Virus record (IMG/VR): IMGVR_UViG_3300028603_000017
Coordinates: 32,001-96,000 of that record
Reading direction: 5' to 3' (one strand)
Length of the DNA: 64,000 nucleotides
From: a virus
Lineage: Duplodnaviria; Caudoviricetes
Both the position numbers and the translations under genes were made by a program. This document shows, piece after piece, positions 1 to 64,000 of this stretch; within the stretch, counting starts at the first letter, position 1, and each line of letters opens with the position of its first letter. Below the pieces are notes generated by a model, which was not told where the DNA came from, made no database searches, and worked only from the letters and a program-made list of their open reading frames with translations.

Positions 1-321
1 GTACCTGAAGAATATTCTGGTCCTAAGAGTACTAAGAATACAAAGATAATCTTAACTCCTACACCGACTTCACCTGCATATGGTACAATTATTTTGTACT
101 ATAATCGAATTGATTTGGCTAACCTAACAGGTTTTTCAGTAGAAAAAGGCTCTGCTACTACTGTGTTAGGTTTACTAGATAAGATCAATGAAGAGTTAGG
201 TGTAGAGCTAACACCTATGGATGTGGAAGAAGCAGCCTTAGGTGCAGGTAGCTCTTTTACCCTAACTGTAACTGACCAATGTATGATCTTTTATGGATCT
301 ACGACTATTGGTTTAACTTAA
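1..321 (+). CDS. Partial (5'-truncated) jumbo-phage virion structural protein
   Basis: Frame 1 is open from base 1 (VPEEYSGPKSTKNTKIILTP...YGTIILYYNRIDL...INEELG). The NT..G...Y.R.DL pattern recalls a repeated domain of phiKZ-like virion proteins. Confidence 0.6.
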   Translation, partial: VPEEYSGPKSTKNTKIILTPTPTSPAYGTIILYYNRIDLANLTGFSVEKGSATTVLGLLDKINEELGVELTPMDVEEAALGAGSSFTLTVTDQCMIFYGSTTIGLT

Positions 322-323
322 AC

Positions 324-369
324 CATTATACACTCCAGAGTCCTACTATAGGACTCTGGAGCTATGTCG
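324..369. terminator. CATA/TATG-family hairpin (copy 1)
   Basis: 13-bp stem ctccagagtccta/taggactctggag, then ctatgtcg and a T-run. 328-369 is identical to 63939-63980. Confidence 0.8.
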
Positions 370-421
370 TCATTTTTTTATTAATCATTCAAATACTTTA
401 GACGACTAAAAGAATATACCA

Positions 422-1360
422 ATGGATTTTAAAGAAGAAACCACACATTTACATCATATAACCAGAAGCAGTAAAACCATATTGTTTTATAAAAAGCTCA
501 ATATCTTTAGCTTCCTATCAGCATATGTGTTTTACGAATGGTTTAAAAAGCACGGTATGTTAGAACAATTGGAATTGATACCTGTTGTTCATCCTAAAGA
601 TATTTATATCCATAGTTCAGTATTTAAAAATAATCACGTTATTTTTATTGATATCGACATCACTAAGAAAACAATCAAACACTTTATTGTTCACTCTAAG
701 ACAATGGAGTTCTTTGATAACAAAAGATCGACTGAAATTATCAAAGAATATTTAGTTAACTCTATCTTACCAAAAGAGTTATTAGCCAAAGCTAATTTTT
801 ATAATCATAGCAAAACCAGTGTTTTGTATGTAGTCTATAGGGCTATTACAAAAGATGATTACCCTAAAGTCTTTACAGATTTAGAGGAATTCTCTTACGA
901 TAAGTTTACCAATAAGGTAACAGATTACAATTTAAGACTACCAGCTATCATTGGTAATAATTTTGATATTGTTGATAACTTCGTAAGAAATGATGCTCAT
1001 CTGGCTTATAAAGCAACACTCAATAGTCGAATTGTGGTAGGTTATCTAACAGATCAAGCATTAACGACTGTTTATAATAATTCATACGCTTGTGATTATA
1101 ATAATTATAAAGCAGCTGTTATCAATAACACTATATCAAACTCGATGTTCATAATAGCGGTTATGCTATCTGTCGAACATATAGATTTTGCTATTTGCTA
1201 CGAAAAGATAGGTAATATATTTAACTACAAGATCGTCACCAGAAATAAGAATATTGATTTAATTAAACTATTTAAAAAATATGAACCTATAGGTTATACA
1301 GATTGTGTTTGGTTCAGTACCAATAATCAGATTTTATCTAAATACAAAATATCAGTTTAA
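422..1360 (+). CDS. Degenerate DHH-family phosphoesterase-like protein
   Basis: Length and spacing of the ILFY, SAYVF, VIFID, EFFDNK and AAVIN blocks resemble phage DHH/DHHA1 proteins, but the DxDG and DHH residues are absent. Confidence 0.4.
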   Translation: MDFKEETTHLHHITRSSKTILFYKKLNIFSFLSAYVFYEWFKKHGMLEQLELIPVVHPKDIYIHSSVFKNNHVIFIDIDITKKTIKHFIVHSKTMEFFDNKRSTEIIKEYLVNSILPKELLAKANFYNHSKTSVLYVVYRAITKDDYPKVFTDLEEFSYDKFTNKVTDYNLRLPAIIGNNFDIVDNFVRNDAHLAYKATLNSRIVVGYLTDQALTTVYNNSYACDYNNYKAAVINNTISNSMFIIAVMLSVEHIDFAICYEKIGNIFNYKIVTRNKNIDLIKLFKKYEPIGYTDCVWFSTNNQILSKYKISV

Positions 1361-1361
1361 T

Positions 1362-1496
1362 ATGAGAAAAAGAAAGAAACAATTAATGAGACGAATTAGA
1401 TTTCAATATCTAGAAGCTAAAGAATACGAACAACAAATGCTTCGAGCACTTGAACAAGGTTTTATTTCAGGAAGAGCTAAACAATGTCAGAATTAA
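1362..1496 (+). CDS. Small basic hypothetical protein (44 aa)
   Basis: ATG directly after the upstream stop; overlaps the next start; MRKRKKQLMRRIRF... Confidence 0.45.
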   Translation: MRKRKKQLMRRIRFQYLEAKEYEQQMLRALEQGFISGRAKQCQN

Positions 1497-2062
1497 GTGA
1501 AAAAGACGAAACGAATCTCGTCAAAGAAACTATTGATGAAGTTATTGATACTGTGTTGTCTCCTCAGATAGATATACCTCATTCACAGAACCAAAAGCAA
1601 AAAAATAAACAATACTACATTATTCCTGTACTGGTAGATGTTGTTCCTATCACTAGCGAAACTCATGATAAACTACCTCAGGTTTTTGTAAAGCCATATT
1701 CTCTTGTATTTAAATCCCTTATTCGTAACGGTAATGTTGATAGAGAGACTTTCTTTAAACACGCTAAGAAAGCTACTGTGATGGATATGGCTGAAGCAGC
1801 CATTAATGCTTCATACTACGAAATGATAAAAGCCAATGGCGTTACGCTTAATTGGGAAGAAGCCAATGCTGCTTTGCTTGTAGGTCAACATATTACCAGA
1901 TGCTATTGGCAGCAAAACCATATTTCTATGACTGTATTTCAAAATGGTGATTTAGACCACCATGCTCCTTTGAGGATCTATTCAAACGGTAAAGCTTTTA
2001 TTAACACTGGCTGGAATCCTACTGAGGATGACAAATCTGCAACAGACTGGATTATTGTATAA
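1484..2062 (+). CDS. Protein with C-terminal DUF2829/Tad2-like domain
   Basis: LNWEEANAALLVGQHITRCYW ... GWNPTEDDKSATDWIIV matches the family pattern (F.EAL..L..G..V.R..W ... W.P...D..A.DW). Confidence 0.65.
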   Translation: MSELSEKDETNLVKETIDEVIDTVLSPQIDIPHSQNQKQKNKQYYIIPVLVDVVPITSETHDKLPQVFVKPYSLVFKSLIRNGNVDRETFFKHAKKATVMDMAEAAINASYYEMIKANGVTLNWEEANAALLVGQHITRCYWQQNHISMTVFQNGDLDHHAPLRIYSNGKAFINTGWNPTEDDKSATDWIIV

Positions 2063-3585
2063 TGACTATTGAAAATAAAGCAGCTAATATTGAAGTGGGT
2101 ATTACAGATCACTATGACCCTGAAGTACAAGCTATGCTCATGGCTATGTATTCTAGATCGTATGGTCCTATTGCTAATCGTTTACCTAGCAACGAAGAAT
2201 CTGTTCAAGAACATAAAGAAAAACTAGGACGATTCTATACCGGATACGGTCATCGCTCAATTGGCCAACTAGGCTCTACCGCTATTTGGTTAGAAGGCGT
2301 GTCTCAATTAGCAGCTAAAGCTATTGAATATCATCCTCTATTTAATGGTCAAGAATCATCTACTAGATACATTGATTATTCTAATCAACCTATGTATGTA
2401 CCTAGTTTTGATTCAGGTAATGCTCAAGGTAAAGAATTGTCTCACCAAGTACAGCAATGGCAGGAAAAGTGGAGAGCTTTTTATGTCAAAGCTTTACCTT
2501 TGACTATTGAGATGATTAAAGAGCAGTTTCCTTATGATGTTCAGTATCCTGGTGATGCTACAGAAGAACAGCATAAGAAGCAAAGAACTACTTGGGAAAA
2601 TACAATCAAAGCCAGAGCTTTTGATATTTGTGGTGGTTTCTTGCCAGCAGGCTCTACAACCAATGTAGGTTTCTTTGGTACCTTTGATACACTCAATGAT
2701 CACTTTGGTGAAATGCTCCACCATCCCTGTGAAGAGATGAGAAATATTGCTGTGGAAGTTCTCACGAAGATGAAAGAAAAATATCCGTATGGTACTATGG
2801 ATATTGAAAAGCTTAGAGAACAATACAGCTACGTTACACCATTTCACTTTTATCCCAATGGTTGGGACACTAAGAATGAACACGTACCACTAGAAGTAGA
2901 GGTAAGTAATCTAAAGAGTGTTCATGAAGGTTTTGAAGAGCTTGCAGCTAACCGTAAGAAAGGTCAGAAGTTCGATAGAGTAACATCTTCTAGATTTAAT
3001 CTGATCTTCAAAGGCCATTTAGACTTTAGATCCTATCGTGATCTGCATCGCCATCGTAATGGCGTTATTGACATGTGGTGGCTAGCTCCTTATAAAGAAA
3101 ACATCCATTCTTTTTATAGAGACAACATTCCTCAGAGTTTACTGCCTGAATTAGAAGCACTAGAAAAAGAATTCAGTGATTTCTTTGATGGTTTTATAGG
3201 AAGTGATGTTACTACTATCTCAGAACTACAATATGCTGTACCTATGGGTTATGAAATTCCTGTGACGTACAAATGTGATCTCAACCAAGCTATGTATATT
3301 CTGGAGCTGCGCTCTGGTAAGACAGTACATAATACACTAAGACATTTGATTCAATATTGGGCAGAGATCTTTAATAAGACGTTTAGCAACACTTTTAAGA
3401 TCCATGTGGATTTTGATAAGGATAACTTCACTCTGCGCAGGGGTACACAAACCTTTAGTGAAGAAGCTATGAAAGAGCTGACAGACCAACCTGTTGGTGA
3501 AACTAAACCTACCAATATTGAACATGCTCCTACAGTAGAAAAGCTCCTGTATCAAACAGACTTTAATCAAAACACTATTCATTAA
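2062..3585 (+). CDS. thyX: Flavin-dependent thymidylate synthase, tandem two-domain type
   Basis: AMYSRS, GYGHRSI, QESSTRY, FDICGGFLP, RDLHRHR and LELRS motifs; 507 aa fits two Thy1 domains. Confidence 0.85.
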   Translation: MTIENKAANIEVGITDHYDPEVQAMLMAMYSRSYGPIANRLPSNEESVQEHKEKLGRFYTGYGHRSIGQLGSTAIWLEGVSQLAAKAIEYHPLFNGQESSTRYIDYSNQPMYVPSFDSGNAQGKELSHQVQQWQEKWRAFYVKALPLTIEMIKEQFPYDVQYPGDATEEQHKKQRTTWENTIKARAFDICGGFLPAGSTTNVGFFGTFDTLNDHFGEMLHHPCEEMRNIAVEVLTKMKEKYPYGTMDIEKLREQYSYVTPFHFYPNGWDTKNEHVPLEVEVSNLKSVHEGFEELAANRKKGQKFDRVTSSRFNLIFKGHLDFRSYRDLHRHRNGVIDMWWLAPYKENIHSFYRDNIPQSLLPELEALEKEFSDFFDGFIGSDVTTISELQYAVPMGYEIPVTYKCDLNQAMYILELRSGKTVHNTLRHLIQYWAEIFNKTFSNTFKIHVDFDKDNFTLRRGTQTFSEEAMKELTDQPVGETKPTNIEHAPTVEKLLYQTDFNQNTIH

Positions 3586-3587
3586 TT

Positions 3588-3980
3588 ATGGGAATCAATT
3601 CAGCTATTATTGCAGTAGATTTTGATGGTACTGTGGTCGATCACCGTTTTGAGAGTAAAACAGACTTAGTACCACATGCTCCTCACGCAGTAAGAACACT
3701 CAAAGACCTTACCAATAGTGGAGCTAGACTGATACTTTGGACTATGCGTTCTGGCTCTAAGCTAGATGAAGCAGTTCAGTGGTATGAGGACAACAATATC
3801 CCTTTATGGGGAGTCCAAAAGAACCCTGAACAAGAAACATGGTCACAATCTCCTAAAGCATATGCACAAATCTATATTGATGATGCTGCATTAGGAGCAC
3901 CACTGATTAAACCTGAAGGCTTTGCCAGACCATGTATTGACTGGCTGGCTGTCAGGAAATACTTCCAAATGAAAGACTAA
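3588..3980 (+). CDS. Small capless HAD-superfamily hydrolase
   Basis: IAVDFDGT, LILWTMR and K.YA.IYIDD motifs. Confidence 0.85.
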   Translation: MGINSAIIAVDFDGTVVDHRFESKTDLVPHAPHAVRTLKDLTNSGARLILWTMRSGSKLDEAVQWYEDNNIPLWGVQKNPEQETWSQSPKAYAQIYIDDAALGAPLIKPEGFARPCIDWLAVRKYFQMKD

Positions 3981-3985
3981 ATAAA

Positions 3986-4026
3986 CATAGATACAGGACT
4001 GGTTTCATTACCAGTCCTGTATTATG
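3986..4026. terminator. CATA/TATG-family hairpin (copy 2)
   Basis: cata-g-atacaggactggt/accagtcctgtat-tatg, just after the HAD stop. Confidence 0.75.
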
Positions 4027-4086
4027 CAGTTATATATTTTTTTACTATGGTCTCCAATATTTTGAATTATTTATATTTTGTTTTGA

Positions 4087-4416
4087 ATGACAGAAGAATT
4101 AATACCTAATCAGCTACAAGCTAATGTTCTCATTAATGATTTAAAGAATGTCGTAAAGACTCGCTTACTGGGTATTAATGAATGCATTAGACAACTTAGA
4201 AAGAATGAAAGAGCTATTACAGATTACAAAGATAAACTTAATCTGTATAAACTGGCTAGAGCTCAAACCAATACTGTTTTAAATAAGTTAGTTAATCTCC
4301 TGAATAAAGGAGAATTTACTCTAACAGAATTTAAACAATTAAAACAAGAATTTATAGAAATGACTATTCCAGATATAGAAAAACAAAGGACTGATGATGA
4401 GTTTGAGCACAGTTAA
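4087..4416 (+). CDS. Hypothetical coiled-coil protein
   Basis: 109-aa ORF in an operon-like run. Confidence 0.6.
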   Translation: MTEELIPNQLQANVLINDLKNVVKTRLLGINECIRQLRKNERAITDYKDKLNLYKLARAQTNTVLNKLVNLLNKGEFTLTEFKQLKQEFIEMTIPDIEKQRTDDEFEHS

Positions 4417-4969
4417 ACGCAGAAGTGTATTTCTATCTATCTTTTTAGAATTGAAAAATGATGAAAGACTAGATAAAGATATCTATACTCATCTAGAGAT
4501 TAATGATAATGGTAATCCTACCATTACAGTAGAAGATTCTAAAAATAAGAATACATGCTATATTCAGTATAGTCCTGGTACTGATAGCTTTAAAATAGAG
4601 CATTGGGCAGGACTGCCTAATACTGCCTTTAATTTAGGATTAGCTCCTGAACTAGTATTAACTACCTATATTCAAAATGAATCTGGGTATATCAACCGCA
4701 TTAAATCCACTATTGTTAAAGCACTTGACTATGAATCAGCTTATAAGCAATGGATTTTAAATGGTAATAATCCTAAGATAGTGGCTAATACCTATAGTGT
4801 AGATGGTATTAAGGATTTACCTGAAAACCAAGTATTGGTCAAAGAAATACAACTAGAGCAATCAAAACCTGGCGTAAAGTCTTATACAGTCGTTAATAAA
4901 CGCAACCAGACTTTTACATTTTCATATGCTGATTTCCACAGCAAGTTTCAACTCAATTTATCGCAATAA
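4394..4969 (+). CDS. Hypothetical protein
   Basis: 191-aa ORF overlapping the upstream gene end. Confidence 0.65.
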   Translation: MMSLSTVKRRSVFLSIFLELKNDERLDKDIYTHLEINDNGNPTITVEDSKNKNTCYIQYSPGTDSFKIEHWAGLPNTAFNLGLAPELVLTTYIQNESGYINRIKSTIVKALDYESAYKQWILNGNNPKIVANTYSVDGIKDLPENQVLVKEIQLEQSKPGVKSYTVVNKRNQTFTFSYADFHSKFQLNLSQ

Positions 4970-4982
4970 AGGAAAGACAATC

Positions 4983-5465
4983 ATGGCAACCAAGAAATCT
5001 CCTACTAAAGCAGTAAAGACTACTGCTAAAAAACCTGCTACTAAAAAAACTACAGTTAAACCTGAAGTCAAAACTAAAGAACAAACCAAACCTGTTGCAA
5101 AGACAGCTGTAAAACCTGTAGCTAAAAAGACAGTTAAGCCAGCAGCTAAGAAAGATGTTGTAAAACCAACTGTTGTCAAAGAAGCCAAACCTGGCAAAGC
5201 TATGACTCCTGGTAATATAAAGGTAGCTGTTAAAAAGCCTGAGCCTAAAAAGGTAGAAGCAAAGCCTGTAATCGCCTCTACTCCTGCTGTCGTAGCTCAG
5301 CCTACCCAGACTATTGGTAAAGTATCTTTATCGTCTATAACCAAGTCTGTACCGGCTCCTACTCATGTAGCTAAGCCTGGTGCTGGTAAGATCTCTTTTG
5401 CTGATCTGATGTCTAAGATGACCAGCAATATGAGCTCAGCTGTTGTTAGTGGTCAAGCTAGATGA
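4983..5465 (+). CDS. Histone H1-like Lys/Ala/Pro-rich protein
   Basis: RBS aaggaa before ATG 4983; MATKKSPTKAVKTTAKKPATKKT...KPVAKK repeats. Confidence 0.7.
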   Translation: MATKKSPTKAVKTTAKKPATKKTTVKPEVKTKEQTKPVAKTAVKPVAKKTVKPAAKKDVVKPTVVKEAKPGKAMTPGNIKVAVKKPEPKKVEAKPVIASTPAVVAQPTQTIGKVSLSSITKSVPAPTHVAKPGAGKISFADLMSKMTSNMSSAVVSGQAR

Positions 5466-5695
5466 ATAATAGTTTTAATGATTTAGATGATGGTTTTTAT
5501 ATAGTCAACGGTATATTCGATCAAATGTGCTTAGTTAAACTATATAGAAATCCAGACACAAATCAAAGAGGTATTGGATTTGGCATCTGGGATGGATCTG
5601 GATTTATACCTCTAACAGATCTATCGCCAGAGACCAAATTAGATAGAGTAGATATTTCTATTATGGGAACTTCAATATCGCACTCTGTTCTTTAA
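5462..5695 (+). CDS. Small hypothetical protein
   Basis: ATGA overlap with the upstream stop; 77 aa. Confidence 0.65.
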   Translation: MNNSFNDLDDGFYIVNGIFDQMCLVKLYRNPDTNQRGIGFGIWDGSGFIPLTDLSPETKLDRVDISIMGTSISHSVL

Positions 5696-5698
5696 CAG

Positions 5699-5739
5699 CA
5701 TATACTCCAGGTAGGACTAACCTACCTGGAGCTATGTTG
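5699..5739. terminator. CATA/TATG-family hairpin (copy 3), between convergent genes
   Basis: cata-ta-ctccaggtagg/cctacctggag-c-tatgttg. Confidence 0.8.
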
Positions 5740-6444
5740 TCAAGATAATGGAAATGGTTTATTAGGCACAATAAAATTAGATATATATCTAGCTATTCCT
5801 CTGGTAATTCTAAATTGCTGCATATAGCCAGAATACGGATAATAATTACCGCTATCATACATAGTTCTACCTATCTGTAAGGGCATAGCGGGGTTTGCTG
5901 AATAGTTAGTTGGCATGCCAGCCACCATAACGCCGTTTACAAATAGCCTTAAATAATCATTATGATTAGTAGCAGCAATATGTTGCCATTGGTCTGCCAC
6001 TATCACACTATCGCTATTTAAACCAGAAATGCCAATAAATGAAAAACCAATTCTACCGTTAAGGCCAGCATTTATTGCGAATAACCAACCATTAACTCCA
6101 CCATTACGATTAGTAGCTATAGTCATTCTGTCTACTATATTGCTAGGTTTTATAAAACATTCTACTGTAAAGTCAGTATATGCTAATCCATAATCGCTTT
6201 CATAAACACTAACTAATGAGTTAGCGTAATGATTAAACAATATTGAATTAGAACCAAATTTAGGATCTACACTACTTGAAGTAGTATTATTGAAACTAAA
6301 TATTTTACCTTTAGCGTCATTAAAATTATTATTTGTTGGAATAAAATCTGTTCCTGGAATTAAACAAATCACTTGATCCCAATAGGGATCATGATCAAGA
6401 CTCAGTGCCTCCCTCCCTCGTCTCAATAATTTAGATATTCCCAT
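5740..6444 (-). CDS. LamG-like (concanavalin A-type) jelly-roll protein
   Basis: DPYWDQV, DFTVECFIKP, QWQHIAAT, LFVNG, LQIG and GYMQQFRITRGIARY..NF..P..PFP motifs. Confidence 0.85.
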   Translation of the reverse strand: MGISKLLRRGREALSLDHDPYWDQVICLIPGTDFIPTNNNFNDAKGKIFSFNNTTSSSVDPKFGSNSILFNHYANSLVSVYESDYGLAYTDFTVECFIKPSNIVDRMTIATNRNGGVNGWLFAINAGLNGRIGFSFIGISGLNSDSVIVADQWQHIAATNHNDYLRLFVNGVMVAGMPTNYSANPAMPLQIGRTMYDSGNYYPYSGYMQQFRITRGIARYISNFIVPNKPFPLS

Positions 6445-6486
6445 ATTGTTGTCCGTATAGTAAATAAAGCTATAGAATTTGATTAA

Positions 6487-6537
6487 GACATATTACCTAA
6501 TAGACAGGGATTACACCTGTCTATTAGGTAAATGTCG
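6487..6537. terminator. CATA/TATG-family hairpin (copy 4)
   Basis: gacat-a-ttacctaatagacagg/cctgtctattaggtaa-atgtcg, downstream of the polymerase gene. Confidence 0.8.
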
Positions 6538-8385
6538 TTATTGATCAGATACTACAGTATTTTCTTTATTAAACTCATTTAACATATCTACCATAGATGG
6601 GAAGTTAAACATAGCTTGACAATATTCCACTCCATTAACATGTCCAGCAGTAGCTAGGTTAATACCTTGCATACGTTGCGTATATTCGTCTACACCTTCT
6701 ACTCTACCTACTTCTAGTATGGTAGTTTCTTTAGACATGTTCAGAGTTGCACCACCGTTGGGGTAACTTGCTGATACATCCAAATCACCAGTGTGGACAT
6801 GGCAGTTACTACGAAGATTTGGAAATTCTTCAATACATTTAAGACCAGAATCTTGTATAAGGTGGGCAGGCAGTGTTATAATCCAACCCTTAAGATCTAA
6901 ACTCACCTTTGAGGCATTAGCCTCAGTCATTTCAAGTTCTTCTTCATCCTCATCGTCCTCATCTCCATTATCTTGTACATCGTCACTGTCTTTACCATCC
7001 CCTTTAGGAGGGGTAACGCCAATGACTTTACCTTTTTCTAAACAGAAGTAATGTAACTTATCTACCAAACGTCTAGGCTGACTGTTAAAATGCTGGAAAT
7101 CACTAAAGTCTGAGAACATAGGCATCGTCAATGCCATATCACCATTCTTTTCATCTAGCATTTCAACAGATATGCAGTCCCATACGTTATAGACCATATA
7201 TTCAATCTTGAATCTAGACTGCATCAATTGATGCCATTTTAGACCTGTTAGATGATCGGCTTCTTTAAAATGTAATTTACCACCTAGATTATTTCTTTTT
7301 AAAATAGCGTCTAAGCTATAAGACTGCTCTTCTTGTTTACCTGTTCTTACTTGCTTATAGACACACATGGCGTCTACAAAGTAAAAACTACTGGTACTAA
7401 ATACCGTATGCCATTGAGCTGCTGGCTTAATAGGTGTGATCTTACCTGAAGCCGTTACCTTTTGCTGAGCACCTTTTTTGTATCTGAAGTATCTATAGGA
7501 CTTAGGCACTATAGGGTCAGAGAAGATGTCTTTAGGATGGATATTGTAATTATCTAGCGTCTTTAGGATTTTAGACATATCGAAGTCAATATTCCAAAAT
7601 GCAAAGAAATCAGGCTTTAACTCATTAGCTTTAGCGGCTATGATTTTAACAATATCTAAAGGCGTATCTACTATTTTTAATTCATATTGAATATTTCTTT
7701 CTTTCAATATGTCTACATTAGTAGGAATTAACTCTTTTTTATTATCTGGATTAGGTCTGAGTAGCTCTGCATTAGAGAGATACTTTTTCATAGCTTTATC
7801 AAACTTTTCCTCTACCATTACCTCACCTTGAAGGTAGGATTTAAGGACAGCTATGGTCACTGATGATTTAAACGTAATGCTCATCATGATAATTTCTTCA
7901 CTACCATTGATGACATCGGTTTCAATATCTCCTACAGCGACAGTATATTTGGTTTTTAGATTAGGGTGTCTATCTGAGAGAGTCTTTTTTAGTAAAGCTG
8001 TAGACAGTATCTCAGAGCCATAAATATACGGAGATTCATACAGTTGCTTTAATTGACCTCTAAATCCAGGATTACCAATTGCTCTAGCAATAGATCTGGA
8101 TAGGTTAGATTGGGTAGTTTCATACTTGATGAGTTTATTGATATCTTCCCATTCTTTATGTTGCTTATATTGTCTAGCTCCTTTTTGAGCTATCCAAAAA
8201 GGTCTTTTGTAGTTATAGACTAATTTAACTTCTGGTGTAATTGTACCATCAGCATTATGGGTCTGTAATTTAACCAGATGCATATCAGGCTCATTATGCT
8301 CTGGTGGATCTACATGTACTGCAAACCTACACTCGAAACCTGTAGGCGGTTTGTTAGTTTCTTCACTCAAAGGTAGGATCTCCAA
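6538..8385 (-). CDS. Split family-B DNA polymerase subunit: 3'-5' exonuclease plus motif A (phiKZ gp82-like)
   Basis: ExoI GDIETD, ExoII FWNIDFD, ExoIII YNVWD and Pol motif A DLDVSASYP; motifs B and C are absent. Confidence 0.85.
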   Translation of the reverse strand: MEILPLSEETNKPPTGFECRFAVHVDPPEHNEPDMHLVKLQTHNADGTITPEVKLVYNYKRPFWIAQKGARQYKQHKEWEDINKLIKYETTQSNLSRSIARAIGNPGFRGQLKQLYESPYIYGSEILSTALLKKTLSDRHPNLKTKYTVAVGDIETDVINGSEEIIMMSITFKSSVTIAVLKSYLQGEVMVEEKFDKAMKKYLSNAELLRPNPDNKKELIPTNVDILKERNIQYELKIVDTPLDIVKIIAAKANELKPDFFAFWNIDFDMSKILKTLDNYNIHPKDIFSDPIVPKSYRYFRYKKGAQQKVTASGKITPIKPAAQWHTVFSTSSFYFVDAMCVYKQVRTGKQEEQSYSLDAILKRNNLGGKLHFKEADHLTGLKWHQLMQSRFKIEYMVYNVWDCISVEMLDEKNGDMALTMPMFSDFSDFQHFNSQPRRLVDKLHYFCLEKGKVIGVTPPKGDGKDSDDVQDNGDEDDEDEEELEMTEANASKVSLDLKGWIITLPAHLIQDSGLKCIEEFPNLRSNCHVHTGDLDVSASYPNGGATLNMSKETTILEVGRVEGVDEYTQRMQGINLATAGHVNGVEYCQAMFNFPSMVDMLNEFNKENTVVSDQ

Positions 8386-8446
8386 TCATTTGAATCGAAT
8401 ACAGACATACCAATATGTCTGATTAATACTTTTTGCAATAAAGACC

Positions 8447-9757
8447 ATGAATACAATGAAAAAAAGGTTAGGATTGGAAGCTATTGCCTTTCAGTCTAAG
8501 AATTTCGGTAAAGAACTAGAATTAAATATTGAAGTTTTAAGAGCACAAAACCTAACGATTGATCAAGCCAATAAATCTAAATATAGAAAGAATTTAGATG
8601 ATACCATAAGGAAATATACCAATTTGAATATTTATATTTATTTTGTTCCTTATGACGAAAATACAATTAATGTAAATATTCTTAATATTAATTCTGGTAT
8701 TAATGGCACTGGCGTTGATGTCACTGAAAAAGAATTGGCTAATTTTGGTGAATATGTAAAGAAGCGTGGAAAACAAGCGAAATTTTCAGCTAATTTAAAA
8801 ACTGGTAAAGTAGATGGTTTCTATAGTCAAGTCCAGCAACCTATGGTGTTGGACTATAATGGGTTTGTTAACAATCCTAGATATACGCCAGCTGAAGTCG
8901 TATCTACTATTTTACACGAAGTAGGTCATGCGTTTACCCAGCTTGAATACAGCAATAGAATCGTATCCACAAACCAAGCATTAGCTGCAATATTCTATTC
9001 CATATCTAAAGATAATCCGCCTGATAAACATCTTGGCTATCTAAGGTCAGCTAGTACAGTTATGGGATTAAATCCATCAGCTTTGGACGATATCGTAGAT
9101 GTAAAGAATAATACAATTATATCGTCCATTATTGTTGATAGAGGGATATTAAATATCAAAAGTGAGTTAGGTACTCATTTTTATGATTCTGTCAGTATTG
9201 AATATTTAGCTGATCAATATATGGCTAGGTATGGTTATAGTGCACATTTTGCTAGTCGCCTAAATAAACACTATCAAGGCAGTACCCATAAATCTGCTTT
9301 GACTAGAACAGTTGCAAGACTATTAGAACTCATTGGTGCTTTAATTGTTGGTTTTACTGCTTTAGGTATATTTACAATAAGTGCTATTGCGGCTTTTATC
9401 TACCTTGGTGCAGTTACAGCTATGCTAATAGCTGGTGAAGGTATTAGTATAAAACGAATGACATATGACAATATTATCGTTCGTTATAAAAGGCTCAATG
9501 AACAGGTTATTGAAAGACTAAAGAACAATAAACTAGCTAAAGAAGAAGTAAAACAACTAATAGCTGATTATAACAAAGTCAAAGAAATCATTGAAAAAAC
9601 CAAAGACTTTAAACCAATCTATCAAAAAGTATTTGATTTCATGATTAAGACAAGGCGAGACGGTATAGCCGCTATGCAGCTACAAAGAGAATTAGAAGAA
9701 TTAGCGTCTAGTGATTTATTTGTTAAATCCGCTCAACTAAAGGTATTAGCATCATGA
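8447..9757 (+). CDS. Virion head protein with HExxH zinc-peptidase motif and transmembrane hairpin (phiKZ gp83/84 position)
   Basis: ILHEVGHAF, EYLADQYMARYGY, a long hydrophobic stretch (LIGALIVG...AMLIAG) and an N-terminal GLE maturation site. Confidence 0.7.
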   Translation: MNTMKKRLGLEAIAFQSKNFGKELELNIEVLRAQNLTIDQANKSKYRKNLDDTIRKYTNLNIYIYFVPYDENTINVNILNINSGINGTGVDVTEKELANFGEYVKKRGKQAKFSANLKTGKVDGFYSQVQQPMVLDYNGFVNNPRYTPAEVVSTILHEVGHAFTQLEYSNRIVSTNQALAAIFYSISKDNPPDKHLGYLRSASTVMGLNPSALDDIVDVKNNTIISSIIVDRGILNIKSELGTHFYDSVSIEYLADQYMARYGYSAHFASRLNKHYQGSTHKSALTRTVARLLELIGALIVGFTALGIFTISAIAAFIYLGAVTAMLIAGEGISIKRMTYDNIIVRYKRLNEQVIERLKNNKLAKEEVKQLIADYNKVKEIIEKTKDFKPIYQKVFDFMIKTRRDGIAAMQLQRELEELASSDLFVKSAQLKVLAS

Positions 9758-10224
9758 GACATATTGCTAAATTCTCAGATAAAACCAAAGAGCAGTTAGC
9801 CAGCTTGCTATCTGTAGATCCAAAACTCATCCATATTGCTTTAGGTAAGTATTTGGCTGACACTATGGCAATGCCTACAGCTCCTATTGAAAATATAGCT
9901 GAGCTATATAAAGCATCGTTTCAAACAGCTAATTATGATACATTAGTTTATATAGCTGAAATATTACCTATTGATTTTAAAGCAGTAGATGAAAAAGCTG
10001 AAATCTTTTGGAAAGATAAATATCGAATGCTCTACGATATTTATTATAAAATACCTACTGCTCAAGATCATTATGGTTTATTCTTTGGTATTACCAATAA
10101 GAATATCTCTGTAGAGGAATTACAATTTATCAAAGAACATGCTTTAGATCTGTGTAGAATCTACAATAAGTTCTTTGATATTGTAACAGATATTAAAAAC
10201 CGAATTATTGAGGCTAGAAAATAA
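9754..10224 (+). CDS. Virion protein (phiKZ gp85 position)
   Basis: Translationally coupled in the head operon; synteny. Confidence 0.55.
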   Translation: MRHIAKFSDKTKEQLASLLSVDPKLIHIALGKYLADTMAMPTAPIENIAELYKASFQTANYDTLVYIAEILPIDFKAVDEKAEIFWKDKYRMLYDIYYKIPTAQDHYGLFFGITNKNISVEELQFIKEHALDLCRIYNKFFDIVTDIKNRIIEARK

Positions 10225-12311
10225 TGAACCTGAATGCAGATGCTGGTGAGAACATTACGTTTGATCATTTGTTTAATGAAAATCCAGATCAATTGGATCT
10301 GGTAGACAATACGGATCAAATCAATCCTAAGCAGCCTAATAAAGATACTTTAGTTATCGTTAATACAGATGGCCAGTCAGATCCTGCGAAACCTACAGCA
10401 ACAGAGCTTTTTGGTAGTCCTTTAGTTAAAAACGAATTACCTAACTTTAATGCTGAATTTATTGATGTTACTAAAAACAACTACAATACAACAACGGATC
10501 TCATTGAAGTTTATAATGGCTTAATTCAAGCCAATGGAGTATCTAAAGAAGATATTTCATTAGTAGATTCTATCTCTCCTGGTTTTATCAATGATAAAAA
10601 TCCTATTGGTTTTTATACAGAAGAAAGATCTAAAACTCAATATAAGAAAGCTTTAGAATCTTTAGATAAAGAAATAGATGCTAGGATTGGCATTATTGCT
10701 CAAGCATCTATTGATTATCTAGATAAAGCTCATGAAAAGTATTCAGCTTTAATTTCTTTATTGGAAAAAGACATTATTGATAAAGTTGTTTCTTTACAGC
10801 TAGAGGTACAAGCTTTATCTCTTAAAGTCAATAAAGAAGATAAACATATCAATGAAACATTAGAATCTACTGTAGGTAGATACGTTGATCAAGACTGTGA
10901 TTATTATAAAAAGCTACCGTCCAACATTAATAAAGCGATGATGGAGCTATCTAACGTCTTTGGTCCAGGAGACTCTTTCCTATACAAACTATCAGCTTTG
11001 TATCGCTCTCAGCTAAATACTGATAGTGAGACTTGGTTTACAATAGGTGATAGTAGGGAATTAACTTCTGTCCATAAAGAGCGTCCTTATTTTGGTTTAG
11101 TACAAACCGATAAGACACATGGTTGTGAAGACGCTATTCATAGTCTACATATCCACACAACACTAGCTATTGGTGCTGATACATTAGATCAGATAAAGAC
11201 GTTAACTGGTGCAGCTATTGGTGTCGTTACTGACTTTCCTACGTATAAGGAACAAATTAAACTCTTATCTAGCTCTGCTGATAAACCTAAAGATAAGATT
11301 TTAGAAGAACTCTATGGTCTTAGTTCAGCTAACTCTAAAGACGCTTTAGTTGTTCTAACTATTGTAAACTTCTTAGAAACCTTTATCTGCTATCTAGAGA
11401 AACTAAAAGCTGTTTACTCTGCTATTTCTGATCGTAAAAGTATTTCGACAGAAAGTAGAAAAGAAAAATATAAAGTATCTAAAGAAGGTTTCTTTGATCT
11501 CTTCAAGAAAAAGAAGAAAGAAGAACCTAAAGATAAGTCTTTAAAAGAAATTATAAAAGATAATATTAAACAAGTAGAAGATAACACTGAGGATCAAATA
11601 AAAGTAACTTATAATAAGTTAAATGATTCTTTCAAACTTGATCAATTAGAAAAAGAATTACTCTTATTGAAGAAATGTAGAGATATTAATTTAAAATATT
11701 TAAACGAATATCCGAAATGGTTAAATTCGTATTATAAAGTGTTATCTAAAATACCACGTAATAGAGATGAGATTTTAAAGATATATGCAAAATGTCGTTT
11801 TGAAGCAGATTCTTTAATTTCTAAAGAATATAAAACACTGCCAAATCTGAAAAAAGAAGTTACTAATAATGAAAAAATAGTTACTTCTAAGAATAATGTC
11901 TTTAAGATAATTTTGTCTGCGTCAGCTCTTGAGACAGCCAGAGAAGCAATGAGCTTTGATGAATATGATTTTGTTAGTATTCCTTATGTTCAAATAAAGA
12001 TCTTATCTGAAGACAAACCTGAAGAAACAAGCATTCAAATAAATAAGAAGAACCTTTTAGATATATTAAACACATTACATGAACTATGTGACGTTGAGCA
12101 GGAATTTAATGAAACTCCTCTTAAAAATAATATAAGTGATGTCGCTTTTGATCTACAGGAGTTATCTGAAGATTCGCGAGACGATGAAGAATATGTGACT
12201 ATGGGACATGGGGCTGGTGAAGATTACTATCAAGGCTTTCCTACTAATATCTTATTTGAAATTGAACGCACAATAGAAACTTTGTTTAAGAAAATAAACA
12301 TCAAATTCTAA
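10224..12311 (+). CDS. Internal head protein (gp86 position) with an added C-terminal payload domain
   Basis: GVSKED...GFYTEERSKTQY..ALE N-domain; STE and SKE sites precede a second domain starting SKEGFFDLFK, which is shared with 33146..34303. Confidence 0.65.
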   Translation: MNLNADAGENITFDHLFNENPDQLDLVDNTDQINPKQPNKDTLVIVNTDGQSDPAKPTATELFGSPLVKNELPNFNAEFIDVTKNNYNTTTDLIEVYNGLIQANGVSKEDISLVDSISPGFINDKNPIGFYTEERSKTQYKKALESLDKEIDARIGIIAQASIDYLDKAHEKYSALISLLEKDIIDKVVSLQLEVQALSLKVNKEDKHINETLESTVGRYVDQDCDYYKKLPSNINKAMMELSNVFGPGDSFLYKLSALYRSQLNTDSETWFTIGDSRELTSVHKERPYFGLVQTDKTHGCEDAIHSLHIHTTLAIGADTLDQIKTLTGAAIGVVTDFPTYKEQIKLLSSSADKPKDKILEELYGLSSANSKDALVVLTIVNFLETFICYLEKLKAVYSAISDRKSISTESRKEKYKVSKEGFFDLFKKKKKEEPKDKSLKEIIKDNIKQVEDNTEDQIKVTYNKLNDSFKLDQLEKELLLLKKCRDINLKYLNEYPKWLNSYYKVLSKIPRNRDEILKIYAKCRFEADSLISKEYKTLPNLKKEVTNNEKIVTSKNNVFKIILSASALETAREAMSFDEYDFVSIPYVQIKILSEDKPEETSIQINKKNLLDILNTLHELCDVEQEFNETPLKNNISDVAFDLQELSEDSRDDEEYVTMGHGAGEDYYQGFPTNILFEIERTIETLFKKINIKF

Positions 12312-12420
12312 TTACGTTACTGATTCAACTGAAAATATATATAGATTTATACAAGAATATAACATAAGACAGTTTTCTGCTGTTTTAGACTTTGTTAAAG
12401 CATCTATGCGACAACATTAA
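12298..12420 (+). pseudogene. Orphan C-terminal fragment of an internal head-protein paralogue
   Basis: Startless frame (TSNSNYVTDSTENIYRFIQEYNIRQFSAVLDFVKASMRQH*) ends like the AMISYAGQSIKQYQ* and AATEYVGQSLKLY ends of nearby paralogues. Confidence 0.55.
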
Positions 12421-12485
12421 ATAAATACATCATACACTCTAGATAGGGTTAAACCCTATCTAGAGTGTATGATGTATTTATTTAA
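12417..12485. terminator. Perfect 69-bp palindrome (CATA/TATG family, copy 5)
   Basis: 34-bp arms with a 1-nt centre; contains the TAA stops of both convergent frames. Confidence 0.85.
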
Positions 12486-15433
12486 GCACCTACAAATTGA
12501 TCACCCAAATTGTGTTCAATGAAATTGATGTTGATATCCTCAACTACAATTCTATCACCGTTAGGTAGAGCAGTTAGCTTCTTACCAATAGAGAGTCTAT
12601 CACCCTCATTAAGAATCGTGATAGTATTGATGTTAGCAGATCCACCTAATCCAGTAATAGCTACACTAATTACATCTTCACCATAAATGGATCTTAGGTG
12701 TGTAATAATAGCGCTATTGCTAACAACGTTATTGACTAAGAGATTATCTATTTCTCTGATAGTAGAATCATTCAAGTATTTTCTGAGTTCAGCATTTTCA
12801 TATACTGACTTTTTGACATACAGATGAACATTAAAGACTTGATTGGCTTGAATGTTCATCACTTGTGATTGATCAGCTAAAACCTTAATCGTGCCTAGAT
12901 TGGTCTTAGGATACAAATAGATTCTGGTCTGATCTAATGATCTTTGATTAAAATCACCTAGTTCATTAACTACCCAGTTGACAATAGCGTCCGTCATTTG
13001 TTTTCTATAAGTAGCAGCAGAGCTATCGTTAGCTAACAAATAAACACCGTCAATAAAGAATAGTTCCATTTGCCTTAGGATACTGGATCCACCCAAAGGT
13101 ACAGGTTTACCATTTTCATCTAAAACAACATCACCAGCTTTATGTTTGTATTCTATTAAACCATCTTGACCAATAACAGGCTCACCCTTGTGGTACAAGA
13201 TATTGTAAGTGATTTGACCTAATTCATTAATTTTAAAAATAGAACCAGTCTCAGGATCTGTTTCATAGATATCGTTTTCATATACCTTAGGCTCATCCAT
13301 GGTATAAGTCTGGTATTGAGCAGATTGTAATACAGATCTAGATCTTTTCCACAGATAATCTAAACTGGTACCAAACTTAGTCAATAGAGTCTCATGGTTT
13401 AACCCTACTGCTGTACTGGGAGCTGTTACTCTATTGATCACATCATCAATAGCTGTCGTAGACCAATTAGGATCTAAGGATTCATCTAGATAATAAACAA
13501 TATCAAACCTTTGATTCAAAAGAGCGTATACGCTTCTGTCATCAGTATCGAAATAGTTAAAATTTAGAAACTGTAAATTATGATCAGCGTCAATATCAAA
13601 ATTTGATTGTAAATCAAATTCAAAGATAATCTCATTATCAGCAGCAGCAATAGCGGTGCCATTAATAGAGCATCTAACACCATTTTCAGGTATAAAAGAT
13701 ATCTGTGCGCCTACTTTACTCATAGGTAAAGCTTTCAGAGCATCATTGCTCTTTATCTTTGTTCTGATCTTAAAACCAGTATCAACTCTGATAATGTCAA
13801 AAGCTGACGTATTGATCTCTAAACCCGTACTGTCATTTTGATCCACGAAAGTCAAAGACTCAATCTTAGGATCATCTAAATGATAAGCTCTTAATTCAAA
13901 TTCATTACTGCTAGAGTCTAGTACGTAATAAAATGGATTATAAAGATACTTAACACCACTAACAGCTTTGACAAAAGCTTCATTGGATAAAACCATCAAA
14001 GATGATTTATCCTGAAGAGACAGTAAATTAATAATACCGTTTTCATTAACGAATAGAGTATTAGACGGAATAGTCAGTCTATTGCCGTTATTTCTAATGA
14101 AAGGATAATTCGTTAATGCATCCATAGATGAGATAAAGGTTTCAATACTAGAGTTACCAGCAGTAATGAGCTTTTCATCAAATGGGTCAGGCATTTGCCT
14201 GGTAGCTAAATAGATACGGTTAGTCACCACATCTACATTCTTAACAATAGAGTAGTTATTATTGCTTAAAAATGACTCTAGCTGTACATTGGTAATAGGT
14301 AGCTGTTGTGGACCAATGCTATTTTTAATGACTCTATCTCTGAGCTCATCAAATGTTAAAGCATTTCTGCCACCATCAATCATTTCAGCAGAATAAGCAA
14401 ATATCGTACGAATAGCTGACAGTGGTGCAGTAAATGCATTCATCTCAGATCTATCAATAGCGTACCATTCAGTGACAAAACTCTCTGGTGTATAAGTCGC
14501 TAAAGATATAACCAATCTACCTTTGGTATCGTAAATATCTGTTCTGATAGAACCGGTGATTTGATTGGTGGTAAAATAAACCTGAGGAATATAGACATTC
14601 AAAGTCTTTTCAGAGCTATTGACCTTCAGTACTGCTGTAGGTGTTTTGTTGTCATAAACCTGATCAGTGTGAGTCGTCTTTATTTCTTTCCACTTATTAG
14701 CAGTAGAGTTAGACTTATTCCATACTCTGGCATAATAAAATTCGTCTGTATAACTGTACGTTCTATTAAACCCACGAGTTACAGTAGTTTCTTCTGTGAA
14801 GGTTTCAATCTTGAATTGTTCAGCATGTACTTCAAGATATAACCATTCATCATATCCAGCAGGATACAGATCAGATGCTATTTTTCTAACATCCCACTTG
14901 ATAATGTTAGTCGTTAGTTCTTTTAAGGGATTGGTTTGGTCTGTATTGTAAACGATTTGTAGACCACCGTGCTTTAGCTCTCGTATCTCTACAGGGTAGA
15001 GCATTGAAAAAACAATATCGTTAACTGTAAAGAAAGTATTTCTAGGAATAACCAGTTTTCTGATACCTGTAGAAATATCAGTTACCATATTCTCTAGTAT
15101 TTCTGCTTTTCTAGCTACAATGGTAAACTTAGTACTAGCAGGTACTGCAAACCTATCGATAAAGTCTTCATCACTCATGTGAATATAGATATCGTCTTCA
15201 GTTTGAGCTACAGCAGGATATTGTCTTCTGGTATTGACTTCATTTTGTACCATAAATGCTGCTGTATGGACAGCAGCATTTTCTAAACTGAATACAAAAG
15301 GATTGGTAGCATCAACGAGTTCTACTTCACCATTTAATATAGCGCCCAAGTGTTCAGTAACAACTTGCTGAATGGCACTAGGGTTATATCTAAATCTTAA
15401 TATATTGTCTTTTAAACTATTGACAGTACTCAC
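12482..15433 (-). CDS. Large tail/baseplate structural protein (phiKZ gp87-like)
   Basis: 983 aa; NPSAIQ...DATNPFVF.LE, RRQYP.VAQT.DD.Y.HMSD and GGRNALTFDELRDRVI (baseplate-wedge-like); synteny. Confidence 0.7.
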   Translation of the reverse strand: MSTVNSLKDNILRFRYNPSAIQQVVTEHLGAILNGEVELVDATNPFVFSLENAAVHTAAFMVQNEVNTRRQYPAVAQTEDDIYIHMSDEDFIDRFAVPASTKFTIVARKAEILENMVTDISTGIRKLVIPRNTFFTVNDIVFSMLYPVEIRELKHGGLQIVYNTDQTNPLKELTTNIIKWDVRKIASDLYPAGYDEWLYLEVHAEQFKIETFTEETTVTRGFNRTYSYTDEFYYARVWNKSNSTANKWKEIKTTHTDQVYDNKTPTAVLKVNSSEKTLNVYIPQVYFTTNQITGSIRTDIYDTKGRLVISLATYTPESFVTEWYAIDRSEMNAFTAPLSAIRTIFAYSAEMIDGGRNALTFDELRDRVIKNSIGPQQLPITNVQLESFLSNNNYSIVKNVDVVTNRIYLATRQMPDPFDEKLITAGNSSIETFISSMDALTNYPFIRNNGNRLTIPSNTLFVNENGIINLLSLQDKSSLMVLSNEAFVKAVSGVKYLYNPFYYVLDSSSNEFELRAYHLDDPKIESLTFVDQNDSTGLEINTSAFDIIRVDTGFKIRTKIKSNDALKALPMSKVGAQISFIPENGVRCSINGTAIAAADNEIIFEFDLQSNFDIDADHNLQFLNFNYFDTDDRSVYALLNQRFDIVYYLDESLDPNWSTTAIDDVINRVTAPSTAVGLNHETLLTKFGTSLDYLWKRSRSVLQSAQYQTYTMDEPKVYENDIYETDPETGSIFKINELGQITYNILYHKGEPVIGQDGLIEYKHKAGDVVLDENGKPVPLGGSSILRQMELFFIDGVYLLANDSSAATYRKQMTDAIVNWVVNELGDFNQRSLDQTRIYLYPKTNLGTIKVLADQSQVMNIQANQVFNVHLYVKKSVYENAELRKYLNDSTIREIDNLLVNNVVSNSAIITHLRSIYGEDVISVAITGLGGSANINTITILNEGDRLSIGKKLTALPNGDRIVVEDININFIEHNLGDQFVGA

Positions 15434-15453
15434 GATATTTATCCAAACATTAT

Positions 15454-16566
15454 TTAAGCAAATGTATCATCGATGATTGATGTACCTAAGGCTGCCATAG
15501 CTTGATCGAATTGAGCTTTCTTTGTGTTATAATGATCAATTTCAATCCACCACTGTAATTCATAGCTCTCAGGATTTATTCTAGGATAACCTCTGTTATT
15601 AAAGAGTTTCAAATATTCATACGGAATAGCTATCATCAAGGAGTCTCTGCGATCATCCCGCATAGCTGTGTTAAAGGTAGATACCAGTTTGTTAAATGCC
15701 CAAACTAAAATATCGTCATTATAAATAGCACCATAGCACTTAAATGGTATAGCTATTTGTGCATTTACATCATTATAAGGTTTTTCAGAATTGAAGTCAA
15801 ACTTACCAGCTATTGGATCCGCTATTGGAAAAGCAGCACCAGTAGCCGCAATGCTCTGAACATATCTTTTTGATGAATCTAATACCAGTCTATAAATACG
15901 GGTATTATAGTCAATAACATTACCAACAATATAATCAGGATAGGGTAGCAGTGTTCCTTCAAAGACCGCAGCCATATAGTGAGCCCAATAAAAGAACATA
16001 GAAGTAATGGGATCACCTCTTAAATTCCTGAAAGTCGCAGTGATATCGTATGATGTGTAATTTTTGACCACACCATCTACCATACCCCATTCTTCTTTAT
16101 ACATACCAGCTTCTGATCCTGAAGTAGGTACAGTAATATCTGGCCAACCACTCATGCTAATTAAGTTATTAGTGAGTAATGGTAAAAATGGGTTTTTCAT
16201 GTCTGTAAAAGGACATGCTTCTGGACCTAATCTTCTTGTCTCAGGATTTTTAGTACTGTACCCATCCATGATCCTAGGATCTAATTGGGTGCGTATATAT
16301 CTTTGGTATGACTTGGTATCTGCCGCTAATAACGGAATCATGATCCGCTCATTTCTAAGATTGGCAGTCGTCAGGTTAAGCTGTGGTCTGGTAAAGAATG
16401 TTAACCCGTATTGATCTTTATTAATTGGCACAGCAGATGCAATCTGCCTGTGATTTATGCCGTATAAATTGTCTATAATAGCACGAGACATGGTGCTACC
16501 CAAATTCATTTGGGTAATGTCATCAATGCTAAATGGAACTAACGGCTGACCGTCTTCGACACTCAT
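15454..16566 (-). CDS. Tail/baseplate structural protein (phiKZ gp88-like)
   Basis: YGINHRQ, GLTFFTRPQLNL, SMSGWPD and IDYNTRIYRLVLD blocks; synteny. Confidence 0.7.
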   Translation of the reverse strand: MSVEDGQPLVPFSIDDITQMNLGSTMSRAIIDNLYGINHRQIASAVPINKDQYGLTFFTRPQLNLTTANLRNERIMIPLLAADTKSYQRYIRTQLDPRIMDGYSTKNPETRRLGPEACPFTDMKNPFLPLLTNNLISMSGWPDITVPTSGSEAGMYKEEWGMVDGVVKNYTSYDITATFRNLRGDPITSMFFYWAHYMAAVFEGTLLPYPDYIVGNVIDYNTRIYRLVLDSSKRYVQSIAATGAAFPIADPIAGKFDFNSEKPYNDVNAQIAIPFKCYGAIYNDDILVWAFNKLVSTFNTAMRDDRRDSLMIAIPYEYLKLFNNRGYPRINPESYELQWWIEIDHYNTKKAQFDQAMAALGTSIIDDTFA

Positions 16567-16605
16567 TTTGAATAAAACCTTTTTTTTTCTGCTACAGGAA
16601 TAACT

Positions 16606-17709
16606 ATGGATCCCATTGCTACGTCACAGACCGCTGGTGCTGTACTCAATACAATTAAAGACGTTGTCAAATATGCAGTTAAGGCATCAGGCAATGTAGC
16701 ATACACCGATGTGTCTAAATCTCTAAGAGTTGAGCCTATCGTTATCATCTCTCAGGATTTAACCAATACTGAATTCATGCCTGATGTGATGCAGTCAGTG
16801 CAAAATCTATTTGTAGGTTATTATCTACAGGCTATTTCTTTGATTGGTAATATCAATACTGTTAAAGCTATTAAAGTATTAGATAAACTCAATCCTAATT
16901 CAAGTGTAGTTAATAGATCTTGGATGTATGGTTTTGAAAACTATAAGTTTAAACTGCCTAGTGTTAAAGTTCCTCAAGTAACTCTAGAGTCTTTTGGTAA
17001 TGAAAATTATACCGCTAAAGTATTTGAGAAAGATATCAATACTCGTATCAATGAAAATGCTTCGTTGTCTGTAGGTAAGATCTTTAACGTTAGTTTAAAA
17101 GTACCTATTAATGCCGATAAGGTAGAAGATGTAACTGTACCTGTGAGTGTTAGACTCATGGTAAATCAAGTCAGTGAAAAAGCTATTGTTTCTATGCTGA
17201 CGATGATGAGTCGTGATACGACTTTCAAAGAAAGATGGCATGCTTACCGAGCCGGTAAGATTTCTTTCATCAAAGATTTGGTGTTGTGCAATGATCTGAT
17301 TAAAGACGCTAAGCGAGTCATGCAAAATGATAAGGACGGCGTTATTACTCAGATCTTCCAAAGATCTACCAACAGTAAGCTCAACTCTTTATTTGGCTCT
17401 AGCGGTCTTAATCTGGCCAGTGCTACAAACATATATGTCATTAGTAAAGAAGTGGCAGACGCTATTGAAGCTAAACTCACTAGCAAGTTGTCTAATTTTA
17501 AAACAAGAGAAGAACTGCTCAAGAGTGGTTATTGCATGATTTTGGCTGTGGTAGATAAAACGTGGGAGCGTGTTACTTTCTATCATAGAGGCATTGCTGC
17601 TAGCTCTAGTGTTGGTATCAAAGATATCAAAGCCAGCAACAAAGGCAATGGTCCCGATGTTACTGAGATCATGAAAGCTATTTTGATCGGTAATCAACCT
17701 CCTATTTGA
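16606..17709 (+). CDS. Inner-body/head protein (phiKZ gp89-like)
   Basis: RVEPIV, YYLQAISL, LDKLNP, TLES cleavage site and ERWH.YRAG.I.FIKDL; divergent from the gp88-like gene. Confidence 0.75.
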   Translation: MDPIATSQTAGAVLNTIKDVVKYAVKASGNVAYTDVSKSLRVEPIVIISQDLTNTEFMPDVMQSVQNLFVGYYLQAISLIGNINTVKAIKVLDKLNPNSSVVNRSWMYGFENYKFKLPSVKVPQVTLESFGNENYTAKVFEKDINTRINENASLSVGKIFNVSLKVPINADKVEDVTVPVSVRLMVNQVSEKAIVSMLTMMSRDTTFKERWHAYRAGKISFIKDLVLCNDLIKDAKRVMQNDKDGVITQIFQRSTNSKLNSLFGSSGLNLASATNIYVISKEVADAIEAKLTSKLSNFKTREELLKSGYCMILAVVDKTWERVTFYHRGIAASSSVGIKDIKASNKGNGPDVTEIMKAILIGNQPPI

Positions 17710-17713
17710 TCAT

Positions 17714-17767
17714 CAACATACTCCGAGTATAGATAGCTCAACAGCTATCTATACTCGGATGATATCG
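17714..17767. terminator. CATA/TATG-family hairpin (copy 6)
   Basis: caacata-c-17-bp stem tccgagtatagatagct/agctatctatactcgga, then a T-rich tract. Confidence 0.8.
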
Positions 17768-17802
17768 CTATTTTTTCTTTTGTTTTATTGTTCATTATAA
17801 TC

Positions 17803-18705
17803 ATGGCTACATTATTCGATTATCTCAAGTCACTGCTGCCTAAGTTTGGTAAGGACAAAGTAGCAGAATTAGCTCGTCAAACACAAAACGAGTTAACCAG
17901 CTTTGTTATCCCTAGCTATATTGAAGCTGAAAAGGGTTTAGGCGCTAGAGCTTTTAAAGCTCCTAAGATTCTAGAGCTGACCAATATCCTTAAGCGTAAT
18001 GTTAAGGTAGATAAGCCTAACGATAATATTATCAGCATTATTCGAAAGAAGCTAGAGCAGATCTCTAAGAATAACCAAATCATAGAAAGTCATATTGTTG
18101 AGTCTTTAGAAGATGATGTGGTTATTGCTGGTGTTACTATTCTTAAAGTAAACCTACTGCGTTTGATTGAAACCACTAACTTCGTTGCTCGTTATTCCAG
18201 TAAGCTGCTAAACTATATCTATATTTTAGAAACTGCTGCTGTGGGTGGCGATATGCGCTATATCCAAGACTCTTTATCTAAGGGTGAGATTATTTGGCTA
18301 GAGGAAAGATTTCTAGATTATGCTGTAGCTTTAGGGATTTTGTCTCGTACTGATAGAGAAATATCATCTATACTGAATTCTTTACCTGAAGCTGTTGTAG
18401 AAGGCTCTAGCTCTAATGCTGCATTAGCTACCATGGGTGAGACTAAGTTTGATCCCTTTGGCTTTAGACGTTTGAGTGGATTTACTTATAATCCTATTTT
18501 TCATCTTCGTTTAATAGCAGCTAATTATCAAGCCAATAAGTACAAAGAGCAAAAAGAGCTCAAAACTATTTTGCAGCTGCGTCTTTTAAATCTGAAGAAT
18601 TCACAAACAGGTACTCCTAATCCTAAATTAGAGAGAGAAATAGAATATGTTCAACGCCGTATTGATCGCATAAGTGACGATATTCGTCGTGCTGAGCAAG
18701 AGTAA
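17803..18705 (+). CDS. Inner-body/head protein (phiKZ gp90-like)
   Basis: ATG 17803 (MATLFDYLKSLLPKF); NPIFHLRL...LQLRLLNL...LEREI C-terminus; synteny. Confidence 0.7.
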   Translation: MATLFDYLKSLLPKFGKDKVAELARQTQNELTSFVIPSYIEAEKGLGARAFKAPKILELTNILKRNVKVDKPNDNIISIIRKKLEQISKNNQIIESHIVESLEDDVVIAGVTILKVNLLRLIETTNFVARYSSKLLNYIYILETAAVGGDMRYIQDSLSKGEIIWLEERFLDYAVALGILSRTDREISSILNSLPEAVVEGSSSNAALATMGETKFDPFGFRRLSGFTYNPIFHLRLIAANYQANKYKEQKELKTILQLRLLNLKNSQTGTPNPKLEREIEYVQRRIDRISDDIRRAEQE

Positions 18706-18742
18706 TCTTGAGAAAATCAATATCAGCAGTGAAAGGCGCATA

Positions 18743-19345
18743 ATGAACATTCAAAAACAAGTTGTTATCTATCCTCAAGGCTTTGCAGGTTTCGATATAG
18801 GGTTACCTATTCGAGTCATCAAACCGTCTCCTTCTGAAGTATTTAACTCTTTACTATACAAAACAGATATAGCCAAAACATCTAAAGCAGTAGTATCTAA
18901 CTTAGCTATTGAGAAGATGTGGAAAGAGTTAATTGGTGCTAATCGATTTACCTCTAGTTTTAACTTTAGAGAAGAGATACTGGTGGCAGCGCTGAACGCC
19001 TTTGGTACTGATAACTTTTTAGCTTGGTTTCAATTGCAGGCTAAGAATCCGTATTTAGGTCCTAACCATATTCGATTTATCAATGATACACTTAACTTTA
19101 TCAGTGGTAAAAAGAGAGCTTTGAATATTCAGTATTGGTTAGCATTACTCTCAGAGCAAGGTAGCTCCAGCAGTGAATCTGTTAATATTCAAGCTGAAGA
19201 ATTCTTTAGTACCAACAAGCCTTTACATATGAGACAACCTGTAGATCTTAAACACAATTTGATCAAATGGGTTAGTCAGCCTGGTGGATATGAGGATCTG
19301 CTAGGTACTTTACATGTGTTCTTTGGTGATTCTGACGCTACTTAA
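18743..19345 (+). CDS. Head protein (phiKZ gp91-like)
   Basis: Likely start MNIQKQVVIYPQGF; AFGTDNF..WF.LQ; synteny. Confidence 0.6.
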   Translation: MNIQKQVVIYPQGFAGFDIGLPIRVIKPSPSEVFNSLLYKTDIAKTSKAVVSNLAIEKMWKELIGANRFTSSFNFREEILVAALNAFGTDNFLAWFQLQAKNPYLGPNHIRFINDTLNFISGKKRALNIQYWLALLSEQGSSSSESVNIQAEEFFSTNKPLHMRQPVDLKHNLIKWVSQPGGYEDLLGTLHVFFGDSDAT

Positions 19346-19353
19346 GGAGAGCA

Positions 19354-20994
19354 TTGATGTTAAGCGTTAATAGGAAACTTAAAAGAGCGTTTGAAGATCT
19401 CAATATTGAAGTTGCTGTAGATAAGTTCAATAACAAACCACCTGAGGGTAGTTTAGATGCTATCATTGAAGATGTTGAGCAAAACGTGGAAGTCGCTAAA
19501 GCCAACGAAGAAAATGCTAGTCAAGACACTGACAAAAGCTTGCCAGATCTTGGTGACGATAATAGTAGCGACGATAATGTTGATTCTCCTGCTGATAGCG
19601 GCGATAGCGTAAGTGACAGTGATGAGCAATCAGCTGAAACTACCACCGAAACAACTGAAAAATCACAAGAGACTAAAGAAGATAAGCAAGAATCTGATAA
19701 AGATTCTGACGATGATTTAGATTCTCCTAAAGGTGATAATGCTAGCGATCAAGCTCAGACAGCTGGTGACAAAGCTGATGAAGCTGAATCTACTGCTGCT
19801 GCATTAGAAGAAATTGCTGAGATACTAGAGCAATCAGCTGAGATAGGTGGACTAGATCCACAATCAGCTGATATTGTTAGTGTGTCAGTTAATGCGGTCA
19901 CCAATCCTTTAGGAGTAGCTGTTGAGAGTATTGATCCTCAATTATTCAATAGTTACTCTAAACGATATAAGTATACATTAGAAGCTATTGATGATATTAA
20001 GCAAAAAGCCAAAGATATTGGTATTAAGATTATTGAATTCATCAAAAAGATGATGCGTTTGATAAAAGAAGCTTATCGTTTTTATAAGTCAGAGCTCTTT
20101 GCTGAAAAAGCAAAGTATGATGCTATTAAGAATGTATACTCTAGTGGCGGATTAAAAGTTGAGGCTTACAACGATAAACTTCAAGGTGTATTGTCTAATA
20201 TTTTACTTACTGGTAAAGACAATAGCTCTGACGCTGTTATTACAGCCGTTGAAGGCACGCACCATGTTTTGCTTAACTATATTAATGCTTATCGTAAGGA
20301 TTTAACAACTGCTGTAGCTGCATTTGATGATCTCAAAGAAAAAGTATTTAATATAGATTTAGCTGACGAGAGTAATGAGCTGCAAAGATTCAAAAGAGAA
20401 GATCTGGCACAATTTGGTCAATTCTTTGGTATTCATTTGACAGGTCAATTCAATCAAGTCAAATCTGTTAAAGAGATTCAAAAACCCTCAGACACGATTG
20501 CTGTATTTGAATCTCCTATTCTATCTGGTCAATACAGATACGTGGTATTTACAGCCAATAAAGCCAATATTAATACTGACGATATCCTAAAATCACAAGT
20601 TAAGTTGATGGCTGTAGGAGAGCCAGTTGAAGTACCTGATGAAATAGCTGTATGTGAATATACTGACTTTAGACAACTGTTCCAAGTTATTGATCAAATG
20701 TTTATTCTCAACAGAAGAATTGGTGAGTCTGTAGATTATGCTGAAAAAGAATTGGCTAAACTACTAGATTATGCTGAGGCTTTTAATGGTAGAATTAACA
20801 AAATGATCTCTAATAAACTAGAGAAAATGGGTTCAGAAACCAATCAACTCCATGGTCAACAGCTATTTAATAGTCTAGTAAATACTGTCAGAAGATTCTA
20901 TATTGAACCTATTGAGCAGACTCTGAGGTACTCTAATCGCTTTACAAAAGCTATGATTTCTTACGCTGGTCAATCTATAAAGCAATATCAATAA
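19354..20994 (+). CDS. Internal head protein (gp92-like) with a long acidic propeptide
   Basis: Asp/Ser/Glu-rich N-region; AFE, ALE, AVE and TLE candidate protease sites; GGLDP..A motif shared with the next gene. Confidence 0.75.
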   Translation: MMLSVNRKLKRAFEDLNIEVAVDKFNNKPPEGSLDAIIEDVEQNVEVAKANEENASQDTDKSLPDLGDDNSSDDNVDSPADSGDSVSDSDEQSAETTTETTEKSQETKEDKQESDKDSDDDLDSPKGDNASDQAQTAGDKADEAESTAAALEEIAEILEQSAEIGGLDPQSADIVSVSVNAVTNPLGVAVESIDPQLFNSYSKRYKYTLEAIDDIKQKAKDIGIKIIEFIKKMMRLIKEAYRFYKSELFAEKAKYDAIKNVYSSGGLKVEAYNDKLQGVLSNILLTGKDNSSDAVITAVEGTHHVLLNYINAYRKDLTTAVAAFDDLKEKVFNIDLADESNELQRFKREDLAQFGQFFGIHLTGQFNQVKSVKEIQKPSDTIAVFESPILSGQYRYVVFTANKANINTDDILKSQVKLMAVGEPVEVPDEIAVCEYTDFRQLFQVIDQMFILNRRIGESVDYAEKELAKLLDYAEAFNGRINKMISNKLEKMGSETNQLHGQQLFNSLVNTVRRFYIEPIEQTLRYSNRFTKAMISYAGQSIKQYQ

Positions 20995-21072
20995 TCTTAA
21001 ATATTTTGAGGGTAACAATATAGCCTTCAAAAAAGTACTTTTTTAAATGTTATTTAACTCAAGGATAATAAA

Positions 21073-22479
21073 ATGAGTTTTGCTAAACGATTTGGTATTG
21101 TAGCTGCCATGGAAGAGCTGCAAGAACAAGAAGCTGCTGCTGGTGCTGCAGCGCCTGAAGCTACTGGTGACGATACTCCTAGTGAAGAAGTCGATATTCC
21201 TGTTGCTGAGGACACTGTTGAAACGGCTGCTGCTGAAGTTGATATGGCTGAAAGCGATGTTGATGCAGCTGATGAAACCATTGCTGATGCTGAAAGTGAT
21301 CTAAGTACCCTTGATGGTATTGCTGATAAGCTAGAAGCTACTGAAGAAAACGGCGGTATCGACGCAGGCTCTGCTGCTATTGTTGAAGTGGCTGTTGAGC
21401 ATCTGTATCAAAAGCTGGGTGTTATTCGCGCTAAGGCTATGCCTGCATTAGAATCTTTTGGTGCCGATAGCTCACGCCTGAAGGCTACCCGCATTGCTGT
21501 CGAAGACATTCGTGAAAATGCCAAGAAGATTTGGGACGCTATTTTGCGTATGGTGGAAAAGGCTAAAGAATTTATCACCAAGTTCTTTAAAGCTATCTTC
21601 ACTGCCACTGGTCGTATTAAGGAACGTGCTCTAAAGCTCAAGGAAGCTGCTAGTAAAATTCAAGGCGAAGCTTCTAGCCAAACCATTGAAAACGCTGGTT
21701 TTGCTCCTGCTCTAGCGGTTGGCAGCTCTGTTGATTATAGTAAAGTAAATGCGTTCTTCTCGCACGGTGGTTTTTACAAAGCTGAACTAGATAAGTATGC
21801 TGATTTAGTTAACAACACTGAAAAGCTAGGTAAGGTTGCTGATGACTTTAAGAATGCTGTAGATTATTCTTTTGATCCTGCTTTGATCACCAGTATTGGT
21901 TTCAAGCCCAGCACTGAGTTTGGTGAAGCCGCCGAAGGCTTTACTTACTACAGTCTGTCTGACCTACCTGCTGTTGGCGGTAAGACGATTGCTGCATATG
22001 CTGTTAGTAAGGCTGTATCTGGTCAAGAAGCTCTAAAAGCTGTTTCACAATTCAAGGTAGAAGTCAAGGAAGTTGCAGATACATCAGAAGTTAACTCAGC
22101 TCCTACGCTGAAGATTTCTGAAGCACAAGCTTTGCTTGATTACATCATCAAAATCTGTGACACCACAGCTGAACTCAACGATGTTGTTAAGCAAATTGAT
22201 TCAACTTCAGACCTTATTATTCGTAGCGTTAAGAGCGCGCGTAATAAGGATATGATTGAGACTCTTAAGGCTGCTGATCGGGATGGTGCCAAAAGCGCTA
22301 GTGAAGATGTAGTTACTAAGTATGATGTTGCTAAAGATTTGATTAAAGCTTTACGCGCACAAAATGCTTTTATGACTAAACTCATTTCAGCTCCTGTGCG
22401 TCTGAATTTCAGCGCTGCTAGAGCAGCTACTGAATACGTAGGTCAATCACTGAAACTCTATAGTGCTAAAGCTGAATAA
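21073..22479 (+). CDS. phiKZ-like internal head (inner body) protein, gp93-like
   Basis: AME, MPALESFG and RIAVEDI..AKKIWDAI propeptide; highly expressed codon style. Confidence 0.85.
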   Translation: MSFAKRFGIVAAMEELQEQEAAAGAAAPEATGDDTPSEEVDIPVAEDTVETAAAEVDMAESDVDAADETIADAESDLSTLDGIADKLEATEENGGIDAGSAAIVEVAVEHLYQKLGVIRAKAMPALESFGADSSRLKATRIAVEDIRENAKKIWDAILRMVEKAKEFITKFFKAIFTATGRIKERALKLKEAASKIQGEASSQTIENAGFAPALAVGSSVDYSKVNAFFSHGGFYKAELDKYADLVNNTEKLGKVADDFKNAVDYSFDPALITSIGFKPSTEFGEAAEGFTYYSLSDLPAVGGKTIAAYAVSKAVSGQEALKAVSQFKVEVKEVADTSEVNSAPTLKISEAQALLDYIIKICDTTAELNDVVKQIDSTSDLIIRSVKSARNKDMIETLKAADRDGAKSASEDVVTKYDVAKDLIKALRAQNAFMTKLISAPVRLNFSAARAATEYVGQSLKLYSAKAE

Positions 22480-22518
22480 AAAGCTCCTGAGGCAGCTGCT
22501 GCTTAAACTTTAAAACCT

Positions 22519-22560
22519 TAGATGAGGAGGAGGTAATGCCTCCTCCTCATCTATTTATGT
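22519..22560. terminator. Hairpin with 3' TATG (copy 7, divergent)
   Basis: 15-bp stem tagatgaggaggagg/cctcctcctcatcta, then tttatgt. Confidence 0.75.
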
Positions 22561-22588
22561 TATTGATTTGATTGTTGGATTTATAAAA

Positions 22589-23944
22589 ATGGCTAAGAAA
22601 TTAATAATTGATCTAGAGAGTTTAAATGAAGATCCTAAGAAGGTCTTCGAAGATTCCGTGCATGAAGATCTCGCTGCCTTAATTGGTGAAGACGAATACG
22701 ATGACATGGAAGTAAAGGGCATGGAAATTGTCCTAGAGCAAATTGCTGAGGAGATTTCCACTGAACTGGCTGAAAATGATCGCGTAGCAGATATCGCTGA
22801 AAACCTAAGCGATGTAGCTGATGTATTAGAGAATTCTGGTAATGACCAGATTACTCCTACTGAAGCACAACTAATTGCTACCAGTGCCAATATGGCTGTA
22901 GCTGGCACCGATGGTGATGCCGCTGATATCGCACCTGCTCTAGAAGCCTTTAAAGATAAATCGTTAGCTATTGAACAACTTCGTATGAAGCAACAAGTAG
23001 CTATCGAGGGCATTATGGATAGCGTCAAGAATGTAGCGCAAAAGATAGGTTCTTATATTAAGGGTCTATTTAGTTTTGCTTATAAGATGGAAAACCGTAT
23101 TAAAGATTTAAAATCTAAAGTAGCAGAACTGGATTCTAAACCCAATAAAGAGATTACAACGAAACTAAACAAGTTTTATGCTCTTAAGAAAAATGAAAGT
23201 GAGTTCGTTGGTTCTGCTGAAGAATATAAATCGCTATTGACAAAAACTGTAACATTCTTTGATAGCTTTTCTACCTTAGTCATAAAGAGCGTAACTAACT
23301 TTACTAATAGTTATAAAAACTATTATAAAACGTTACCTGGTACTGACGCTACTTTTAAAGAAGCTTCTCGTCTTTATACTCTATATATGGATACCAGTAA
23401 AGAAATTGTAAATCTTCCTGGTATTAAAGAAATTCCTACCCGTGACTCCAAGGTTAAGAAGTATCGTTCTGAATACCTGCTTGGCGGTGCTGCTGTAGAT
23501 GCTCAGATTTATAAGGATGTTCCGGTTAGTGAAGAAAACATTCCTGAAATGAAGAACGCTGTAGATAATACCGGTGTTATGTTTAAGAAGTGGGATGCCA
23601 AAGATATCAGTAAGTCAAAAGATAAAACTATTGATTTCAAAGTCAATAAGAATTATCTAATCGACATTATTGCTCAAGCTGAAAAAGCTTTAGGAATCTT
23701 TAAAAGATTCTTAGATGGTGCTTACAAGTGGAATTCTGTTTTGTCAATTATGGATGACGATAAAATAGATTTTGCTACTAAATTTCTTAGTTTACATACT
23801 CAAATTGTAAACAAAGGAACTAATCACACGAATACCTACATTCGTTACGCCAGAGAGTATGCTAAAGTTTTGACTGATTATCCCTTGGATGTAGTTCAGA
23901 AACTAGTTAACGCAAAAGAGTGGGATAAAGCTGCGGCTGAATAA
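22589..23944 (+). CDS. phiKZ-like internal head protein paralogue
   Basis: Start MAKKLIIDLES; ANMAVAGTDGDA..IAPALEAF and VAIEGI propeptide sites. Confidence 0.8.
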   Translation: MAKKLIIDLESLNEDPKKVFEDSVHEDLAALIGEDEYDDMEVKGMEIVLEQIAEEISTELAENDRVADIAENLSDVADVLENSGNDQITPTEAQLIATSANMAVAGTDGDAADIAPALEAFKDKSLAIEQLRMKQQVAIEGIMDSVKNVAQKIGSYIKGLFSFAYKMENRIKDLKSKVAELDSKPNKEITTKLNKFYALKKNESEFVGSAEEYKSLLTKTVTFFDSFSTLVIKSVTNFTNSYKNYYKTLPGTDATFKEASRLYTLYMDTSKEIVNLPGIKEIPTRDSKVKKYRSEYLLGGAAVDAQIYKDVPVSEENIPEMKNAVDNTGVMFKKWDAKDISKSKDKTIDFKVNKNYLIDIIAQAEKALGIFKRFLDGAYKWNSVLSIMDDDKIDFATKFLSLHTQIVNKGTNHTNTYIRYAREYAKVLTDYPLDVVQKLVNAKEWDKAAAE

Positions 23945-23947
23945 GTG

Positions 23948-23997
23948 AACATAGTGCTAGATAGAGACCGTGTGGTCTCTATCTAGCATGTATGTTG
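23948..23997. terminator. CATA/TATG-family hairpin (copy 8)
   Basis: aacata-g-tgctagatagagacc/ggtctctatctagca-tg-tatgttg. Confidence 0.8.
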
Positions 23998-24030
23998 TTA
24001 ATTTAATTAGTTATCTTATTAGGGATTAAA

Positions 24031-24222
24031 GTGAGTTTCTCCAAAAGATTTAAATTAGATTTTGGTTTATAGGGAAGAATAAAGTCAAACAATCGTCTTG
24101 TTAAGAACAACATTTTTGCCAATGTAAATACAAGCGATATAGACAAAGAAGTAATAGAATACAGAACAATTATAAATTCTAACTTAGAACAGTTAGCAAA
24201 ATACTACATTGAGACTAAATAG
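24031..24222 (+). pseudogene. Collapsed internal head-protein paralogue (leader plus C-end) with an internal amber stop
   Basis: RBS aggga then GTG; MSFSKRFKLDFGL*(TAG 24070-72)GRIK...LEQLAKYYIETK*. The leader matches MSFAKRF of 21073 and 31867. Confidence 0.6.
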
Positions 24223-24301
24223 TCTCAATGTAGTATTTTTGACGCTATAAATACAGAATCTAAAATTATGTGTTATCGGATCACTCTATAAAGGCAAGAG
24301 C

Positions 24302-25885
24302 ATGCCAAACATAAGCATAATGACGCCTGAGCTTAATAACGCAGTTATTAGGCCAGCTGTTAAAGATGTTATCGACCAACTAATAGAGATTACCAATATA
24401 CCAAAAGATACCAGAGTCCTCTATATTGACTATATCCAAGCAGGATATCAAAGAGGCTCTACCATGGCTCAACAAGCTGATAATGAGCATGATAGAACTG
24501 CTTTCCAATATGGTAATCAAATGGCTATTGATGTCGATATCAATTACGATGAAGGCAATATCTCATCGACAGCCATTAGACAAGCTGAACAAATACCTAT
24601 TTTCAATGATGATAAACTAGGTGTTATCATCAAACCTATTTATAGTAAAACCAATATCGCTATCAATGTCAGATATCGTTCATCTTCTCCTACTGAAGGT
24701 AAGAAATGGAGAGACGGTATTAGAATGAATATCTCTAACATGAGAGATATTAATCTGCACGATATTACTTACCACTTTGCTGTACCTGCTCAGTTTATCA
24801 ATATACTAAAAGAAATACATAGACTAAGAGAAGCTACAGATCCTTATAATCAAGATTTACAAACCTATCTAGCAGCTCACGCTACTACCAGGTTTACCAA
24901 TCTTTCTAATCAATCAGGTTCTCAACAATTACTAGCTATTGCTGAAAAGCAAATGAGAGTACAGGGTTTGTATGACTTTGAGATAGCTCCTGAAAAAGGA
25001 GAGCCTGATGATACCAATTCAGCTTGGATTACGACATTTACTTATAATGTTAGTTTTGATGTACCAATAGCAGTTAATATGCGCTATCCTATTATGGTGC
25101 ATAATCAATTGCTAGATGAACCTTTCATTACGTATGAAAATGAATCTTACGATATTGATAAAGTCAATAAAGCTTACAGCATGTCTTTAGGAGCATTTGC
25201 TCATTTTGATGTCACTAGACCAATTCAGCAATATAACGAACCTACCAAAATCATTAATGTGCCTGAATTTGATGACTTTCATTACACAGGTGTATTAAAA
25301 GGTACAATTCCATTGATGTCAGTATTGTGTTCTATTGAAGAGTCTGATAAGAAACAGTTGCTTAATTTAAAAGACTTAGGTGAATATGGTATTGACTCTG
25401 ATGTGATGGAGTTTTTAAAGGATGAATACTTTTATCTGACTAAGCCTTATAAATCAGTATTCTTTGTTTCTTTGTATAAGTTCTCTGGACAAGTACCTGA
25501 TAAAGAAATACTGGTCGATTCTGATTTGAATGTCAGATCAAGATTCTCTGATCTATCTTTTAGAATTAATCACAGAGTAGTCTTTTCTATTCTTAAAGAT
25601 CTAACATTCTTAGATAGAGAAGCTTTAATAAGACTGAAGAAACACAAAGCTGCGGCTATTAAAGTATTTAAAGCTTTACAAGTCAATAGAGGTATTCTTA
25701 ACCAAATAGCTCATCATGTTAACTTTAATTCATTTATGCCTGATTTAGCTGATACTGGTATGAGCTTACAGAGATTGCAAATGCAGTACTATCAAACAAA
25801 TACAGTTAATACCAGCTACGTTATCTCTTATAATTCTGTTAATAAAGAAGAGTTAACCAGCTACAAATTAAGGAAACCATTATAA
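24302..25885 (+). CDS. Virion structural protein (phiKZ gp98-like, neck region)
   Basis: MPNI...RP...VI, IF.D..LGV.IKP.Y and YPIMVHNQ blocks; synteny. Confidence 0.65.
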   Translation: MPNISIMTPELNNAVIRPAVKDVIDQLIEITNIPKDTRVLYIDYIQAGYQRGSTMAQQADNEHDRTAFQYGNQMAIDVDINYDEGNISSTAIRQAEQIPIFNDDKLGVIIKPIYSKTNIAINVRYRSSSPTEGKKWRDGIRMNISNMRDINLHDITYHFAVPAQFINILKEIHRLREATDPYNQDLQTYLAAHATTRFTNLSNQSGSQQLLAIAEKQMRVQGLYDFEIAPEKGEPDDTNSAWITTFTYNVSFDVPIAVNMRYPIMVHNQLLDEPFITYENESYDIDKVNKAYSMSLGAFAHFDVTRPIQQYNEPTKIINVPEFDDFHYTGVLKGTIPLMSVLCSIEESDKKQLLNLKDLGEYGIDSDVMEFLKDEYFYLTKPYKSVFFVSLYKFSGQVPDKEILVDSDLNVRSRFSDLSFRINHRVVFSILKDLTFLDREALIRLKKHKAAAIKVFKALQVNRGILNQIAHHVNFNSFMPDLADTGMSLQRLQMQYYQTNTVNTSYVISYNSVNKEELTSYKLRKPL

Positions 25886-27252
25886 TGGCTATCGTTACCA
25901 AGAAACCTACTGCATCTACTAGTTTACCTCCAAATCCTCCTAGGATACATTCTCAAAATGTAAAAGTAAACGTAGTAGATACCAAATACAATCCTGTATC
26001 GTCTTTAATCACCAGCATTGAAGGCAGTAAATGGATAGTCGATTATTACTCTCAGGTCATTGACAGAGATAACGCACTGTATGGTCAAGACATTGGTCAA
26101 TCAGGCGTATATCAGCAATACAAGCTTATCAAAGGCTTAGAGTTTAAAGTAGCTAACGAATTATCGACTTCTCAAGAAGATGAATCTAAAGCCATGATCG
26201 TACAGGGCTCAGCTCACGTACACTCCATGATTATTGCTAATCATGGAGATGTATTCATTGCTGATGTCGGGGATGGTCGAGCTGGTGTCTTTCAGATTAC
26301 AATGTCTGAAAAGAAATCGATGTATACTCAAGCGGTTTATTATGTTGAATATACATTACTGTATTTCGTAGATGCAGAAAAGACCAAGAAGAAAGACTTA
26401 GACGATAAAGTAGTAGAGACTTACTACTATCTAAAGGACTTCGTCAATTATGGACAAAATCCATTAGTTATTACGTCTGAGTATGAAGCTTTCTTAAAAC
26501 TCCATGACCTACAAGAAGATCTAATAGATGCTTATTTTAAATGGTTTTTCTCTGTAGAGAAAAAGACACTATTGGTACCAGGACAAACTCATTTGGTTTA
26601 TGATCACTTTATGACCAAGTTTGTACTGAGTTTAATAGACTCTATGGAACATAATAAGATACGTTATACCAGAATATATAACGTAGATGGCGATGCTTAT
26701 TTAGAAGAACCTACGATCTTAGACGCTATCATTAAGCGTGATAAGTATATGGTACCTATGCTCAATAGGAAAATGGGATTAGCCAGTAAGCTGGAGTTTA
26801 ATAATGATCCCATGATGGAAGGCTTTAGGTTTGCTAATATTCCTTTGATTGTCTATCCTAAAATAGAGCAACCCATATTTGAATCTGTTACACCTATTAG
26901 AGCTAAAACTATTACAGAGATAGCCTTACAAGATGTATCGACCAGAATAGGTGATTTAAATAGTATTTTACCTATTAACATAGCAGATACTTTAGATGCT
27001 CAATTACCAGATCTGCCTAATATTGTTCCTGTATTGCAAGACGATTGTTATATCTTTACCAATACCTTTTATGAGGGTCAAATGGTAAGCTCTCAATTAG
27101 AGTGGATTGTCCATAAATTTCTAAATGAAAAAATAGTCAATGCATCTGAAGTATTTGAAGTATCTAAGAACTTTATCAATTGGGGTGGTTTAGAGAGATT
27201 TTATTATATTCCTGTTATTATCGCTATGATAAAATACATATTCAGGAGTTAA
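25885..27252 (+). CDS. Virion structural protein (phiKZ gp99-like, neck/head completion)
   Basis: IEGSKW.VDYYSQ, GDVFIADVGDGRAG.F and W..LERFYYIP motifs; synteny. Confidence 0.7.
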   Translation: MAIVTKKPTASTSLPPNPPRIHSQNVKVNVVDTKYNPVSSLITSIEGSKWIVDYYSQVIDRDNALYGQDIGQSGVYQQYKLIKGLEFKVANELSTSQEDESKAMIVQGSAHVHSMIIANHGDVFIADVGDGRAGVFQITMSEKKSMYTQAVYYVEYTLLYFVDAEKTKKKDLDDKVVETYYYLKDFVNYGQNPLVITSEYEAFLKLHDLQEDLIDAYFKWFFSVEKKTLLVPGQTHLVYDHFMTKFVLSLIDSMEHNKIRYTRIYNVDGDAYLEEPTILDAIIKRDKYMVPMLNRKMGLASKLEFNNDPMMEGFRFANIPLIVYPKIEQPIFESVTPIRAKTITEIALQDVSTRIGDLNSILPINIADTLDAQLPDLPNIVPVLQDDCYIFTNTFYEGQMVSSQLEWIVHKFLNEKIVNASEVFEVSKNFINWGGLERFYYIPVIIAMIKYIFRS

Positions 27253-27255
27253 TAA

Positions 27256-27867
27256 ATGACGTTATCTAAGCCAGTAGGTTCTAGTGTTGATATGTCAGTA
27301 CCTAGCCATGAATATATCTTCAAACGTATGTTCATGTGTGTTGTCTCTCAAATGGATATCACCAGTAAAGAATACCTAAAGAAATTTGGTATGCCTACTA
27401 CTGGTGATCCCAATATTGACAGAGAGATGGCAAATCAACTCATTACAACATACAAAACCATAGCTGATATGGTGGATCTATTCAGACAAGGCGTTACAGT
27501 CAGAGTGCCAAAACAACAAGACTGTAAAACTATATATGAGTACGTAGACTACCACATTCAGTCTTGGGCTCAAGCTATTCAAAATGGATTAAATCTAGGT
27601 AATGCTCCGTTAGAAGACTTAATAGAGATGGATAAGTTTGCTACCAAACTGTATCCGTATGCTCTAGATAATAAGCTCATTATGGAAAACTCTTCTGTAT
27701 TTGTTCAGCAATTAGGTAACAATTTCATTACCCACGATAATGTATTGGGTTCTATGAAGTCACCTACACGCATATTAGAAGAATCTGGTCTAGATGAAAA
27801 TGGACAATTGCCTCAAAGAGAGTCTTATGCTGATATCTTTATCAAAAGAGGTAAAGGATGGAAATAG
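27256..27867 (+). CDS. Conserved phage protein (phiKZ gp100-like)
   Basis: FG.PTTG, TIADMV...G and APLEDL...DKFA motifs; synteny. Confidence 0.6.
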   Translation: MTLSKPVGSSVDMSVPSHEYIFKRMFMCVVSQMDITSKEYLKKFGMPTTGDPNIDREMANQLITTYKTIADMVDLFRQGVTVRVPKQQDCKTIYEYVDYHIQSWAQAIQNGLNLGNAPLEDLIEMDKFATKLYPYALDNKLIMENSSVFVQQLGNNFITHDNVLGSMKSPTRILEESGLDENGQLPQRESYADIFIKRGKGWK

Positions 27868-29291
27868 AATCTACTGCCTTATTTCAAGAGATAAAAGCTA
27901 TTATCGATGATGGGCCTAAACCTGTTAACTATTACTATAAATGCTATTTTCTTATTGATGATAAGAAATATGAGCCTTTAAAGATTATTGATGTATTTCA
28001 TAAACGGAACTATGTTGAAGCTAGAGGTGATGAGAGATTCATCACCCTAGCTATTCCTATGGGTTTATGGTCTAAGATTATTTATCCAAAGCTCAATATT
28101 TTGGATATTACTTTGGTTAAAATACCTATTTATGAAATTGATGATAAAGAAAATCAAGAAGAAGAAATAGAAGAGATCAGATACACAGCTATTCCTGTAC
28201 CAGATTCAATACCTAATTTAACAGGTGATAATCTACAGAGATTCAGCATTGCTGCTTTGGATACCATGGACTTCTTTGAAGTTACATTTCAATTGGTAGA
28301 TAAAGGCTTAGAAGCATTAAAGATGGTCACAGTAGGTTCTGTTTTTAGACGTTGTAAAACAGAGGATGTTGTCAAAGGTATTTTAGCTAAAGAAAGATCT
28401 AAAGCCAAAACCATTACAGGAAAAGCTGTTGAAACGATTGATATGGTAGATGGCGATAATGATGATGAAATAGAGCATGTATTGATTCCTCAAGGCTTAC
28501 CCTATCTAGACGTACCTTTTTATGTGCAACAGCAATGTAATGGTGTTTATAATGCTGGAATGAATATCTATTATCAAAATAAAGGATTATTTGTTTATCC
28601 CCCATTTGATACAACCAGATATGATTCTGCTGATTTAAAAGCTACTATATTGAAAGTGCCTAAATACTCCTATTCGTATTTAGAAAGAACATACAGACAA
28701 GAAGGCGATATTGTTTATATCATAGGCACCAGTGATTCTAGTTTCGAAGATAAGTCATTTATCAATTCTAGAAATAGAGGTGACGGTATTCGCTTTGGCG
28801 ATGCTCGCTTTATCATGCGAGATGAATTGCTAGAGACCAAGGACAATAAAACCAAAATCGTTAGAAAAGACGTTAACCAAGAGTTTGTATCCAAAGATAA
28901 AAGTGATCAACCTGATTACCGTCAACAACTTTATGTTCCTTTATCTAAAGAACATATGAATGCCAATCCGTTTGTACAAAGATCCAGACTAGCACATATT
29001 AACGGTGCTATGTATCAAATTGATTGGCAAAACTCAAACCCTGATGTACTCATACCTGGAATGATGGTAAAGATCATTTATATGAGTAAACATGAATTTA
29101 GAGAACTGTATGGTGTATTAACACATGTAGTTACAAACACTCAGTTGTCTGGACAGGGTTTAAATTATACTAGACACATCACTAACTCATCTTTATTCAT
29201 ATTCAGCACTATGCTCACTGAGCAAGAGCAAGAATTTGATGAGATAGACGAAAGTGTTATAACTGCTTGGGAAAATTATGAAATGGGCTAG
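27858..29291 (+). CDS. Tail/baseplate hub-like structural protein (phiKZ gp101-like)
   Basis: IPQG...DVP.Y.Q...GVY..G...YYQ, ERTY and W.NS.PD.L.PGM motifs; synteny. Confidence 0.65.
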   Translation: MEIESTALFQEIKAIIDDGPKPVNYYYKCYFLIDDKKYEPLKIIDVFHKRNYVEARGDERFITLAIPMGLWSKIIYPKLNILDITLVKIPIYEIDDKENQEEEIEEIRYTAIPVPDSIPNLTGDNLQRFSIAALDTMDFFEVTFQLVDKGLEALKMVTVGSVFRRCKTEDVVKGILAKERSKAKTITGKAVETIDMVDGDNDDEIEHVLIPQGLPYLDVPFYVQQQCNGVYNAGMNIYYQNKGLFVYPPFDTTRYDSADLKATILKVPKYSYSYLERTYRQEGDIVYIIGTSDSSFEDKSFINSRNRGDGIRFGDARFIMRDELLETKDNKTKIVRKDVNQEFVSKDKSDQPDYRQQLYVPLSKEHMNANPFVQRSRLAHINGAMYQIDWQNSNPDVLIPGMMVKIIYMSKHEFRELYGVLTHVVTNTQLSGQGLNYTRHITNSSLFIFSTMLTEQEQEFDEIDESVITAWENYEMG

Positions 29292-29607
29292 CAATATCAT
29301 CCATCGATTTATCAAATGGCTTATTTCTTTATTCTTTAAACGAAATCATAAGTACGGTGTTAGTTTTGATGTTGATATCAATTTAAGTAACCTAATGTCA
29401 CCATTACCAAATGTAAATACATTTTACGATTTGGCTAGAGATGTTGGTATCTTTGAAGTGGTTGATGTTGATGCTAAAGAATCTATTGTAGTTATTAGAG
29501 AAGTAGGTACTGATACAGAATATAAAATAGATTCTGAGTTATTTATTATTCTGTTTGTTTCTAAGAGTGATGCCAGCTCTAATTTTGATTTATTAAAATA
29601 TAAATAG
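29278..29607 (+). CDS. Hypothetical protein
   Basis: 109 aa; overlaps the upstream stop and ends at a hairpin. Confidence 0.65.
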   Translation: MKWASNIIHRFIKWLISLFFKRNHKYGVSFDVDINLSNLMSPLPNVNTFYDLARDVGIFEVVDVDAKESIVVIREVGTDTEYKIDSELFIILFVSKSDASSNFDLLKYK

Positions 29608-29609
29608 CA

Positions 29610-29649
29610 CATACTCCCAGTAGGTATTAACCTACTGGGAGCTATGCCG
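29610..29649. terminator. CATA/TATG-family hairpin (copy 9)
   Basis: cata-ctcccagtaggt/acctactgggag-c-tatgccg. Confidence 0.8.
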
Positions 29650-29669
29650 TTAAAAAGTAGATTCAAAAA

Positions 29670-29697
29670 TATTTCAGTCACATATTGTAAACGTGAA
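29670..29697 (+). promoter_or_regulatory. Putative early (virion-RNAP) promoter
   Basis: tatttcagtcacatattgtaaacgtgaa aligns without gaps to 39313-39340; resembles the phiKZ early TATATTAC element. Confidence 0.6.
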
Positions 29698-29745
29698 TAG
29701 GAATACATATCTTCCGAAATCAACTCTTTAACCTGGAGAAAACAA

Positions 29746-29865
29746 ATGCAAGCCATCAAGAATTGGGGCAACAAGTTTGCCAAGCTGCCCATCGACAAAC
29801 AAGTCATTCTGGTTTGCGGCATCGCTTGTGCTGCTGGCTATCTCATCAATTCCATCAAGCGCTAA
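29746..29865 (+). CDS. 39-aa single-pass membrane microprotein (not in ORF track)
   Basis: RBS ggag; MQAIKNWGNKFAKLPIDKQVILVCGIACAAGYLINSIKR; C-ending codons. Confidence 0.7.
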   Translation: MQAIKNWGNKFAKLPIDKQVILVCGIACAAGYLINSIKR

Positions 29866-29896
29866 TCTAGCGCTCGACTCAAAAAGGAAAAAAACC

Positions 29897-30085
29897 ATGA
29901 ACTACGAAAACATGACCGACGAAGAAATCGCTGCGGACACTGCTGCGAAGCTGGAGTACTGCGATCCCAAAAAGAACAAGAACTGGAACCGTGCTCTGTT
30001 CTGTGTTCGTATGCTCGCTGACGCTAACATCTACCTGGCTTGCGTCAGCTTGGGCATCACGCTGCACAAGGTCATCAAAGGCTAA
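29897..30085 (+). CDS. 62-aa protein with a hydrophobic C-terminus
   Basis: RBS aagga; MNYENMTDEEIAA...NIYLACVSLGITLHKVIKG. Confidence 0.7.
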   Translation: MNYENMTDEEIAADTAAKLEYCDPKKNKNWNRALFCVRMLADANIYLACVSLGITLHKVIKG

Positions 30086-30123
30086 GTCTACCCACATCAA
30101 TCAAACCTCTGAAAGAAACTACC

Positions 30124-30279
30124 ATGACCCGTGAACAACTCATTAACGTAAACAAGATCGCCACCAATCAAGCTAAGAACCTCAAGACCAAGAAGAAAAT
30201 CATCGTCCTCTATGGCGCGGTGGCTTTGGCCACCACCAGCGTGCTGACTTTCTTGATCTACAAGGATTTGAAGAGCTGA
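30124..30279 (+). CDS. 51-aa tail-anchored membrane microprotein
   Basis: Leader gaaagaaactaccATG; KKKIIVLYGAVALATTSVLTFLIYKDLKS. Confidence 0.7.
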   Translation: MTREQLINVNKIATNQAKNLKTKKKIIVLYGAVALATTSVLTFLIYKDLKS

Positions 30280-30376
30280 ATCTCTCACCGTGAGCAAGAC
30301 CAAGTCTCACGGTGATTGGAATACCAATCCAACCATCGTGGGATTTACTTCCCAAAACAATTCTAGGAGAACTACC

Positions 30377-30520
30377 ATGTTTGAACAACGTCCCTTTGAG
30401 ATCCTCTTGACCTACTTGGCCGCCATGGCCATCGGCTCCATCGCTACCGTGGGTTTCCGCTCTTACGTGGACTGGAAAATAAAGCAAGCCAAAAAGGATT
30501 GCAATGAGCAAAAAGTCTAA
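30377..30520 (+). CDS. 47-aa single-pass membrane microprotein
   Basis: RBS aggag; MFEQRPFEILLTYLAAMAIGSIATVGFRSYVDWKIK... Confidence 0.7.
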   Translation: MFEQRPFEILLTYLAAMAIGSIATVGFRSYVDWKIKQAKKDCNEQKV

Positions 30521-31538
30521 CACAACCAATGCTCGTAAGTTCTATCGTCGTCGCCAAATTTTGAAAGAGGAGCTCGAAATGGCAAAGAAAAACTGCAAGA
30601 AGCAAGCGATCAAAGGGTTTTCGCAACTGGAGAGCATGAATTTGCAGTCCATGCTTGCTGAAAAGCAGATCGCTGAAAACGGAGCTGACAACTTCGAATT
30701 CATTGCTGAGTGCGATGGAGTGCGTGCGAGCTTTTCGATCAATATTCCGATCGACAAAAATAAGCCCTTTCCAGAGGATCTTCTTCGGGAAGTGGTAACC
30801 TATGGTGTTTGCTGCAAAGACAGCGAATTCCATCTGATGGAAACGATGCTCAAGAGCATCGACCACAGTGGTGTGCAAACCATGGTTCAGAATTTCGTGA
30901 TGTATGCCAACGACATGCGTAAGGAGTTCGAGAGTATGGAATGCTCGAAATCCCAAACGATCGAGTCCTTGGATCAATTGAACGAAAAGCTGAAGGATCT
31001 CGCACCCAACTCCATCTACATCGCCCAGCGCAATAAGCGCCAAAACCAAACTCAACCCAACCAGGAGCTCAACATGGAAAACCAAACCCAACAACCCCAA
31101 GTCGAAGAAATCCAAGCCACCGCAGCCGAGGCTGGTGAGCCGGTCACCCAAACCGTGAGCACCGAAGAAGCTGCAACCACCAATCCCCAACCCGAAACCA
31201 CCATCATCAAGGAAGAAACCATGACCGACAACGTCAACCAGACCATCAACGAAGCTGCCGCTGCTGCTTACAATGCTGCCAAGGCTGCTGCTGACGCCGC
31301 CAGCTCCGCTGCCGATACGACCAAGGAAACCACCAACAAGACCAAAGCCGTTACCACAAAGGCTGCCAAAGAAACCAAGGGCTTCTTCGCTCGCCACCAA
31401 AAGAAGCTCTACATCGGTCTGGGTCTGATCGGTCTGGGCGGCGCTGCCTACTTCGGCTGGAAGAAGTTCGGCAGCTTGATCGATGCGGGTGAAACCGCTG
31501 TCGAAGTGGTGGTCGATACCGCTGGTGCTGGCAGCTAA
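30504..31538 (+). CDS. Membrane-anchored protein with probable internal starts at 31074 and 31221
   Basis: C-terminal TM KKLYIGLGLIGLGGAAYFGWKK; in-frame ATGs preceded by aggag and aaggaa RBSs. Confidence 0.7.
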   Translation: MSKKSNTTNARKFYRRRQILKEELEMAKKNCKKQAIKGFSQLESMNLQSMLAEKQIAENGADNFEFIAECDGVRASFSINIPIDKNKPFPEDLLREVVTYGVCCKDSEFHLMETMLKSIDHSGVQTMVQNFVMYANDMRKEFESMECSKSQTIESLDQLNEKLKDLAPNSIYIAQRNKRQNQTQPNQELNMENQTQQPQVEEIQATAAEAGEPVTQTVSTEEAATTNPQPETTIIKEETMTDNVNQTINEAAAAAYNAAKAAADAASSAADTTKETTNKTKAVTTKAAKETKGFFARHQKKLYIGLGLIGLGGAAYFGWKKFGSLIDAGETAVEVVVDTAGAGS

Positions 31539-31578
31539 CCAACCCCAATTTATCTAGCTAACAACTCTAGATAGATTA

Positions 31579-31642
31579 ACATATATACAGCAGGAGTTCC
31601 TTTGAACTCCTGCTGTGTTATATGAATTATCTTTTTTTTTTG
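31579..31642 (+). terminator. CATA/TATG-family hairpin (copy 10) with T-tract, closing the early island
   Basis: acatata-t-acagcaggagttc/gaactcctgctgt-gt-tatatg, then a T10 run. Confidence 0.8.
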
Positions 31643-31694
31643 TTTATTTTCACTTACACACTATGCGATTATCTGATGTCTTAATATTCAAAAA

Positions 31695-31841
31695 GTGTGT
31701 CACTTCTTTGTGAGAGATGGTAAAATCGAATACTGTAGTGATAGTATTCATGATCTAAAAGGTAAAACTGTAGATATGGTACAAAAGTATAAATATTATA
31801 GTTTAGGACAGGGTGGGCTCCCCTGTCTTCTATTATCATAA
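31695..31841 (+). pseudogene. C-terminal remnant resembling DUF6527-type small Cys/His proteins
   Basis: VCHFFVRDGKIEYCSDSIHDLKGKTVDM fits the recalled pattern CH.FV.DG.I....D..H.L.G.TV.L; the N-terminal half is missing (stop upstream). Confidence 0.5.
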
Positions 31842-31866
31842 TGGGTGTGGAAACAAGGTAACCAAA

Positions 31867-33093
31867 ATGAGTTTTGCTAAACGATTTAATCTAGCTGCCG
31901 CTTTAGAACAAGTTACAGCTGAGTGTGATCCTGCTGAAGTCTTTGAAGATAACATTGATGCAGGTCTGGATGATCTAGAAGAACTACAAGAAAGCGTTGA
32001 GTTTTCTGTAGATGAAATAGGTAAAGGTCTAGAAGGTATTGCTGACCTAATTGGTCTATCCAATAAGCTCCAAAACAAAGAAGGTTGTGGTGTTGCTATT
32101 GAGAGCTATAGTGATATGGCCAATATTGCTTATGCTTCTATTCTAAAGCGTATTGGTTTAGAAGACGGTGAAATCTTTGACAAAGATGATCCTACTGGTA
32201 AAGATGCTAAAGATATTACTCCTAAGCCTAGTGGTAAGATCAAGCAAATGGTAGAAAAGATCATTGAGATCGTTAAGCGTATTTGGGAAAAAGCTAAAGA
32301 ATATTTTAAGAAAGCTTTTGACTATGTCAGCAATAGAATCAATAAAACGATTAAGTATTTAGAAGATCTTAATGATTCTGCAAAGATTGCTGTTTTAAAA
32401 GCTGCTAGTATTCCCAATATTGAGATTGAGAATCCTGCTTTCTTTACTGATAAGAAATTAATTACAGTCGGTGATGTATTTGAATCGACATACCTAAGTG
32501 ATTATGGTAAGAATTCAGATAAAATTGGTAAACATTTTGAAGCTTATGCATTTGCCAAATCTGTGTACACCCCTGATCAAGCTCAAAATCTCTTAAATAG
32601 GCTAAGTGGTAAAAGAGAAAAAGACGGACTTTATGTTACTCCGGAAGGTTATATTCATATTGAAGAACCATCCGGAGACGATGGTGTAACTAAAATTAGT
32701 TTCTCAAAAAACAAAGAAGAGCAGCCAGTAGCTAAACAAACTCTTGGAATGATTGCTAAATTTCCAGCATCTATTGATATTACATTAGATATCTTTAACT
32801 CGATTCGTAAACGTTATAATGATTTTTATAAAGAAGCTGAGAGAAAAATAAATGAAGAAATTCCTGACTATTTAGCTCTTCTTCAAAGCAATATTAAGAA
32901 TTCTAAAAATGAAGAGGATGCACAAAGATCTATAGACGTAGCTAGACGTATTAAACAAAACTTAACTTATCTAACGTCTATCAGAAATATGCATAACTCT
33001 TATACAGGTGATTTGGTATTCATGATTAACTACTATGTTAGTTTTATTAAAAAAGCTGCGGATGTTAATCAAGCCAAAAAAGCCACAGCTTAA
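31867..33093 (+). CDS. Dispersed phiKZ-like internal head protein paralogue
   Basis: True start MSFAKRFNLAAALE, with 24 bp identical to the start of 21073; VAIES site; IIEIVKRIWEKAKEYF amphipathic helix. Confidence 0.8.
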   Translation: MSFAKRFNLAAALEQVTAECDPAEVFEDNIDAGLDDLEELQESVEFSVDEIGKGLEGIADLIGLSNKLQNKEGCGVAIESYSDMANIAYASILKRIGLEDGEIFDKDDPTGKDAKDITPKPSGKIKQMVEKIIEIVKRIWEKAKEYFKKAFDYVSNRINKTIKYLEDLNDSAKIAVLKAASIPNIEIENPAFFTDKKLITVGDVFESTYLSDYGKNSDKIGKHFEAYAFAKSVYTPDQAQNLLNRLSGKREKDGLYVTPEGYIHIEEPSGDDGVTKISFSKNKEEQPVAKQTLGMIAKFPASIDITLDIFNSIRKRYNDFYKEAERKINEEIPDYLALLQSNIKNSKNEEDAQRSIDVARRIKQNLTYLTSIRNMHNSYTGDLVFMINYYVSFIKKAADVNQAKKATA

Positions 33094-33099
33094 TTAACA

Positions 33100-33145
33100 C
33101 GACATACACTCCAGGCAGATTAAACCTGCCTGGAGTGTATGTTGC
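33100..33145. terminator. CATA/TATG-family hairpin (copy 11), between convergent genes
   Basis: 17-bp stem acatacactccaggcag/ctgcctggagtgtatgt. Confidence 0.8.
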
Positions 33146-34303
33146 TTAATTTTTATCTAACATCTTTATCAGAACATTAAAATTTCTTTCTTCATATTTA
33201 ACAGTATGATGATCTTCTACCCAAGAGCCTATATTGAAAAAGAAATCATCTATTCCATAAAGATGTTCTGGAACACCTTCACTAAACTGAAAAATTACAT
33301 CATCAATGTCGTCTATGAGATTATCATAGATGTCTGTAGACTTTTTCATGATTGCAGAACCACGTCTTGGATCTACAGTATCGATCATATCCTTAATACT
33401 AATAAGGACATTGACTATATCGATATTTACCTCAATGTGTTTAATTAGGTTTTGTTTAGAAACAGTTAAATCTTTAGTATTTAATGGACTCTCTACATCA
33501 AACCACACCTCTAAGATGGGTGAACAATTGAAATCTAAATATTGAGTTAAATTCTTAGTTAGTTTACCATAATCTGTTTCACCCACTAGTGATGAATCAA
33601 AAGTAGTAATACTAAATACTTTATTTCTATCTACTAGTTTGTACGATTCAATAGAGTTATTGTTGTTTTTTTCTTTAGTTTTAGTTAGATTTGGTTGTGA
33701 TAATAAATTTTCTTTAATTCTAAAAAAACTTAGAATAAGATCTGCTGTTTGTTTATGTAATTTTTTATCAGCTTCTTTTTCTTCAACAAAATCAGTATTA
33801 ATTATCTTCTGACCTAATTTATGAACAGAATCTAAAAATTTAGGAACTTTCTTGTAATATTGTTCTATTGATTTTAAAGAATTAAGTAAGATATTCAAAC
33901 TATAGGTATAATCTTTAATATCAGTCAAATGATCAGGTATTGTTAATTTTAATTCTAAATCATTTTCTTTAATTTGTTTGACTTGTTGTAGAGTCTCAGA
34001 GAATTCCTTACTAAGACTTTTTAAAGTATCGTATTGATTTTCATGCTCTTTAATTTGTTTGATTTGTTCTAGAGTCTCAGAGAATTCCTTACTATGATTA
34101 TTTGTTTTTGTAGGAACAGACTCAACATGTTCTTTACTTGTATTCTTTGACTTAAACATATCAAAGAAACCTTCTTTGGATATTCCGTGCTTTATTTTAC
34201 GCTTTATTTTATTTATTCGCTTCTGATCAATGCGAATATCTGCAGCTTCGTTATTTATTTCTTCTAACGCTTGCGCTAGCGTGATTCTGGTACGAGTATT
34301 CAT
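33146..34303 (-). CDS. Putative internal head (ejection) protein with a short propeptide
   Basis: AQALEE and GISKEGFFDMFK; related to the C-terminal domain of 10224..12311. Confidence 0.65.
   Translation of the reverse strand: MNTRTRITLAQALEEINNEAADIRIDQKRINKIKRKIKHGISKEGFFDMFKSKNTSKEHVESVPTKTNNHSKEFSETLEQIKQIKEHENQYDTLKSLSKEFSETLQQVKQIKENDLELKLTIPDHLTDIKDYTYSLNILLNSLKSIEQYYKKVPKFLDSVHKLGQKIINTDFVEEKEADKKLHKQTADLILSFFRIKENLLSQPNLTKTKEKNNNNSIESYKLVDRNKVFSITTFDSSLVGETDYGKLTKNLTQYLDFNCSPILEVWFDVESPLNTKDLTVSKQNLIKHIEVNIDIVNVLISIKDMIDTVDPRRGSAIMKKSTDIYDNLIDDIDDVIFQFSEGVPEHLYGIDDFFFNIGSWVEDHHTVKYEERNFNVLIKMLDKN
33966..34094. repeat. Intragenic direct repeat, 2 x 48 bp, 81-bp period
   Basis: 33966-34013 vs 34047-34094 with 2 mismatches; encodes SKEFSETL.Q.KQIKE twice. 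Confidence 0.85.
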
Positions 34304-34370
34304 TATTATCTCAAAAAAAAAATATTACTCTATCGTTTTTCGTTAGTGAAAAGTTAGATCATAGTATTCA

Positions 34371-34640
34371 ATGATCTCTATACTTCTCTACCATATCCAC
34401 AGTCTTACCCTTGGTGGAAATACATCAAATACACCGTCTTATAATAATAGAGTCTGTATTGGTGGTCCTAATGCTGCTGTGCAATCTTATATCCCTGCCT
34501 CATTAGCTACTTTAATGATAGGTACCAACAAGGTATCTACAGAAAACGAAATAAATAAACTATTTGGTTATTATGCTCATTATTATGCTTTAACTGATCT
34601 ATTACCTAGCTATCATCCTTATAAAACTACTTCACCATAA
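34371..34640 (+). pseudogene. Orphan C-terminal fragment of a LamG/lectin-like virion domain
   Basis: Ends NKLFGYYAHYYALTDLLPSYHPYKTTSP, matching the recalled K.EGYLAHKWGL...LP..HPYK..AP terminus; only 89 aa. Confidence 0.5.
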
Positions 34641-34642
34641 CA

Positions 34643-34684
34643 CCATATATTCCTAGGTGGATTAATCCACCTAGGAATATATGG
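34643..34684. terminator. Perfect 42-bp palindrome (CATA/TATG family, copy 12)
   Basis: ccatatattcctaggtggatt|aatccacctaggaatatatgg, between convergent frames. Confidence 0.85.
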
Positions 34685-34694
34685 CATCAGTTAT

Positions 34695-36227
34695 TTAAGT
34701 ACCTTCAAATTCCCAAAAAGGTGTTTCCTCTCCAGAGCCTACTGGTCCACCACCTACTTTCTTACAATGTGTAGGAGGACCGTCTAAATCATCATGAATA
34801 GCACCTACATCGTGAAATGGATATACCAAGTATTTATCCTCATCTTCAATTAAAGTAGGAATACGATGTTTACCACGTTGAATAGTTAAATAACTCTTTC
34901 TATTTTTCTTTTCAATATGAATATAGAGTTCTCCATCGACTTCTTGGTCAATGGTCTTACATTTGTCGTAATAGCCTTTGTTAGCAATTTCTTTAACAAA
35001 ATCACCTCTACCATCACGGATGAGTTGTTTAGCTTCTGTACTCAACTGATGAGGACTGATAAATAAGATTGAGCGAACACTCATAAAGTTACGAATTCTT
35101 CTCCACATGTCTCTAACATCAGATCCCATAGGACCAATACTACAGCCAGTTGTTGGTAGCATAGCTAGATAATCTACCATACATAAGTGAACTTCATATC
35201 CTTGAGATTCTAGCTCAGTAATATAGTTACAGATATGCATGTATGTCCATTGAGTTGGATCTACACGCATCATCTTAATATGGTAACCGTTTACCTCTAG
35301 CTTTTCTCTAACGTATTTAGCCATAGTAGCGATATCGCTACTACCTGTAATACATTTTTCTTTTGTTTCGTTTTCATATAAAGACTGATATAACCATTGT
35401 AGGTTTTTATCTAGATCGTCTTCAAATGAAATTCTAAGTAAAAGAGGCTTCTTACTAGGGTCTTTCATAATTGGTTTATTATACATCGCTATTTGCTTAA
35501 ATAGCGTCATACTAAAACCAGTTTTAAAGTTATGCTGTAAAGCACCAATAACCCAAGACTCTCCTCGCCTAAAACCACCTTGTAATAATTTATTTAGTCC
35601 TTGTAAGCCACTCTTTAGTACTGTTTTACCAGAACTATTTTCATTAACTACTTTAAATACTTCCTGAGTAGAATTCTCATCACCAATATCAATTGATGCT
35701 ACAACGCCTGGATCTTTTGATACAGCAGATACTTGGAATGGTTCTAGGTTAGCAATTAATTCTGATAGCCAAGACTGAACGTTCTTGATTTTATCTCTTT
35801 GGTGTCTGAAAGCATAAGCTGCTTTAGATAAAAATTCATCAACCTTCTGTTCTCGAAAATGGTTGTGAATAGATTTTTGAATATTGACAACAGTTCTTTT
35901 TATACTGGCTTCATTCATCTCAGGCTCAATAGCTGAGACAAAAGCTTCATTTAACTTATCATCATCGACGACATTGAGCTTTAATCTATTTAATAGCTCA
36001 GTCTTTTCATATTCATGATCAGGAGGATTCTCACACATCTCTAAAGCTGTTTGCTTTAGAGCGTAAAGAATATCTCTTTCTCTATTAAGAGATAAATTGA
36101 GTTCTGGTAGTCTGATATTTTCTAATACCGTGCGCACTAAGTCAGCACTATTAGAGTTTTTATTAGGAAGTAAACTCTCTCTATATAGGAGAGTAATTGA
36201 CTTTACTAGAAGAAGTTTGTTATCCAT
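34695..36227 (-). CDS. dnaB: DnaB-like (SF4) replicative helicase (phiKZ gp118-like)
   Basis: GGFRRGE, Walker A GALQHNFKT, ISFED, Walker B MVDYL, SPHQL and RGKHR motifs. Confidence 0.9.
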   Translation of the reverse strand: MDNKLLLVKSITLLYRESLLPNKNSNSADLVRTVLENIRLPELNLSLNRERDILYALKQTALEMCENPPDHEYEKTELLNRLKLNVVDDDKLNEAFVSAIEPEMNEASIKRTVVNIQKSIHNHFREQKVDEFLSKAAYAFRHQRDKIKNVQSWLSELIANLEPFQVSAVSKDPGVVASIDIGDENSTQEVFKVVNENSSGKTVLKSGLQGLNKLLQGGFRRGESWVIGALQHNFKTGFSMTLFKQIAMYNKPIMKDPSKKPLLLRISFEDDLDKNLQWLYQSLYENETKEKCITGSSDIATMAKYVREKLEVNGYHIKMMRVDPTQWTYMHICNYITELESQGYEVHLCMVDYLAMLPTTGCSIGPMGSDVRDMWRRIRNFMSVRSILFISPHQLSTEAKQLIRDGRGDFVKEIANKGYYDKCKTIDQEVDGELYIHIEKKNRKSYLTIQRGKHRIPTLIEDEDKYLVYPFHDVGAIHDDLDGPPTHCKKVGGGPVGSGEETPFWEFEGT

Positions 36228-36312
36228 TAGCTTAAATCTAATCGTTTTTAATTTGTTTAACTACCTATGAGGTGCAAAGGATTATTGTAGATATTAAAAA
36301 ATTATTATTCAA

Positions 36313-36345
36313 TAGTATGATAAAATTTTACAATTAGTATGATAA
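36313..36345 (+). promoter_or_regulatory. Tandem TAGTATGATAA, candidate late promoter for the capsid operon
   Basis: 11-mer at 36313 and 36335; contains the TATG core reported for phiKZ late promoters. Confidence 0.35.
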
Positions 36346-36361
36346 CTAATATCTCACAGAG

Positions 36362-36976
36362 GTGTGTGTGAACAACAACATTATTTTCGTTCCATATTGG
36401 ATTGAGAAAGCTCTTAGCAGGAATCAACATACCCTAAGAGATATCATTGATTATTCTGTTTTGAGAAGGTATATTTCTCAAAACGACTTATCTGGATTAC
36501 TTGGTTTTCAACAAGTACCAGAAATCAGCAAGTTAACTAGTGGCAATTCCTATAACAAAAAGGATGCTGCCATTAGTGAAGCTGTTGGTTCACATTCTCT
36601 GCTTAGCAGATGGGAAGAAAGCGCAGGACAGCGCTATAAGGAAGAACTGGATTCAACCGTTGTCCCAATGTCATATAGCTTAGAGAAAGAAACGCTGGAG
36701 AGATTAAAATCTAATCTTGATAGCGCCGATATCACGGGACCTACTTTTAAGGTTATTGATATTGATAAGAATAGCATGGTGGTTGTTTTATATGAGGGTT
36801 TTCTTGAGGAAATTAAAAAGCCTGAAGTAAAATACTCTTTGGTAAAGCAGCTTTTGGTGTTATCTTATGTATACTGCAAAGTCGAACAAGTCGCTAAGAC
36901 ACCTTTATTTAGCACTTATGTCGATTTACTCCAGCTATCTACGGCAGGAGCTAGTGCAGTTGCGACAGTAGAATAA
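36362..36976 (+). CDS. Capsid-associated protein (phiKZ gp119-like)
   Basis: Lies between the helicase and MCP, as in phiKZ. Confidence 0.6.
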   Translation: MCVNNNIIFVPYWIEKALSRNQHTLRDIIDYSVLRRYISQNDLSGLLGFQQVPEISKLTSGNSYNKKDAAISEAVGSHSLLSRWEESAGQRYKEELDSTVVPMSYSLEKETLERLKSNLDSADITGPTFKVIDIDKNSMVVVLYEGFLEEIKKPEVKYSLVKQLLVLSYVYCKVEQVAKTPLFSTYVDLLQLSTAGASAVATVE

Positions 36977-37041
36977 AAACTCTCAGCTGAGTATTTTTTA
37001 AAAACTATCTTTCTTCTTATTCTCCTTAAGGAAAATATAAA

Positions 37042-39210
37042 ATGCTATTTAACAAAAAGATTAAGGCCGGTGGTCGTCGCTTTGGCCTAGAGGGCATCGT
37101 TACCCAACTGCGTGAACAGCTGGCTGGTCGTGCTCCTGACCGCAAGCTCACCAAGATTGCTCTGGCTACCGAATCCGTTAGCGAGTCAGACGTTAACATG
37201 CTCAATACTGCTGTGGAAGACCTCAAGGTTATTCTGCAAGGTATTGCCAAGGAAAACGTGGAAGAGTTCGGCGCTACTGAAACCGGTGAAGCTGACGTTT
37301 CTGATGCACAGCTCGAAGCTGCTCAAGCTGCTGCTGTGATGGCTGAGGATCCTGAAGCTGTGATGGCTCAGCAATCTGTGGCTGTTCCTGCTAGCAACGA
37401 GTACAACGAAGTCGTGGCTGTTGAGTCTATCGTTTCTGACGGCTTTAGCAAGCGTGCTTTCGCTAAGGAAGCTTATGACGAATCCGCTAACCGCAACGCT
37501 GCTAGCTACTCGGTTGTTTACAACCTGAAGGCTGCTCGTCAAGATGAATTTGGTGAGGCTCTGTTCCCCACCGTGACCGTAACACCCGACAACGTCGGTT
37601 TTGCTGTCTCTATTCGTCTGGTTCAAGTGTATGATGACTTCAAACGTTCCATCACTGGCAACATCGACAAGTACAACATGGTTAACATCGTGCGTGGTTT
37701 CGCCGATCCTACCGTGCTGAAAAACGAACTGACCCGTGCTGTGCCTGTGTATCGCACTGAGTCCGCTCAACACTTCTACAGTGAAGTGCCTGCCGCTGCT
37801 GTGGTGGTTGAAGACGGTGGTGAGAGTGTAAATACTGCTCCTCTAAAGTTTAACAACAACTTCTCGCTGATTGCTCTGTCGCAAACTGACGCTCTGCTGG
37901 CTAACGGTACGATGGATCCTTCTGACTCTATCGATCCGGGTGGTCTGCGTCTGCGTAACGTGTACGCCAAGATTGGTGATAACGTACTTAAGTTCGTCAC
38001 TAAGGATCTGCCCCTGGCAGTATTCCATGCGGCTCCTCAAGGCGTCCATCGCTTGATGAACCTGAACTTCACCACCGATACCATCATGATCAACAAGGAC
38101 ACCACCCGTTACAACGGTGCTGCTCTGGATGGTGCGCTGGCTGGTGTGGTCTCTGGTGATTATATCGTACGCGTAGCTATCAGCGTGACTGGTAACATTG
38201 ATGTCCAAAAGGGTGATACTCATCTGATGGCTAGCGGCATCCGTGTGGTTCAAGTGCAAGACGAAGACGGTGTGGTTGTTGACCATACTGTTGCTGGTGC
38301 TGCTAAGACCCTGGCTGACGCTATCGAAGGTGGTACTCTGGGTGGTTTTGACCTGATTGCATATCGCGCTAACGCTAACCGTCGTCAGCGTGGTCAGCTG
38401 CTGGACATCCAGTACTTCAACCAACTGTACACCGTGCCTTTCCGTTCACCCATTACTGCTCTGAAGCCTGTCAACTCTGACTCTTCTAGCGAAGCTGGTG
38501 ATCTGGCTGGTCTGATCAGTGCTACCCAAATCCGTACCTCTAACGCTGCTGTGACCCAGCTGCTCGATACTGCGGATACCCTCAAGCGCTTTGTTGATAG
38601 TCGTGAAACCACCCGTGGTCCTGCTATCCTGGGCGTGGCTCGTTACCTGGTCAAGGCTGCTTACCTGGAAGACACGGTGGACGCTGTGGCTGATCTGGAC
38701 TCTCTGACCGCTACCCAACGCGCTCAAGACTTGCAAGCTCTGCTGGTCAACAAAGTGCGTGACATGGCTTTCAGCCTGTGGCGTGATTCCGAGTACCAAG
38801 CTATGGCTACTGTGATGAAGGGTGGCGCTGCTGATACGCCTACCGTAATTATCGCTACCGATCCTGTACTGGCTCGCTACCTGCAAATCGATGGTGATCT
38901 GCGCACTGCTGGTGCTAAGTTTGAAGTTCGTCTGGTGTCCACTCTGGACAACCGTATGAAGGGCAAGATCGCCGTTACCTTCGGTGACTTTACCAACACC
39001 AACGAACCCAATCCTCTGCACTTCGGTAACATGGCGTGGAAGCCTGAGCTGACCCTGAATCTGCCTATCTCTCGTGGTGGTCAGATCTCCAAGGAACTGA
39101 CTGTTCAGCCTGCGTTCCTGCACATCACCAACCTGCCTATCCTGGGTATGATTGAGGTGAGCAACGTGAGCGAAGTCATTGCTTCTAAGGTCGACGTTAA
39201 CGTTGGTTAA
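37042..39210 (+). CDS. Major capsid protein (phiKZ gp120-like)
   Basis: 722 aa; YNLKAARQDEFGEALFPT, N.N.RQRGQLLD, VIIATDP.L.RYL and NPLHFGNM motifs; propeptide with AxE sites; strong codon bias. Confidence 0.95.
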   Translation: MLFNKKIKAGGRRFGLEGIVTQLREQLAGRAPDRKLTKIALATESVSESDVNMLNTAVEDLKVILQGIAKENVEEFGATETGEADVSDAQLEAAQAAAVMAEDPEAVMAQQSVAVPASNEYNEVVAVESIVSDGFSKRAFAKEAYDESANRNAASYSVVYNLKAARQDEFGEALFPTVTVTPDNVGFAVSIRLVQVYDDFKRSITGNIDKYNMVNIVRGFADPTVLKNELTRAVPVYRTESAQHFYSEVPAAAVVVEDGGESVNTAPLKFNNNFSLIALSQTDALLANGTMDPSDSIDPGGLRLRNVYAKIGDNVLKFVTKDLPLAVFHAAPQGVHRLMNLNFTTDTIMINKDTTRYNGAALDGALAGVVSGDYIVRVAISVTGNIDVQKGDTHLMASGIRVVQVQDEDGVVVDHTVAGAAKTLADAIEGGTLGGFDLIAYRANANRRQRGQLLDIQYFNQLYTVPFRSPITALKPVNSDSSSEAGDLAGLISATQIRTSNAAVTQLLDTADTLKRFVDSRETTRGPAILGVARYLVKAAYLEDTVDAVADLDSLTATQRAQDLQALLVNKVRDMAFSLWRDSEYQAMATVMKGGAADTPTVIIATDPVLARYLQIDGDLRTAGAKFEVRLVSTLDNRMKGKIAVTFGDFTNTNEPNPLHFGNMAWKPELTLNLPISRGGQISKELTVQPAFLHITNLPILGMIEVSNVSEVIASKVDVNVG

Positions 39211-39242
39211 TTGAGCCTTAACAAAGCTTAATGTAAATTAAG

Positions 39243-39282
39243 TCATACTGCCAGGAGCTTATAGCTCCTGGCAGTTATGTCG
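39243..39282. terminator. CATA/TATG-family hairpin (copy 13), after MCP
   Basis: cat-actgccaggagct/agctcctggcagt-tatgtcg. Confidence 0.8.
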
Positions 39283-39312
39283 CTGTACTGGTTTTCATGA
39301 GTTGTCCTAAAT

Positions 39313-39340
39313 TATCTTGGTTATATATTATTCTACTGGA
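39313..39340 (+). promoter_or_regulatory. Putative early (virion-RNAP) promoter
   Basis: tatcttggttatatattattctactgga; upstream of the nvRNAP-subunit operon; followed by the hairpin gtcaatca-gaaa-tgattgac. Confidence 0.6.
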
Positions 39341-39445
39341 GTCAATCAGAAATGATTGACAAAACAATAAATAATCTCATCTCTTGGAAGGAACTTCATT
39401 AATGAATTCTGGAGAAGAAGATGGTTTAGACAGTATTTAATAACA

Positions 39446-40693
39446 ATGATTGTCAAAACCATTTATACAGCATCAGTAATTAAGCCAGCTTCTGGCCACC
39501 AACTAAATAAAGCTACAGCAATCGCTACTCGCGGTCCTGCTAGCGAAAGAATTACGTACCATAACTTCATGTCACGTCCTATTACGGTTGTGAGTAGAAA
39601 TGGTTTCAGACAATCTATACCTCCTACAACACCTCCTGACTTTAGTCAAAACGATTTTGTCATTAGGTATGAGGTAGATATTGATTACGCTATAACGGAT
39701 GAGTTTCTTCAGTATTTAATCAATGCTGATCGTGGAAACAATGATGAGATCTCTATGGCTAGACAAGACTATTATAAGTCAGTGTCTCGCAGTATAGATG
39801 GTCGGACACTGGTTTTTGAGACTCGATATACTCTTGAGGACTTTACAAAGATAAATACATGTCTTTATTGTTCTAAAAGAGATAAAGTTATATCAACTAA
39901 AAACATTTATGAAGCCAGTCCTCACCCCTTTGATCCAAACAATGTGGATGAGGTTACGGTTAGCTTTATTGATGATAAAATACAATACGATAGCGAAATT
40001 GATTATCTAACAATTATTGATAACGATAACACTATTGGTGATAAATGGGAAGTTGTTCGTGGAAAGATACGCAAGATAAAAGCGCATACTAACTATGAAA
40101 AGACTTCAGGTATATATCATCACCATGTCGTTAAAGATCTTGTTCGTAGTGAAAAAGGCTTTAGAGTACAAATAGATCACTATACGTTAGATAAAGCTGT
40201 TGAGCTATTTCAGTTGCACAACTCATACGAAGCTGCTCAATTGGTTAACGATAAACATACTCATGAGTCTGATTTAAAGCTCAAGAATATGGAAATCGAG
40301 AAAATGAAAGCTGAGTATCAATCTAAAGATCTTATTCATAAAAGCATTGTGGATAGGATGGAATTAGAAAATAAGTTAATTCAAGACGAGTTGGATAAAC
40401 GTAAAGCGGCTCGTGATGAAGAACTTGAAAACATCAAGCATGAAAATATGAAACTCAAAGATCGTCTAGATCGAGATAAGGCTGTTCGTTCAGACGAAGC
40501 TGATGTTAGGAAGATATTCCGAGACGATCAAGCTCAAGAAAGAAAACACGCTCGTGATGAAGAAACTCATAGATCTAAAACGAAATCAGATTTCTGGATG
40601 AAAAAATTACCAGATTCATTAATGGATATATGTGGAGCTATTAGTGCTATTGCTCTAATTATTGGCTACATATATAAAGCAAAGAACACTTAA
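39446..40693 (+). CDS. Coiled-coil protein with C-terminal TM anchor (phiKZ gp122-like)
   Basis: Charged coiled coil, then ICGAISAIALIIGYIYK; synteny. Confidence 0.65.
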   Translation: MIVKTIYTASVIKPASGHQLNKATAIATRGPASERITYHNFMSRPITVVSRNGFRQSIPPTTPPDFSQNDFVIRYEVDIDYAITDEFLQYLINADRGNNDEISMARQDYYKSVSRSIDGRTLVFETRYTLEDFTKINTCLYCSKRDKVISTKNIYEASPHPFDPNNVDEVTVSFIDDKIQYDSEIDYLTIIDNDNTIGDKWEVVRGKIRKIKAHTNYEKTSGIYHHHVVKDLVRSEKGFRVQIDHYTLDKAVELFQLHNSYEAAQLVNDKHTHESDLKLKNMEIEKMKAEYQSKDLIHKSIVDRMELENKLIQDELDKRKAARDEELENIKHENMKLKDRLDRDKAVRSDEADVRKIFRDDQAQERKHARDEETHRSKTKSDFWMKKLPDSLMDICGAISAIALIIGYIYKAKNT

Positions 40694-40707
40694 CTTTAGG
40701 AAACAAA

Positions 40708-42318
40708 GTGGATATAGCCTTATCTGAGTTAATTAAAGCTGATACACCTCAAATTAATCCCCACATAGCCAATGGACTGGCCACAGTTCATATGGACTAT
40801 GTAGAGGAATATATTGATACTGTATTTAAAGCTGTATCTAAAGATTTCCCTCCAGAGCTAAAATATGTTGGTTGTAAGAGAGCGACTCCTTTAGAAGAGT
40901 ACGCTTTTATTACCAGCAAAAAGAATAACCGCAGAACATTTGATATTGCCAGAAGTGATGTTTATCTGATGAATTATCAGTTTACATTCAATGGACAACC
41001 TCTACCATCGAGACCTCTTTTCTTGCCATTCGTTAATGACGCAGGATTTATTAATCTTGGTGGATCTAGGTTTGCTATATCGCCTGTTCTTAGCGATAAA
41101 GTCATCTCACTAGGCACAAATAATATCTTTATTCGCTTGCTTAGGGATAAGCTCACTTTCGAGCGAGTACCGCATAACGTAGTGATTGATGGCAAAAGAG
41201 AATTGGTCTCTGTTGTTTGGTCTTTGATTTATCACAAACCTAACAACGCAGACAAAGCTAAACCTATTGTAAAAGCAAACTGTGCATTGATGCACTATCT
41301 CTTTTGCAAATATGGATTTACACATACCTTTAATCATTACGGTAATTGTCATCCTGTTGTAGGCACTGACGATATTACTGTGGAGAACTATCCTCAAAAG
41401 GATTGGGTAATTGTGCAATCGAGCACAATTAAGCCTAAAGGAAACCAAGATCTACCTTACCAGCCTACAGATATAAAGCTAGCTATCAGGAAAAATGAAT
41501 TCACGAGTTTGGTCAAGCATATGTGTGCAGGCTTTTACTACGTGTTAGACCATTTCCCACAGCGCTTTATTCCCAGTTATCTAGACAACACCAATCTATG
41601 GAAAGTCTTAATGGGTTATATTGTCTTTGCTGGCAATATTGGTGAGGGTAAACTACTACAAGACATCAGTGAGCACTTTGACAGTCTTGACGAATATATT
41701 GATGCTATCATGGTCAATAAACTAAAAGAGATTGGTTATCCTTGTTCAAATATTTACGATTTGTTCAATGTGGTTATCACTAACTTTTCTGATTGGTTAT
41801 TGAAAGCAAAAGACAATATCAACAGCATGTATGACAAAGAGCTCAGTATTTTGTACTATGTCTTGATGCCTATTACCTCCGCTATTGTTAAGCTACACTT
41901 CAAACTCAAGAAAGCTGCTAGTAAAAAGACTTTGAAAGAATCTGATATTCTTTCAAATATGGCAGCTATTTTGACACCAGGTCTAATATTCCAGATCACC
42001 AGACAACACAATGGTGTTAGCACTGTGAGCTATTCAGGGGACAATAAGTTCTTTGAAATCACTTCTATGCTAGTGCCGCAAAAGACCAGTGGGAAATCAG
42101 GCGCTCAAAACGACAGAGCTGCCATTAATGATCCTGCCAGGCGTTTGCATATCAGTGTGGCTGAGGTAGGTGCTTATCTAGCATTTACTAAGAGCGATCC
42201 GTCTGGCAGGAGCCAGATCAATCCTCATATACGACTGGACGCCTCTGGCGGTATTCTAAGAGATCCTGAAAAAGCAGCTTTGCTTGATGAAGTTCAATCT
42301 ATGATCAAGCGAGACTAA
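40708..42318 (+). CDS. Non-virion RNA polymerase beta subunit, N-terminal part (phiKZ gp123-like)
   Basis: P..N..IANG.A, LFLPFV..AG.I.L.G....ISPVLSDKVIS, LLRDKLTFER and LH.S.AEVG.Y...K.DP.GR..INP motifs. Confidence 0.85.
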   Translation: MDIALSELIKADTPQINPHIANGLATVHMDYVEEYIDTVFKAVSKDFPPELKYVGCKRATPLEEYAFITSKKNNRRTFDIARSDVYLMNYQFTFNGQPLPSRPLFLPFVNDAGFINLGGSRFAISPVLSDKVISLGTNNIFIRLLRDKLTFERVPHNVVIDGKRELVSVVWSLIYHKPNNADKAKPIVKANCALMHYLFCKYGFTHTFNHYGNCHPVVGTDDITVENYPQKDWVIVQSSTIKPKGNQDLPYQPTDIKLAIRKNEFTSLVKHMCAGFYYVLDHFPQRFIPSYLDNTNLWKVLMGYIVFAGNIGEGKLLQDISEHFDSLDEYIDAIMVNKLKEIGYPCSNIYDLFNVVITNFSDWLLKAKDNINSMYDKELSILYYVLMPITSAIVKLHFKLKKAASKKTLKESDILSNMAAILTPGLIFQITRQHNGVSTVSYSGDNKFFEITSMLVPQKTSGKSGAQNDRAAINDPARRLHISVAEVGAYLAFTKSDPSGRSQINPHIRLDASGGILRDPEKAALLDEVQSMIKRD

Positions 42319-42343
42319 CAACAATTACTGAAAAAGGATTTGA

Positions 42344-44854
42344 TTGGATATGTTCCAAAACCAGAACTTAATGATGGGTGGTACACAAATGATGCAGCAG
42401 CCCCTGCAACAAGTGTATAATGATTGGCCTACAAACCAATTGATCATCCATCCTCAAAACTTTAGCTTTAATGCTCAGAACATACCTGTGCCTAACTTTC
42501 CGGTATGGATGCCTGAGGTACAGAACGCTATTCCCACAATTGCAGCAGCAGTAGCTAATGAAATCTGTAGGACAGCTACTCAAAACACCATTAGAGTTTA
42601 TACCTACAACCAGCTATCGGCTAACAACTTCAACAATCCAGACTTTGCACAAACAGTTCAGTTGGCTGTAGACTTGGTCAGTTTAGCTACCAAAAAACGT
42701 GGTGGGTTTGCAGCATTTAACAAAGATGCTGCAGATTGCGTCAAAGACGCTATTGTGATTAAAGGAAGCATGAACGTTGCCAATAGTCAAGCGCTAGCAA
42801 GTACAGTGCCTCCACCCACAATGCGTGATGTCAATAACACATTGCTAATGTTTAAAAATGACGCTGCTCAAATCGAACAGCTCAGAAACGCAGCAATGAA
42901 TCAACCACAAGCGCAGGTCAGAGGAAACTTTAACAATCCTTTGGGTAATCCTACTATGATGCAAAACCAAAATAACGGTTTTGTACCACAGCAGTTTAAC
43001 CAGCCTGTACAGCAACAACAGCCTCAATATTGGCAACCACAACAAAACCAATTCCAACCCACTCAGTTTGGAAATCAAACACAAAACAATAACCCATCAG
43101 GCTATAGACCAGTTTCACCTGTTAGTCCTAACAGCATGAATGTGGTTGCTAGAGACTTTTTCTACCAAGAATTTGTTCCTATTCAACCTGCAAATCAGTT
43201 TGCAGCACCTAGCAATCAAAATCAAAACGCCTATACACCTGTTACCAACTTTGAGCCAGTACCAGAACCTGTAGCTGCTGTGCCAGCTCCACAACCTGTT
43301 CAAGTAACCCGAACAATTCCTCCTGCTCCGCCTCCCATGAATTGGAAAGCAGGAATTATTGAATCGTTGGATAGCACTCCTGAGCCAGGTAAGGCTCAAC
43401 ACCAAGCATTTAAAATGCCTGAGATTCATCAACCGACTCAACAGTCTAATGATGAATTGAGTGCTGCGCTTGAGCAAGCTACAGCCGAGCTGCAAAGCCC
43501 TGTATTGGATTTTGCTCAACCAGGCATTCCAGTCAAAGTCATTGAAACCAATGAAGAGCTGCAATGGTGGCCATCAGAGCTTCAGCCATTTCCTATCTAT
43601 TGGGAAAGTCTGAAAGAGAAAATCATTTTGAAGAAAGTATCCTACAAAGGAAAAATCTTTGTTGTTCAACAAAAGACTAACTTAACAGAGGAAGAAATGG
43701 ACGAAATGAGGCATGCGATTGGTCCGAAGACCATTATGGACAAGGCAGTACTGGATCAACAGCGTGAACGTCTAATCGAAGTAGTGGGTCTGGAAGAAGG
43801 CCGTACTGCTCGAACTGGTCCTAAGGTAGAAATGATTGATGGTGCAACTACTATTACACACTCAGCCAATCCTACTACCCAAGATGAATTAGAAGGCTTT
43901 ATGGAATCTAAAGGGCAAGTAATGCCTAAAGATCCAACAATGTCTGCTTTCCCATCAGTATTGAAACTAGCTGGTTTGGATAAAGATCCTACCCAGTCAC
44001 TGGATGCTGATGGAGATCCTGCTTGGTTTGATGCAGGATTTTTGGCTGATTCCATTTACAGCACCAAAGTGCGACACCTGACCATGGCCAACAGCCATAA
44101 ACGCATTCGCAGGGAATACCATATTGTTCCCAAGGTGTTTGTCTCCAGAAAACCTCTGGTTGATATCTACAGTGAATGGACTGAAAAGAAAGAATTCTCT
44201 TTCCTGGCAGATAAACTGCGTAAAACCGTCACTGGCGATAAGCTCGCTACCACAGATTTTGTGGAGTTTGCTGCTGAATTCGATAGGTACCTGACCAGTA
44301 TCATCAATGAATTCATGTCATCCACACTGCATGTAGCGACAACGATCGACAGCTTCTGTGAAGATATCGATACTCTGATGAATGGTTACCTCAGGGAAAA
44401 GTACGGACCCTTCATCCACGATGCTTTGGTTGGATACCAGCAAGAGTTTTATGATCGATACCTCACCAGGATCGAAGATGAGGAGATGCTCAAAACCATT
44501 ACGGAAATGCATGTAAAAGTCGATGATGTTGAAATGAATATCGACACCAGAGACACTCATGTGTTGGTTCTGGAAAACAATTACACCATTAGCTCTGTGC
44601 GCGTTCATTCTAGCGAACTAAAACTCGTAGATACCAAAAGCGGTGATACGACACCTACTCCAATTGGTGATGATCGTCCTGAGCTCAAAGCTTTTTGTGA
44701 AAAACTCTTTGAGAGCAAGATCATTGGTGAATTTAGCTGGACCAAACATTTGTTGATCACCAGCGATGGCCAGGTCTATTCTGTGGAAAAGCCTTCGGTT
44801 GGGTACATCAAGTACATGATCCGAAAGCTCAACCCTATGTGGCTCATGCCGTAA
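42344..44854 (+). CDS. Large conserved protein with a Q/N/P-rich low-complexity centre
   Basis: 836 aa, directly after the nvRNAP subunit gene; folded-looking N and C domains flank a Q/N/P/F-rich region. Confidence 0.75.
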   Translation: MDMFQNQNLMMGGTQMMQQPLQQVYNDWPTNQLIIHPQNFSFNAQNIPVPNFPVWMPEVQNAIPTIAAAVANEICRTATQNTIRVYTYNQLSANNFNNPDFAQTVQLAVDLVSLATKKRGGFAAFNKDAADCVKDAIVIKGSMNVANSQALASTVPPPTMRDVNNTLLMFKNDAAQIEQLRNAAMNQPQAQVRGNFNNPLGNPTMMQNQNNGFVPQQFNQPVQQQQPQYWQPQQNQFQPTQFGNQTQNNNPSGYRPVSPVSPNSMNVVARDFFYQEFVPIQPANQFAAPSNQNQNAYTPVTNFEPVPEPVAAVPAPQPVQVTRTIPPAPPPMNWKAGIIESLDSTPEPGKAQHQAFKMPEIHQPTQQSNDELSAALEQATAELQSPVLDFAQPGIPVKVIETNEELQWWPSELQPFPIYWESLKEKIILKKVSYKGKIFVVQQKTNLTEEEMDEMRHAIGPKTIMDKAVLDQQRERLIEVVGLEEGRTARTGPKVEMIDGATTITHSANPTTQDELEGFMESKGQVMPKDPTMSAFPSVLKLAGLDKDPTQSLDADGDPAWFDAGFLADSIYSTKVRHLTMANSHKRIRREYHIVPKVFVSRKPLVDIYSEWTEKKEFSFLADKLRKTVTGDKLATTDFVEFAAEFDRYLTSIINEFMSSTLHVATTIDSFCEDIDTLMNGYLREKYGPFIHDALVGYQQEFYDRYLTRIEDEEMLKTITEMHVKVDDVEMNIDTRDTHVLVLENNYTISSVRVHSSELKLVDTKSGDTTPTPIGDDRPELKAFCEKLFESKIIGEFSWTKHLLITSDGQVYSVEKPSVGYIKYMIRKLNPMWLMP

Positions 44855-44858
44855 TATA

Positions 44859-44920
44859 GCAACATAGCTCCTAGTGACCTCATCAGGTCACTAGGAGTAC
44901 TATGTCTTTTTTTTTTTTGT
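44859..44920. terminator. CATA/TATG-family hairpin (copy 14) with T-tract
   Basis: gcaacatag-ctcctagtgacct/aggtcactaggag-ta-ctatgtc, then a T-run; between convergent genes. Confidence 0.85.
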
Positions 44921-44932
44921 TTTAACTAGCTT

Positions 44933-46126
44933 TTAACTAGTTCCCTCAGGTTCTAACTTCTTAGCTTCTTCTTGTTCTTCAGGCTCTACTTCTTCTTTTT
45001 CTACTTCTTCAGCATCAAGCTCTGTAGCTTCTACAACAGCAGGTGTTAAAGTGCATTCAGCTGTGATCAAAGCTTCTACATCCATATCGCCCTTGAATTT
45101 AAACTTGACTTCTGGTGGAGGTTCCTCTTTACCTTGCATTTCACCAGTATTGTCCGCTACCCATTCAGCAGCAATCTTAAACTTAATCTTGTCAACTTTG
45201 TATTCAAACTTAGGTGTTTGAAAGTAAACCTTGGCTTCTTCTTCTGTACCTGTACCCATACGGAATTCTTTATCCGTATAGATAGTCCAGTTATCATTCT
45301 TGGTTTCTTGCTCTTTGGTTTCTGTATTGATAGACTCTTTAGCTTCTAAAGTGTATTTATCACACTTTTCATTATAGCGCTCAGTTTTGACATCAATAGA
45401 AGTCTTTGCATTCAGACAATATTTATCGGTAGTCATATTGATTTCATCATGAGAGAATATATTAATAACTCTCTTGTTCATCTCAATATAAGTATCGTCT
45501 TTATTGTGTAGCTTAATGAATCTCTCAGCTGAATCTAAAAAGATATAGTTGTGGTCATCGTCTTGAATAACGATTCTACCGTCTTTGGTATTGATTTGAA
45601 TATCGTAGACAAAAGGCTCTTCATCTGATTTAGAAGTGTGTAGATGGACTACCTTTTTATGAGTAGATACTTCAAACCAGTAAGTAGATTCAGGAGTATC
45701 TTCTACGTTTTCTTCTCTGTTATCAGAAAAAGACCAAATAGCGGTTTCTAATCGACGGATATGTTTATACTGCATCATATCGCACCACCAATACTCATCT
45801 ACATCACCAAACTTGTAAATGAGTACTTGCTCACCACGCCTGACATCAGGTGGTGTAATACGATTGGTTTGAGTTAAAGGCAGCCACTTGGCTCTAATAG
45901 TGGCAGTAGTATCTATCTTAACTTCAAATTGATTTCCCATAATACCTTTACCAGAAGCTTTATATTCTTCTGTGTGGTCTAGGATTTCACCATCAATGAA
46001 GTTAAAGTATTCAATAGGTAAGATCTCTACGAAGTGTTCTGAGAGTTCTTTATTGGTAGCAACAACACCAATTGAGAAGAACCTCAGTTGTGATACAGTA
46101 TTGAAAGCGTCAAATAGTTTTTCCAC
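44933..46126 (-). CDS. Baseplate central spike / puncturing protein (phiKZ gp164-like)
   Basis: OB-fold-like N-part (SIGVVATNK, A.WLP...NR.TPPDVRRGE.V), then short beta-strand repeats; divergent from the SbcC-like gene. Confidence 0.75.
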   Translation of the reverse strand: MEKLFDAFNTVSQLRFFSIGVVATNKELSEHFVEILPIEYFNFIDGEILDHTEEYKASGKGIMGNQFEVKIDTTATIRAKWLPLTQTNRITPPDVRRGEQVLIYKFGDVDEYWWCDMMQYKHIRRLETAIWSFSDNREENVEDTPESTYWFEVSTHKKVVHLHTSKSDEEPFVYDIQINTKDGRIVIQDDDHNYIFLDSAERFIKLHNKDDTYIEMNKRVINIFSHDEINMTTDKYCLNAKTSIDVKTERYNEKCDKYTLEAKESINTETKEQETKNDNWTIYTDKEFRMGTGTEEEAKVYFQTPKFEYKVDKIKFKIAAEWVADNTGEMQGKEEPPPEVKFKFKGDMDVEALITAECTLTPAVVEATELDAEEVEKEEVEPEEQEEAKKLEPEGTS

Positions 46127-46209
46127 AGTCTTTAGCTTTGTAAAAAAGATTAATCTAGTATATTGTACTGATACAGATAATTTAATAACAGTATAAATTA
46201 ATATTTACA

Positions 46210-48696
46210 ATGAGATTAATATCTATTGAACTTATCGGCTACGAGAGAATATCTCTTAGCGCAAACTATATTAAGATAACACCTACTGCTGATTTACAAC
46301 TGATACTAGGCACTAATGGTAGCGGCAAAAGCAGCTTATTGGACGAAATAACGCCACTGCCTTCTGATAGTAAAAACTATACCAAAGGCGGTAGCAGTAT
46401 TAAAATATGGCAGCATAAAGGTAGCACCTATATTCTTAAAAGTGTCTTTGATAAGAAACAAGAACATTATTTTGAAAAAGACGGTATTGAATTAAATCCT
46501 GGTAGAACTGTTACTGTTCAAAGAGAATTGGTTAAACAAGAATTTTGTATCACACCTGAAATACATGAGCTTATTATGGGTAGAGATAAGTTTACCCAAA
46601 TGGCTCCTAGCAGGCGTAGGTATTGGTTTACTCAATTGTCTTCTGTCAGTTATGAATACGCTATTGAAGTTTACAATAGAGTCAGAGAAAAATTAAGAGA
46701 TACCTCTGGTGCTCTTAAGATCATGAAAAATAGATTAGTCGCTGAAAGCTCTAAATCTATTTTGCCTGAGCAAGTACAGCAATTAAAAAATGAAGTCAGT
46801 GAATTACATGACTTTTTATCTCATATTGCTGAATATAGAAAACCTATTGAAAAACCAATTGAATTAGCTAATAGTGAGATTATTGAATTAAATAATAGAA
46901 CTATTTATATTAGCAATCAATTAATCTCTCGTATTAATAAAGTTAAACAATATAATGAATTTGGTCAATTAGGTAACGTAGATGCGTTAATTAATCATTT
47001 AAATAGTGAATTAACTGTTAATAAGTTATTGATTGAAAAACTCCATGAGAGAATTAAGAAGGTATCTGATAATATTGATATCTTGGTTAAAACAGGAAAT
47101 CAAGGTATTGAAGACTTAGAAAATAAAGTATCTAGTCTAAAGAAAGACCAGGTATCTCTATTAATGAGTAAGAAGATACTAGAGGATACCCACAGGAGTC
47201 CCTTAGAGGCCATTAGAGCCATTGAAATTGTGAAGCCTACGCTAGATAGTATCTTTGCTGAAATCCCCTCTAATGGCGATTTAAGGTATTCTAATAACAA
47301 TAGAAATATTCTTATTGATAAGATAGGTAAAGCTAAAGATAAAGCTGATAGACTAAGAGCCGATATATCTAAATACAATCAAAGAAAAGAACATCTTGAG
47401 GAACACAGAGATAAATCCAATATGGTTTGTCCTCATTGCTCCAAGAATATCAATTTTGTCTTTTCTATTGCTGAATATGAAACTGTTAATAATCTAATTA
47501 TTAAATATTCAGATGAATTAAGTAATCTAATTAAACATATTGAACAATTAGAAATTCAATTAAAAGAAATTAATGATTATATTGAAATCTATAATAGGTA
47601 TCGCACTATTAAGAATTCATATCCTGTATTAAATCTATTATGGGAATTAATTGATAATAAAATTATTGATAATCCCATTAAATGTATTCAGTTGATGAAT
47701 TTGTTTCATGGTGATTTATTAGCTGATAATAGATATATTGAGATAGATAGCGAAATCAACGATATCAATAAGTTAATCTCAGCTAAGAGACTAATTGGTG
47801 ATCAAGATGCTAATAAACTCAAAGATGAAAGAGATCAAATAGAGCACGAAATCTTTGATAAACAAATATTGATAGAGAAAACTAAGTCAGAGCTAAATAA
47901 GCTTACTGAGTACAAGAAAGACTTAGAAACTATAGACAAGTTAGAAAAAGAACTCGGTGAGCTATCTAAGGATCTACAAGTAACTGTAGATGACAAGGTA
48001 GAGACCATGAGAAGACAAGTCGTGATTGAAGGTATTCGTTATGTTCAATCTATATTGTCTAGAAAAGAAAGTATTTTGATTGATCTTAATAATCAAGAGA
48101 ATATTATCAGAGACTTACAAAACTCTATTAAAGCTTTAGAAGAAGACGAATATTGTCTAAAGACTGTTGTGGGTGAATTATCTCCTACAGATGGTTTAAT
48201 AGCTGAGGGATTGTTTGGGTTTATTAAACTCTTTGTATCTCAAATGAATTCTTTTATTTCTAAGGTATGGACCTATGAAATGAAGATATTAAGCTGTGAA
48301 TTAGCTGAGGATTCTAAAGTAGAACTAGATTATAAATTCCCTATTCGTATTGAAGGAAAAGAAAAACCTGTTGCCGATATTGGTTTAGGCAGTACTTCAA
48401 TGATAGAGATTATTGATTTGGCTTTTAAGATAGTAGCTATTAAGCATTTAGGTCTAAACGACATTCCTTTATTCTTAGACGAATTTGGTGTAGGATTTGA
48501 TAAAACACATAGAACAGCTGTGTATGGTGTCTTTGATTACTTGATGAATCAGATTCAGTTTAATCAAGTCTTTATTGTTAATCATTATAGTGATTTATAT
48601 GGATCATTTAAAAACGCTGAGATATGCGTATTACATGACGCTAACGTAGAAATACCTAAAGGTAGCGTTTATAACAAGCATGTGGTGATACAGTGA
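46210..48696 (+). CDS. sbcC: SbcC/Rad50-like SMC ATPase (phiKZ gp165-like)
   Basis: Walker A GTNGSGKS, long coiled coils, zinc-hook CPHC, Walker B PLFLDE and H-loop IVNH. Confidence 0.9.
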   Translation: MRLISIELIGYERISLSANYIKITPTADLQLILGTNGSGKSSLLDEITPLPSDSKNYTKGGSSIKIWQHKGSTYILKSVFDKKQEHYFEKDGIELNPGRTVTVQRELVKQEFCITPEIHELIMGRDKFTQMAPSRRRYWFTQLSSVSYEYAIEVYNRVREKLRDTSGALKIMKNRLVAESSKSILPEQVQQLKNEVSELHDFLSHIAEYRKPIEKPIELANSEIIELNNRTIYISNQLISRINKVKQYNEFGQLGNVDALINHLNSELTVNKLLIEKLHERIKKVSDNIDILVKTGNQGIEDLENKVSSLKKDQVSLLMSKKILEDTHRSPLEAIRAIEIVKPTLDSIFAEIPSNGDLRYSNNNRNILIDKIGKAKDKADRLRADISKYNQRKEHLEEHRDKSNMVCPHCSKNINFVFSIAEYETVNNLIIKYSDELSNLIKHIEQLEIQLKEINDYIEIYNRYRTIKNSYPVLNLLWELIDNKIIDNPIKCIQLMNLFHGDLLADNRYIEIDSEINDINKLISAKRLIGDQDANKLKDERDQIEHEIFDKQILIEKTKSELNKLTEYKKDLETIDKLEKELGELSKDLQVTVDDKVETMRRQVVIEGIRYVQSILSRKESILIDLNNQENIIRDLQNSIKALEEDEYCLKTVVGELSPTDGLIAEGLFGFIKLFVSQMNSFISKVWTYEMKILSCELAEDSKVELDYKFPIRIEGKEKPVADIGLGSTSMIEIIDLAFKIVAIKHLGLNDIPLFLDEFGVGFDKTHRTAVYGVFDYLMNQIQFNQVFIVNHYSDLYGSFKNAEICVLHDANVEIPKGSVYNKHVVIQ

Positions 48697-48744
48697 CATA
48701 GGTCTAGATGCTAGGGAACTCCCTAGCATCTAGACTGTATGTCG
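48695..48744. terminator. CATA/TATG-family hairpin (copy 15), between convergent genes
   Basis: gacata-g-gtctagatgctaggga/tccctagcatctagac-tg-tatgtcg. Confidence 0.8.
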
Positions 48745-48755
48745 TTTATATATTA

Positions 48756-51700
48756 TTAATATTCAGGTTCTGGTAGCTCAACCGGAAGCATGCATGAGAA
48801 ATCGTCATCCTTCCACAACACCCTTCTTACCTTTGTAATAGAATCAAATTCTGCTACTGTTACAGATTTTGTTCCAAAGTATCTAGTAAAGATTTCTTTA
48901 TCTCTTTGGTTTTCTTGTGCTTTAAATACATCTAGATTAGCTTTTACGTCACTGTAGAGTATTTCTAAATCTACATTTTCGTATTGTCTAGAGATTTCAG
49001 TAGCATTAATTGAATTAATATATTCTTGGAAAGTTTCACCATTTGATTTAGTGAGCTGAGAATCATCTTTCCATACATCGATAAGAAACACAAACGGATC
49101 TGTGGTAGTAGTATCTTTTTCAAAGAAATAAACCGTAGTTAAATGATCTTCTTGCTGAGCTTCAAAATACGGTACGATATCACATATTCCTGATGTGTTG
49201 TTTCTACGCAGCGTAATGCTACCAGAAGCCACACCGTCAATAAATACAGGTACTGATTTTTCAGTATATGTAATATTTGGATTCTTATATATAGGATAAT
49301 CTATATCACTGTAGAATTCACCAGTATTAATTGGTTCATATCCACGAAAATACATACGAATATTGTCGGAATTAGGTAGACTATTTATGTTAAAAGTGAA
49401 TGGTAGCTCAATGGCATATTTGCCTATGCGCTCAACTTCACTGGCAGACACTATTGTTCCTGAAGGAATATTTATCTCAAAGTTTGGTATAACAAAATAT
49501 TCCTCATAATCACCAATATACCCCTCAGCTGTAATAGTGTAACTTCCATCTATACGAAAGCTACCGTCCTCAACATAGTCATCAACATAGTCATCACCTA
49601 TTAAATTCTCAATCAATATTTTACCTGAAATATTACCAGATTCATCAGCTATATGGTTATCAAACTTAGCATTAATTGACACATAAGTATTATCGCCGTA
49701 TGGGCTACTTTGTCCTTCTTCTGTTGTTAGATAGAACTTATAATTTTCATCAGTAGGATCTACCTTCCTATCATCGTATTCAGTTATTTGTAAAACAACT
49801 GCTGCATTAGCATCGTAATAATCGTACCCTGTTGCGTCTTCATGAGGTATTTGAGTAAATATAGTTTGCCTGCCAGAAACGTTAGTCTTACCTCTTATAA
49901 ATTTAGTTGTTCTACCAGGAACTACTAATACTGCTAAATATTCAGTATATGGTTTGGTATTAATACGGAAATAAACAGCGTCTCCAGGATAAACGGATTC
50001 GCCTTTATCTAAAGACACCCATGCCCAATCCTGATATCTTTCGACTTCACATTCAATATCAATTATTTTTAAACCAGGTCCGCTGCTATATAGTGCGCAA
50101 TCGGTATTTGGTGCTATTTCTTGCTTGAATTGACCGGTTCCATCTTCATAACCGTAAGTACCTACCATTGAGTAGGTATTAAAGTTTGGATCTATAGCTG
50201 TAAAGCTACCTTCCCAATCACCGTACTCATCCCAATAGTTGGGATCGTATTGAGTATTAGCAAACTGAGATACCTTAACCATTACTGGTAAAGGAGGTGG
50301 AGGTTCTGGTTCTGGTTCTGGCTCTGGTTCGGGCTCCGGTATGTCAGGACATGGGCACGGTGGAGGCAAGCACTTGTCTTCAGATTGAGCAGTGTAGATA
50401 ATTTGTACATGGTCTCTGTCGTCATTACGCGGATCTTCAGCGGCTGCTCCTTCACCAACCATATAGGTTTTAAAGAAGAGCATTAAACCATCCATCGTTA
50501 AATATTTCCTACAGGACTGTAGTGCGAGAATTTCCTCTCTACTTACTACAGGTAAGTTTTCCATCTTATCTAACCCCACTTGAGTCTTATCGGTATTGTG
50601 AGGATTATCAACATTTATTAAGTGCTCACCAATCTTGGCGGATAACTCTTCCAGATCTTCTTCTTTAATAATCTTATTCCACTGAAAATCATGCTCAGGA
50701 TTTCCATTAGGATGATAAGCAAATAAAATCCTCTTACCAAATCTTTCTGAGAATAAAAACAAACCACCTCGATCGGTATTGTTATTATTGATCCTCAAAA
50801 CCGTATATTCATCATAAATAGTAGATTCAGGCGGATATACTCTACCGTCATAAGCAATATTTTCTTCAGTATATTGCTCTTTAGATTTTAGAATAAAAAT
50901 AGATCCATTAACGGTATTTAGTAGATCTGATAATCCTGGATTGATAGCTATGCCTCTGTTTCTACCAATATTGGTAGTACTCAACAATACAAATCGATCG
51001 TAGATGACTTGCTTAAAAGTATTTAGAGTATTTAAAGCCATATATTTGTTGGCTTCAAAATCAGTAATTCTGGTAGCACTCTCAGCAGCTGATCGAGCTT
51101 CTGTATTGTTAGCTAATGTAAGGTTTTGTACATTACTTAAACCAATAAACGCTTTATTGATATCAGCTTTGAAATTACCAAAAGCTTCCTCAATATAAAC
51201 ATCTAAAGCTAATCTGGTTTGAACTTCAATACTGTCTAAAGTATTATTCAAAGACATCCTTACTCTATCGTAGTAAGGAGAGTCACTCCAGATAATAGTA
51301 TTTCTTACTTTCTCGATATTATAGCAAAGATGATGAAAATCAAACGTATCTACTTTTTGGGTATCAATAGATTCGGTTTCATCTTTAACCATATCGTTAT
51401 ACCAAGAATATGATGGATCATCATCCTTTAAGGTATTGAGATAATGCTGTAATTCCGTGCTGGTAATTTCATAAGCACCACCTACACATTGGTAAGTAAT
51501 ACTTAGATTTTGATGAATAATAGAATTATGGATTAAAATGATGCCACAAACTTTCTTACCAGAAGCACTAGACAAGGTAGGTAAAGGTTGCAGTAATTTG
51601 TAATCAATCAGATGTCTTAAGACATACCCAGTATCCGTATGGGTAATAACCAAAGAATCTACATAAAAAGCACCATGCTTTAATGCTAGAGCTCTGTTTC

Positions 51701-51797
51701 TTTGACGAACCAGGCTATGCGCCTCGTCCACCACCAGATTGTCTGGATTTTCTCCAGTTAAATCTAATTGGTATTGATTTGGGTTGTTATCGGCCAT
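48756..51797 (-). CDS. Tail fibre paralogue 1
   Basis: N-anchor YQLDLTGENPDNLVVDE.H...YQCVGG; H...NPH...K.QVGL..NLP; PEPEPE linker; variable C-region. Confidence 0.8.
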   Translation of the reverse strand: MADNNPNQYQLDLTGENPDNLVVDEAHSLVRQRNRALALKHGAFYVDSLVITHTDTGYVLRHLIDYKLLQPLPTLSSASGKKVCGIILIHNSIIHQNLSITYQCVGGAYEITSTELQHYLNTLKDDDPSYSWYNDMVKDETESIDTQKVDTFDFHHLCYNIEKVRNTIIWSDSPYYDRVRMSLNNTLDSIEVQTRLALDVYIEEAFGNFKADINKAFIGLSNVQNLTLANNTEARSAAESATRITDFEANKYMALNTLNTFKQVIYDRFVLLSTTNIGRNRGIAINPGLSDLLNTVNGSIFILKSKEQYTEENIAYDGRVYPPESTIYDEYTVLRINNNNTDRGGLFLFSERFGKRILFAYHPNGNPEHDFQWNKIIKEEDLEELSAKIGEHLINVDNPHNTDKTQVGLDKMENLPVVSREEILALQSCRKYLTMDGLMLFFKTYMVGEGAAAEDPRNDDRDHVQIIYTAQSEDKCLPPPCPCPDIPEPEPEPEPEPEPPPPLPVMVKVSQFANTQYDPNYWDEYGDWEGSFTAIDPNFNTYSMVGTYGYEDGTGQFKQEIAPNTDCALYSSGPGLKIIDIECEVERYQDWAWVSLDKGESVYPGDAVYFRINTKPYTEYLAVLVVPGRTTKFIRGKTNVSGRQTIFTQIPHEDATGYDYYDANAAVVLQITEYDDRKVDPTDENYKFYLTTEEGQSSPYGDNTYVSINAKFDNHIADESGNISGKILIENLIGDDYVDDYVEDGSFRIDGSYTITAEGYIGDYEEYFVIPNFEINIPSGTIVSASEVERIGKYAIELPFTFNINSLPNSDNIRMYFRGYEPINTGEFYSDIDYPIYKNPNITYTEKSVPVFIDGVASGSITLRRNNTSGICDIVPYFEAQQEDHLTTVYFFEKDTTTTDPFVFLIDVWKDDSQLTKSNGETFQEYINSINATEISRQYENVDLEILYSDVKANLDVFKAQENQRDKEIFTRYFGTKSVTVAEFDSITKVRRVLWKDDDFSCMLPVELPEPEY

Positions 51798-51840
51798 TGG
51801 AAATAAGTCCTAATTATTTATTTCACTCATTTAATTTGAA

Positions 51841-51886
51841 GCAACATACACTCCAGGTAGGGATTACCCTACCTGGAGCTATGCTG
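51841..51886. terminator. CATA/TATG-family hairpin (copy 16)
   Basis: gcaacata-ca-ctccaggtaggg/ccctacctggag-c-tatgctg. Confidence 0.8.
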
Positions 51887-51895
51887 TGTTTTTAT

Positions 51896-54800
51896 TTATG
51901 AAACCCCACCACCAGCTTGTTCAAAAGTCCAGATTTGTCTTCTTACCTTTGTAATAGAAGCAAACTGTGTGGAAGATACTTCTAATGTTCCATGTGCTGT
52001 ATTTAGAACACCGTGTTGTCTATGTTGTTTCCAAATATAAAGAAAGAAACCATTATCTACACCAGGGAATATATCCTCACCTGTCAACACCTTGTTTAGC
52101 ACATCTGTTGAAGTCATTGCGTTTACACTACTTATAGTAACACCGAGGTTTTTTGCAAAAGCTAGTATAGAATAAACACTAGGTGTATCATCTATAAGGG
52201 TTATGTAATCTGAGTTATTATCTTCAGCAAAATAAACATAACTCGAATGAACGGCATTATCTTCACTGATATCGGGTCTAGTAATATCAGTTATTGATAG
52301 TCTTTTCTTAGTAGTGTTGTATACTAGCTTCACATTACCTATTGTAATACCATTACCGTCAGTCAAAGGCACTGTCTTTGATTGATAAATATCGCTATCA
52401 AAAGAGAACCTAAATTTATTACTATAGCCTCTACTTAGTAAGTCGTCGTGTGTGTAACCCTCACCAGTTTCAGAAAGAGTAACAGTAAGTTCGTAATCCA
52501 CTTCGATACTATAGCCTACAGCTGACTTAGGAATAGCTAAATCGATCCATTCTAATGTTTGGGCATACGAGTAATTATAATAAAACTCAATAAGACCTGA
52601 ACTAACAGATTCAATATCGATACCGTCGCTATGAGCTACTATGTTACTAGGATTTATAATTAACTCATTGGAGTCATCAGCGTTTAACACACTGTAATCT
52701 AGGTTTAAACTATGATATACATCATTTCCTAAATTATAGAGATGAAGTCTTACTCTTATACTGTCTCCGTAATCACTGTGATTAAACGGACTTACAATAT
52801 CGTTTATTACAAAAGGAATAATAGTTCTTCCCGTAGAAGCATGATCATATTCTAACCAATCTATATTAAAAATATAGTTATCGTCGGGACCACCACCACC
52901 ATAATAACCTTCAATAAATAGTTCATCATTAATAATGGTGTATCTATCATAATCACAAGTATTTTCTACAAAGTTATAATTTTGTTCATCGTCGGCAAGG
53001 AGCTGTGGATTATGTCCAATATAGAGTTTGAAGTTATTTGCAAACTCATAATCGTCATAATAAGACGTAAAAGGAATTCTATTACCACCAGTATGTGTTC
53101 TAATAAAACCGTCACCAATAACGTTCTTGACTCTTAATTGATAAGTGTTGGAAGAGCTATCAGTTCTGTCTATTGGCCAAAATGCAAAACCTTGAATAGG
53201 AGGCGATACTTCTTCACCAATATAACTACCGTAATGAAAATTGGTATTTGAATGTAGGTCAACGTTTTCAAAACCACAGTGTGATGACCAATAAGTAATG
53301 TCGGCTTCTACCGTATGATCTTCTTCACCTTCATATCCGTATCCGCCTATAAGTTTGATATTTTCATTAGAAGGATTGGATGAATTGTCCAAAGGTGAAC
53401 ACCATTGCGTCTTTTTAACCATTGGTGTTACTTGAACAGGAGGTGGTGGTTCCGGCTCAGGACTAGGCGCTGGTGGCGGAGGTTCAGGAGTATCGCAGCA
53501 AGGCGGACACTCTTCTAGTACACCTGTACCACACTTATAAATATCTAGTTGCTCTATCGGATTAATTTCGCCGCTACGATCTTCATCATCGCCTTCATTC
53601 TTACCAATAAAGAAAGTCTTTACAAATAACAAGAATAAGTCAAAAGTAATATACTTTCTAGCATTGTCTAAACAGAGTATTTCTTGTACACTGATAATAG
53701 GTAGATTCTCTACCAACCCTAATCCTATTTGACTCTTTGTAGTATCATGACCATTATCAACATCATTAATGTGAGTTAATAGTCTATTTTCTATATCCTC
53801 AAACTGAGGATACATAGCTATTCTTAAATGTGTAAAATGTACTTCAGGCTCACCTGAGCTGTGTTTTACAATGTAGAACTTTTTACCAGTTCTTTCAATT
53901 AAGAAATAAATACCGCCTCTATTGTTTTTATTACCACTGATTTTGGTAATCACAAATTGTTCAGAACTACCTGCATCTGTTGGATAAATACTTAAATTAA
54001 TACCAGCAGAGCCATTTGATGCTTGAGCTTTAGATACCAATGTTCTAATAGCGCCTGTTCTTAAATTAAGAATAGAATCAGCATCAGGAGATACGTTGGT
54101 TGTATTGGTCAAACCAATATGGGTAGTCTCTGAAAGTATAAAAGTATTGTACAGTACATTCTTAAATGCAATTAATGAATTCAGTGCAATATATTTAGCT
54201 ACTGGAAAGTTTTTGGTAATAGAATCAGATCTAGCGATAATTCTACCGTCTTCTTCAGTAGCTATTCCATAATTGCTTAAATTATCTAATCCAAAGAAAG
54301 CTGTATTGATTTGTCTTTTGAACGCTATCAATTGTGGACCAAAAAAAGCGTCCATCTTATATTTATTCTTTTGATTGATTTCATCAATAATTGAATTAAT
54401 ATAAAGAATTAAGTTTTTATAGGCTGGTAAGTCTGTATATGAAATAGCGTTTTGTATTTTATCTAACTTATGACAGATCTCCTCAAACCCACTAGGTGTA
54501 CCAATGGGGTGAAAGTGAGGAGTGGGAAACCATTCTTTAGGTTTCCCATCTATCTCATACCAGCTAAAATCTAATCCATCGTCAGGTATCTTATCTAGTA
54601 GATCAAATAATGTTTGAGCAGTTTGCTCCCACTCACCACCTACACATTGATAAGACACCTGGATGTTTTTACTGACTTGACGGTTGATAACCAATAAAGC
54701 ACCAAACACATCTTTACCAGTTCTTAAAGACATGATTTGATTGAGCTCAATAGGAACATAATCTATTCCTCTGACCAATATTCTCAAATCAGCCATATCG

Positions 54801-54949
54801 ACCATAACTACGTTGTCAGCATAAAAAGGACCAGCCTTTGTAACAACTGCTCTATTTCTTCTATCACTGAGTACGTGTTTTTCATCACCTACAAAGTTAT
54901 CAGGATTAGACCCTGTAAGATCTAATCCATATCTGAATAATGGTTGCAT
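51896..54949 (-). CDS. Tail fibre paralogue 2
   Basis: YGLDLTGSNPDNFVGDEKH anchor, YQCVGG, K.QIGL..VENLP and a Pro-rich linker; C-domain related to paralogue 1. Confidence 0.8.
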   Translation of the reverse strand: MQPLFRYGLDLTGSNPDNFVGDEKHVLSDRRNRAVVTKAGPFYADNVVMVDMADLRILVRGIDYVPIELNQIMSLRTGKDVFGALLVINRQVSKNIQVSYQCVGGEWEQTAQTLFDLLDKIPDDGLDFSWYEIDGKPKEWFPTPHFHPIGTPSGFEEICHKLDKIQNAISYTDLPAYKNLILYINSIIDEINQKNKYKMDAFFGPQLIAFKRQINTAFFGLDNLSNYGIATEEDGRIIARSDSITKNFPVAKYIALNSLIAFKNVLYNTFILSETTHIGLTNTTNVSPDADSILNLRTGAIRTLVSKAQASNGSAGINLSIYPTDAGSSEQFVITKISGNKNNRGGIYFLIERTGKKFYIVKHSSGEPEVHFTHLRIAMYPQFEDIENRLLTHINDVDNGHDTTKSQIGLGLVENLPIISVQEILCLDNARKYITFDLFLLFVKTFFIGKNEGDDEDRSGEINPIEQLDIYKCGTGVLEECPPCCDTPEPPPPAPSPEPEPPPPVQVTPMVKKTQWCSPLDNSSNPSNENIKLIGGYGYEGEEDHTVEADITYWSSHCGFENVDLHSNTNFHYGSYIGEEVSPPIQGFAFWPIDRTDSSSNTYQLRVKNVIGDGFIRTHTGGNRIPFTSYYDDYEFANNFKLYIGHNPQLLADDEQNYNFVENTCDYDRYTIINDELFIEGYYGGGGPDDNYIFNIDWLEYDHASTGRTIIPFVINDIVSPFNHSDYGDSIRVRLHLYNLGNDVYHSLNLDYSVLNADDSNELIINPSNIVAHSDGIDIESVSSGLIEFYYNYSYAQTLEWIDLAIPKSAVGYSIEVDYELTVTLSETGEGYTHDDLLSRGYSNKFRFSFDSDIYQSKTVPLTDGNGITIGNVKLVYNTTKKRLSITDITRPDISEDNAVHSSYVYFAEDNNSDYITLIDDTPSVYSILAFAKNLGVTISSVNAMTSTDVLNKVLTGEDIFPGVDNGFFLYIWKQHRQHGVLNTAHGTLEVSSTQFASITKVRRQIWTFEQAGGGVS

Positions 54950-54959
54950 AGATTAAACC

Positions 54960-57197
54960 TTATTTTGCGGATACTGAACCAACATTGCTGCGGCATTCTC
55001 GATGTTGAATAATTATTGTATTTGATGTTGTTCCACCACCAGTAACAGAACCTTGCCAATTACCGATTGGTAAACCTGCTGTCTGGAATCCTCCAAGACC
55101 AAAAGACATACACTCACCACTAGGATCACCAGCAATAACAGAACCGGACCCATTGCCGTTTCCACCAATACCAATAGTTGTTTTGCTTTTGAGTACTTTA
55201 TGAGAACCATTTAGATACTTATAACTAAACTCTACTTCAAAATTACCTGGAGCAGCACCACTGACGTTAATAGTAATAATAGACGGCGTTCCAGGGTAAA
55301 CTACTGATTTACTGGCCGATATACTAATAGTAGGGTGATACACCGGTGGAGGTGGAGGCGGAGGAGGCGGAGGTGGTGGTTCAGGAGATGGAGGAGGTGG
55401 AGGAGGCGGAGGTGGAGGAGGCGGAGGAGGCGGAGGTGGAGGAGGCGGAGGCGGAGGTGGAGGAATAGATGCCTCCTCAGGTTTATACACCACCGTATTA
55501 TGTATCGATGTTTTATTACCTTTGAAGGTAAATATCGATTGAATAACACCTTCTTGTACACCTACTGCTAAATTACCCATAAAAGAACCGTACGCATCTA
55601 GCGTGTATTGTCTTGTTACAGGCGTATTAGCTCCTAGTTGTGTCCTCATTGTAAATGTAGATCTAGGCTCACCATTATTGACTGCCCAACCTACATTAGC
55701 TCCAATAGGGAAATTCCCATCCAAACCCGATACCGTCGGAGAATAAACAACTTCTGTTGACTTACCTGCTGGTGAATACACCACAACAGCATTGTCAATA
55801 ATAAACTTATTCCTACTCTCAGGTGTTGTAGGAGAATCTGGTCCATTTTGCAAGAAATGTACTCTAGCAAAATAAAGCAATGTATCAAAAGTAATATAAC
55901 TTCTGACACTCATAGGACCATCTAGTTCAGCTTGAGTAACGACAGGTAAATTTTCTACCTTATCTAACCCAACTTGACTTTTAATCAACTCGTGAGGATT
56001 ACCTCTGTCGTTAATATGGGCTTGTAGCGTAGCTGATATTTGAGCTATCTTGGTGTTGGTTGTAAACTTCTTCCAGATTAAATCAATACCTGCTATCTCT
56101 TCAGTTAAAGTACCCCAATAGGTATCTAGTGTATTTTGATCAATTAAGAAAACATCACTGTCGTTGCTATCAATACTGTTAGATAGCTTCATCACCACAG
56201 TTTCATTACTGAAAGAAAATCCATCAGGATAATAATTATTGCTAAAAACAGTTTCTGTATCAACAGCTTGGTTTCTGCTGATAGTATTGTATCTAGATAA
56301 ATTACCTGATCTCAGTATTTCACGATCACTAGGTATACCGTATTTACCTACAGCTAAATCAATACCTGTTAAATCTCGTCTAATGAGATTTTGATAAATA
56401 GCTTTCTTAAATCCAATCAGAGTTTCAATAAGAATATATTTATTCTCTACAGTCTGATTGGCTGTAAAAGATGGAGAGCCTAATTCTAAACCTTCTTTTT
56501 CTAAAGCATATTTTAGGTTAGCTATTTTATCTAAACCAATATATTCTTTTGTAAATATAGATTTAAAATCTTCTAATTTATCAGGCATGTTAGCATCTAA
56601 GTATGCTTCCATGTCTATTTGTATTTGAATTAAAGAAGTATCAATAAAAGCTAGTAGTTCTCTAAACGTTGTATAAGAGCCTACTCGAATAGCATTTTCA
56701 ACTCTATTTAATCCAGATACAATATATTCTAATCCATAGATTTCATCTGCATCATGCAAATGATGAGCAACAGGAGAAAACTCTTTGGGTTTATCCCTGA
56801 TCTCATCCCAAGGCACAGGTGTAAAAGGTGGTACTTTATCAATATAAGCTTCAATCAAATTGCTGGAGCTATATGTATCAGATCCACCTAATACTTGATA
56901 AGTTAAAGAGATAGGTAGTTTATCTAAATTTGTAATAAGAATAATAGCTGTACAAATTTCTTTACCTACCATCAAAGAAGCTTCTTGATTAAATTCAATT
57001 GGAATATAATCAACATTTCTCTCTAAGATATCGCCGTCAACATTCTTTACGATAAGAGATTCTGTAAAAAAGTTTTTAAATTCAGGTATAACAATGCCAG
57101 TAGATAAGTCGACATTGTCGTGAATTTCATCTTCAATTAAATTATCTGGATCAACACCAGTTCTATCTAATTGAAATTTTTGAACAATGGTAGCCAC
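54960..57197 (-). CDS. Tail fibre paralogue 3 with polyproline linker
   Basis: FQLDRTGVDPDNLIEDEIH anchor, YQVLGG and NPH...K.QVGL; 38 Pro in 40 aa. Confidence 0.8.
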   Translation of the reverse strand: MATIVQKFQLDRTGVDPDNLIEDEIHDNVDLSTGIVIPEFKNFFTESLIVKNVDGDILERNVDYIPIEFNQEASLMVGKEICTAIILITNLDKLPISLTYQVLGGSDTYSSSNLIEAYIDKVPPFTPVPWDEIRDKPKEFSPVAHHLHDADEIYGLEYIVSGLNRVENAIRVGSYTTFRELLAFIDTSLIQIQIDMEAYLDANMPDKLEDFKSIFTKEYIGLDKIANLKYALEKEGLELGSPSFTANQTVENKYILIETLIGFKKAIYQNLIRRDLTGIDLAVGKYGIPSDREILRSGNLSRYNTISRNQAVDTETVFSNNYYPDGFSFSNETVVMKLSNSIDSNDSDVFLIDQNTLDTYWGTLTEEIAGIDLIWKKFTTNTKIAQISATLQAHINDRGNPHELIKSQVGLDKVENLPVVTQAELDGPMSVRSYITFDTLLYFARVHFLQNGPDSPTTPESRNKFIIDNAVVVYSPAGKSTEVVYSPTVSGLDGNFPIGANVGWAVNNGEPRSTFTMRTQLGANTPVTRQYTLDAYGSFMGNLAVGVQEGVIQSIFTFKGNKTSIHNTVVYKPEEASIPPPPPPPPPPPPPPPPPPPPPPPPPSPEPPPPPPPPPPPPVYHPTISISASKSVVYPGTPSIITINVSGAAPGNFEVEFSYKYLNGSHKVLKSKTTIGIGGNGNGSGSVIAGDPSGECMSFGLGGFQTAGLPIGNWQGSVTGGGTTSNTIIIQHRECRSNVGSVSAK
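55344..55463 (-). repeat. CCN codon microsatellite encoding P25-S-P-E-P12
   Basis: Run of agg/tgg/cgg triplets on the + strand. Confidence 0.9.
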
Positions 57198-57255
57198 AAT
57201 AAAAACCTCGCTTCATAAGGCGAATTTGTCAAACAAGACTCATGATATTTGTCGA

Positions 57256-57300
57256 GCAACATAGCTCCAGGTAGGGTAATCCCTACCTGGAGCGTATGAC
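57256..57300. terminator. CATA/TATG-family hairpin (copy 17; inverted twin of copy 16)
   Basis: gcaacatag-ctccaggtaggg-taat-ccctacctggag-cg-tatgac. Confidence 0.8.
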
Positions 57301-57327
57301 TTTAAGTAATGAAATTAAACAATTTCT

Positions 57328-60300
57328 TTAGTCTATTTCATATCTGACAATAATGACGCCTGAGCCACCAGAACCACCAGTGCCCCAGTTATCATCGGTG
57401 GAGCCTGCAGCTCCACCACCGCCACCAGTATTAGGCGTACCAGCAGTACCATTAAAGGCTCCACCAGCACCACCGCCACCAGCACCACCGGCTCCACGGG
57501 TAGATCCAGCAATACCAGAACCACCGCCGCCACCAGCGTATCTGACTTCAGTGCCAGTAATTGAACTTATTCTACCAATACCACCATTGCCGGCAGTACC
57601 GTTAGTTGATCCATCTAGTAGAGATTGACCACCGGCTCCACCGGCTCCACCTCCACCGCCACCAGAGCTGGCCATACCAGGGTTACTACCACCAGCATTA
57701 CCTTGTCTGCTAACGCCTGATCCTCCTGGAGCAACAGATTGTGCGCCCTGATCGCTGCGCTGTCCACCAGCGCCACCACCAGATCCGCCGTTACCACCTG
57801 CCCCACCATTGTAATCTCCACCTCGACCACCACCATAAGCGACGATATCGAAGATAGAACTGTTACCACCGTTAGAAGAAGCTCTAGTGCCTTGAACACT
57901 ACCAAGTCCACCATTGCCTACAGTAGCAGGATAGGCTGTAGCTGTTGGTCTGAACTGACCTTCGAGCATACCACCAGCACCACCGCCACCTCCACGGCCT
58001 CCGCCACCACCACCACCTGCAATAATCAGGTAGTCGATCATTTGATCAGATGAGCCAGCGTTTGTAACCGTAAAGTTATCACTAACGTTGAAAGTATGTA
58101 CTTTATATTTCTTACCGCCTACGGTAATAGTAGTTTCACTACCACCAGCAGCTTGAATTCTTGTAGAGGATGTTACTTGGGTATAGATCTTGTAGCGAAT
58201 GATAACAATACCAGATCCACCAGCACCTGCAACAGTACCAGATCCACCAGTAGCACCACCGCCACCACCAGTATTGGGTGTACCTGGTGATCCAGAAATG
58301 CCAGATTCAGAGCCGCCATTACCGCCGCCACCTAAACCACCAGCACCACCAGATCCACCAGCGGCTCCTGCACCACCACCACCGCCAGCATAGTAAATAC
58401 TATCACCAGTAATGGCTGAGATGATACCAACACCGCCTGCCCCACCTTCTCTAGAGTCGCCCGGAACATTACCACCAGGACCACCCATACCACCGCCACC
58501 AGCTGAAGCTGTGCGTCCAGTAGAGCTAGCTCCTCTATTACCACCTCTTTGTCCATCAGTGCCTGGACCACCAGACCTGGCAGGTACGTTTGTTGTAGGC
58601 TTCGGATAAATACCGCCTGCACCACCACCGCATCCACCAGCTGCACCATCAGATAAGACAGCGCCTCCAGCGCCACCACCATAAGCTATATCAGAGATAT
58701 TAGAAATTTGAGAATTACCACCGGATTGTCCAGGCGCACCGCCTGATCCAACAGTAACTGCATAAGTACCTTGTGTAACGGTTGCAGAACCTACTTTAGC
58801 GCCTCCAGCGCCTCCGCCGCCACCTGTACCAGTAGCGCCGCCGCCACCACCTGCTACAACCAAGTATTCAATTTGATCTCTAGAGCAGCTTTTGGTAACT
58901 GTAAATGATCCAGAAGCTCTGAAAATATGTACGCGGTACTTTTGACCACTTATTGTAATTTCTTTGGTTTCACCACCTGTGGCTTCAATACAAGTTTGGT
59001 CAGTAGATTCTTCTACGCAATTGCGATAGCGTACAATGACAATACCTGAACCACCTTTAGCGCCAGGTCTTTCACCACCGTTACCACCACCACCGCCAGA
59101 ACCTGTATTGACTTTGCCTTCAGTAGGATAAGCGCCTTTATAGTTAGCACCATTGCCACCTACGCCAGAGCCACCAATACCTACGTTACCCGCAGGAGTA
59201 GCTACACCACCATAATTGGTATTGGTTGAAGATGCATTACAGCCCGCACCACCACCACCAGCACCATAATAGGCATTAGAGCCAGAGATATCAGATAGTT
59301 TACCGGCACCACCGTTACCGCCATGAATAGGTGCGGGTTGTCCGTTGCGTTGAGCGTCTTGGCCAGGGCCTCCAGCGCCACCACCGCCACCGCCTCCTCC
59401 GGTAACATACTTACTAGGAATAGCGACGTCTCCGCCTTTATTGCCTAAACCACTGGAGCTAACAGCGCCTGTTCTGGTTTGATTATGTCCAGGCTGGCCT
59501 GCACCACCACCAGAGCCGCCAGGCATGGCAGGAATATAGTTACCATTATAAGCACCACCTCGTCCACCACCTTGAGCAGTAATATTCATAAATGAAGAAT
59601 TACCACCATTACCAGGATGAACACCGCCGGCACCTACGACTACAGAGTATGATTGAGCAGATACAGTAGCTGTACCAATAATAACGTCACCACCTCCGCC
59701 GCCGCCGTTAGCGCCAGCACCGGTGCCTTGTGAGTTAGAACCTGGACAAGTGCCGCCAGGACCACCACCTGCTACAATTAGATAATCTATTACACCGCCT
59801 AGCGTACCTACATCAGTCACAGTAAATGTACCTGAGTCTCGGAACGTATGGATCTTATAGCAGTTAATAGTCGTAATCGTACCGCCTGTTGCTGAAATGG
59901 GTTTATTGCCTACTGGAGGTGTATAACCACATGTCGGTGAATTGGCTGTAATAATACGCTCATAATTACCACCAACACCATCAGCATAAATACCATAAAG
60001 GTCATAACCCTTACAATATCTAGACAGCTCAGTATCTCTAGGTGGATAAGTAATAGCTGCAATAAATCTGAACTCTCTAACATCAGACCATTCAGACAGC
60101 GTATCATCAGATCTTACCCAACGGCAGCGAACATAATAGTAAGTATTATTGATGAAGACATCAGGATCGTTGACCTTCCATTGCGTTAAAGTAAAGCCGG
60201 AGCCTTTACCTGCTGCTGTACTATCAACAATTGATCCACTCTCAAATAGATCATCTGTAGCTACTTCCCAAATAGTATCTGAGTGTGTAACGCTAGAACT

Positions 60301-62529
60301 TACGCTAGGTTCAGCATAAACCAATACAATGGAAGCACCTGTAGGACAATCATAAACAACATTGGTTGAAAAACTAGTGTTTAGAACAACACTATCTGTT
60401 CTAACTTGTGGAGATGTTTGGTTATCAGGAGAGCCAGGATAAACCAAAGTATTGCCCAGTATCGTAATAGATGCTGATGCACCTGCTGCCGTTGTGCCTG
60501 TATTTGGTGTAAACTCAGACACTACACGAATAGTAACAGTTTCACCACCTAAAACATACTTGTATTCAAATAGTCTATAGTTAGCATTAGAGCTAGCTGG
60601 TACAATAGACAATTCGTAGCTGCCAGCAATAGCTGCTGTAGGTACTGTGGTAACAGCATTGGCTATTGATAAAGATTGTCCTGTTACATTAGAATCTAAC
60701 CCAACAACAGAACCATCAGTATCTTCAATGAGTGCTGTTGTTCCAGTGGATGGGTTAGTAATCTTAGAGCTATAGTAGCGCTTAATTGCCCAGGTACCGC
60801 CAGCTGTATAGTCTTGATAAATAATCTCTAACTCAGTGCCGAAAGGACTATTGTAGCTAACCTCTGTCGTCTCAGTAGGAATAATAGCAATGTCATTCGA
60901 TTGCAAATTAGGCTGAGATTGAGTAGTAGAACCTGCATAGGTGCGAGTTGCGCCATTGATAGTAACTGTAACAGCATCACCAGGAATAATGTCAGTACCA
61001 GGTAATCTATTAAATTCTACTTCCAATATAGCGGTTAGTGAGGTAGAGTCTGCAAAAATTGCTGTAAAGCTACCATTATAAACTAGTCTAGAACCAGAAA
61101 AATTAACATCATCTAAGTTCAGTGTAACAGGTACAGGATCTGCTGTATAGTTAATCCCATTGGTATAGTTCTTTCTAACTACCAGTTCTGTCGTAACAGT
61201 AGGTTGCTGTCCATTCATCTGGAAACTACTGTCAAAAGAACTTACGATAGAAAATGACCAACTAGGTTGACCAGGAGCAGGGTTAGGACTAGGTACGTTA
61301 TTGAGTGTACCTAGACCATCAGGTCGGTAAATACCTGCTGAATTAGATTGTGTACCAGCAGCACCTCGTCCACGTATGGACATAATGGAGCCACCGGCAG
61401 GAATAATAAAGTTACCTACGCCAGAACCTGACACATTTTCTGTTACAGTAGTGTAAGGTGGCACAGAACTACCACCAATAGCACCACGACCTGTTACTCT
61501 AACACTATTAACGCCTTGCGGAATAGTGTGCGTGCCAGCACCCGTTAGACTAATGGTTCTGGTAATGGTACCAGGATCATCGTCAAAGAAAGTATTACAA
61601 GTGAAAAATTGTGTAGGAGTATAATCCCCACCTTCACCAGGTATTAGGATATTAGGCTTGATTGTATTGTTATCAATAGGCTCAGTATCTATACCACCGT
61701 ACAGACGCATAAATAGCAAGAACAAGTCAAAGGTTAAGATCTTATTGACAGGATCTTTATTAACGACTTCTTCTAATGATACATAGTTTAGATTTAACTC
61801 TAAACTATCGATATATGCATGTAAGCCAACAGGCGTAACATACAACTCAGGATTGGTACCCGCTATCGTCTCAGCAATCGTAGCAGGTGGATAGTTCATC
61901 ACCTTGCTCAAACCCACATGACTTTTATTGGTTTTATGTGGATTATTAAAATCACTGATGTGAGCTAATAGATCAGCATTGCTATCTCTATTTAAAATAG
62001 CGTCTTCGATACCTTCTAGTGCTTCTACTACCTCTGACATACCTACTAGATCGTCTAGTTGCCAGGCATGTTCAGCAGGAGGAAAGTGAGCAGGAGCACC
62101 ACTGACTTGTTCCCAGGTAGTCGTCCTAGGGTTGTAAATCAAGTCAATGAGTATTTGTGTTAAGGTATCTTGATCTAAAGTCCATTCACCACCTACGGTT
62201 TGGTACTTTAATCTAACATCACCTGTTAAGCCTATGTTATTAAAACAAATAGCACCATAAACAGGTAAAGCTGTTTGCCGAGATGCACCAACGAACTGAA
62301 AGCCGCAATAGTAATCAATATTCTCATCCATAGTAAGCCATGGAGACTCACTATTTTGACGATATTGAACAACCAGTGAACCAGCGTAAAATGGTGCAAA
62401 GTCGGGAATTACAGCGTAATAATCTCGAAAGTTAACTGAAGAAAGAGTTTGAATCTCATCTTCAATTAAGTTAGATAACAACTGACCCGTCGTATCTAAC
62501 GGATAAGTATTCGGTGCCGGTACTGGCAT
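57328..62529 (-). CDS. Tail fibre paralogue 4 (1733 aa) with FN3-like and three glycine-rich domains
   Basis: YPLDTTG..SNLIEDE anchor; three repeats of ATGG...Y..H.F..S..FTVT...YL.VAGGG...GGSG..I.RY. Confidence 0.85.
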   Translation of the reverse strand: MPVPAPNTYPLDTTGQLLSNLIEDEIQTLSSVNFRDYYAVIPDFAPFYAGSLVVQYRQNSESPWLTMDENIDYYCGFQFVGASRQTALPVYGAICFNNIGLTGDVRLKYQTVGGEWTLDQDTLTQILIDLIYNPRTTTWEQVSGAPAHFPPAEHAWQLDDLVGMSEVVEALEGIEDAILNRDSNADLLAHISDFNNPHKTNKSHVGLSKVMNYPPATIAETIAGTNPELYVTPVGLHAYIDSLELNLNYVSLEEVVNKDPVNKILTFDLFLLFMRLYGGIDTEPIDNNTIKPNILIPGEGGDYTPTQFFTCNTFFDDDPGTITRTISLTGAGTHTIPQGVNSVRVTGRGAIGGSSVPPYTTVTENVSGSGVGNFIIPAGGSIMSIRGRGAAGTQSNSAGIYRPDGLGTLNNVPSPNPAPGQPSWSFSIVSSFDSSFQMNGQQPTVTTELVVRKNYTNGINYTADPVPVTLNLDDVNFSGSRLVYNGSFTAIFADSTSLTAILEVEFNRLPGTDIIPGDAVTVTINGATRTYAGSTTQSQPNLQSNDIAIIPTETTEVSYNSPFGTELEIIYQDYTAGGTWAIKRYYSSKITNPSTGTTALIEDTDGSVVGLDSNVTGQSLSIANAVTTVPTAAIAGSYELSIVPASSNANYRLFEYKYVLGGETVTIRVVSEFTPNTGTTAAGASASITILGNTLVYPGSPDNQTSPQVRTDSVVLNTSFSTNVVYDCPTGASIVLVYAEPSVSSSVTHSDTIWEVATDDLFESGSIVDSTAAGKGSGFTLTQWKVNDPDVFINNTYYYVRCRWVRSDDTLSEWSDVREFRFIAAITYPPRDTELSRYCKGYDLYGIYADGVGGNYERIITANSPTCGYTPPVGNKPISATGGTITTINCYKIHTFRDSGTFTVTDVGTLGGVIDYLIVAGGGPGGTCPGSNSQGTGAGANGGGGGGDVIIGTATVSAQSYSVVVGAGGVHPGNGGNSSFMNITAQGGGRGGAYNGNYIPAMPGGSGGGAGQPGHNQTRTGAVSSSGLGNKGGDVAIPSKYVTGGGGGGGGAGGPGQDAQRNGQPAPIHGGNGGAGKLSDISGSNAYYGAGGGGAGCNASSTNTNYGGVATPAGNVGIGGSGVGGNGANYKGAYPTEGKVNTGSGGGGGNGGERPGAKGGSGIVIVRYRNCVEESTDQTCIEATGGETKEITISGQKYRVHIFRASGSFTVTKSCSRDQIEYLVVAGGGGGATGTGGGGGAGGAKVGSATVTQGTYAVTVGSGGAPGQSGGNSQISNISDIAYGGGAGGAVLSDGAAGGCGGGAGGIYPKPTTNVPARSGGPGTDGQRGGNRGASSTGRTASAGGGGMGGPGGNVPGDSREGGAGGVGIISAITGDSIYYAGGGGGAGAAGGSGGAGGLGGGGNGGSESGISGSPGTPNTGGGGGATGGSGTVAGAGGSGIVIIRYKIYTQVTSSTRIQAAGGSETTITVGGKKYKVHTFNVSDNFTVTNAGSSDQMIDYLIIAGGGGGGGRGGGGGAGGMLEGQFRPTATAYPATVGNGGLGSVQGTRASSNGGNSSIFDIVAYGGGRGGDYNGGAGGNGGSGGGAGGQRSDQGAQSVAPGGSGVSRQGNAGGSNPGMASSGGGGGGAGGAGGQSLLDGSTNGTAGNGGIGRISSITGTEVRYAGGGGGSGIAGSTRGAGGAGGGGAGGAFNGTAGTPNTGGGGGAAGSTDDNWGTGGSGGSGVIIVRYEID

Positions 62530-62689
62530 GCGTTAACTCCTTCAAACTAAATCAGTATGAGTCATGAGTTCATGATAATAGTAAAAATATTGGATGCACT
62601 AGCATTTCAATAATTCTTAATTTGCTGGCTATAATATTTGAAATGGTGGCTTAGCGTGTTCATATTAAATTTGCAAAAGGATAAATATC

Positions 62690-63934
62690 GTGTATACGGT
62701 CGTTAAGTCTTACGGTATTGCCAAAGGAGCTAATCAGCGCTGGCAAGAGCTCAATTTAGGCGCTATGCCAGTTAATGAAATATTTCAGCTCTATAGAAAA
62801 GTATATTTAGAATTAACAGCAGCTTTTTTAGAAGAAAATATCTATGTAGATCTGGAAGTGTTCAGACTATTATATATAAACTTTGAAGGAACTCTCTCAG
62901 ATTTACTGGATGAAAATGGTAATGAAACCATACCTACTATTGATGAGATCCCTAACCTAGAAGTTAAAAGAGCATATTTTGCTGACGCTATATATAGTGG
63001 TTATGAAGTTGAATTATCTAACCAATCTCCTGTCGGTGAGAAATCAGTCATAGATCTTAAAATCAGTAGATCTAGAACCGATATGACAGAAGTCTATGAA
63101 CACTGCTTATTTACTGTCAATGGTTTTTTCCATATGAGTGATAGAGATAATGAATTTGTCTATATCAACCATGGTGGTAACACCATGCTCAAAAGCAGAG
63201 ATAACCATTTGGGTATTTGGTCTTGGCTCAATGTCGGTAAAATTAATCAAGTAAAGATTACTGACGATATGCTATTTAAGCAAAATGATGAGTCTAGCTT
63301 TAGCGATAGAGTTTATATAAAGATAAATCAAGATACTGAAAACAAAACAGTATTATTATTTGCTGGTGGTTATTTAGTTAGACCTGAGCCAGAGATATTC
63401 TTTCCAGTAGGCAACGATACCTGGTGTATCAATATGGGTAGATTGCCTTTATTGCGCAGGTATTTTGAATCTAGACAATATATAGACTATAGCTTTTTAG
63501 AATTAGACAGCTCTACTGTCAATGATAGTCTAATTAGTTTAAATCAATTTTACAGTGATGAAAAACTAAGAAAATACTTAACCCTACCTCAATCGTTTAT
63601 TGCTATCATTGATCAACCTGATGTTTATTTTGAAGAACACTTTGTTAGATCTTCTCCTGCACCCGGTATGCTGGTGTCTTACTATGAACCTATATTTCCT
63701 ATCTTTGTAGGTGCAGGTCGATCTCCCAGTTATTGGAAAAGACATGAAAATGGTCAATGGTCTATTACAGTAGCAGATTCATTCAGACAAAATAGAATGT
63801 TTGAAACTGCTCAAATAGGCACTATTGATTACGCTAATGATTCCAATCAAACCATTCGTCCAGCATTTTTAAGTAAAGCTTATCTATTAGAAGCTGGTAT
63901 TGATTTTGAATTAGAAGAGCCACAAACTCCTTAA
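62690..63934 (+). CDS. Virion structural (tail/baseplate) protein
   Basis: CLFTVNGFFH, LFAGGYL and YLTLPQSF motifs, typical of the gene divergent from this fibre family in phiKZ-like phages. Confidence 0.65.
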   Translation: MYTVVKSYGIAKGANQRWQELNLGAMPVNEIFQLYRKVYLELTAAFLEENIYVDLEVFRLLYINFEGTLSDLLDENGNETIPTIDEIPNLEVKRAYFADAIYSGYEVELSNQSPVGEKSVIDLKISRSRTDMTEVYEHCLFTVNGFFHMSDRDNEFVYINHGGNTMLKSRDNHLGIWSWLNVGKINQVKITDDMLFKQNDESSFSDRVYIKINQDTENKTVLLFAGGYLVRPEPEIFFPVGNDTWCINMGRLPLLRRYFESRQYIDYSFLELDSSTVNDSLISLNQFYSDEKLRKYLTLPQSFIAIIDQPDVYFEEHFVRSSPAPGMLVSYYEPIFPIFVGAGRSPSYWKRHENGQWSITVADSFRQNRMFETAQIGTIDYANDSNQTIRPAFLSKAYLLEAGIDFELEEPQTP

Positions 63935-63937
63935 CGG

Positions 63938-63980
63938 CATACACTCCAGAGTCCTACTATAGGACTCTGGAGCTATGTCG
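63938..63980. terminator. CATA/TATG-family hairpin (copy 18)
   Basis: 42 bp identical to 328-369. Confidence 0.8.
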
Positions 63981-64000
63981 CTATTGTTTTAGCTACGGTT

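Follow-up and report, generated by a model that had tools for sequence, protein, structure and literature searches.

Hairpins with CATA/TATG arms, probably transcription terminators of the phiKZ type, in an uncultured jumbo phage

Repeated hairpins with CATA and TATG arms occur in an uncultured phage, of which we analysed a stretch of 64,000 nucleotides (the window; positions 32,001 to 96,000 of IMG/VR record IMGVR_UViG_3300028603_000017) together with the whole 261-kb genome. The repeats themselves are confirmed. We regard them, with a probability of about 85%, as transcription terminators that serve the multisubunit RNA polymerases of the phage itself and often work in both directions, a reading that draws on the homology of their design with mapped terminators. 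The family is largely ordinary: it represents this phage's version of the published hairpin-plus-TTATGYYGT stop signal of phiKZ and 201phi2-1, not a new kind of element. Judged by its genes, the phage is a phiKZ-like (Chimalliviridae) nucleus-forming jumbo phage with multisubunit RNA polymerases of its own. It encodes a phiKZ-type capsid protein (phrog_3231, PF25620) and a homologue of GP123, the beta-like subunit of the nvRNAP (31% identity, E 2e-94), and its order of helicase, gp119 and capsid genes is phiKZ-like.

RNA folding recovered all 18 hairpins that the initial annotation had placed in the window, with minimum free energies from -23 to -46 kcal/mol, and that list turned out to be complete for family members there; one extra intergenic hairpin (24198-24239) has neither CATA nor TATG arms. 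Both arms are present in 14 of the 18 copies, while those at 324, 6487, 17714 and 22519 have one good arm each; the poor tail or arm of 4 of 18 copies counts against the terminator reading. The family does extend over the genome, with about 70 intergenic TATG-flanked hairpins. There are 112 perfect stems of at least 10 bp genome-wide, and 46 hairpins have both CATA and TATG flanks, where five Markov-simulated genomes gave 0-1. A covariance model (CM) trained on 15 window copies detected 39 places in the genome at E<=0.01. No Rfam family matched in the window, and a generic terminator scan recovered 3 of the 6 elements in 28-48 kb.

According to the structure counts, each of the 11 apical pairs covaries and pairing there reaches 99.3%; the four pairs between CATA and TATG hardly vary, and TATG begins 0-2 nt beyond the end of the apical stem. 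Wobble is nearly absent: at tandem junctions we counted 650 Watson-Crick pairs, 3 G-T and 2 A-C. Such a scarcity of G-U pairs is unusual for a purely RNA-level signal and counts against the terminator reading. The stem had been described as freely varying, which does not hold, as about two thirds of stems start with CTCC and several copies do not differ at all over 40-52 nt that include the loop; these identical copies are dispersed at unrelated loci. There is no purine/pyrimidine asymmetry between the arms. The statement that many copies lack a U-tract is correct, with at least five T in 8 nt in just 21 of 78 sense-oriented copies (about 27%).

The 3' tail of these 78 copies has a clear profile: TATG, then T/Y, Y (94%), G (64%), Y (83%) and T. 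A strong hairpin (-15 kcal/mol or stronger) precedes 49 of 58 intergenic TATGYYG sites but only 5 of 113 genic ones, and the density of TATGYYGY is eight-fold higher in intergenic DNA. At tandem junctions we counted 16 copies with YYG on the sense strand and 8 with it on the antisense strand, the copy at 17714 being an exception with a good tail on the antisense strand only. The CM score is also higher on the + than on the - strand at 21 of 24 '++' junctions, a comparison biased by training on + strand copies, and our conclusion on sense bias therefore rests on the motif counts. A mini-ORF starting at the ATG of TATG was considered and rejected (median open length 8 codons, against 11 at other intergenic ATGs).

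To summarize the placement, TATG-hairpins occupy 19 of 22 convergent, 0 of 22 divergent, 41 of 208 '++' and 5 of 25 '--' junctions in the whole genome. For most of the 39 places detected with the CM, the start of the element falls between -7 and +6 nt relative to a stop codon, and many tandem copies lie 40-300 nt upstream of the next gene. The junction counts and stop-codon distances bear out the earlier description of elements that follow stop codons and sit at convergent junctions.

Among the convergent copies of the window, putative bidirectional terminators include 5699..5739 at the 3' end of the LamG gene (TATGTTG on +, TATGCTG on -), 33103..33144 (TATGTTG on +, TATGTCG on -; CM 57.0 and 60.2 bits) and 63938..63980 (TATGTCG on +, TATGCCG on -), the last with the same stem and loop as the copy at 324. 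The largest copy, 12417..12482, is a 33-bp perfect palindrome with an internal CATA/TATG core and A/T-rich outer arms (-45.9 kcal/mol; CM 59.9 and 59.8 bits on the two strands). The bidirectional hairpin 34644..34686, identical in strains L067 and L073, has the CATA/TATG core with YYG on neither strand. The candidate terminators 44863..44907 and 48697..48744 carry TATGTC plus T12 on + with TATGTTG on -, and TATGTCG on +, respectively.

Among the tandem '++' copies, 324..369 has a degenerate 5' arm (CATTATA) and the sense tail TATGTCG (-23.0 kcal/mol; CM 57.4 bits on +, 37.3 on -), and 3986..4029 reads CATA...TATGCAG with a T-run further downstream (-24.0 kcal/mol; CM 54.4 bits on +). The hairpin 17716..17768 has a sense tail without TATG and an antisense TATGTTG (-27.8 kcal/mol), and in 22519..22560 the 5' CATA is absent and the sense tail is TTTATGTT (-29.1 kcal/mol). 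The probable terminators 23950..23997 (CM 48.0 bits on +, 37.2 on -), 29610..29649 and 31580..31627 carry the tails TATGTTG, TATGCCG and TATGAAT followed by a T10 run. The probable terminator 39244..39282 lies directly 3' of the major capsid gene and has the sense tail TATGTCG. As for the tandem '--' junctions, 6488..6537, between the DNA polymerase gene and the LamG gene, has AATG in place of TATG in its 3' arm (-27.2 kcal/mol); 51845..51886, between fibre-like genes, has TATGTTG on the sense (-) strand; and 57260..57301, of which an identical 39-nt copy lies at genome position 205569, has TATGTTG on the sense (-) and TATGACT on the antisense (+) strand.

The same design is found in relatives. 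The phiKZ genome contains GCATAA-stem-TTATGTC hairpins, one of them directly 3' of the capsid gene and orthologous to the window copy at 39244. For 38 distinct relatives with capsid proteins roughly 40-60% identical and 33-60% GC, we took the strongest post-capsid hairpin, and it turned out to have TATG behind it in 30, of which 27 have TATGYYG; the CM built from this window alone also matched distant relatives. The published phiKZ terminator motif, derived from 61 ONT-cappable-seq terminators, is BCCYCCCCHWWDGGGRRGGBYTTATKYYGT (Putzeys et al. 2024, PMC10914365), and 'motif A' of 201phi2-1 (59 terminators) resembles it (PMC11512511). The tail profile observed here equals the TATKYYGT part. The initial annotation had cited the phiKZ stem-loop literature but missed that this exact hairpin-TTATKYYGT motif was already published.

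With the phiKZ motif and 201phi2-1 motif A or A/B, the elements share a stem-loop immediately before TATG-YYG-T, a location after genes with some copies bidirectional between convergent genes, the post-capsid position, and membership of a phage family that has RNA polymerases of its own; phiKZ also has the 5' CATA(A) partner arm. The stems here differ in being AT-richer and mostly of the CTCCAGG type, not CCYCCCC/GGGRRGG, and the extra T before TATG is usually missing; the elements here are known from sequence alone. In phiKZ and 201phi2-1 the motif marks RNA 3' ends, and copies that were cloned stop transcription in vivo (PMC10914365, PMC11512511). Some of the published ends could, however, stem from exonucleases that trim the RNA as far as a stable hairpin and not from true termination. 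The minor new points are the between-strain loop inversions, the almost complete lack of wobble pairs and the dispersed identical copies.

The element has a strictly Watson-Crick stem of 11-19 bp that lies only a few bases from the stop codon, and directly behind it comes the fixed tail TATG-Y-Y-G-Y-T, which stands in place of the U-tract and, in the proposed mechanism, may tell the phage polymerase in a sequence-specific manner to pause or release. The 5' CATA can pair with UAUG, and the hairpin could thus extend into the tail; the RNA 3' end is expected about 6-8 nt past the apical stem, within YYG. Because the element is palindromic, it could also stop transcription from the opposite side, which would explain its presence at nearly all convergent junctions with a good tail on both strands. 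A stable post-gene hairpin is shared with canonical bacterial intrinsic (rho-independent) terminators, and a palindrome whose complementary flanks serve both directions is shared with bidirectional ones. Unlike these, most copies have the TATGYYGT tail instead of a U-tract, and the stems are longer and almost without wobble or mismatch.

That the elements delimit gene cassettes, as claimed earlier, needs no more than terminators at the ends of transcription units: accessory genes probably look 'bracketed' only because each forms a unit of its own. The elements also offer a ready map of transcription-unit ends for annotating an uncultured nucleus-forming jumbo phage, and such terminators are now gathered as synthetic-biology parts.

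As to what reads the tail, recognition by conserved phage machinery, as suggested from a conserved tail around variable stems, is reasonable, the more so as the TTATGCCGT-type tail is kept across relatives of 33-60% GC. Conservation of TTATG-YYG-T over this range and over about 40-60% capsid identity is an argument that the RNA polymerases of chimalliviruses, or else a conserved partner, recognise a specific stop sequence that replaces the U-tract. Of the proposal that these are phage-RNAP-specific terminators, the terminator part is upheld by the junction logic and by the identity of design with the mapped motif. Eight 201phi2-1 terminators, picked across motifs, terminate in vivo (PMC11512511), and they work with the host RNA polymerase in a reporter, so that polymerase specificity of the tail is unproven. 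Early-promoter-like sites are only a handful, too few to assign the elements to a polymerase class. It is a tentative and rather improbable idea that, during elongation, TATG(YYGT) is recognised by the non-template-strand pocket of the GP123 family that also recognises the late-promoter TATG. Among the published pocket residues, 4 of 9 (S144, K158, S334, Q466) are identical in the homologue at 31% overall identity, as read by hand from the BLASTP alignment. If the idea were true, one recognition module would set both 'start' and 'stop', and polymerase-specific, U-tract-independent pause/release signals would be conserved throughout the Chimalliviridae; a stop-and-rebind variant is a weaker alternative.

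A different possibility, which we consider unlikely, is an RNA-level processing, stability or export signal, in which a nuclease or RNA-binding protein reads the hairpin-TATGYYGT after transcription, for example to protect the 3' end or to send mRNA out of the phage nucleus. In that case the mapped 3' ends would arise by processing, and this could coexist with termination. The bulged two-part stem is loosely like the RNase III sites of phage T7, and a tail kept across genomes of such different GC suggests a protein reader that need not be a polymerase. Chimalliviruses need to export their mRNA, and ChmC is one of the RNA-binding proteins that they encode, yet the eCLIP peaks of ChmC lie near start codons and yielded no motif (PMC11077065). 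Moreover, a reporter placed downstream of 201phi2-1 terminators is insulated by them in uninfected Pseudomonas, where phage factors are absent (PMC11512511), the strict symmetry at convergent junctions fits polymerase traffic from both sides, and the tolerance of wobble pairs expected of RNA-only selection is absent.

A stop-restart module, in which the hairpin terminates and the TATG behind it serves as a late promoter core from which nvRNAP re-initiates into the next gene, is very unlikely. The phiKZ late promoter core consists of the same four bases, with transcription starting at G (PMC4666361), GP123 binds TATG in the non-template strand (PMC12809450), and the spacing of the many tandem copies ahead of the next gene would suit such a role. 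However, the elements are missing from every one of the divergent junctions, which must hold promoters, and a promoter in the good tails on both strands at convergent junctions would give antisense RNA only. In the phiKZ promoter P119L, as in its counterpart here (36228-36367), TATG lacks both a hairpin and YYG; TATGYYG without a hairpin hardly occurs, and in phiKZ late promoters no conserved bases were seen downstream of TATG (PMC4666361). With the 22 divergent regions empty and P119L hairpin-free, the elements are not supported as phiKZ-type late promoters.

The proposal of attC-, REP- or MITE-like sites that mobilise gene cassettes through site-specific recombination was considered with near-identical strains, which were found via exact-protein look-ups only; megablast against phages gave no match, and IMG/VR and metagenome scans returned distant relatives only. 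In its favour are the identical 40-52 nt copies at unrelated loci, the inverted loops, and two accessory units adjoining elements that are polymorphic among 99%-identical strains. Of the gene remnants reported to abut elements, we verified one, the 89-aa ORF at 34371-34640, which retains the C-terminal part of a 292-aa gene intact in other strains. In one strain the LamG deletion has one breakpoint 30 nt right of 5699..5739 and the other inside the 3' arm of 6488..6537, and a strain replacement starts 11 nt past the tail of 33103..33144. Over three events, however, none of the six breakpoints falls in the CATA/TATG core; one coincides with a TATTAGG microhomology inside a 3' arm, three lie at distances of 11-48 nt and two are within genes.

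Searches of the whole genome for a tyrosine recombinase (PF00589; positive controls 14/14), a Y1 HUH transposase (PF01797, RAYT/TnpA) and a serine recombinase (PF00239) found no match, the positive controls for the latter two also being detected. The stems are essentially perfect Watson-Crick, in contrast to the imperfect stem, extrahelical bases and fixed core recombination point of integron attC. With no recombinase found, breakpoints outside the conserved core, a placement logic of transcription direction not expected of such sites, and the same design at orthologous positions in phages of about 40-60% capsid-protein identity, site-specific cassette exchange is very unlikely. The elements may still serve passively as short stretches of homology in ordinary recombination, a role shown for T4-type PeSLs (PMC2839356, PMC4122927). 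These promoter-terminator cassettes are likewise repeated regulatory stem-loops beside variable genes, and an early-promoter-like TCTCAACCATATATTAC motif follows at least four elements here by 24-35 nt. They differ in that most copies here have no adjacent promoter and the strain breakpoints lie outside the shared motif; no evidence of excision was found.

Many Logan contigs end within hairpins, which we treated as an assembler effect at palindromes and not as recombination evidence. Purifying selection among strains was not apparent, as variable positions make up 3.8% of the elements, against 1.75% of other intergenic DNA. The between-strain changes within the elements are loop inversions and compensatory pairs: the loop reads TAG for CTA at 324..369 in strain L076, TAAT for ATTA at 29610..29649 in L103 and GATG for CATC at 44863..44907 in L067, and at 22519..22560 an A-T stem pair is replaced by C-G in L097, L098 and L100.

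We found that the CATA/TATG hairpins form a real family, which is spread over the whole genome far above chance and had been well described in the initial annotation. All 18 named sites (elements, called by their window starts) are strong hairpins with RNA folding energies of -23 to -46 kcal/mol; both the 5' CATA and the 3' TATG are found in 14 of the 18, and elements 324, 6487, 17714 and 22519 have a single good arm. The source contig, a single one of 261,198 bp with 37% GC of which the window covers bases 32001-96000, contains 112 perfect stems of at least 10 bp, and most of the intergenic ones read ...RCRRCATA-stem-loop-stem-TATGYYGY.... Hairpins with both flanks number 46 genome-wide, compared with 0-1 in each of 5 Markov-simulated genomes, while a genome scan gave 70 hairpins in intergenic DNA that are flanked by TATG or CATA. 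A covariance model (R1), built from alignment A1 of 15 window copies, detected 39 places at E<=0.01 in the whole genome. The stem had been said to vary freely, and stems do differ among copies, but about two thirds start with CTCC and several copies at unrelated loci in the genome are identical across 40-52 nt, loop included. Besides, at 24198-24239, between element 23950 and gene 24302, there is a perfect 19-bp hairpin whose loop is 4 nt long; it has no CATA/TATG arms and thus falls outside the family.

To describe the anatomy, we used the 101 model-aligned matches on both strands, in which all 11 apical stem pairs vary on both sides with 99.3% paired, and the four CATA:TATG pairs are close to invariant. 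For 78 sense-oriented copies anchored on TATG, the tail directly 3' of the apical stem reads TATG, T/Y, Y (94%), G (64%), Y (83%) and T. A U-tract-like run exists in just 21 of these 78, so the observation that many hairpins lack a U-tract holds. It turned out that 49 of 58 intergenic TATGYYG sites are preceded by a hairpin with a folding energy of -15 kcal/mol or below, compared with 5 of 113 sites within genes, and the density of TATGYYGY is 8x higher in intergenic DNA. At tandem junctions, YYG is found on the sense strand 16 times versus 8 on the antisense strand. CATA is retained there about as often as TATG (36 and 39), so it seems to pair with UAUG and, where needed, to act as the tail of the opposite strand. 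Wobble is nearly nil in the stem pairs of tandem junctions (650 Watson-Crick, 3 G-T and 2 A-C).

For the location of the elements relative to genes, we made simple gene calls (278 genes in the genome) and classed each intergenic junction by orientation. A TATG-hairpin occupies 19 of 22 convergent junctions, none of the 22 divergent ones, 41 of 208 tandem "++" and 5 of 25 tandem "--" junctions; in the window, the figures are 7 of 7 convergent and 0 of 6 divergent. At most of the 39 places detected by the model, the upstream stop codon is within a few bases of the element start. This agrees with the initial annotation, which placed the hairpins after stop codons and at convergent junctions, and it fits transcription terminators, unlike promoters or orientation-blind repeats.

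The phage itself is related to phiKZ. Among the gene products of the window are a major capsid protein and a virion protein (phrog_3248), both of phiKZ type, as well as a DNA polymerase and fibre-like proteins. The order around the capsid gene is as in phiKZ, with helicase, gp119 and capsid followed by a GP123 homologue. In IMG/VR and metagenome contigs, the capsid protein has matches of roughly 40-60% identity, and with the virion protein (12482-15433) as query no phage record exceeded 40% identity. A 24-nt in-frame indel (745 vs 737 aa) sets one fibre-like gene (54960-57197) apart from its counterpart in ERZ27247376 (L105), a complete assembly that is near-identical elsewhere.

In phiKZ, ONT-cappable-seq revealed 133 termination regions, 61 of which share the motif BCCYCCCCHWWDGGGRRGGBYTTATKYYGT, that is, a stem-loop followed by TTAT-K-YYG-T, and 6 are bidirectional, between convergent genes (PMC10914365). 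In 201phi2-1, motif A of 59 terminators "strongly resembles" the phiKZ motif, motifs A and B together form an elongated hairpin, and 8 terminators were functional in a terminator trap in Pseudomonas chlororaphis (PMC11512511). The phiKZ motif has the same tail as the elements here, and phiKZ hairpins that we inspected directly read GCATAA-GC-rich stem-TTATGTC. For instance, the hairpin after the phiKZ capsid gene (TAA-CAGACATA-stem-TTTATGTTGT) is in the position orthologous to 39244-39282 here, with a wholly different stem. Among 38 distinct relatives (33-60% GC), TATG comes after the strongest post-capsid hairpin in 30 and TATGYYG in 27, the usual tail being TTATGCCGT, and the covariance model trained on the window alone retrieved copies in distant relatives.

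Of the candidates proposed initially, the junction pattern and the tail identity with phiKZ and 201phi2-1 favour a terminator specific to the phage RNA polymerase, and we consider it highly probable (about 85%) that the elements direct 3'-end formation and are homologous to their phiKZ counterparts. They would serve as terminators for the phage's own polymerases, many of them bidirectional. The hairpin would fold directly behind the stop codon, CAUA:UAUG pairing would extend it into the RNA-DNA hybrid, and the TATGYYGT tail would take over the role of the U-tract, with the RNA 3' end expected in the YYG region, 6-8 nt past the apical stem. A bolder idea, which we regard as improbable, is that the TATG pocket of the polymerase reads the tail. 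Gene 40708-42318 is the homologue of GP123, the nvRNAP beta-like subunit of phiKZ (31% identity, E 2e-94), and 4 of 9 published TATG-pocket residues are identical, at an overall identity of 31%.

Besides termination, the elements could possibly have a passive role, by offering short stretches of homology to ordinary recombination. An early-promoter-like motif, (AAAATAA)TCTCAACCATATATTAC, is found outside the window at genome positions 26975, 198137, 205630, 235492 and 246616, and in 4 cases it follows a terminator hairpin at a distance of 24-35 nt, as PeSL-like terminator-promoter modules. These modules and the dispersed identical copies of the elements, which suggest this role, are reminiscent of PeSL cassettes in T4-type phages (PMC2839356, PMC4122927).

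The TATG behind the hairpin might also double as a promoter, since the late promoter core of phiKZ is TATG, with transcription starting at its G (PMC4666361), and GP123 binds it in the non-template strand (PMC12809450). However, no element is in any divergent region, both strands have good tails at convergent junctions, TATG stands without hairpin or YYG in phiKZ P119L and in its counterpart here (36228-36367), and TATGYYG is seldom seen without a hairpin, which together make such stop-restart unlikely.

An attC/REP-like site for cassette exchange fares worst, because tyrosine recombinases, Y1 HUH transposases and serine recombinases were all absent from the genome (search controls were positive) and none of the 6 breakpoints of three strain events in the window falls in the conserved core. 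These three polymorphic events were found among strains 97.6-100% identical to the window, recovered by exact-protein look-ups. The minus-strand LamG-domain gene (5740-6444) is present in this genome and L077, while 5767-6518 is absent from L076, L078 and L079. The deletion lies between two TATTAGG microhomologies and runs from 30 nt after element 5699 into the 3' arm of element 6487, of which a stub is left; its junction is a TATTAGG, so the loss is an illegitimate deletion. Segment 33157-34411 encodes a 385-aa minus-strand gene beside an 89-aa ORF (34371-34640); L067, L097 and L099 have 675 bp instead, completing a plus-strand 292-aa gene of which the ORF is a remnant. The breaks are 11 nt past the tail of element 33103 and inside the 89-aa ORF. 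In the phiKZ_IP-family gene 21073-22479, the 3' two thirds (21709-22470) are divergent in L097, L098 and L100, with one break at 21708 and the other at 22471, 48 nt short of element 22519; identity returns 8 nt ahead of the stop codon. Breaks this close to the elements are to be expected where variable genes form transcription units of their own, each ended by a terminator.

Strain comparison showed at least as much variation in the elements as in the rest of the intergenic DNA. In three independent cases, the loop is exactly inverted between 99%-identical strains: CTA to TAG at 346-348 (element 324), ATTA to TAAT at 29626-29629 (element 29610) and CATC to GATG at 44881-44884 (element 44863). 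Element 22519 has a compensatory stem change from A-T to C-G (22522 with 22550); the inversions and this pair are among the small new points of the analysis. Loop flips are known to mark strand switching or intramolecular recombination inside palindromes, and the inversions suggest such events here, which, with recent copying, may explain the perfect Watson-Crick stems. Logan contigs of the phage often start or stop within hairpins (340-349, 12446-12456 and 34654; loci L068-L072, L077, L079 and L080), most likely by breakage of the de Bruijn graph at perfect palindromes.

Follow-up and report, generated by a model that had tools for sequence, protein, structure and literature searches.

Strain-level recombination behind conserved leaders in the internal-head-protein module of an uncultured phiKZ-like jumbo phage

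In a 64,000-nucleotide stretch of viral DNA (the window), genes that begin with the same short peptide continue into unlike proteins, which raises the question of what these shared starts do and how the remaining parts vary. The original prediction saw here a capsid-cargo system in which leaders address swappable effectors to the head. We consider it probable that the whole is best explained as an inner-body/ejection module with leader-directed import, cutting by a gp175-type protease, DNA-coupled exit and recombination of the mature domains.

Identity of the region

The flagged region is an internal-head (inner body or ejection protein) module of an uncultured phiKZ-like jumbo phage of the nucleus-forming type. 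The source genome (261 kb) is chimallivirus-like, and the module corresponds to phiKZ gp84-gp98, its gene order being syntenic with that segment and with gp145-gp161 of 201phi2-1. The genes adjoining the flagged loci are conserved structural genes, and matches to PF12699 and PHROG families place the module among internal head proteins (Table 1). A search with 201phi2-1 gp268 revealed a homolog of the gp175/gp268-type prohead protease in the genome (41% identical, E = 1e-43); the PF03420 (T4 gp21) profile fails to pick up the prohead protease of this phage. Genes are named here by their lowest window coordinate, and the products of 10224, 33146 and 21073 are designated P0001, P0002 and P0003. 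Among GenBank phages, megablast of 10224-22479 and tblastn with P0001 and P0002 gave no match. Scans of IMG/VR with P0001, P0002, alignment A3 and the pattern PL[IV]KNELPN returned nothing related, and the 7 loci that this pattern hit in JGI metagenomes were all unrelated.

Table 1. Features of the module in window coordinates (a slash marks a candidate cleavage position)
Feature	Position	Strand	Remarks
695-aa fusion protein	10224..12311	+	between gp85 and gp87 homologs
gp86-type ejection/inner head part of 10224	residues 1 to ~409	+	homolog P0006 ends at 409
Candidate maturation cut S-K-E of the gp86-type part	10542..10550, residues 107-109	+	conserved in three homologs
Presence/absence segment	11418..12476	+	gp86-type end, linker, whole C-domain, 110-bp spacer, hairpin
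Junction SKE/GFFDLFK	11478..11507 (SKEGFFDLFK, residues 419-428)	+	aligned family members
Internal-head-protein-like C-domain of 10224	residues 422-695	+	after linker, then SKE/GFFDLFK
Two-way terminator-like hairpin	12428..12474		separates convergent genes 10224 and 12482
PF12699 internal head protein paralog, 546 aa	19354..20994	+	Pfam 39.8 bits
PF12699 internal head protein, 468 aa	21073..22479	+	Pfam 113 bits; phrog_2497 internal head protein
N-terminus of 21073		+	leader MSFAKRFGIVAAME/E, then acidic propeptide
Replaced mature-domain segment of 21073	21553..22470	+	same-length, very unlike allele elsewhere
PF12699 internal head protein paralog	22568..23944	+	Pfam 55.5 bits
Terminator-like hairpins around the 24031 remnant	23954-23989 and 24205-24236
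Remnant mini-gene, single 63-codon frame	24031..24222	+	RBS-like AGGGA, GTG-SFSKRFKLDFGL, TAG at codon 14
Diverged internal-head-protein-like paralog, 408 aa	31867..33093	+	leader MSFAKRFNLAAALE/Q
Hairpins flanking the 33146 gene	33102-33142 and 34643-34684
Stand-alone 385-aa protein	33146..34303	-	start at 34303
Layout of the 33146 product		-	leader MNTRTRITLAQALE/E, basic stretch, SKE/GFFDMFK, low-confidence SKE-rich stretch, folded domain 89-385
SKE/GFFDMFK of the 33146 gene	34180-34151 (SKEGFFDMFK, residues 42-51)	-	sequence
266-aa gene, 3' end in window	63989..64000, runs to 64789	-	leader MSFKKRLLKAAME/Q, acidic stretch

Genes 19354, 21073 and 22568 exceed the Pfam gathering cut-off for PF12699 (27 bits); 31867, at 22.4 bits, falls under it and is not counted as a member. 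The sequence indicates that 22568 probably starts at an inner ATG (MAKKLIIDLE). The internal-head-protein family appears to have expanded, its members sharing the PF12699 fold, a short basic leader and a long acidic or low-confidence propeptide.

At the ATGs of 21073 and 31867, 24 identical bases follow that encode MSFAKRF, with a CGA triplet that is rare among Arg codons (7%). Given the peptide, the chance that all synonymous codons agree is ~0.003-0.007. The original prediction was right about this identity but had cited the pair as a payload swap. The two products are alignable over ~170 aa (residues 1-172, BLASTP E = 9e-9), so the comparison identifies them as ancient paralogs, not swaps.

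A shared leader ending in a protease motif

The same leader type opens two further genes, both on the minus strand, at genome position 110754 (183 aa) and window position 64789 (266 aa). Leader profiles revealed no further member among the 3274 candidate starts of the genome. This MSF leader class comprises four genes and one remnant, with the next-best start in the genome at E = 0.09-0.24, and its profile picks out the 33146 leader non-specifically (E = 0.5-0.9). All leader members carry A-x-E at residue 13-14, which fits the (S/A/G)xE motif of phiKZ-type proteases. As had been foreseen, several head-module proteins share a discrete short leader. The genome encodes the gp175-type protease. 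The arrangement is of the T4 type, in that one short N-terminal peptide common to otherwise different head proteins ends in a prohead protease motif; cleavage at this motif, and a capsid-addressing role of the leaders, would follow by analogy.

The remnant at 24031 had been described as a relic joining a leader to a C-terminal end, and 12298-12420 as a second relic with a C-terminal end only. The leader frame at 24031 is real: by our estimate, ~0.003 such leader-pattern matches are expected by chance in the genome, and the remnant was found in all four metagenome runs with one base change. Compared with the proteins of this phage, neither the 49 codons that follow its TAG (24073-24222) nor 12298-12420 in full scores above shuffled peptides. 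Neither supposed orphan has detectable similarity to anything, and neither qualifies as an orphan C-terminal module.

The 266-aa gene was retrieved by a three-leader profile at E = 0.014. Its product belongs to phrog_14791 and has a domain that is not internal-head-protein-like. As no more than a lead, resemblance to an Atlas structure (TM 0.60-0.64 by query) suggests that this domain is possibly CYTH-like; Pfam gave no CYTH match for the protein or its homologs. The homologs in FLC9, RSF1 and Goslar also begin with leader-like N-termini, and the pairing of a leader with a protein of another kind is therefore old rather than a recent swap.

These carriers bear on the notion that the N-termini reflect ordinary paralogy without an addressing role, that is, descent plus translation-start constraints, with neutral mosaicism of fast-evolving genes. 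All of the proteins belong, or may belong, to a single superfamily, and lysine-rich starts are often common to AT-rich phages; yet the leader also occurs on the 266-aa protein with its different fold, and cleaved propeptides are documented in relatives (PMC5694885; PMC10052503). The strain comparison described below provides further evidence on this point.

A gp86-type protein fused to a GFFD domain

Gene 10224 was predicted to gain a second domain at SKEGFFDLFK, with the same junction in 33146, and both observations were corroborated, the latter on the minus strand. The 10224 product occupies the gp85-gp87 slot and has an SxE site near residue 110-120, as do gp86/gp47 ejection proteins. Its homolog P0006 (413 aa, 46% identical) has its end aligned with residue 409, which marks the C-terminal 286 aa of 10224 as an add-on. 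The more distant homolog P0007 (763 aa) is fused likewise, with the junction SAE/GFFD. These comparisons show 10224 to be a genuine fusion, in which a GFFD-family domain follows a gp86-type ejection protein. P0001 and the unfused P0006 cluster together by N-domain distance, with the fused P0007 outside them; being unrooted, these distances do not tell the direction of fusion. At residue ~107-109, three gp86-type homologs read VSKE/D, ISKE/D and VSRE/D, and the gp86-type part would be cleaved at this S-K-E. Known cuts lie at SQE-122 in phiKZ gp86, which is thought to be ejected, and at SQE-113 in 201phi2-1 gp148 (PMC5694885). The structure model of full-length 10224 was too poor for use (pLDDT 43).

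The C-domain of 10224 (residues 422-695) and the 33146 product are, judged by alignment, one small family. Around the GFFD motif ~21/22 bases agree between the two genes, the chance of such synonymous-codon agreement being ~0.03-0.04. Beyond the motif, the two domains compared alone are weakly similar (BLASTP E = 0.006, z = 4.5), and homology becomes firm only via P0007. This pair also had been presented as a payload swap, a description that does not suit homologous domains.

Structure prediction yielded a P0002 model with a pTM of 0.70. Foldseek matched its folded domain almost exclusively to virion or internal head proteins of the phiKZ type (E = 4e-5 to 1e-2), including 201phi2-1 gp246, gp247, gp157 and gp158. 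Against BFVD the probability was about 1, yet TM scores were only 0.3-0.43, with predictions on both sides; in the PDB, nothing matched the model. P0002 and the 10224 C-domain have no Pfam match and fall outside PF12699, and an hhalign profile comparison gave no significant relation between the GFFD domain and the internal head proteins of this phage (E = 0.087). The GFFD domain is predicted, at these modest TM scores, to have the fold of phiKZ-type internal head proteins. With that fold the payloads would all lie within one superfamily, in place of the diverse effectors that had been proposed.

The aligned junction reads SKE, SKE, AHE and SAE at P3-P2-P1 in the four family members and is the sole [SAG]xE site of that region kept in all of them. 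S or A at P3 (S, S, A, S), E at P1 and a varying P2 reproduce the phiKZ motif pattern, and the mature end of SPN3US gp53, (E)GWKETLK (first cut at ARE-12; PMC5694885; PMC10052503), resembles GFFDLFK in form. These features argue against GFFDxFK being a functional motif (a docking or membrane/DNA-contact peptide) and not, or not only, a junction, with [SAG]xE incidental. We think this reading unlikely, although an aromatic cluster followed by lysines, placed in the model in a low-confidence stretch 40 residues before the folded domain, would suit it, and the two readings are mutually compatible. Moreover, EGFFDxFKKK recurs in unrelated AT-rich viral contigs, where DEE or KEE, not [SAG]xE, precedes it; there it stands right after the short N-termini of small paralogous ORFs (MKNIKTY-EGFFDFFKKK) or inside large acidic proteins on contigs with a phiKZ-type RNA polymerase subunit.

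Near-identical strains differ in the mature parts

Strains were compared over 20 kb in four public metagenome runs, using contigs with a backbone at least 99% identical; runs X18-X22, with small word shares, were left out. Two multi-run structural differences were found, and both hit flagged genes, 10224 and 21073. In the dominant contig of 4/4 runs, 11417 is joined to 12477 with 86 other letters, and the dominant strain lacks the 10224 C-domain. The fused form occurs as minor contigs in X3 and X4. An identical 695-aa fused protein was encoded on 3 contigs, and unfused 409-aa alleles (P0008-P0011, ending in YLDKLKSVYECICTTNVVSE) were encoded on 20 (2+11+6+1).

In X3, X5 and X14, 21552 is joined to 22471 with 912 letters between. 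The resulting P0027 and P0028 are 97-98% identical to P0003 over residues 15-150 and 26-32% identical over residues 216-440, where P0026 of a distant phage is 62% identical to P0003. Alleles P0026-P0039 all carry PF12699. An origin of the alternative mature domains as copies of another paralog in the genome was rejected; their best match there is 21073 itself. The breakpoints (~residue 392-398 of 10224 and ~residue 150-215 of 21073) fall neither at the leader end nor at the GFFD junction. Judged only by equal longest-contig sizes, three of four allele combinations are consistent with the contigs: fused with type A, unfused with type A (11,823-nt contig) and unfused with type B (49,856- and 41,451-nt contigs). 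Allele frequencies are rough because they derive from contigs rather than reads, and the 33-kb contig of metatranscriptome run X14 may be carried-over DNA.

The payloads are thus not invariant, and recombination behind a fixed leader in near-identical strains is supported. What is new here is the strain-level loss of a domain (10224) and replacement of a mature part (21073) on backbones at least 99% identical; the literature searched contains no description of strain-level mature-domain replacement behind an unchanged propeptide. Ordinary paralogy sits poorly with the break in identity within 21073 in otherwise near-identical strains, with the closer likeness of its mature domain to that of a distant phage, and with both multi-run joints striking these genes; we consider it very improbable.

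In the polymorphic-toxin-like reading, unrelated effector cassettes recombine onto an unchanging capsid-addressing leader, and displaced orphans accumulate nearby. The exchange of the 21073 domain behind its propeptide, the disagreement of that domain's similarity pattern with the backbone, the presence or absence of the 10224 C-domain, the leader on the 266-aa protein and the leader-bearing remnant at 24031 are all consistent with it, but the alternative domains are homologs in one family with 21073 as best genome match, and the GFFD domains share their predicted fold with internal head proteins. Neither immunity-like partner genes nor an orphan-module array was found, the 266-aa gene's leader pairing is old, and the breakpoints miss both leader and junction. 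With variable parts of one family and conserved structural genes as neighbors, the region does not belong among polymorphic toxin loci; the analogy originally drawn largely fails, and we judge this reading improbable.

Mechanism and significance

If the region is an inner-body module as we propose, entry of the proteins into the prohead would depend on their N-terminal parts, a role that has been demonstrated for the T4 capsid targeting sequence and suggested for SPN3US gp47. The gp175-type protease would then cut conserved [SAG]xE sites and remove the leaders, a cut in the 10224 fusion would release the C-domain from its gp86 carrier, and the mature proteins would exit together with the DNA. 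Nearly all known cuts in SPN3US take off an N-terminal propeptide, and the literature searched offers no precedent for releasing a C-terminal passenger.

The sharp contrast between preserved leaders and divergent mature parts in near-identical strains suggests an arms race, though all varying parts are of one known family. Recombination, gain and loss of mature domains with leaders, propeptides and genome near-identical fit diversifying selection on injected proteins. A tentative extension is that the mature domains may be injected counter-defense or host-takeover factors, shuffled as cassettes behind a capsid-addressing propeptide and hitched on via the S-x-E/GFFD linker. If so, alternative "first-minute" weapons would be pooled within the phage population, and a jumbo-phage head could be loaded with chosen cargo by means of the leader or linker.

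In the 20 kb examined, the flagged genes are the only spots of multi-run structural difference between strains at least 99% identical, a pattern indicative of strong diversifying pressure on the material that the phage delivers during the first minutes in the cell. Natural allele sets are now at hand for trial against host defenses: gp86 with and without the fusion, and three or more mature-domain types that share a propeptide. For jumbo phages, in which we know of no counterpart to the T4 capsid targeting tool, the conserved leader and the S-x-E/GFFD linker are candidates for a packaging tag and a cleavable joint, respectively.

Relation to known systems

The internal head proteins of phiKZ, 201phi2-1, SPN3US and Goslar share gene neighborhood and Pfam family with the window module. 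The PF12699-fold set in known phages includes phiKZ gp92-97, gp162 and gp163 and SPN3US gp53 and gp54; proteins of this fold are abundant in virions and injected (bioRxiv 10.64898/2026.04.21.720040). Common to this set and the window module are a first AxE in a short N-terminal piece, acidic propeptides, several paralogs and an encoded gp175-type protease. Unlike the known set, the window has an extra subfamily with the S/A-x-E/GFFDxFK junction, invisible to Pfam, one copy of which is fused behind a gp86-type protein. The 10224 gene sits in the same slot as phiKZ gp86, 201phi2-1 gp148 and SPN3US gp47. The unfused form has 409-413 aa against 414 aa in known gp86-type proteins, and its SxE lies near residue 110, compared with SQE-122 and SQE-113. 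The sequence shows marginal similarity to known phages (FLC9 gp342, E = 0.007), and the 274-aa extra domain is present in the window allele and missing from the commoner one.

Polymorphic toxin systems (Rhs, CDI and similar) likewise have C-terminal parts that recombine behind a conserved N-terminus, but they have immunity genes, orphan arrays and diverse toxin domains, whereas the proteins of the module are putative virion components. It has been proposed that propeptides work in the manner of the T4 capsid targeting sequence (PMC5694885; PMC10052503). As here, that sequence is a short leader ending in a head protease Glu motif on several internal proteins, and T-even internal proteins vary between related phages as the mature parts do in the window. 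In T4 this leader, MKTYQEFIAE, is found on internal proteins IPI-III and Alt, and the T-even internal-protein locus is variable. The window leader differs in having no sequence likeness to it, the propeptides are far longer, and the variable parts belong to one fold family.

Gene content and order of the window

The window spans bases 32001-96000 of an IMG/VR virus record of 261 kb, whose completeness is about 95%, and it has a G+C content of about 35%. Sequence searches found no close relative among GenBank phages or in IMG/VR. The gene order follows that of the head-internal module in jumbo phages of the phiKZ type. A homolog of the prohead protease (201phi2-1 gp268/phiKZ gp175; 41% identical, E 1e-43) also is encoded in the genome.

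Elsewhere in the window, the G+C content rises to 47% in one 2-kb segment, compared with about 35% for the genome, and a 344-aa gene has no family match. Four adjacent large paralogs (1013, 1017, 745, and 1733 aa) have their first ~450 residues in common (BLASTP E down to 1e-85) and diverge beyond; they probably are fibre or baseplate proteins.

Features of the head-internal region and of the loci compared (window positions)
Feature	Position	Strand	Remark
gp84 homolog	8447		start MNTMKKRLGLE, then A
gp85 homolog	9754
gp86 slot	10224	+	fused to GFFD domain
Joint 1	11417 to 12477		86 other letters in between
Proposed relic	12298-12420
gp87 homolog	12482	-
gp88 homolog	15454	-
gp89 homolog	16606
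gp90 homolog	17788
gp91 homolog	18674
PF12699 genes (n=3)	19354, 21073, 22568
Joint 2	21552 to 22471		912 letters replacing 918
Remnant	24031-24222
Conserved 527-aa gene	24302		phrog_3289
Head-tail joining protein	25885
High-G+C segment	30001-32000
344-aa gene	30504-31538
Diverged PF12699 paralog	31867
Stand-alone GFFD gene	33146	-	385 aa
SKE tandem repeat	34080-34230	-	residues 58-110 of the 33146 product
Major capsid protein	37042		start MLFNKKIKAGGRRFGLE, then G
Four large paralogs	48756-62529	-
266-aa gene	63989-64789	-	only 63989-64000 inside window; leader MSFKKRLLKAAME, then Q
183-aa short internal-head-protein-like gene	outside window		leader MSFAKRFNIQASLE, then Q
Hairpins	12428-12474, 23954-23989, 24205-24236, 33102-33142, 34643-34684

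One domain family follows two different N-terminal parts

The GFFD junction that the original prediction placed in both 10224 and 33146 is present as claimed, except that 33146 lies on the minus strand. P0006, a 413-aa homolog of the 10224 product from another phage (46% identical), ends at the position of residue 409 in the 10224 product. A profile search run exhaustively over 1.84 billion representatives retrieved a single further relative, P0007 (763 aa), which has the same two-part build as the 10224 product and the junction VSAE followed by GFFDSFKKK. The four post-junction domains align over their full length, and the domain is therefore of one family in both window genes. It is preceded by a 44-residue leader in the 33146 product, whereas in the 10224 product it is preceded by a whole gp86-type protein.

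The P3-P2-P1 residues at the junction are SKE, SKE, AHE, and SAE across the four members, and this is the sole [SAG]xE site of that stretch kept in all of them. All three gp86-type proteins also retain a site near residue 110, [VI]S[KR]E followed by D, which resembles the published cuts in phiKZ gp86 (SQE-122) and 201phi2-1 gp148 (SQE-113) (PMC5694885).

The 33146 product also carries a tandem repeat, SKEFSETL[EQ]Q[IV]KQIKE, which provides three additional S-K-E sites past the GFFD motif and is missing in its homolog P0005 (59% identical). The decapeptide EGFFDxFKKK is met again, far more often than chance predicts, in AT-rich viral contigs that are unrelated (L008, L012, L013, L015-L018, and L020 from IMG/VR; L009, L010, and L014). 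There it is found directly after short starts (MKNIKTY-EGFFDFFKKK) in clustered small paralogous open reading frames beside split topoisomerase II genes, and also within acidic proteins of 700 to 900 aa on contigs with a phiKZ-type RNA polymerase subunit (phrog_3233). This could be a short, portable motif.

The AlphaFold model of the 33146 product (pTM 0.70) has two parts: residues 1 to 88, which contain the leader, the GFFD motif, and the three further SKE sites, are of low confidence, and residues 89 to 385 form a confident alpha/beta domain. Almost all Foldseek matches among predicted viral structures came from phiKZ-like phages and were internal head or virion proteins, including four from 201phi2-1 with the same lengths (613, 397, 489, and 367 aa) as its annotated internal head proteins gp246, gp247, gp157, and gp158. 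No match was found in the PDB. TM scores to phiKZ-type proteins were modest (0.3 to 0.43), and profile comparisons stayed below significance. With some reserve, we therefore assign the GFFD domain to the internal-head-protein fold, from whose other members it has diverged far. A recent preprint on Goslar likewise places phiKZ gp92-97, gp162, and gp163 in a single predicted fold and describes such proteins as abundant and injected (bioRxiv 10.64898/2026.04.21.720040).

Mature parts vary between near-identical strains

The region 10224-12480 was present, whole or in part, in twenty public runs (landfill, sludge, wastewater, and compost). Contigs of four runs with near-identical strains (X3, X4, X5, and X14) were aligned to positions 10000-29999. 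Long contig pieces were about 99% identical to the window or better (in X3, for example, 13 differences in 8.97 kb). The original prediction had named payloads that are invariant and evolve only vertically among the findings that would speak against it. In this comparison, the mature parts of 10224 and 21073 vary. Only two joints were found in more than one run, both inside these flagged genes.

Joint 1 was in the dominant contig in all four runs; the fused form of 10224 was seen in minor contigs only, in X3 (depth 11 versus 99) and X4. In the protein collection, four 409-aa alleles lay on 20 contigs (2, 11, 6, and 1), compared with two 695-aa alleles on 3 contigs. The 409-aa alleles match the long allele to about residue 391, with single differences in three, and then end DKLKSVYECICTTNVVSE.

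Joint 2 was found in X3, X5, and X14. The replacement alleles P0027 and P0028 are 97 to 98% identical to the window 21073 protein over residues 15 to 150, 63% over residues 151 to 215, and 26 to 32% over residues 216 to 440, whereas P0026, an ortholog from a far more distant phage (gp86 49% identical), is 62% identical over residues 216 to 440. Identities that conflict in this way within a single gene mark recombination. The 21073 mature domains are of at least three types with a mutual identity of about 30%, all nearest to 21073 and not to other paralogs of this genome.

Longest-contig records fit three allele combinations: the fused gene together with type A (the window's 21073 mature domain), and the unfused gene together with either type A or type B (its replacement). 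Since the longest contig of P0005 (49,856) equals that of an unfused gp86 allele and of a type-B allele, 33146/P0005 may be a third variable locus.

A leader class shared by paralogs and by a 266-aa protein

The predicted 24-bp identity at the starts of 21073 and 31867 was borne out and includes the rare Arg codon CGA. The idea that one tag is carried there by two unrelated cargoes is ruled out: the two proteins align over about 170 residues (E 9e-9) and both match PF12699, 31867 below the cut-off, and they are therefore diverged paralogs. The same type of leader was found on the 183-aa and 266-aa genes and on the remnant at 24031. A profile of three MSFAKRF leaders retrieved the 266-aa gene as its first non-member (E 0.014 among 3274 possible starts); beyond it, nothing in that set scored better than E about 0.16. 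Every leader of the class has A-x-E at residue 13-14, and the PF12699 protein gp53 of SPN3US is cut at ARE-12 (PMC10052503). The gp84 homolog and the major capsid protein both have a basic start and then G-L-E, and these may represent a second leader type.

The 266-aa protein consists of an internal-head-protein-type leader, an acidic stretch, and a phrog_14791 domain. In Atlas's own model, this domain appears near viral clusters auto-named CYTH-like (TM 0.60 to 0.64 by query); no Pfam CYTH match supports that likeness. Homologs occur in FLC9, RSF1, RP12, and Goslar, and those of FLC9, RSF1, and Goslar have leader-like N termini, so the pairing of leader and domain is old. In RSF1, both the homolog and an internal head protein start with MSF. 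The 266-aa protein is a candidate packaged enzyme.

Proposed remnants

Two gene relics had been proposed. The one at 24031 is a single frame: behind an RBS-like site, GTG leads into SFSKRFKLDFGL and then a TAG stop, after which 49 further codons follow. It is flanked by two terminator-like hairpins and lies where phiKZ and 201phi2-1 have gp96 and gp97, additional genes for internal head proteins. Its leader likeness exceeds chance, but the remainder is similar to nothing. For the relic at 12298, described as a C-terminal end only, no similarity to anything was found, and a displaced end is not needed as an explanation because the 10224 product and its homologs can be aligned right to their C termini.

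Near-perfect long hairpins at five sites border single genes and the 24031 remnant; often their ends are CATA...TATG or their core is CTAGATAG. They look like terminators.

Proposed mechanism and relation to known systems

The data show the gene family and its leaders, the fusion, a conserved pattern of sites, the gene for the protease, and polymorphism among strains. By analogy with relatives (PMC5694885, PMC10052503), the N-terminal parts would carry the proteins into the prohead, the prohead protease would cut after [SAG]xE, and the mature proteins would be ejected. Where 10224 is fused, its gp86-type part could take the extra domain into the head, and a cut at SKE-421 might free it. In SPN3US, all cuts except the protease's own remove N-terminal pieces (PMC10052503), and in the literature on relatives we found no reported case of a C-terminal passenger released by such a cut. 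The original observation is confirmed in part, and its interpretation is partly supported.

In the literature searched, we found no prior description of the Pfam-invisible GFFD subfamily, of its fusion to gp86, or of mature domains that are exchanged among strains while the propeptide stays the same. The system belongs to the phiKZ internal head protein group. In its way of working, it may be likened to the capsid-targeting/internal-protein system of T4; with polymorphic toxins it has only a constant front and a recombining back in common.

Follow-up and report, generated by a model that had tools for sequence, protein, structure and literature searches.

The question raised by this locus is why a 261-kb phiKZ-like jumbo phage, nucleus-forming and with a chimallin gene, contains a short island of sharply deviating composition, and what the proteins encoded there might do. 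The island (29746-31538 of the 64,000-nucleotide stretch that was analysed, hereafter the window; Table 1) is flanked by genes for a gp101-type virion protein, a 109-aa protein, a DUF6527 remnant and a phiKZ_IP internal head protein, and it shows the strongest codon deviation in the whole 261-kb genome. Its GC content is 0.45-0.58 (within 29750-31550) vs. approximately 0.32 outside, and the GC3 of its five ORFs reaches 0.63-0.73; two of them take ranks 1 and 2 among the 259 genome ORFs of at least 80 aa (mean 0.31, sd 0.087). These figures agree with the original prediction of an abrupt composition switch between two hairpins of one family. We consider it very likely that the island is a real, conserved operon of membrane-type proteins, and that it is expressed early and at a high level seems likely.

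Table 1. Features of the island and its borders (positions in the window).
Feature	Position	Strand	Remarks
Upstream boundary hairpin	29608-29646		perfect 12-bp upper stem 29614-29625 / 29630-29641; CATAC..CTCC / GGAG..CTATG family
Promoter-type motif	29650-29705	+	ATTCAAAAATATTTCA-N5-CATATTGTAA-N4-GAATAGGAA; approximately 56 nt
Motif core ATATTGTAA	29682-29690	+
ORF1, 39 aa	29746-29865	+	basic N-terminus; C-terminal hydrophobic helix ending KR; conserved core
ORF2, 62 aa	29897-30085	+	acidic N-terminus; marginal C-terminal hydrophobic helix; variable slot
ORF3, 51 aa	30124-30279	+	Lys-rich N-terminus; C-terminal TM helix; variable slot
Two-hairpin RNA element	30285-30346	+	between ORF3 and ORF4
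ORF4, 47 aa	30377-30520	+	8-residue N-terminus with invariant QRPxE; TM helix; basic C-terminal tail; conserved core
ORF5, 344 aa	30504-31538	+	overlaps ORF4 end; homologues P0002-P0009
Internal Shine-Dalgarno AGGAG and ATG of Met191	31063-31067 and 31074-31076	+
ORF5 Gly-zipper TM	31407-31463	+	residues 302-320
Operon terminator	31579-31641	+	13-bp perfect stem 31587-31599 / 31604-31616, then 10 T (31632-31641)

The island comprises five genes (39, 62, 51, 47 and 344 aa), each encoding one hydrophobic helix. The default ORF list omits ORF1 and begins ORF2-ORF4 at upstream TTG or GTG codons, yet an ATG start lies behind a purine-rich box in all five ORFs, and the small ORFs are called at 39, 60, 52 and 47 aa in the relatives; hence, the claim that the five genes are real, with one missing from the list and three wrongly started there, was borne out. 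The upstream GTG extension of ORF4 was rejected as coding, since that stretch is a covarying hairpin (see below). Most of the leaders had also been described as A/C-rich and unstructured. The former applies to all five of them (A+C 0.60-0.72), whereas folding below the GC expectation was found only for ORF2-ORF4 (z +1.3 to +1.9), the leaders of ORF1 and ORF5 being ordinary in this respect.

The operon recurs at the corresponding genomic position in no fewer than six related lineages of metagenomic phages, and contigs of the clade come from the sequencing runs SRR29823655, SRR30104876, SRR33233608, SRR28678185 and SRR28403175. Selection acts unevenly along the operon: ORF1, ORF4 and ORF5 are under purifying selection, whereas the ORF2 and ORF3 slots are variable and evolve fast. 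The dN/dS values are 0.06-0.21 for ORF1 (homologues in six lineages at 38-82% identity), 0.10-0.25 for ORF4 (11 residues invariant across six lineages) and 0.24-0.40 for ORF5, vs. 0.48-0.79 for ORF2 and 0.64-1.35 for ORF3, which is 30-40% identical to its relatives. ORF2 is 42-43% identical to its counterparts in lineages L013 and L018, despite full identity between the flanking gp101 homologue and that of L013, and in L021 and L024 unrelated short peptides take its place. The 17-nt overlap between ORF4 and the start of ORF5 is retained in L013, L018, L021 and L023. Wider searches returned little: ORF5-family matches numbered only 7 among 1.84 billion representative proteins, scans of IMG/VR and JGI metagenomes with ORF5 patterns and of IMG/VR with the gp101 homologue yielded no further loci, and a protein atlas search with ORF5 gave no usable match. 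Among 50,697 phage records, neither DNA similarity (megablast/blastn) nor an ORF5 homologue (tblastn) was detected. PHROGs, Pfam and NCBIfam searches with the five proteins and eight ORF5 homologues produced only sub-threshold low-complexity matches, and a PDB sequence profile search produced none; no homologue with known function or fold was detected for the operon proteins.

The borders of the operon carry regulatory signals of the phage itself. The upstream hairpin belongs to a family with approximately 25 intergenic copies genome-wide (GGAGCTATG has 21 intergenic occurrences and a single one in coding DNA), and CATA...TATG basal arms are found on both boundary hairpins (29614-29641 and 31587-31616, both perfect stems). 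It probably closes the preceding late structural unit; since it ends in TATG, the core of the phiKZ late promoter, late transcription of the operon is possible as well. In the terminator, L013/L018 differ by compensatory changes within the upper stem (TTC..GAA vs. ACC..GGT), and the T run is conserved. The motif that follows the upstream hairpin, postulated earlier to be an early promoter, proved to be a genuine promoter-type family motif: a genome PWM scan gave 11 copies above 12 bits, 5 of them strong (50-68 bits) and 6 weaker. Every copy is intergenic and on the + strand, and the shuffled genome did not exceed 3.3 bits. L013 and the distantly related L023 retain the motif, and a sigma-70 scan of it gave no host-type promoter match. 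One strong copy stands ahead of an AcrIII-1-like (PF08960) gene, and the chimallin gene follows 78 nt after a weak copy (23.6 bits, compared with 50-68 bits in strong copies). Early promoters of jumbo phages are conserved AT-rich motifs of approximately 10 nt near -10 that recur upstream of presumed early operons (PMC7598289), and the chimallin gene of phiKZ (gp54) carries an early promoter motif (PMC8244752). The motif described here is likewise of an AT-rich class recurring upstream of presumed early operons and precedes genes that are early in characterised relatives. Given that its class is common to the chimallin and AcrIII-1-like genes, the operon is most likely read by the virion RNA polymerase, with a predicted transcription start near 29695-29700. 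Other operons behind the same motif also have a raised GC3, but their products are soluble.

The codon usage of the island points in the same direction. The frequencies of AGA/AGG and TTA are 0, and those of ATA and ACA are 0.03 and 0.05, respectively; at least three of the avoided codons (AGA, TTA and ACA) are decoded by phage tRNAs, the set of which comprises Arg-TCT, Leu-TAA, Met-CAT, Asn-GTT and Thr-TGT. The shift of the island against the rest of the genome parallels that of the major capsid protein (MCP) and chimallin genes against the rest (r=0.79), and the bias is kept among relatives whose flanking gene has a dS of approximately 1.2. However, within four-fold codon families the preference of the island is for C-ending codons and that of the MCP and chimallin genes for T-ending ones, so that expression-linked selection explains the bias only in part. 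The tRNAs of phiKZ depend on the non-virion polymerase (PMC12571901), and the island codon usage fits translation ahead of the phage-tRNA supply. That the island codons suit host tRNAs receives indirect support.

The membrane character of the products was judged by hydropathy alone, the helix score being the best 19-aa Kyte-Doolittle window. The scores are 1.82 (ORF1), 1.56 (ORF2), 2.13 (ORF3), 1.93 (ORF4) and 1.09 (ORF5), and a value of 1.5 is reached by only 24% of phage ORFs of at least 80 aa. Hence, the prediction of one hydrophobic helix with charged flanks per product was confirmed by hydropathy for the five ORFs, with ORF2 (Arg and Asp within the helix) and ORF5 (a Gly-rich stretch of 18 residues) as marginal cases. 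ORF1, ORF2, ORF3 and ORF5 combine a polar N-terminus with a helix ending 2-25 residues from the C-terminus, which suggests that these four are tail-anchored with a cytoplasmic N-terminus, while ORF4 is predicted to have the N-terminus out and the C-terminus in. ORF1 was also considered as a lipoprotein (VCGIAC) and rejected, because it has no canonical lipobox and the hydrophobic stretch ahead of the Cys is too short.

ORF5 is composed of an alpha/beta domain predicted to be cytoplasmic (approximately residues 55-175), a disordered Q/N/T/E-rich linker of varying length, an Ala/Lys/Thr-rich helix, a juxtamembrane GFFARHxKK, the Gly-zipper TM and a short acidic tail. The full-length AlphaFold2 model was unusable (pLDDT 45); the N-domain modelled from 8 sequences reached 63, with 70-81 in its core, and a Foldseek search with this model gave no match in PDB or BFVD (best E 0.06 and 0.014; TM <0.27). 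Amid the otherwise unconserved linker, Met191 and Glu188 are invariant in 8 ORF5 homologues (26-34% identity), and a Shine-Dalgarno-like box precedes the ATG of Met191 in all five DNAs to hand. A start at this codon would yield a 154-aa anchor-only isoform; free-standing anchor-only genes are present in other lineages (P0009, 82 aa; L024 4345-4551, 68 aa).

A conserved RNA element lies between ORF3 and ORF4 (z -2.67), where two hairpins compete for a shared middle segment. Hairpin A (30285-30294 / 30306-30315) begins its 5' arm 6 nt past the ORF3 stop codon, and hairpin B (30302-30346) has 18 bp, with 97% of cells paired and compensatory changes at half of its pairs (9/18); none of 500 shuffles was as good, and slid controls were 30-46% paired. 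Across six lineages, B folds at -13 to -24 kcal/mol and A at -9 to -20. An Rfam search of 29400-31900 gave no credible match.

We postulate that the island would form one transcription unit, in which the upstream hairpin ends the late structural genes, the motif drives five cistrons and the stem with its T run terminates. The injected virion RNA polymerase would read it at the start of infection, and the resulting mRNA, written in the codons favoured by the top-expressed genes of the phage, would be made for immediate and heavy translation by the unmodified host, before the phage tRNAs that decode the avoided codons appear. The products would be bitopic membrane proteins, of which ORF1, ORF4 and ORF5 may assemble via their TM helices into an inner-membrane complex holding the cytoplasmic domain of ORF5 on a long flexible tether; we propose this trio tentatively, its chances being somewhat short of even. 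The anchor-only isoform and the fast-evolving ORF2 and ORF3 peptides could tune the complex. Its likeliest job would be to change or protect the host cytoplasmic membrane right after injection, possibly by blocking further injections or by neutralising membrane-acting abortive-infection effectors, although such an exclusion or anti-defence role is itself rather doubtful. Leaving that last step aside, we hold the explanation as a whole to be evenly balanced between right and wrong.

The alternative that survives best, in line with the membrane-remodelling kit of the original prediction, is that with the operon proteins the phage supplies membrane components of its own to the early phage infection (EPI) vesicle stage. 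They would be inserted as tail-anchored proteins from the cytoplasm and serve as channels, for ribosome tethering, or for docking the vesicle to the chimallin shell as it forms, so that the genome can be passed on. The phage encodes chimallin, the promoter is of an early type, and four of the five proteins are tail-anchored by hydropathy, so post-translational insertion is possible; moreover, ORF5 unites a cytoplasmic domain, a long tether and a Gly-zipper anchor that also occurs alone, and proteins of the syntenic slot in phiKZ associate with ribosomes. The formation and channels of the vesicle, nucleotide and mRNA exchange, and the transfer of the genome to the protein nucleus are all listed as open for nucleus-forming phages (PMC12908238). 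However, the operon is found in a single chimallivirus clade but the vesicle throughout the family, transcription and export have to function at first before any new protein is made, and the fast evolution of ORF2 and ORF3 would be unusual for a housekeeping part of an organelle; we therefore regard this alternative as unlikely. A further reading, in which the operon is a membrane kit for the passage from vesicle to nucleus, appears quite improbable as well: ORF5, as a tether, would link the vesicle containing the injected genome, or the inner membrane, to ribosomes or to the chimallin shell under assembly, its anchor would join with ORF1 and ORF4 in a channel or a fusion/rupture device, and the two-state hairpin would control how much of the variable peptides is made relative to the ORF4-ORF5 pair.

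A run of several small one-helix proteins, together with the Gly-zipper TM of ORF5 and its conserved internal start, which would give two co-terminal products, could also be expected of a lysis-timing cassette made up of holin/antiholin-like proteins, in which the long and short forms of ORF5 would be dual-start partners. In dual-start holins such as lambda S105/S107, however, the starts are typically 2-3 codons apart, and those of ORF5 are separated by 190 codons. Furthermore, neither an endolysin nor a spanin gene is adjacent (the flanks encode the gp101-type virion protein and the internal head protein), the promoter class is shared with the chimallin and anti-CRISPR genes, and the island avoids the codons read by phage tRNAs, all of which makes a lysis function very improbable. 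We see equally slim chances for a foreign island, or moron, acquired recently from the host or a GC-richer phage and retaining the composition of its donor. It would account for the sharp composition borders at the hairpins and for the C-ending four-fold preference that the MCP and chimallin genes lack; moreover, the slot is highly prone to insertions, L013, L018 and L021 carrying extra genes there, and the window and L013 form a recombination mosaic. Yet the operon is present in all six related lineages found rather than patchily, its GC3 is equally high in every relative found over a dS of at least 1.2, the island bears the promoter motif and hairpin family of the phage itself, and its codon shift follows that of the top-expressed phage genes. 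Bacterial homologues were not found, and the matches with readable context are on phiKZ-like contigs (L022, which was too short, and P0009 being left out). Finally, that ORF1-ORF4 are untranslated chance frames in a GC-rich ORF5 leader has next to no probability, since, short as they are (39-62 codons, ORF1 lying under the usual gene-calling limits), their frames, lengths and helices are retained in six lineages, third-position changes predominate in ORF1 and ORF4 (dN/dS 0.06-0.25), each has its ATG behind a purine-rich box, and the long antisense frame (318 aa, 30444-31400), a shadow frame, is interrupted in L018 and L021.

In the literature searched we found no phage-encoded early-phase membrane protein. 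The operon offers a well-delimited and conserved group of probable early genes, all with membrane-type products, as candidates for the handling of the host membrane right after injection; it can be synthesized, and laboratory hosts would suffice for tests, the uncultured phage itself not being needed. It also provides an internal example of codon partitioning, in which probable early genes and the genes of the two most abundant proteins shun the phage-tRNA codons, the phage tRNAs being probably made later than the island genes. The covarying RNA element and the conserved internal start could be studied separately as well.

Among known systems, the closest in position is the phiKZ gp102-gp116 / 201phi2-1 gp165-gp178 cluster, which lies in the same slot and on the same strand, with the gp101 virion protein on one side and the DnaB-like helicase/MCP block on the other. 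It includes small one-helix proteins (phiKZ gp102.1, 103, 106.1, 107 and 108; 201phi2-1 gp166, 169-171 and 173), and phiKZ gp105 from this slot is expressed early. However, the cluster has no sequence similarity to the operon, and that of phiKZ is much larger, encodes mostly soluble products and shows no visible codon island (GC3 0.21-0.52). In function, the likeness may be to T4 Imm and Sp, small early inner-membrane superinfection-exclusion proteins that are bitopic, like the operon products, and for which fast evolution would be expected. Nevertheless, there is no homology to them (at E up to 0.01-0.1, none of the five proteins matches a PHROG or Pfam family), and, unlike Imm and Sp, the island is a conserved five-gene operon including a 344-aa protein with a tethered domain. 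The host-takeover module of Bacillus phage SPO1, with strong early promoters and RBSs and numerous small proteins, among them the membrane protein gp56, is similarly a small-gene cassette built for immediate heavy expression, but it uses another polymerase system, shares no homology and encodes mostly soluble products. The C-terminal third of ORF5 resembles E. coli ElaB/YqjD/YgaM (DUF883) in having a helical cytoplasmic part and a single C-terminal TM anchor, whereas its alpha/beta domain and disordered linker are additional. DUF883 (PF05957) was absent among the Pfam matches listed at E up to 1 for eight ORF5-family members; the same scan gave sub-threshold low-complexity matches to ApoO and Mitofilin.

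Our analyses show that the island is a conserved, compositionally maintained operon, in which five one-helix proteins are encoded between a promoter-type motif and a terminator, with an internal covarying hairpin. As originally predicted, there are five open frames, each starting at an ATG preceded by a purine-rich box and each coding for a hydrophobic stretch. The full virus record (261,198 bp, rated 95% complete), of which the window covers bases 32001-96000, encodes a phiKZ-type major head protein (MCP), chimallin, head-tail joining and phiKZ internal head proteins, and the best matches to its gp101 homologue among cultured relatives are ~28-34% identical; these features mark the source as a divergent, uncultured, nucleus-forming jumbo phage.

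Coordinates of the operon, its neighbourhood and the related features
Feature	Location	Details
gp101 homologue, directly upstream of island	window 27858-29291	phiKZ gp101 / 201phi2-1 gp164
Upstream perfect hairpin	window 29614-29641	conserved base CATAC..CTCC / GGAG..CTATG
ORF1; ORF2; ORF3	window 29746-29865; 29897-30085; 30124-30279	39; 62; 51 aa
Upstream arm	window 30285-30294	starts 6 nt past preceding ORF's stop codon
ORF3-ORF4 hairpin	window 30302-30346	18 bp
ORF4; ORF5	window 30377-30520; 30504-31538	47; 344 aa
Downstream perfect hairpin	window 31587-31616	same CATA..TATG base, then ten T
DUF6527/BubE-type remnant	window 31663-31841	PF20137
Phage MCP	window 37042-39210	phrog_3231, E 1e-170
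Chimallin nuclear-shell protein	genome 167554-169440	phrog_4795, E 3e-77
PF08960 protein	genome 205699-206037	112 aa; STIV B116-like / DUF1874, AcrIII-1 ring-nuclease family; E 1.5e-12, 47.9 bits, cut-off 26
tRNA cluster	genome 223521-225108	Arg-TCT, Leu-TAA, Met-CAT, Asn-GTT, Thr-TGT
Post-promoter stem-loops	genome 26994-27040, 205649-205695, 211660-211700; window 29700-29715	GGAAACA/TGTTTCT, GGGAAT/ATTCCC, GGAA/TTCC
Mosaic region	window 27858-30350	versus L013 2178-5850
Insertion hot spot	L013 4009-5106; L018 3210-3766; L021 2017-2145	gap between 109-aa gene and ORF1
phiKZ gp102.1, 103, 106.1, 107, 108	phiKZ 106910-110456	one hydrophobic helix
201phi2-1 gp166, 169, 170, 171, 173	201phi2-1 114614-116917	one hydrophobic helix

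The predicted abrupt compositional switch between two hairpins was borne out: GC rises from ~0.32 outside to 0.45-0.58 within 29750-31550, and among 259 ORFs of at least 80 aa from the whole genome, the two from the island have the highest third-position GC (GC3; 0.63, versus a mean of 0.31, sd 0.087), the four small ORFs reaching 0.65-0.73. High GC3 is common to all relatives (0.61-0.80 in the related metagenomic phage loci L013 and L018), which argues against a recent, un-ameliorated import; GC islands are present too in the related loci L021, L023 and L024. Other large high-GC3 genes are MCP (0.52) and chimallin (0.53), and, compared codon by codon, the island departs from the remaining genes in much the same way as MCP plus chimallin do (correlation r=0.79). 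The island shuns AGA/AGG, TTA, CTA, ATA and ACA, favours CGT/CGC, CTG, ATC, AAC, ACC, AAG, TTC and TAC, and retains GAA and CAA. Three of the five phage tRNAs (Arg-TCT, Leu-TAA and Thr-TGT) decode AGA, TTA and ACA, which are heavily used by the genome bulk. When nucleus formation fails in phiKZ, its own tRNAs disappear, fitting transcription by the later polymerase (PMC12571901). From this we infer that the host's translation machinery copes badly with the avoided codons, and that the island's codons suit translation before the phage tRNAs exist. For the original term "host-like", the best support is indirect, namely this avoidance of codons decoded by phage tRNAs. MCP and chimallin also avoid AGA, TTA and ACA. 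In four-fold families, the island favours C-ending codons (GCC, GGC, CCC, CTC, GTC) whereas MCP and chimallin favour T-ending ones, which does not fit simple expression-linked selection; owing to this preference, the island mRNA is G-poor (A 0.31, C 0.27, G 0.22, T 0.20).

The 100 nt before ORF1 are ~90% identical between the window and L013, despite neighbouring coding DNA being saturated at silent sites. A weight matrix built from five related sequences found by genome search scored these source copies at 50-68 bits and six further copies at 12-24 bits, while a shuffled genome tops out at 3.3 bits; all 11 copies are intergenic and on the + strand. Genes preceded by them include those of the island, chimallin (its copy lying 78 nt ahead of the start codon), the PF08960 gene (GC3 0.58; core at genome 205640, among the strongest copies) and several runs of small soluble proteins, in which the promoter-proximal genes have raised GC3 too (0.48-0.65). 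L023, with an ORF5 of just 27% identity, has the hairpin and motif ahead of its operon as well. According to published work, early operons of every RNAP-encoding jumbo phage share a conserved AT-rich motif near -10 (PMC7598289), and the early motif is present at phiKZ chimallin (PMC8244752); a scan of our upstream element for the sigma-70 consensus gave no match. Hence, the putative promoter gains a recurrent promoter-type motif, and its occurrence before chimallin, the published early-motif traits and the lack of a sigma-70 match suggest that it is the phage's early promoter. Strong copies are each followed within ~10-20 nt by a short stem-loop, differing in sequence between copies, which may form the 5'-terminal hairpin of the transcripts.

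The upstream hairpin is one of ~25 intergenic family hairpins whose base is conserved and whose upper stem covaries, and the downstream one, with its ten T, is the operon's terminator. The former ends in CTATG (window 29642-29646), pointing at the operon; since this contains TATG, the late-promoter core of phiKZ, it may provide a second, late start. The leaders are A+C-rich (0.60-0.72), as predicted, but only the ORF2-4 leaders are less folded than their GC would predict, those of ORF1 and ORF5 being ordinary.

The ORF3-ORF4 hairpin was found in 6/6 lineages, with 97% of cells paired and nine pairs changed on both sides; none of 500 shuffles was as good, and slid registers gave 30-46% pairing. 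Its 5' half is able to pair instead with the upstream arm, which, lying 6 nt after a stop codon, would be covered by a terminating ribosome. This element, with no match in Rfam, has the layout of a translation-sensitive switch or processing site. ORF4 overlaps the ORF5 start in 5/6 lineages, suggesting that their translation is coupled. Two residues of the otherwise unconserved ORF5 linker, Met191 and Glu188, do not vary among eight homologues (26-34% identity), and an AGGAG, GGAG or AAGG box precedes the Met191 ATG in 5/5 available DNAs; the invariant Met191 and its box point to an internal start, which would yield a 154-aa anchor-only isoform. Two other lineages possess stand-alone anchor-only genes.

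Transmembrane helices were called from hydropathy. The predicted single helix was recovered as a hydrophobic stretch in all five proteins, weakly in ORF2 (best 19-aa Kyte-Doolittle window 1.56, holding Arg and Asp) and in ORF5 (a Gly-rich 18-residue stretch, 1.09). Since only 24% of the phage's longer ORFs attain 1.5, four short neighbours in a row reaching it by chance is unlikely. The flanking charges predict a cytoplasmic N-terminus and a few external residues for ORF1, ORF2, ORF3 and ORF5; for ORF4, they place eight residues (QRPxE) on the outside and a basic tail in the cytoplasm. ORF5 comprises a ~120-residue alpha/beta core (beta-hairpin and helices, pLDDT 70-81, Cys partly conserved), a disordered linker differing in length by >50 residues between close relatives, an Ala/Lys/Thr-rich helix, a GFFARHxKK motif, a Gly-zipper helix and an acidic tail; no resembling family, solved structure or viral model was found.

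Two close relatives of ORF5 turned up in a 5.8-billion-protein collection and five more distant ones among 1.84 billion representatives. The ORF5 homologue P0005 (L022 66-1052) matches its recorded protein only with TGA read as Trp and overshoots the usual C-terminal end, probably gene-caller read-through rather than a recoded phage. The carrying contigs whose context was read are phiKZ-like and share a gene order: gp101 homologue, 109-aa gene, small ORFs, ORF5 homologue, DUF6527 gene, internal head protein, divergent DnaB helicase (opposite strand), ~200-aa gene and MCP. In comparative alignments of 6-9 sequences, which are shallow, ORF1 homologues occur in six lineages (38-82% identity), as do those of ORF4 (34-98%, invariant QRPxE..Y..A...G), with a varying set of short one-helix peptides between them. 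Versus L018, dN/dS is 0.06 for ORF1, 0.10 for ORF4 and 0.25 for ORF5 (gp101 homologue dS ~1.2). For ORF2 and ORF3 it is 0.48-1.35, and their identity to L013 is just 30-43%, despite identical gp101 homologues in the window and L013. From the ORF3-ORF4 hairpin through ORF4 and ORF5, window and L013 are near-identical again. These values indicate that ORF1, ORF4 and ORF5 form a conserved core, the ORF2/ORF3 slots being fast-evolving and swapped by recombination. A long antisense frame over ORF5 was rejected, being broken in L018 and L021.

The region is a recombination mosaic relative to L013: gp101 homologue dS is 0.007, silent sites are saturated from the 109-aa gene to ORF3, ORF4 and ORF5 show dS of 0.04-0.12 from the hairpin onward, and identity in the internal head protein that follows is just 59%. 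The insertion hot spot holds an AT-rich 365-aa gene in L013, a 93-aa ORF and a 42-aa ORF with an N-terminal TM in L018, and the same 42-aa ORF in L021. Relatives keep a whole 115-aa DUF6527 gene directly after the operon (L013 7315-7662, E 7e-14); in the window, 211 nt have been cleanly deleted from within the remnant at 31683/31684, which shifts the frame. DUF6527/BubE is a serine protease of bacterial Bub operons that takes off ubiquitin-like conjugates.

With fair confidence, the operon is predicted to be expressed early and heavily; with modest confidence, ORF1, ORF4 and ORF5 are predicted to form a membrane complex. Given the fast-evolving accessory peptides, restriction to one clade, the variable slot and co-regulation with an anti-CRISPR-type gene, the pattern suits a housekeeping organelle part less well than it does genes acting at the host interface, as in exclusion of other phages or the countering of membrane-acting defences. 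The originally proposed role in the early infection vesicle stage is less likely and, if true, would be the more exciting outcome. In phiKZ and 201phi2-1, the slot after gp101 likewise holds several small one-helix proteins, without sequence similarity to the island. Among the phiKZ proteins, gp105 is expressed early and is bound to ribosomes, and gp108 forms cross-links with ribosomal protein L29.
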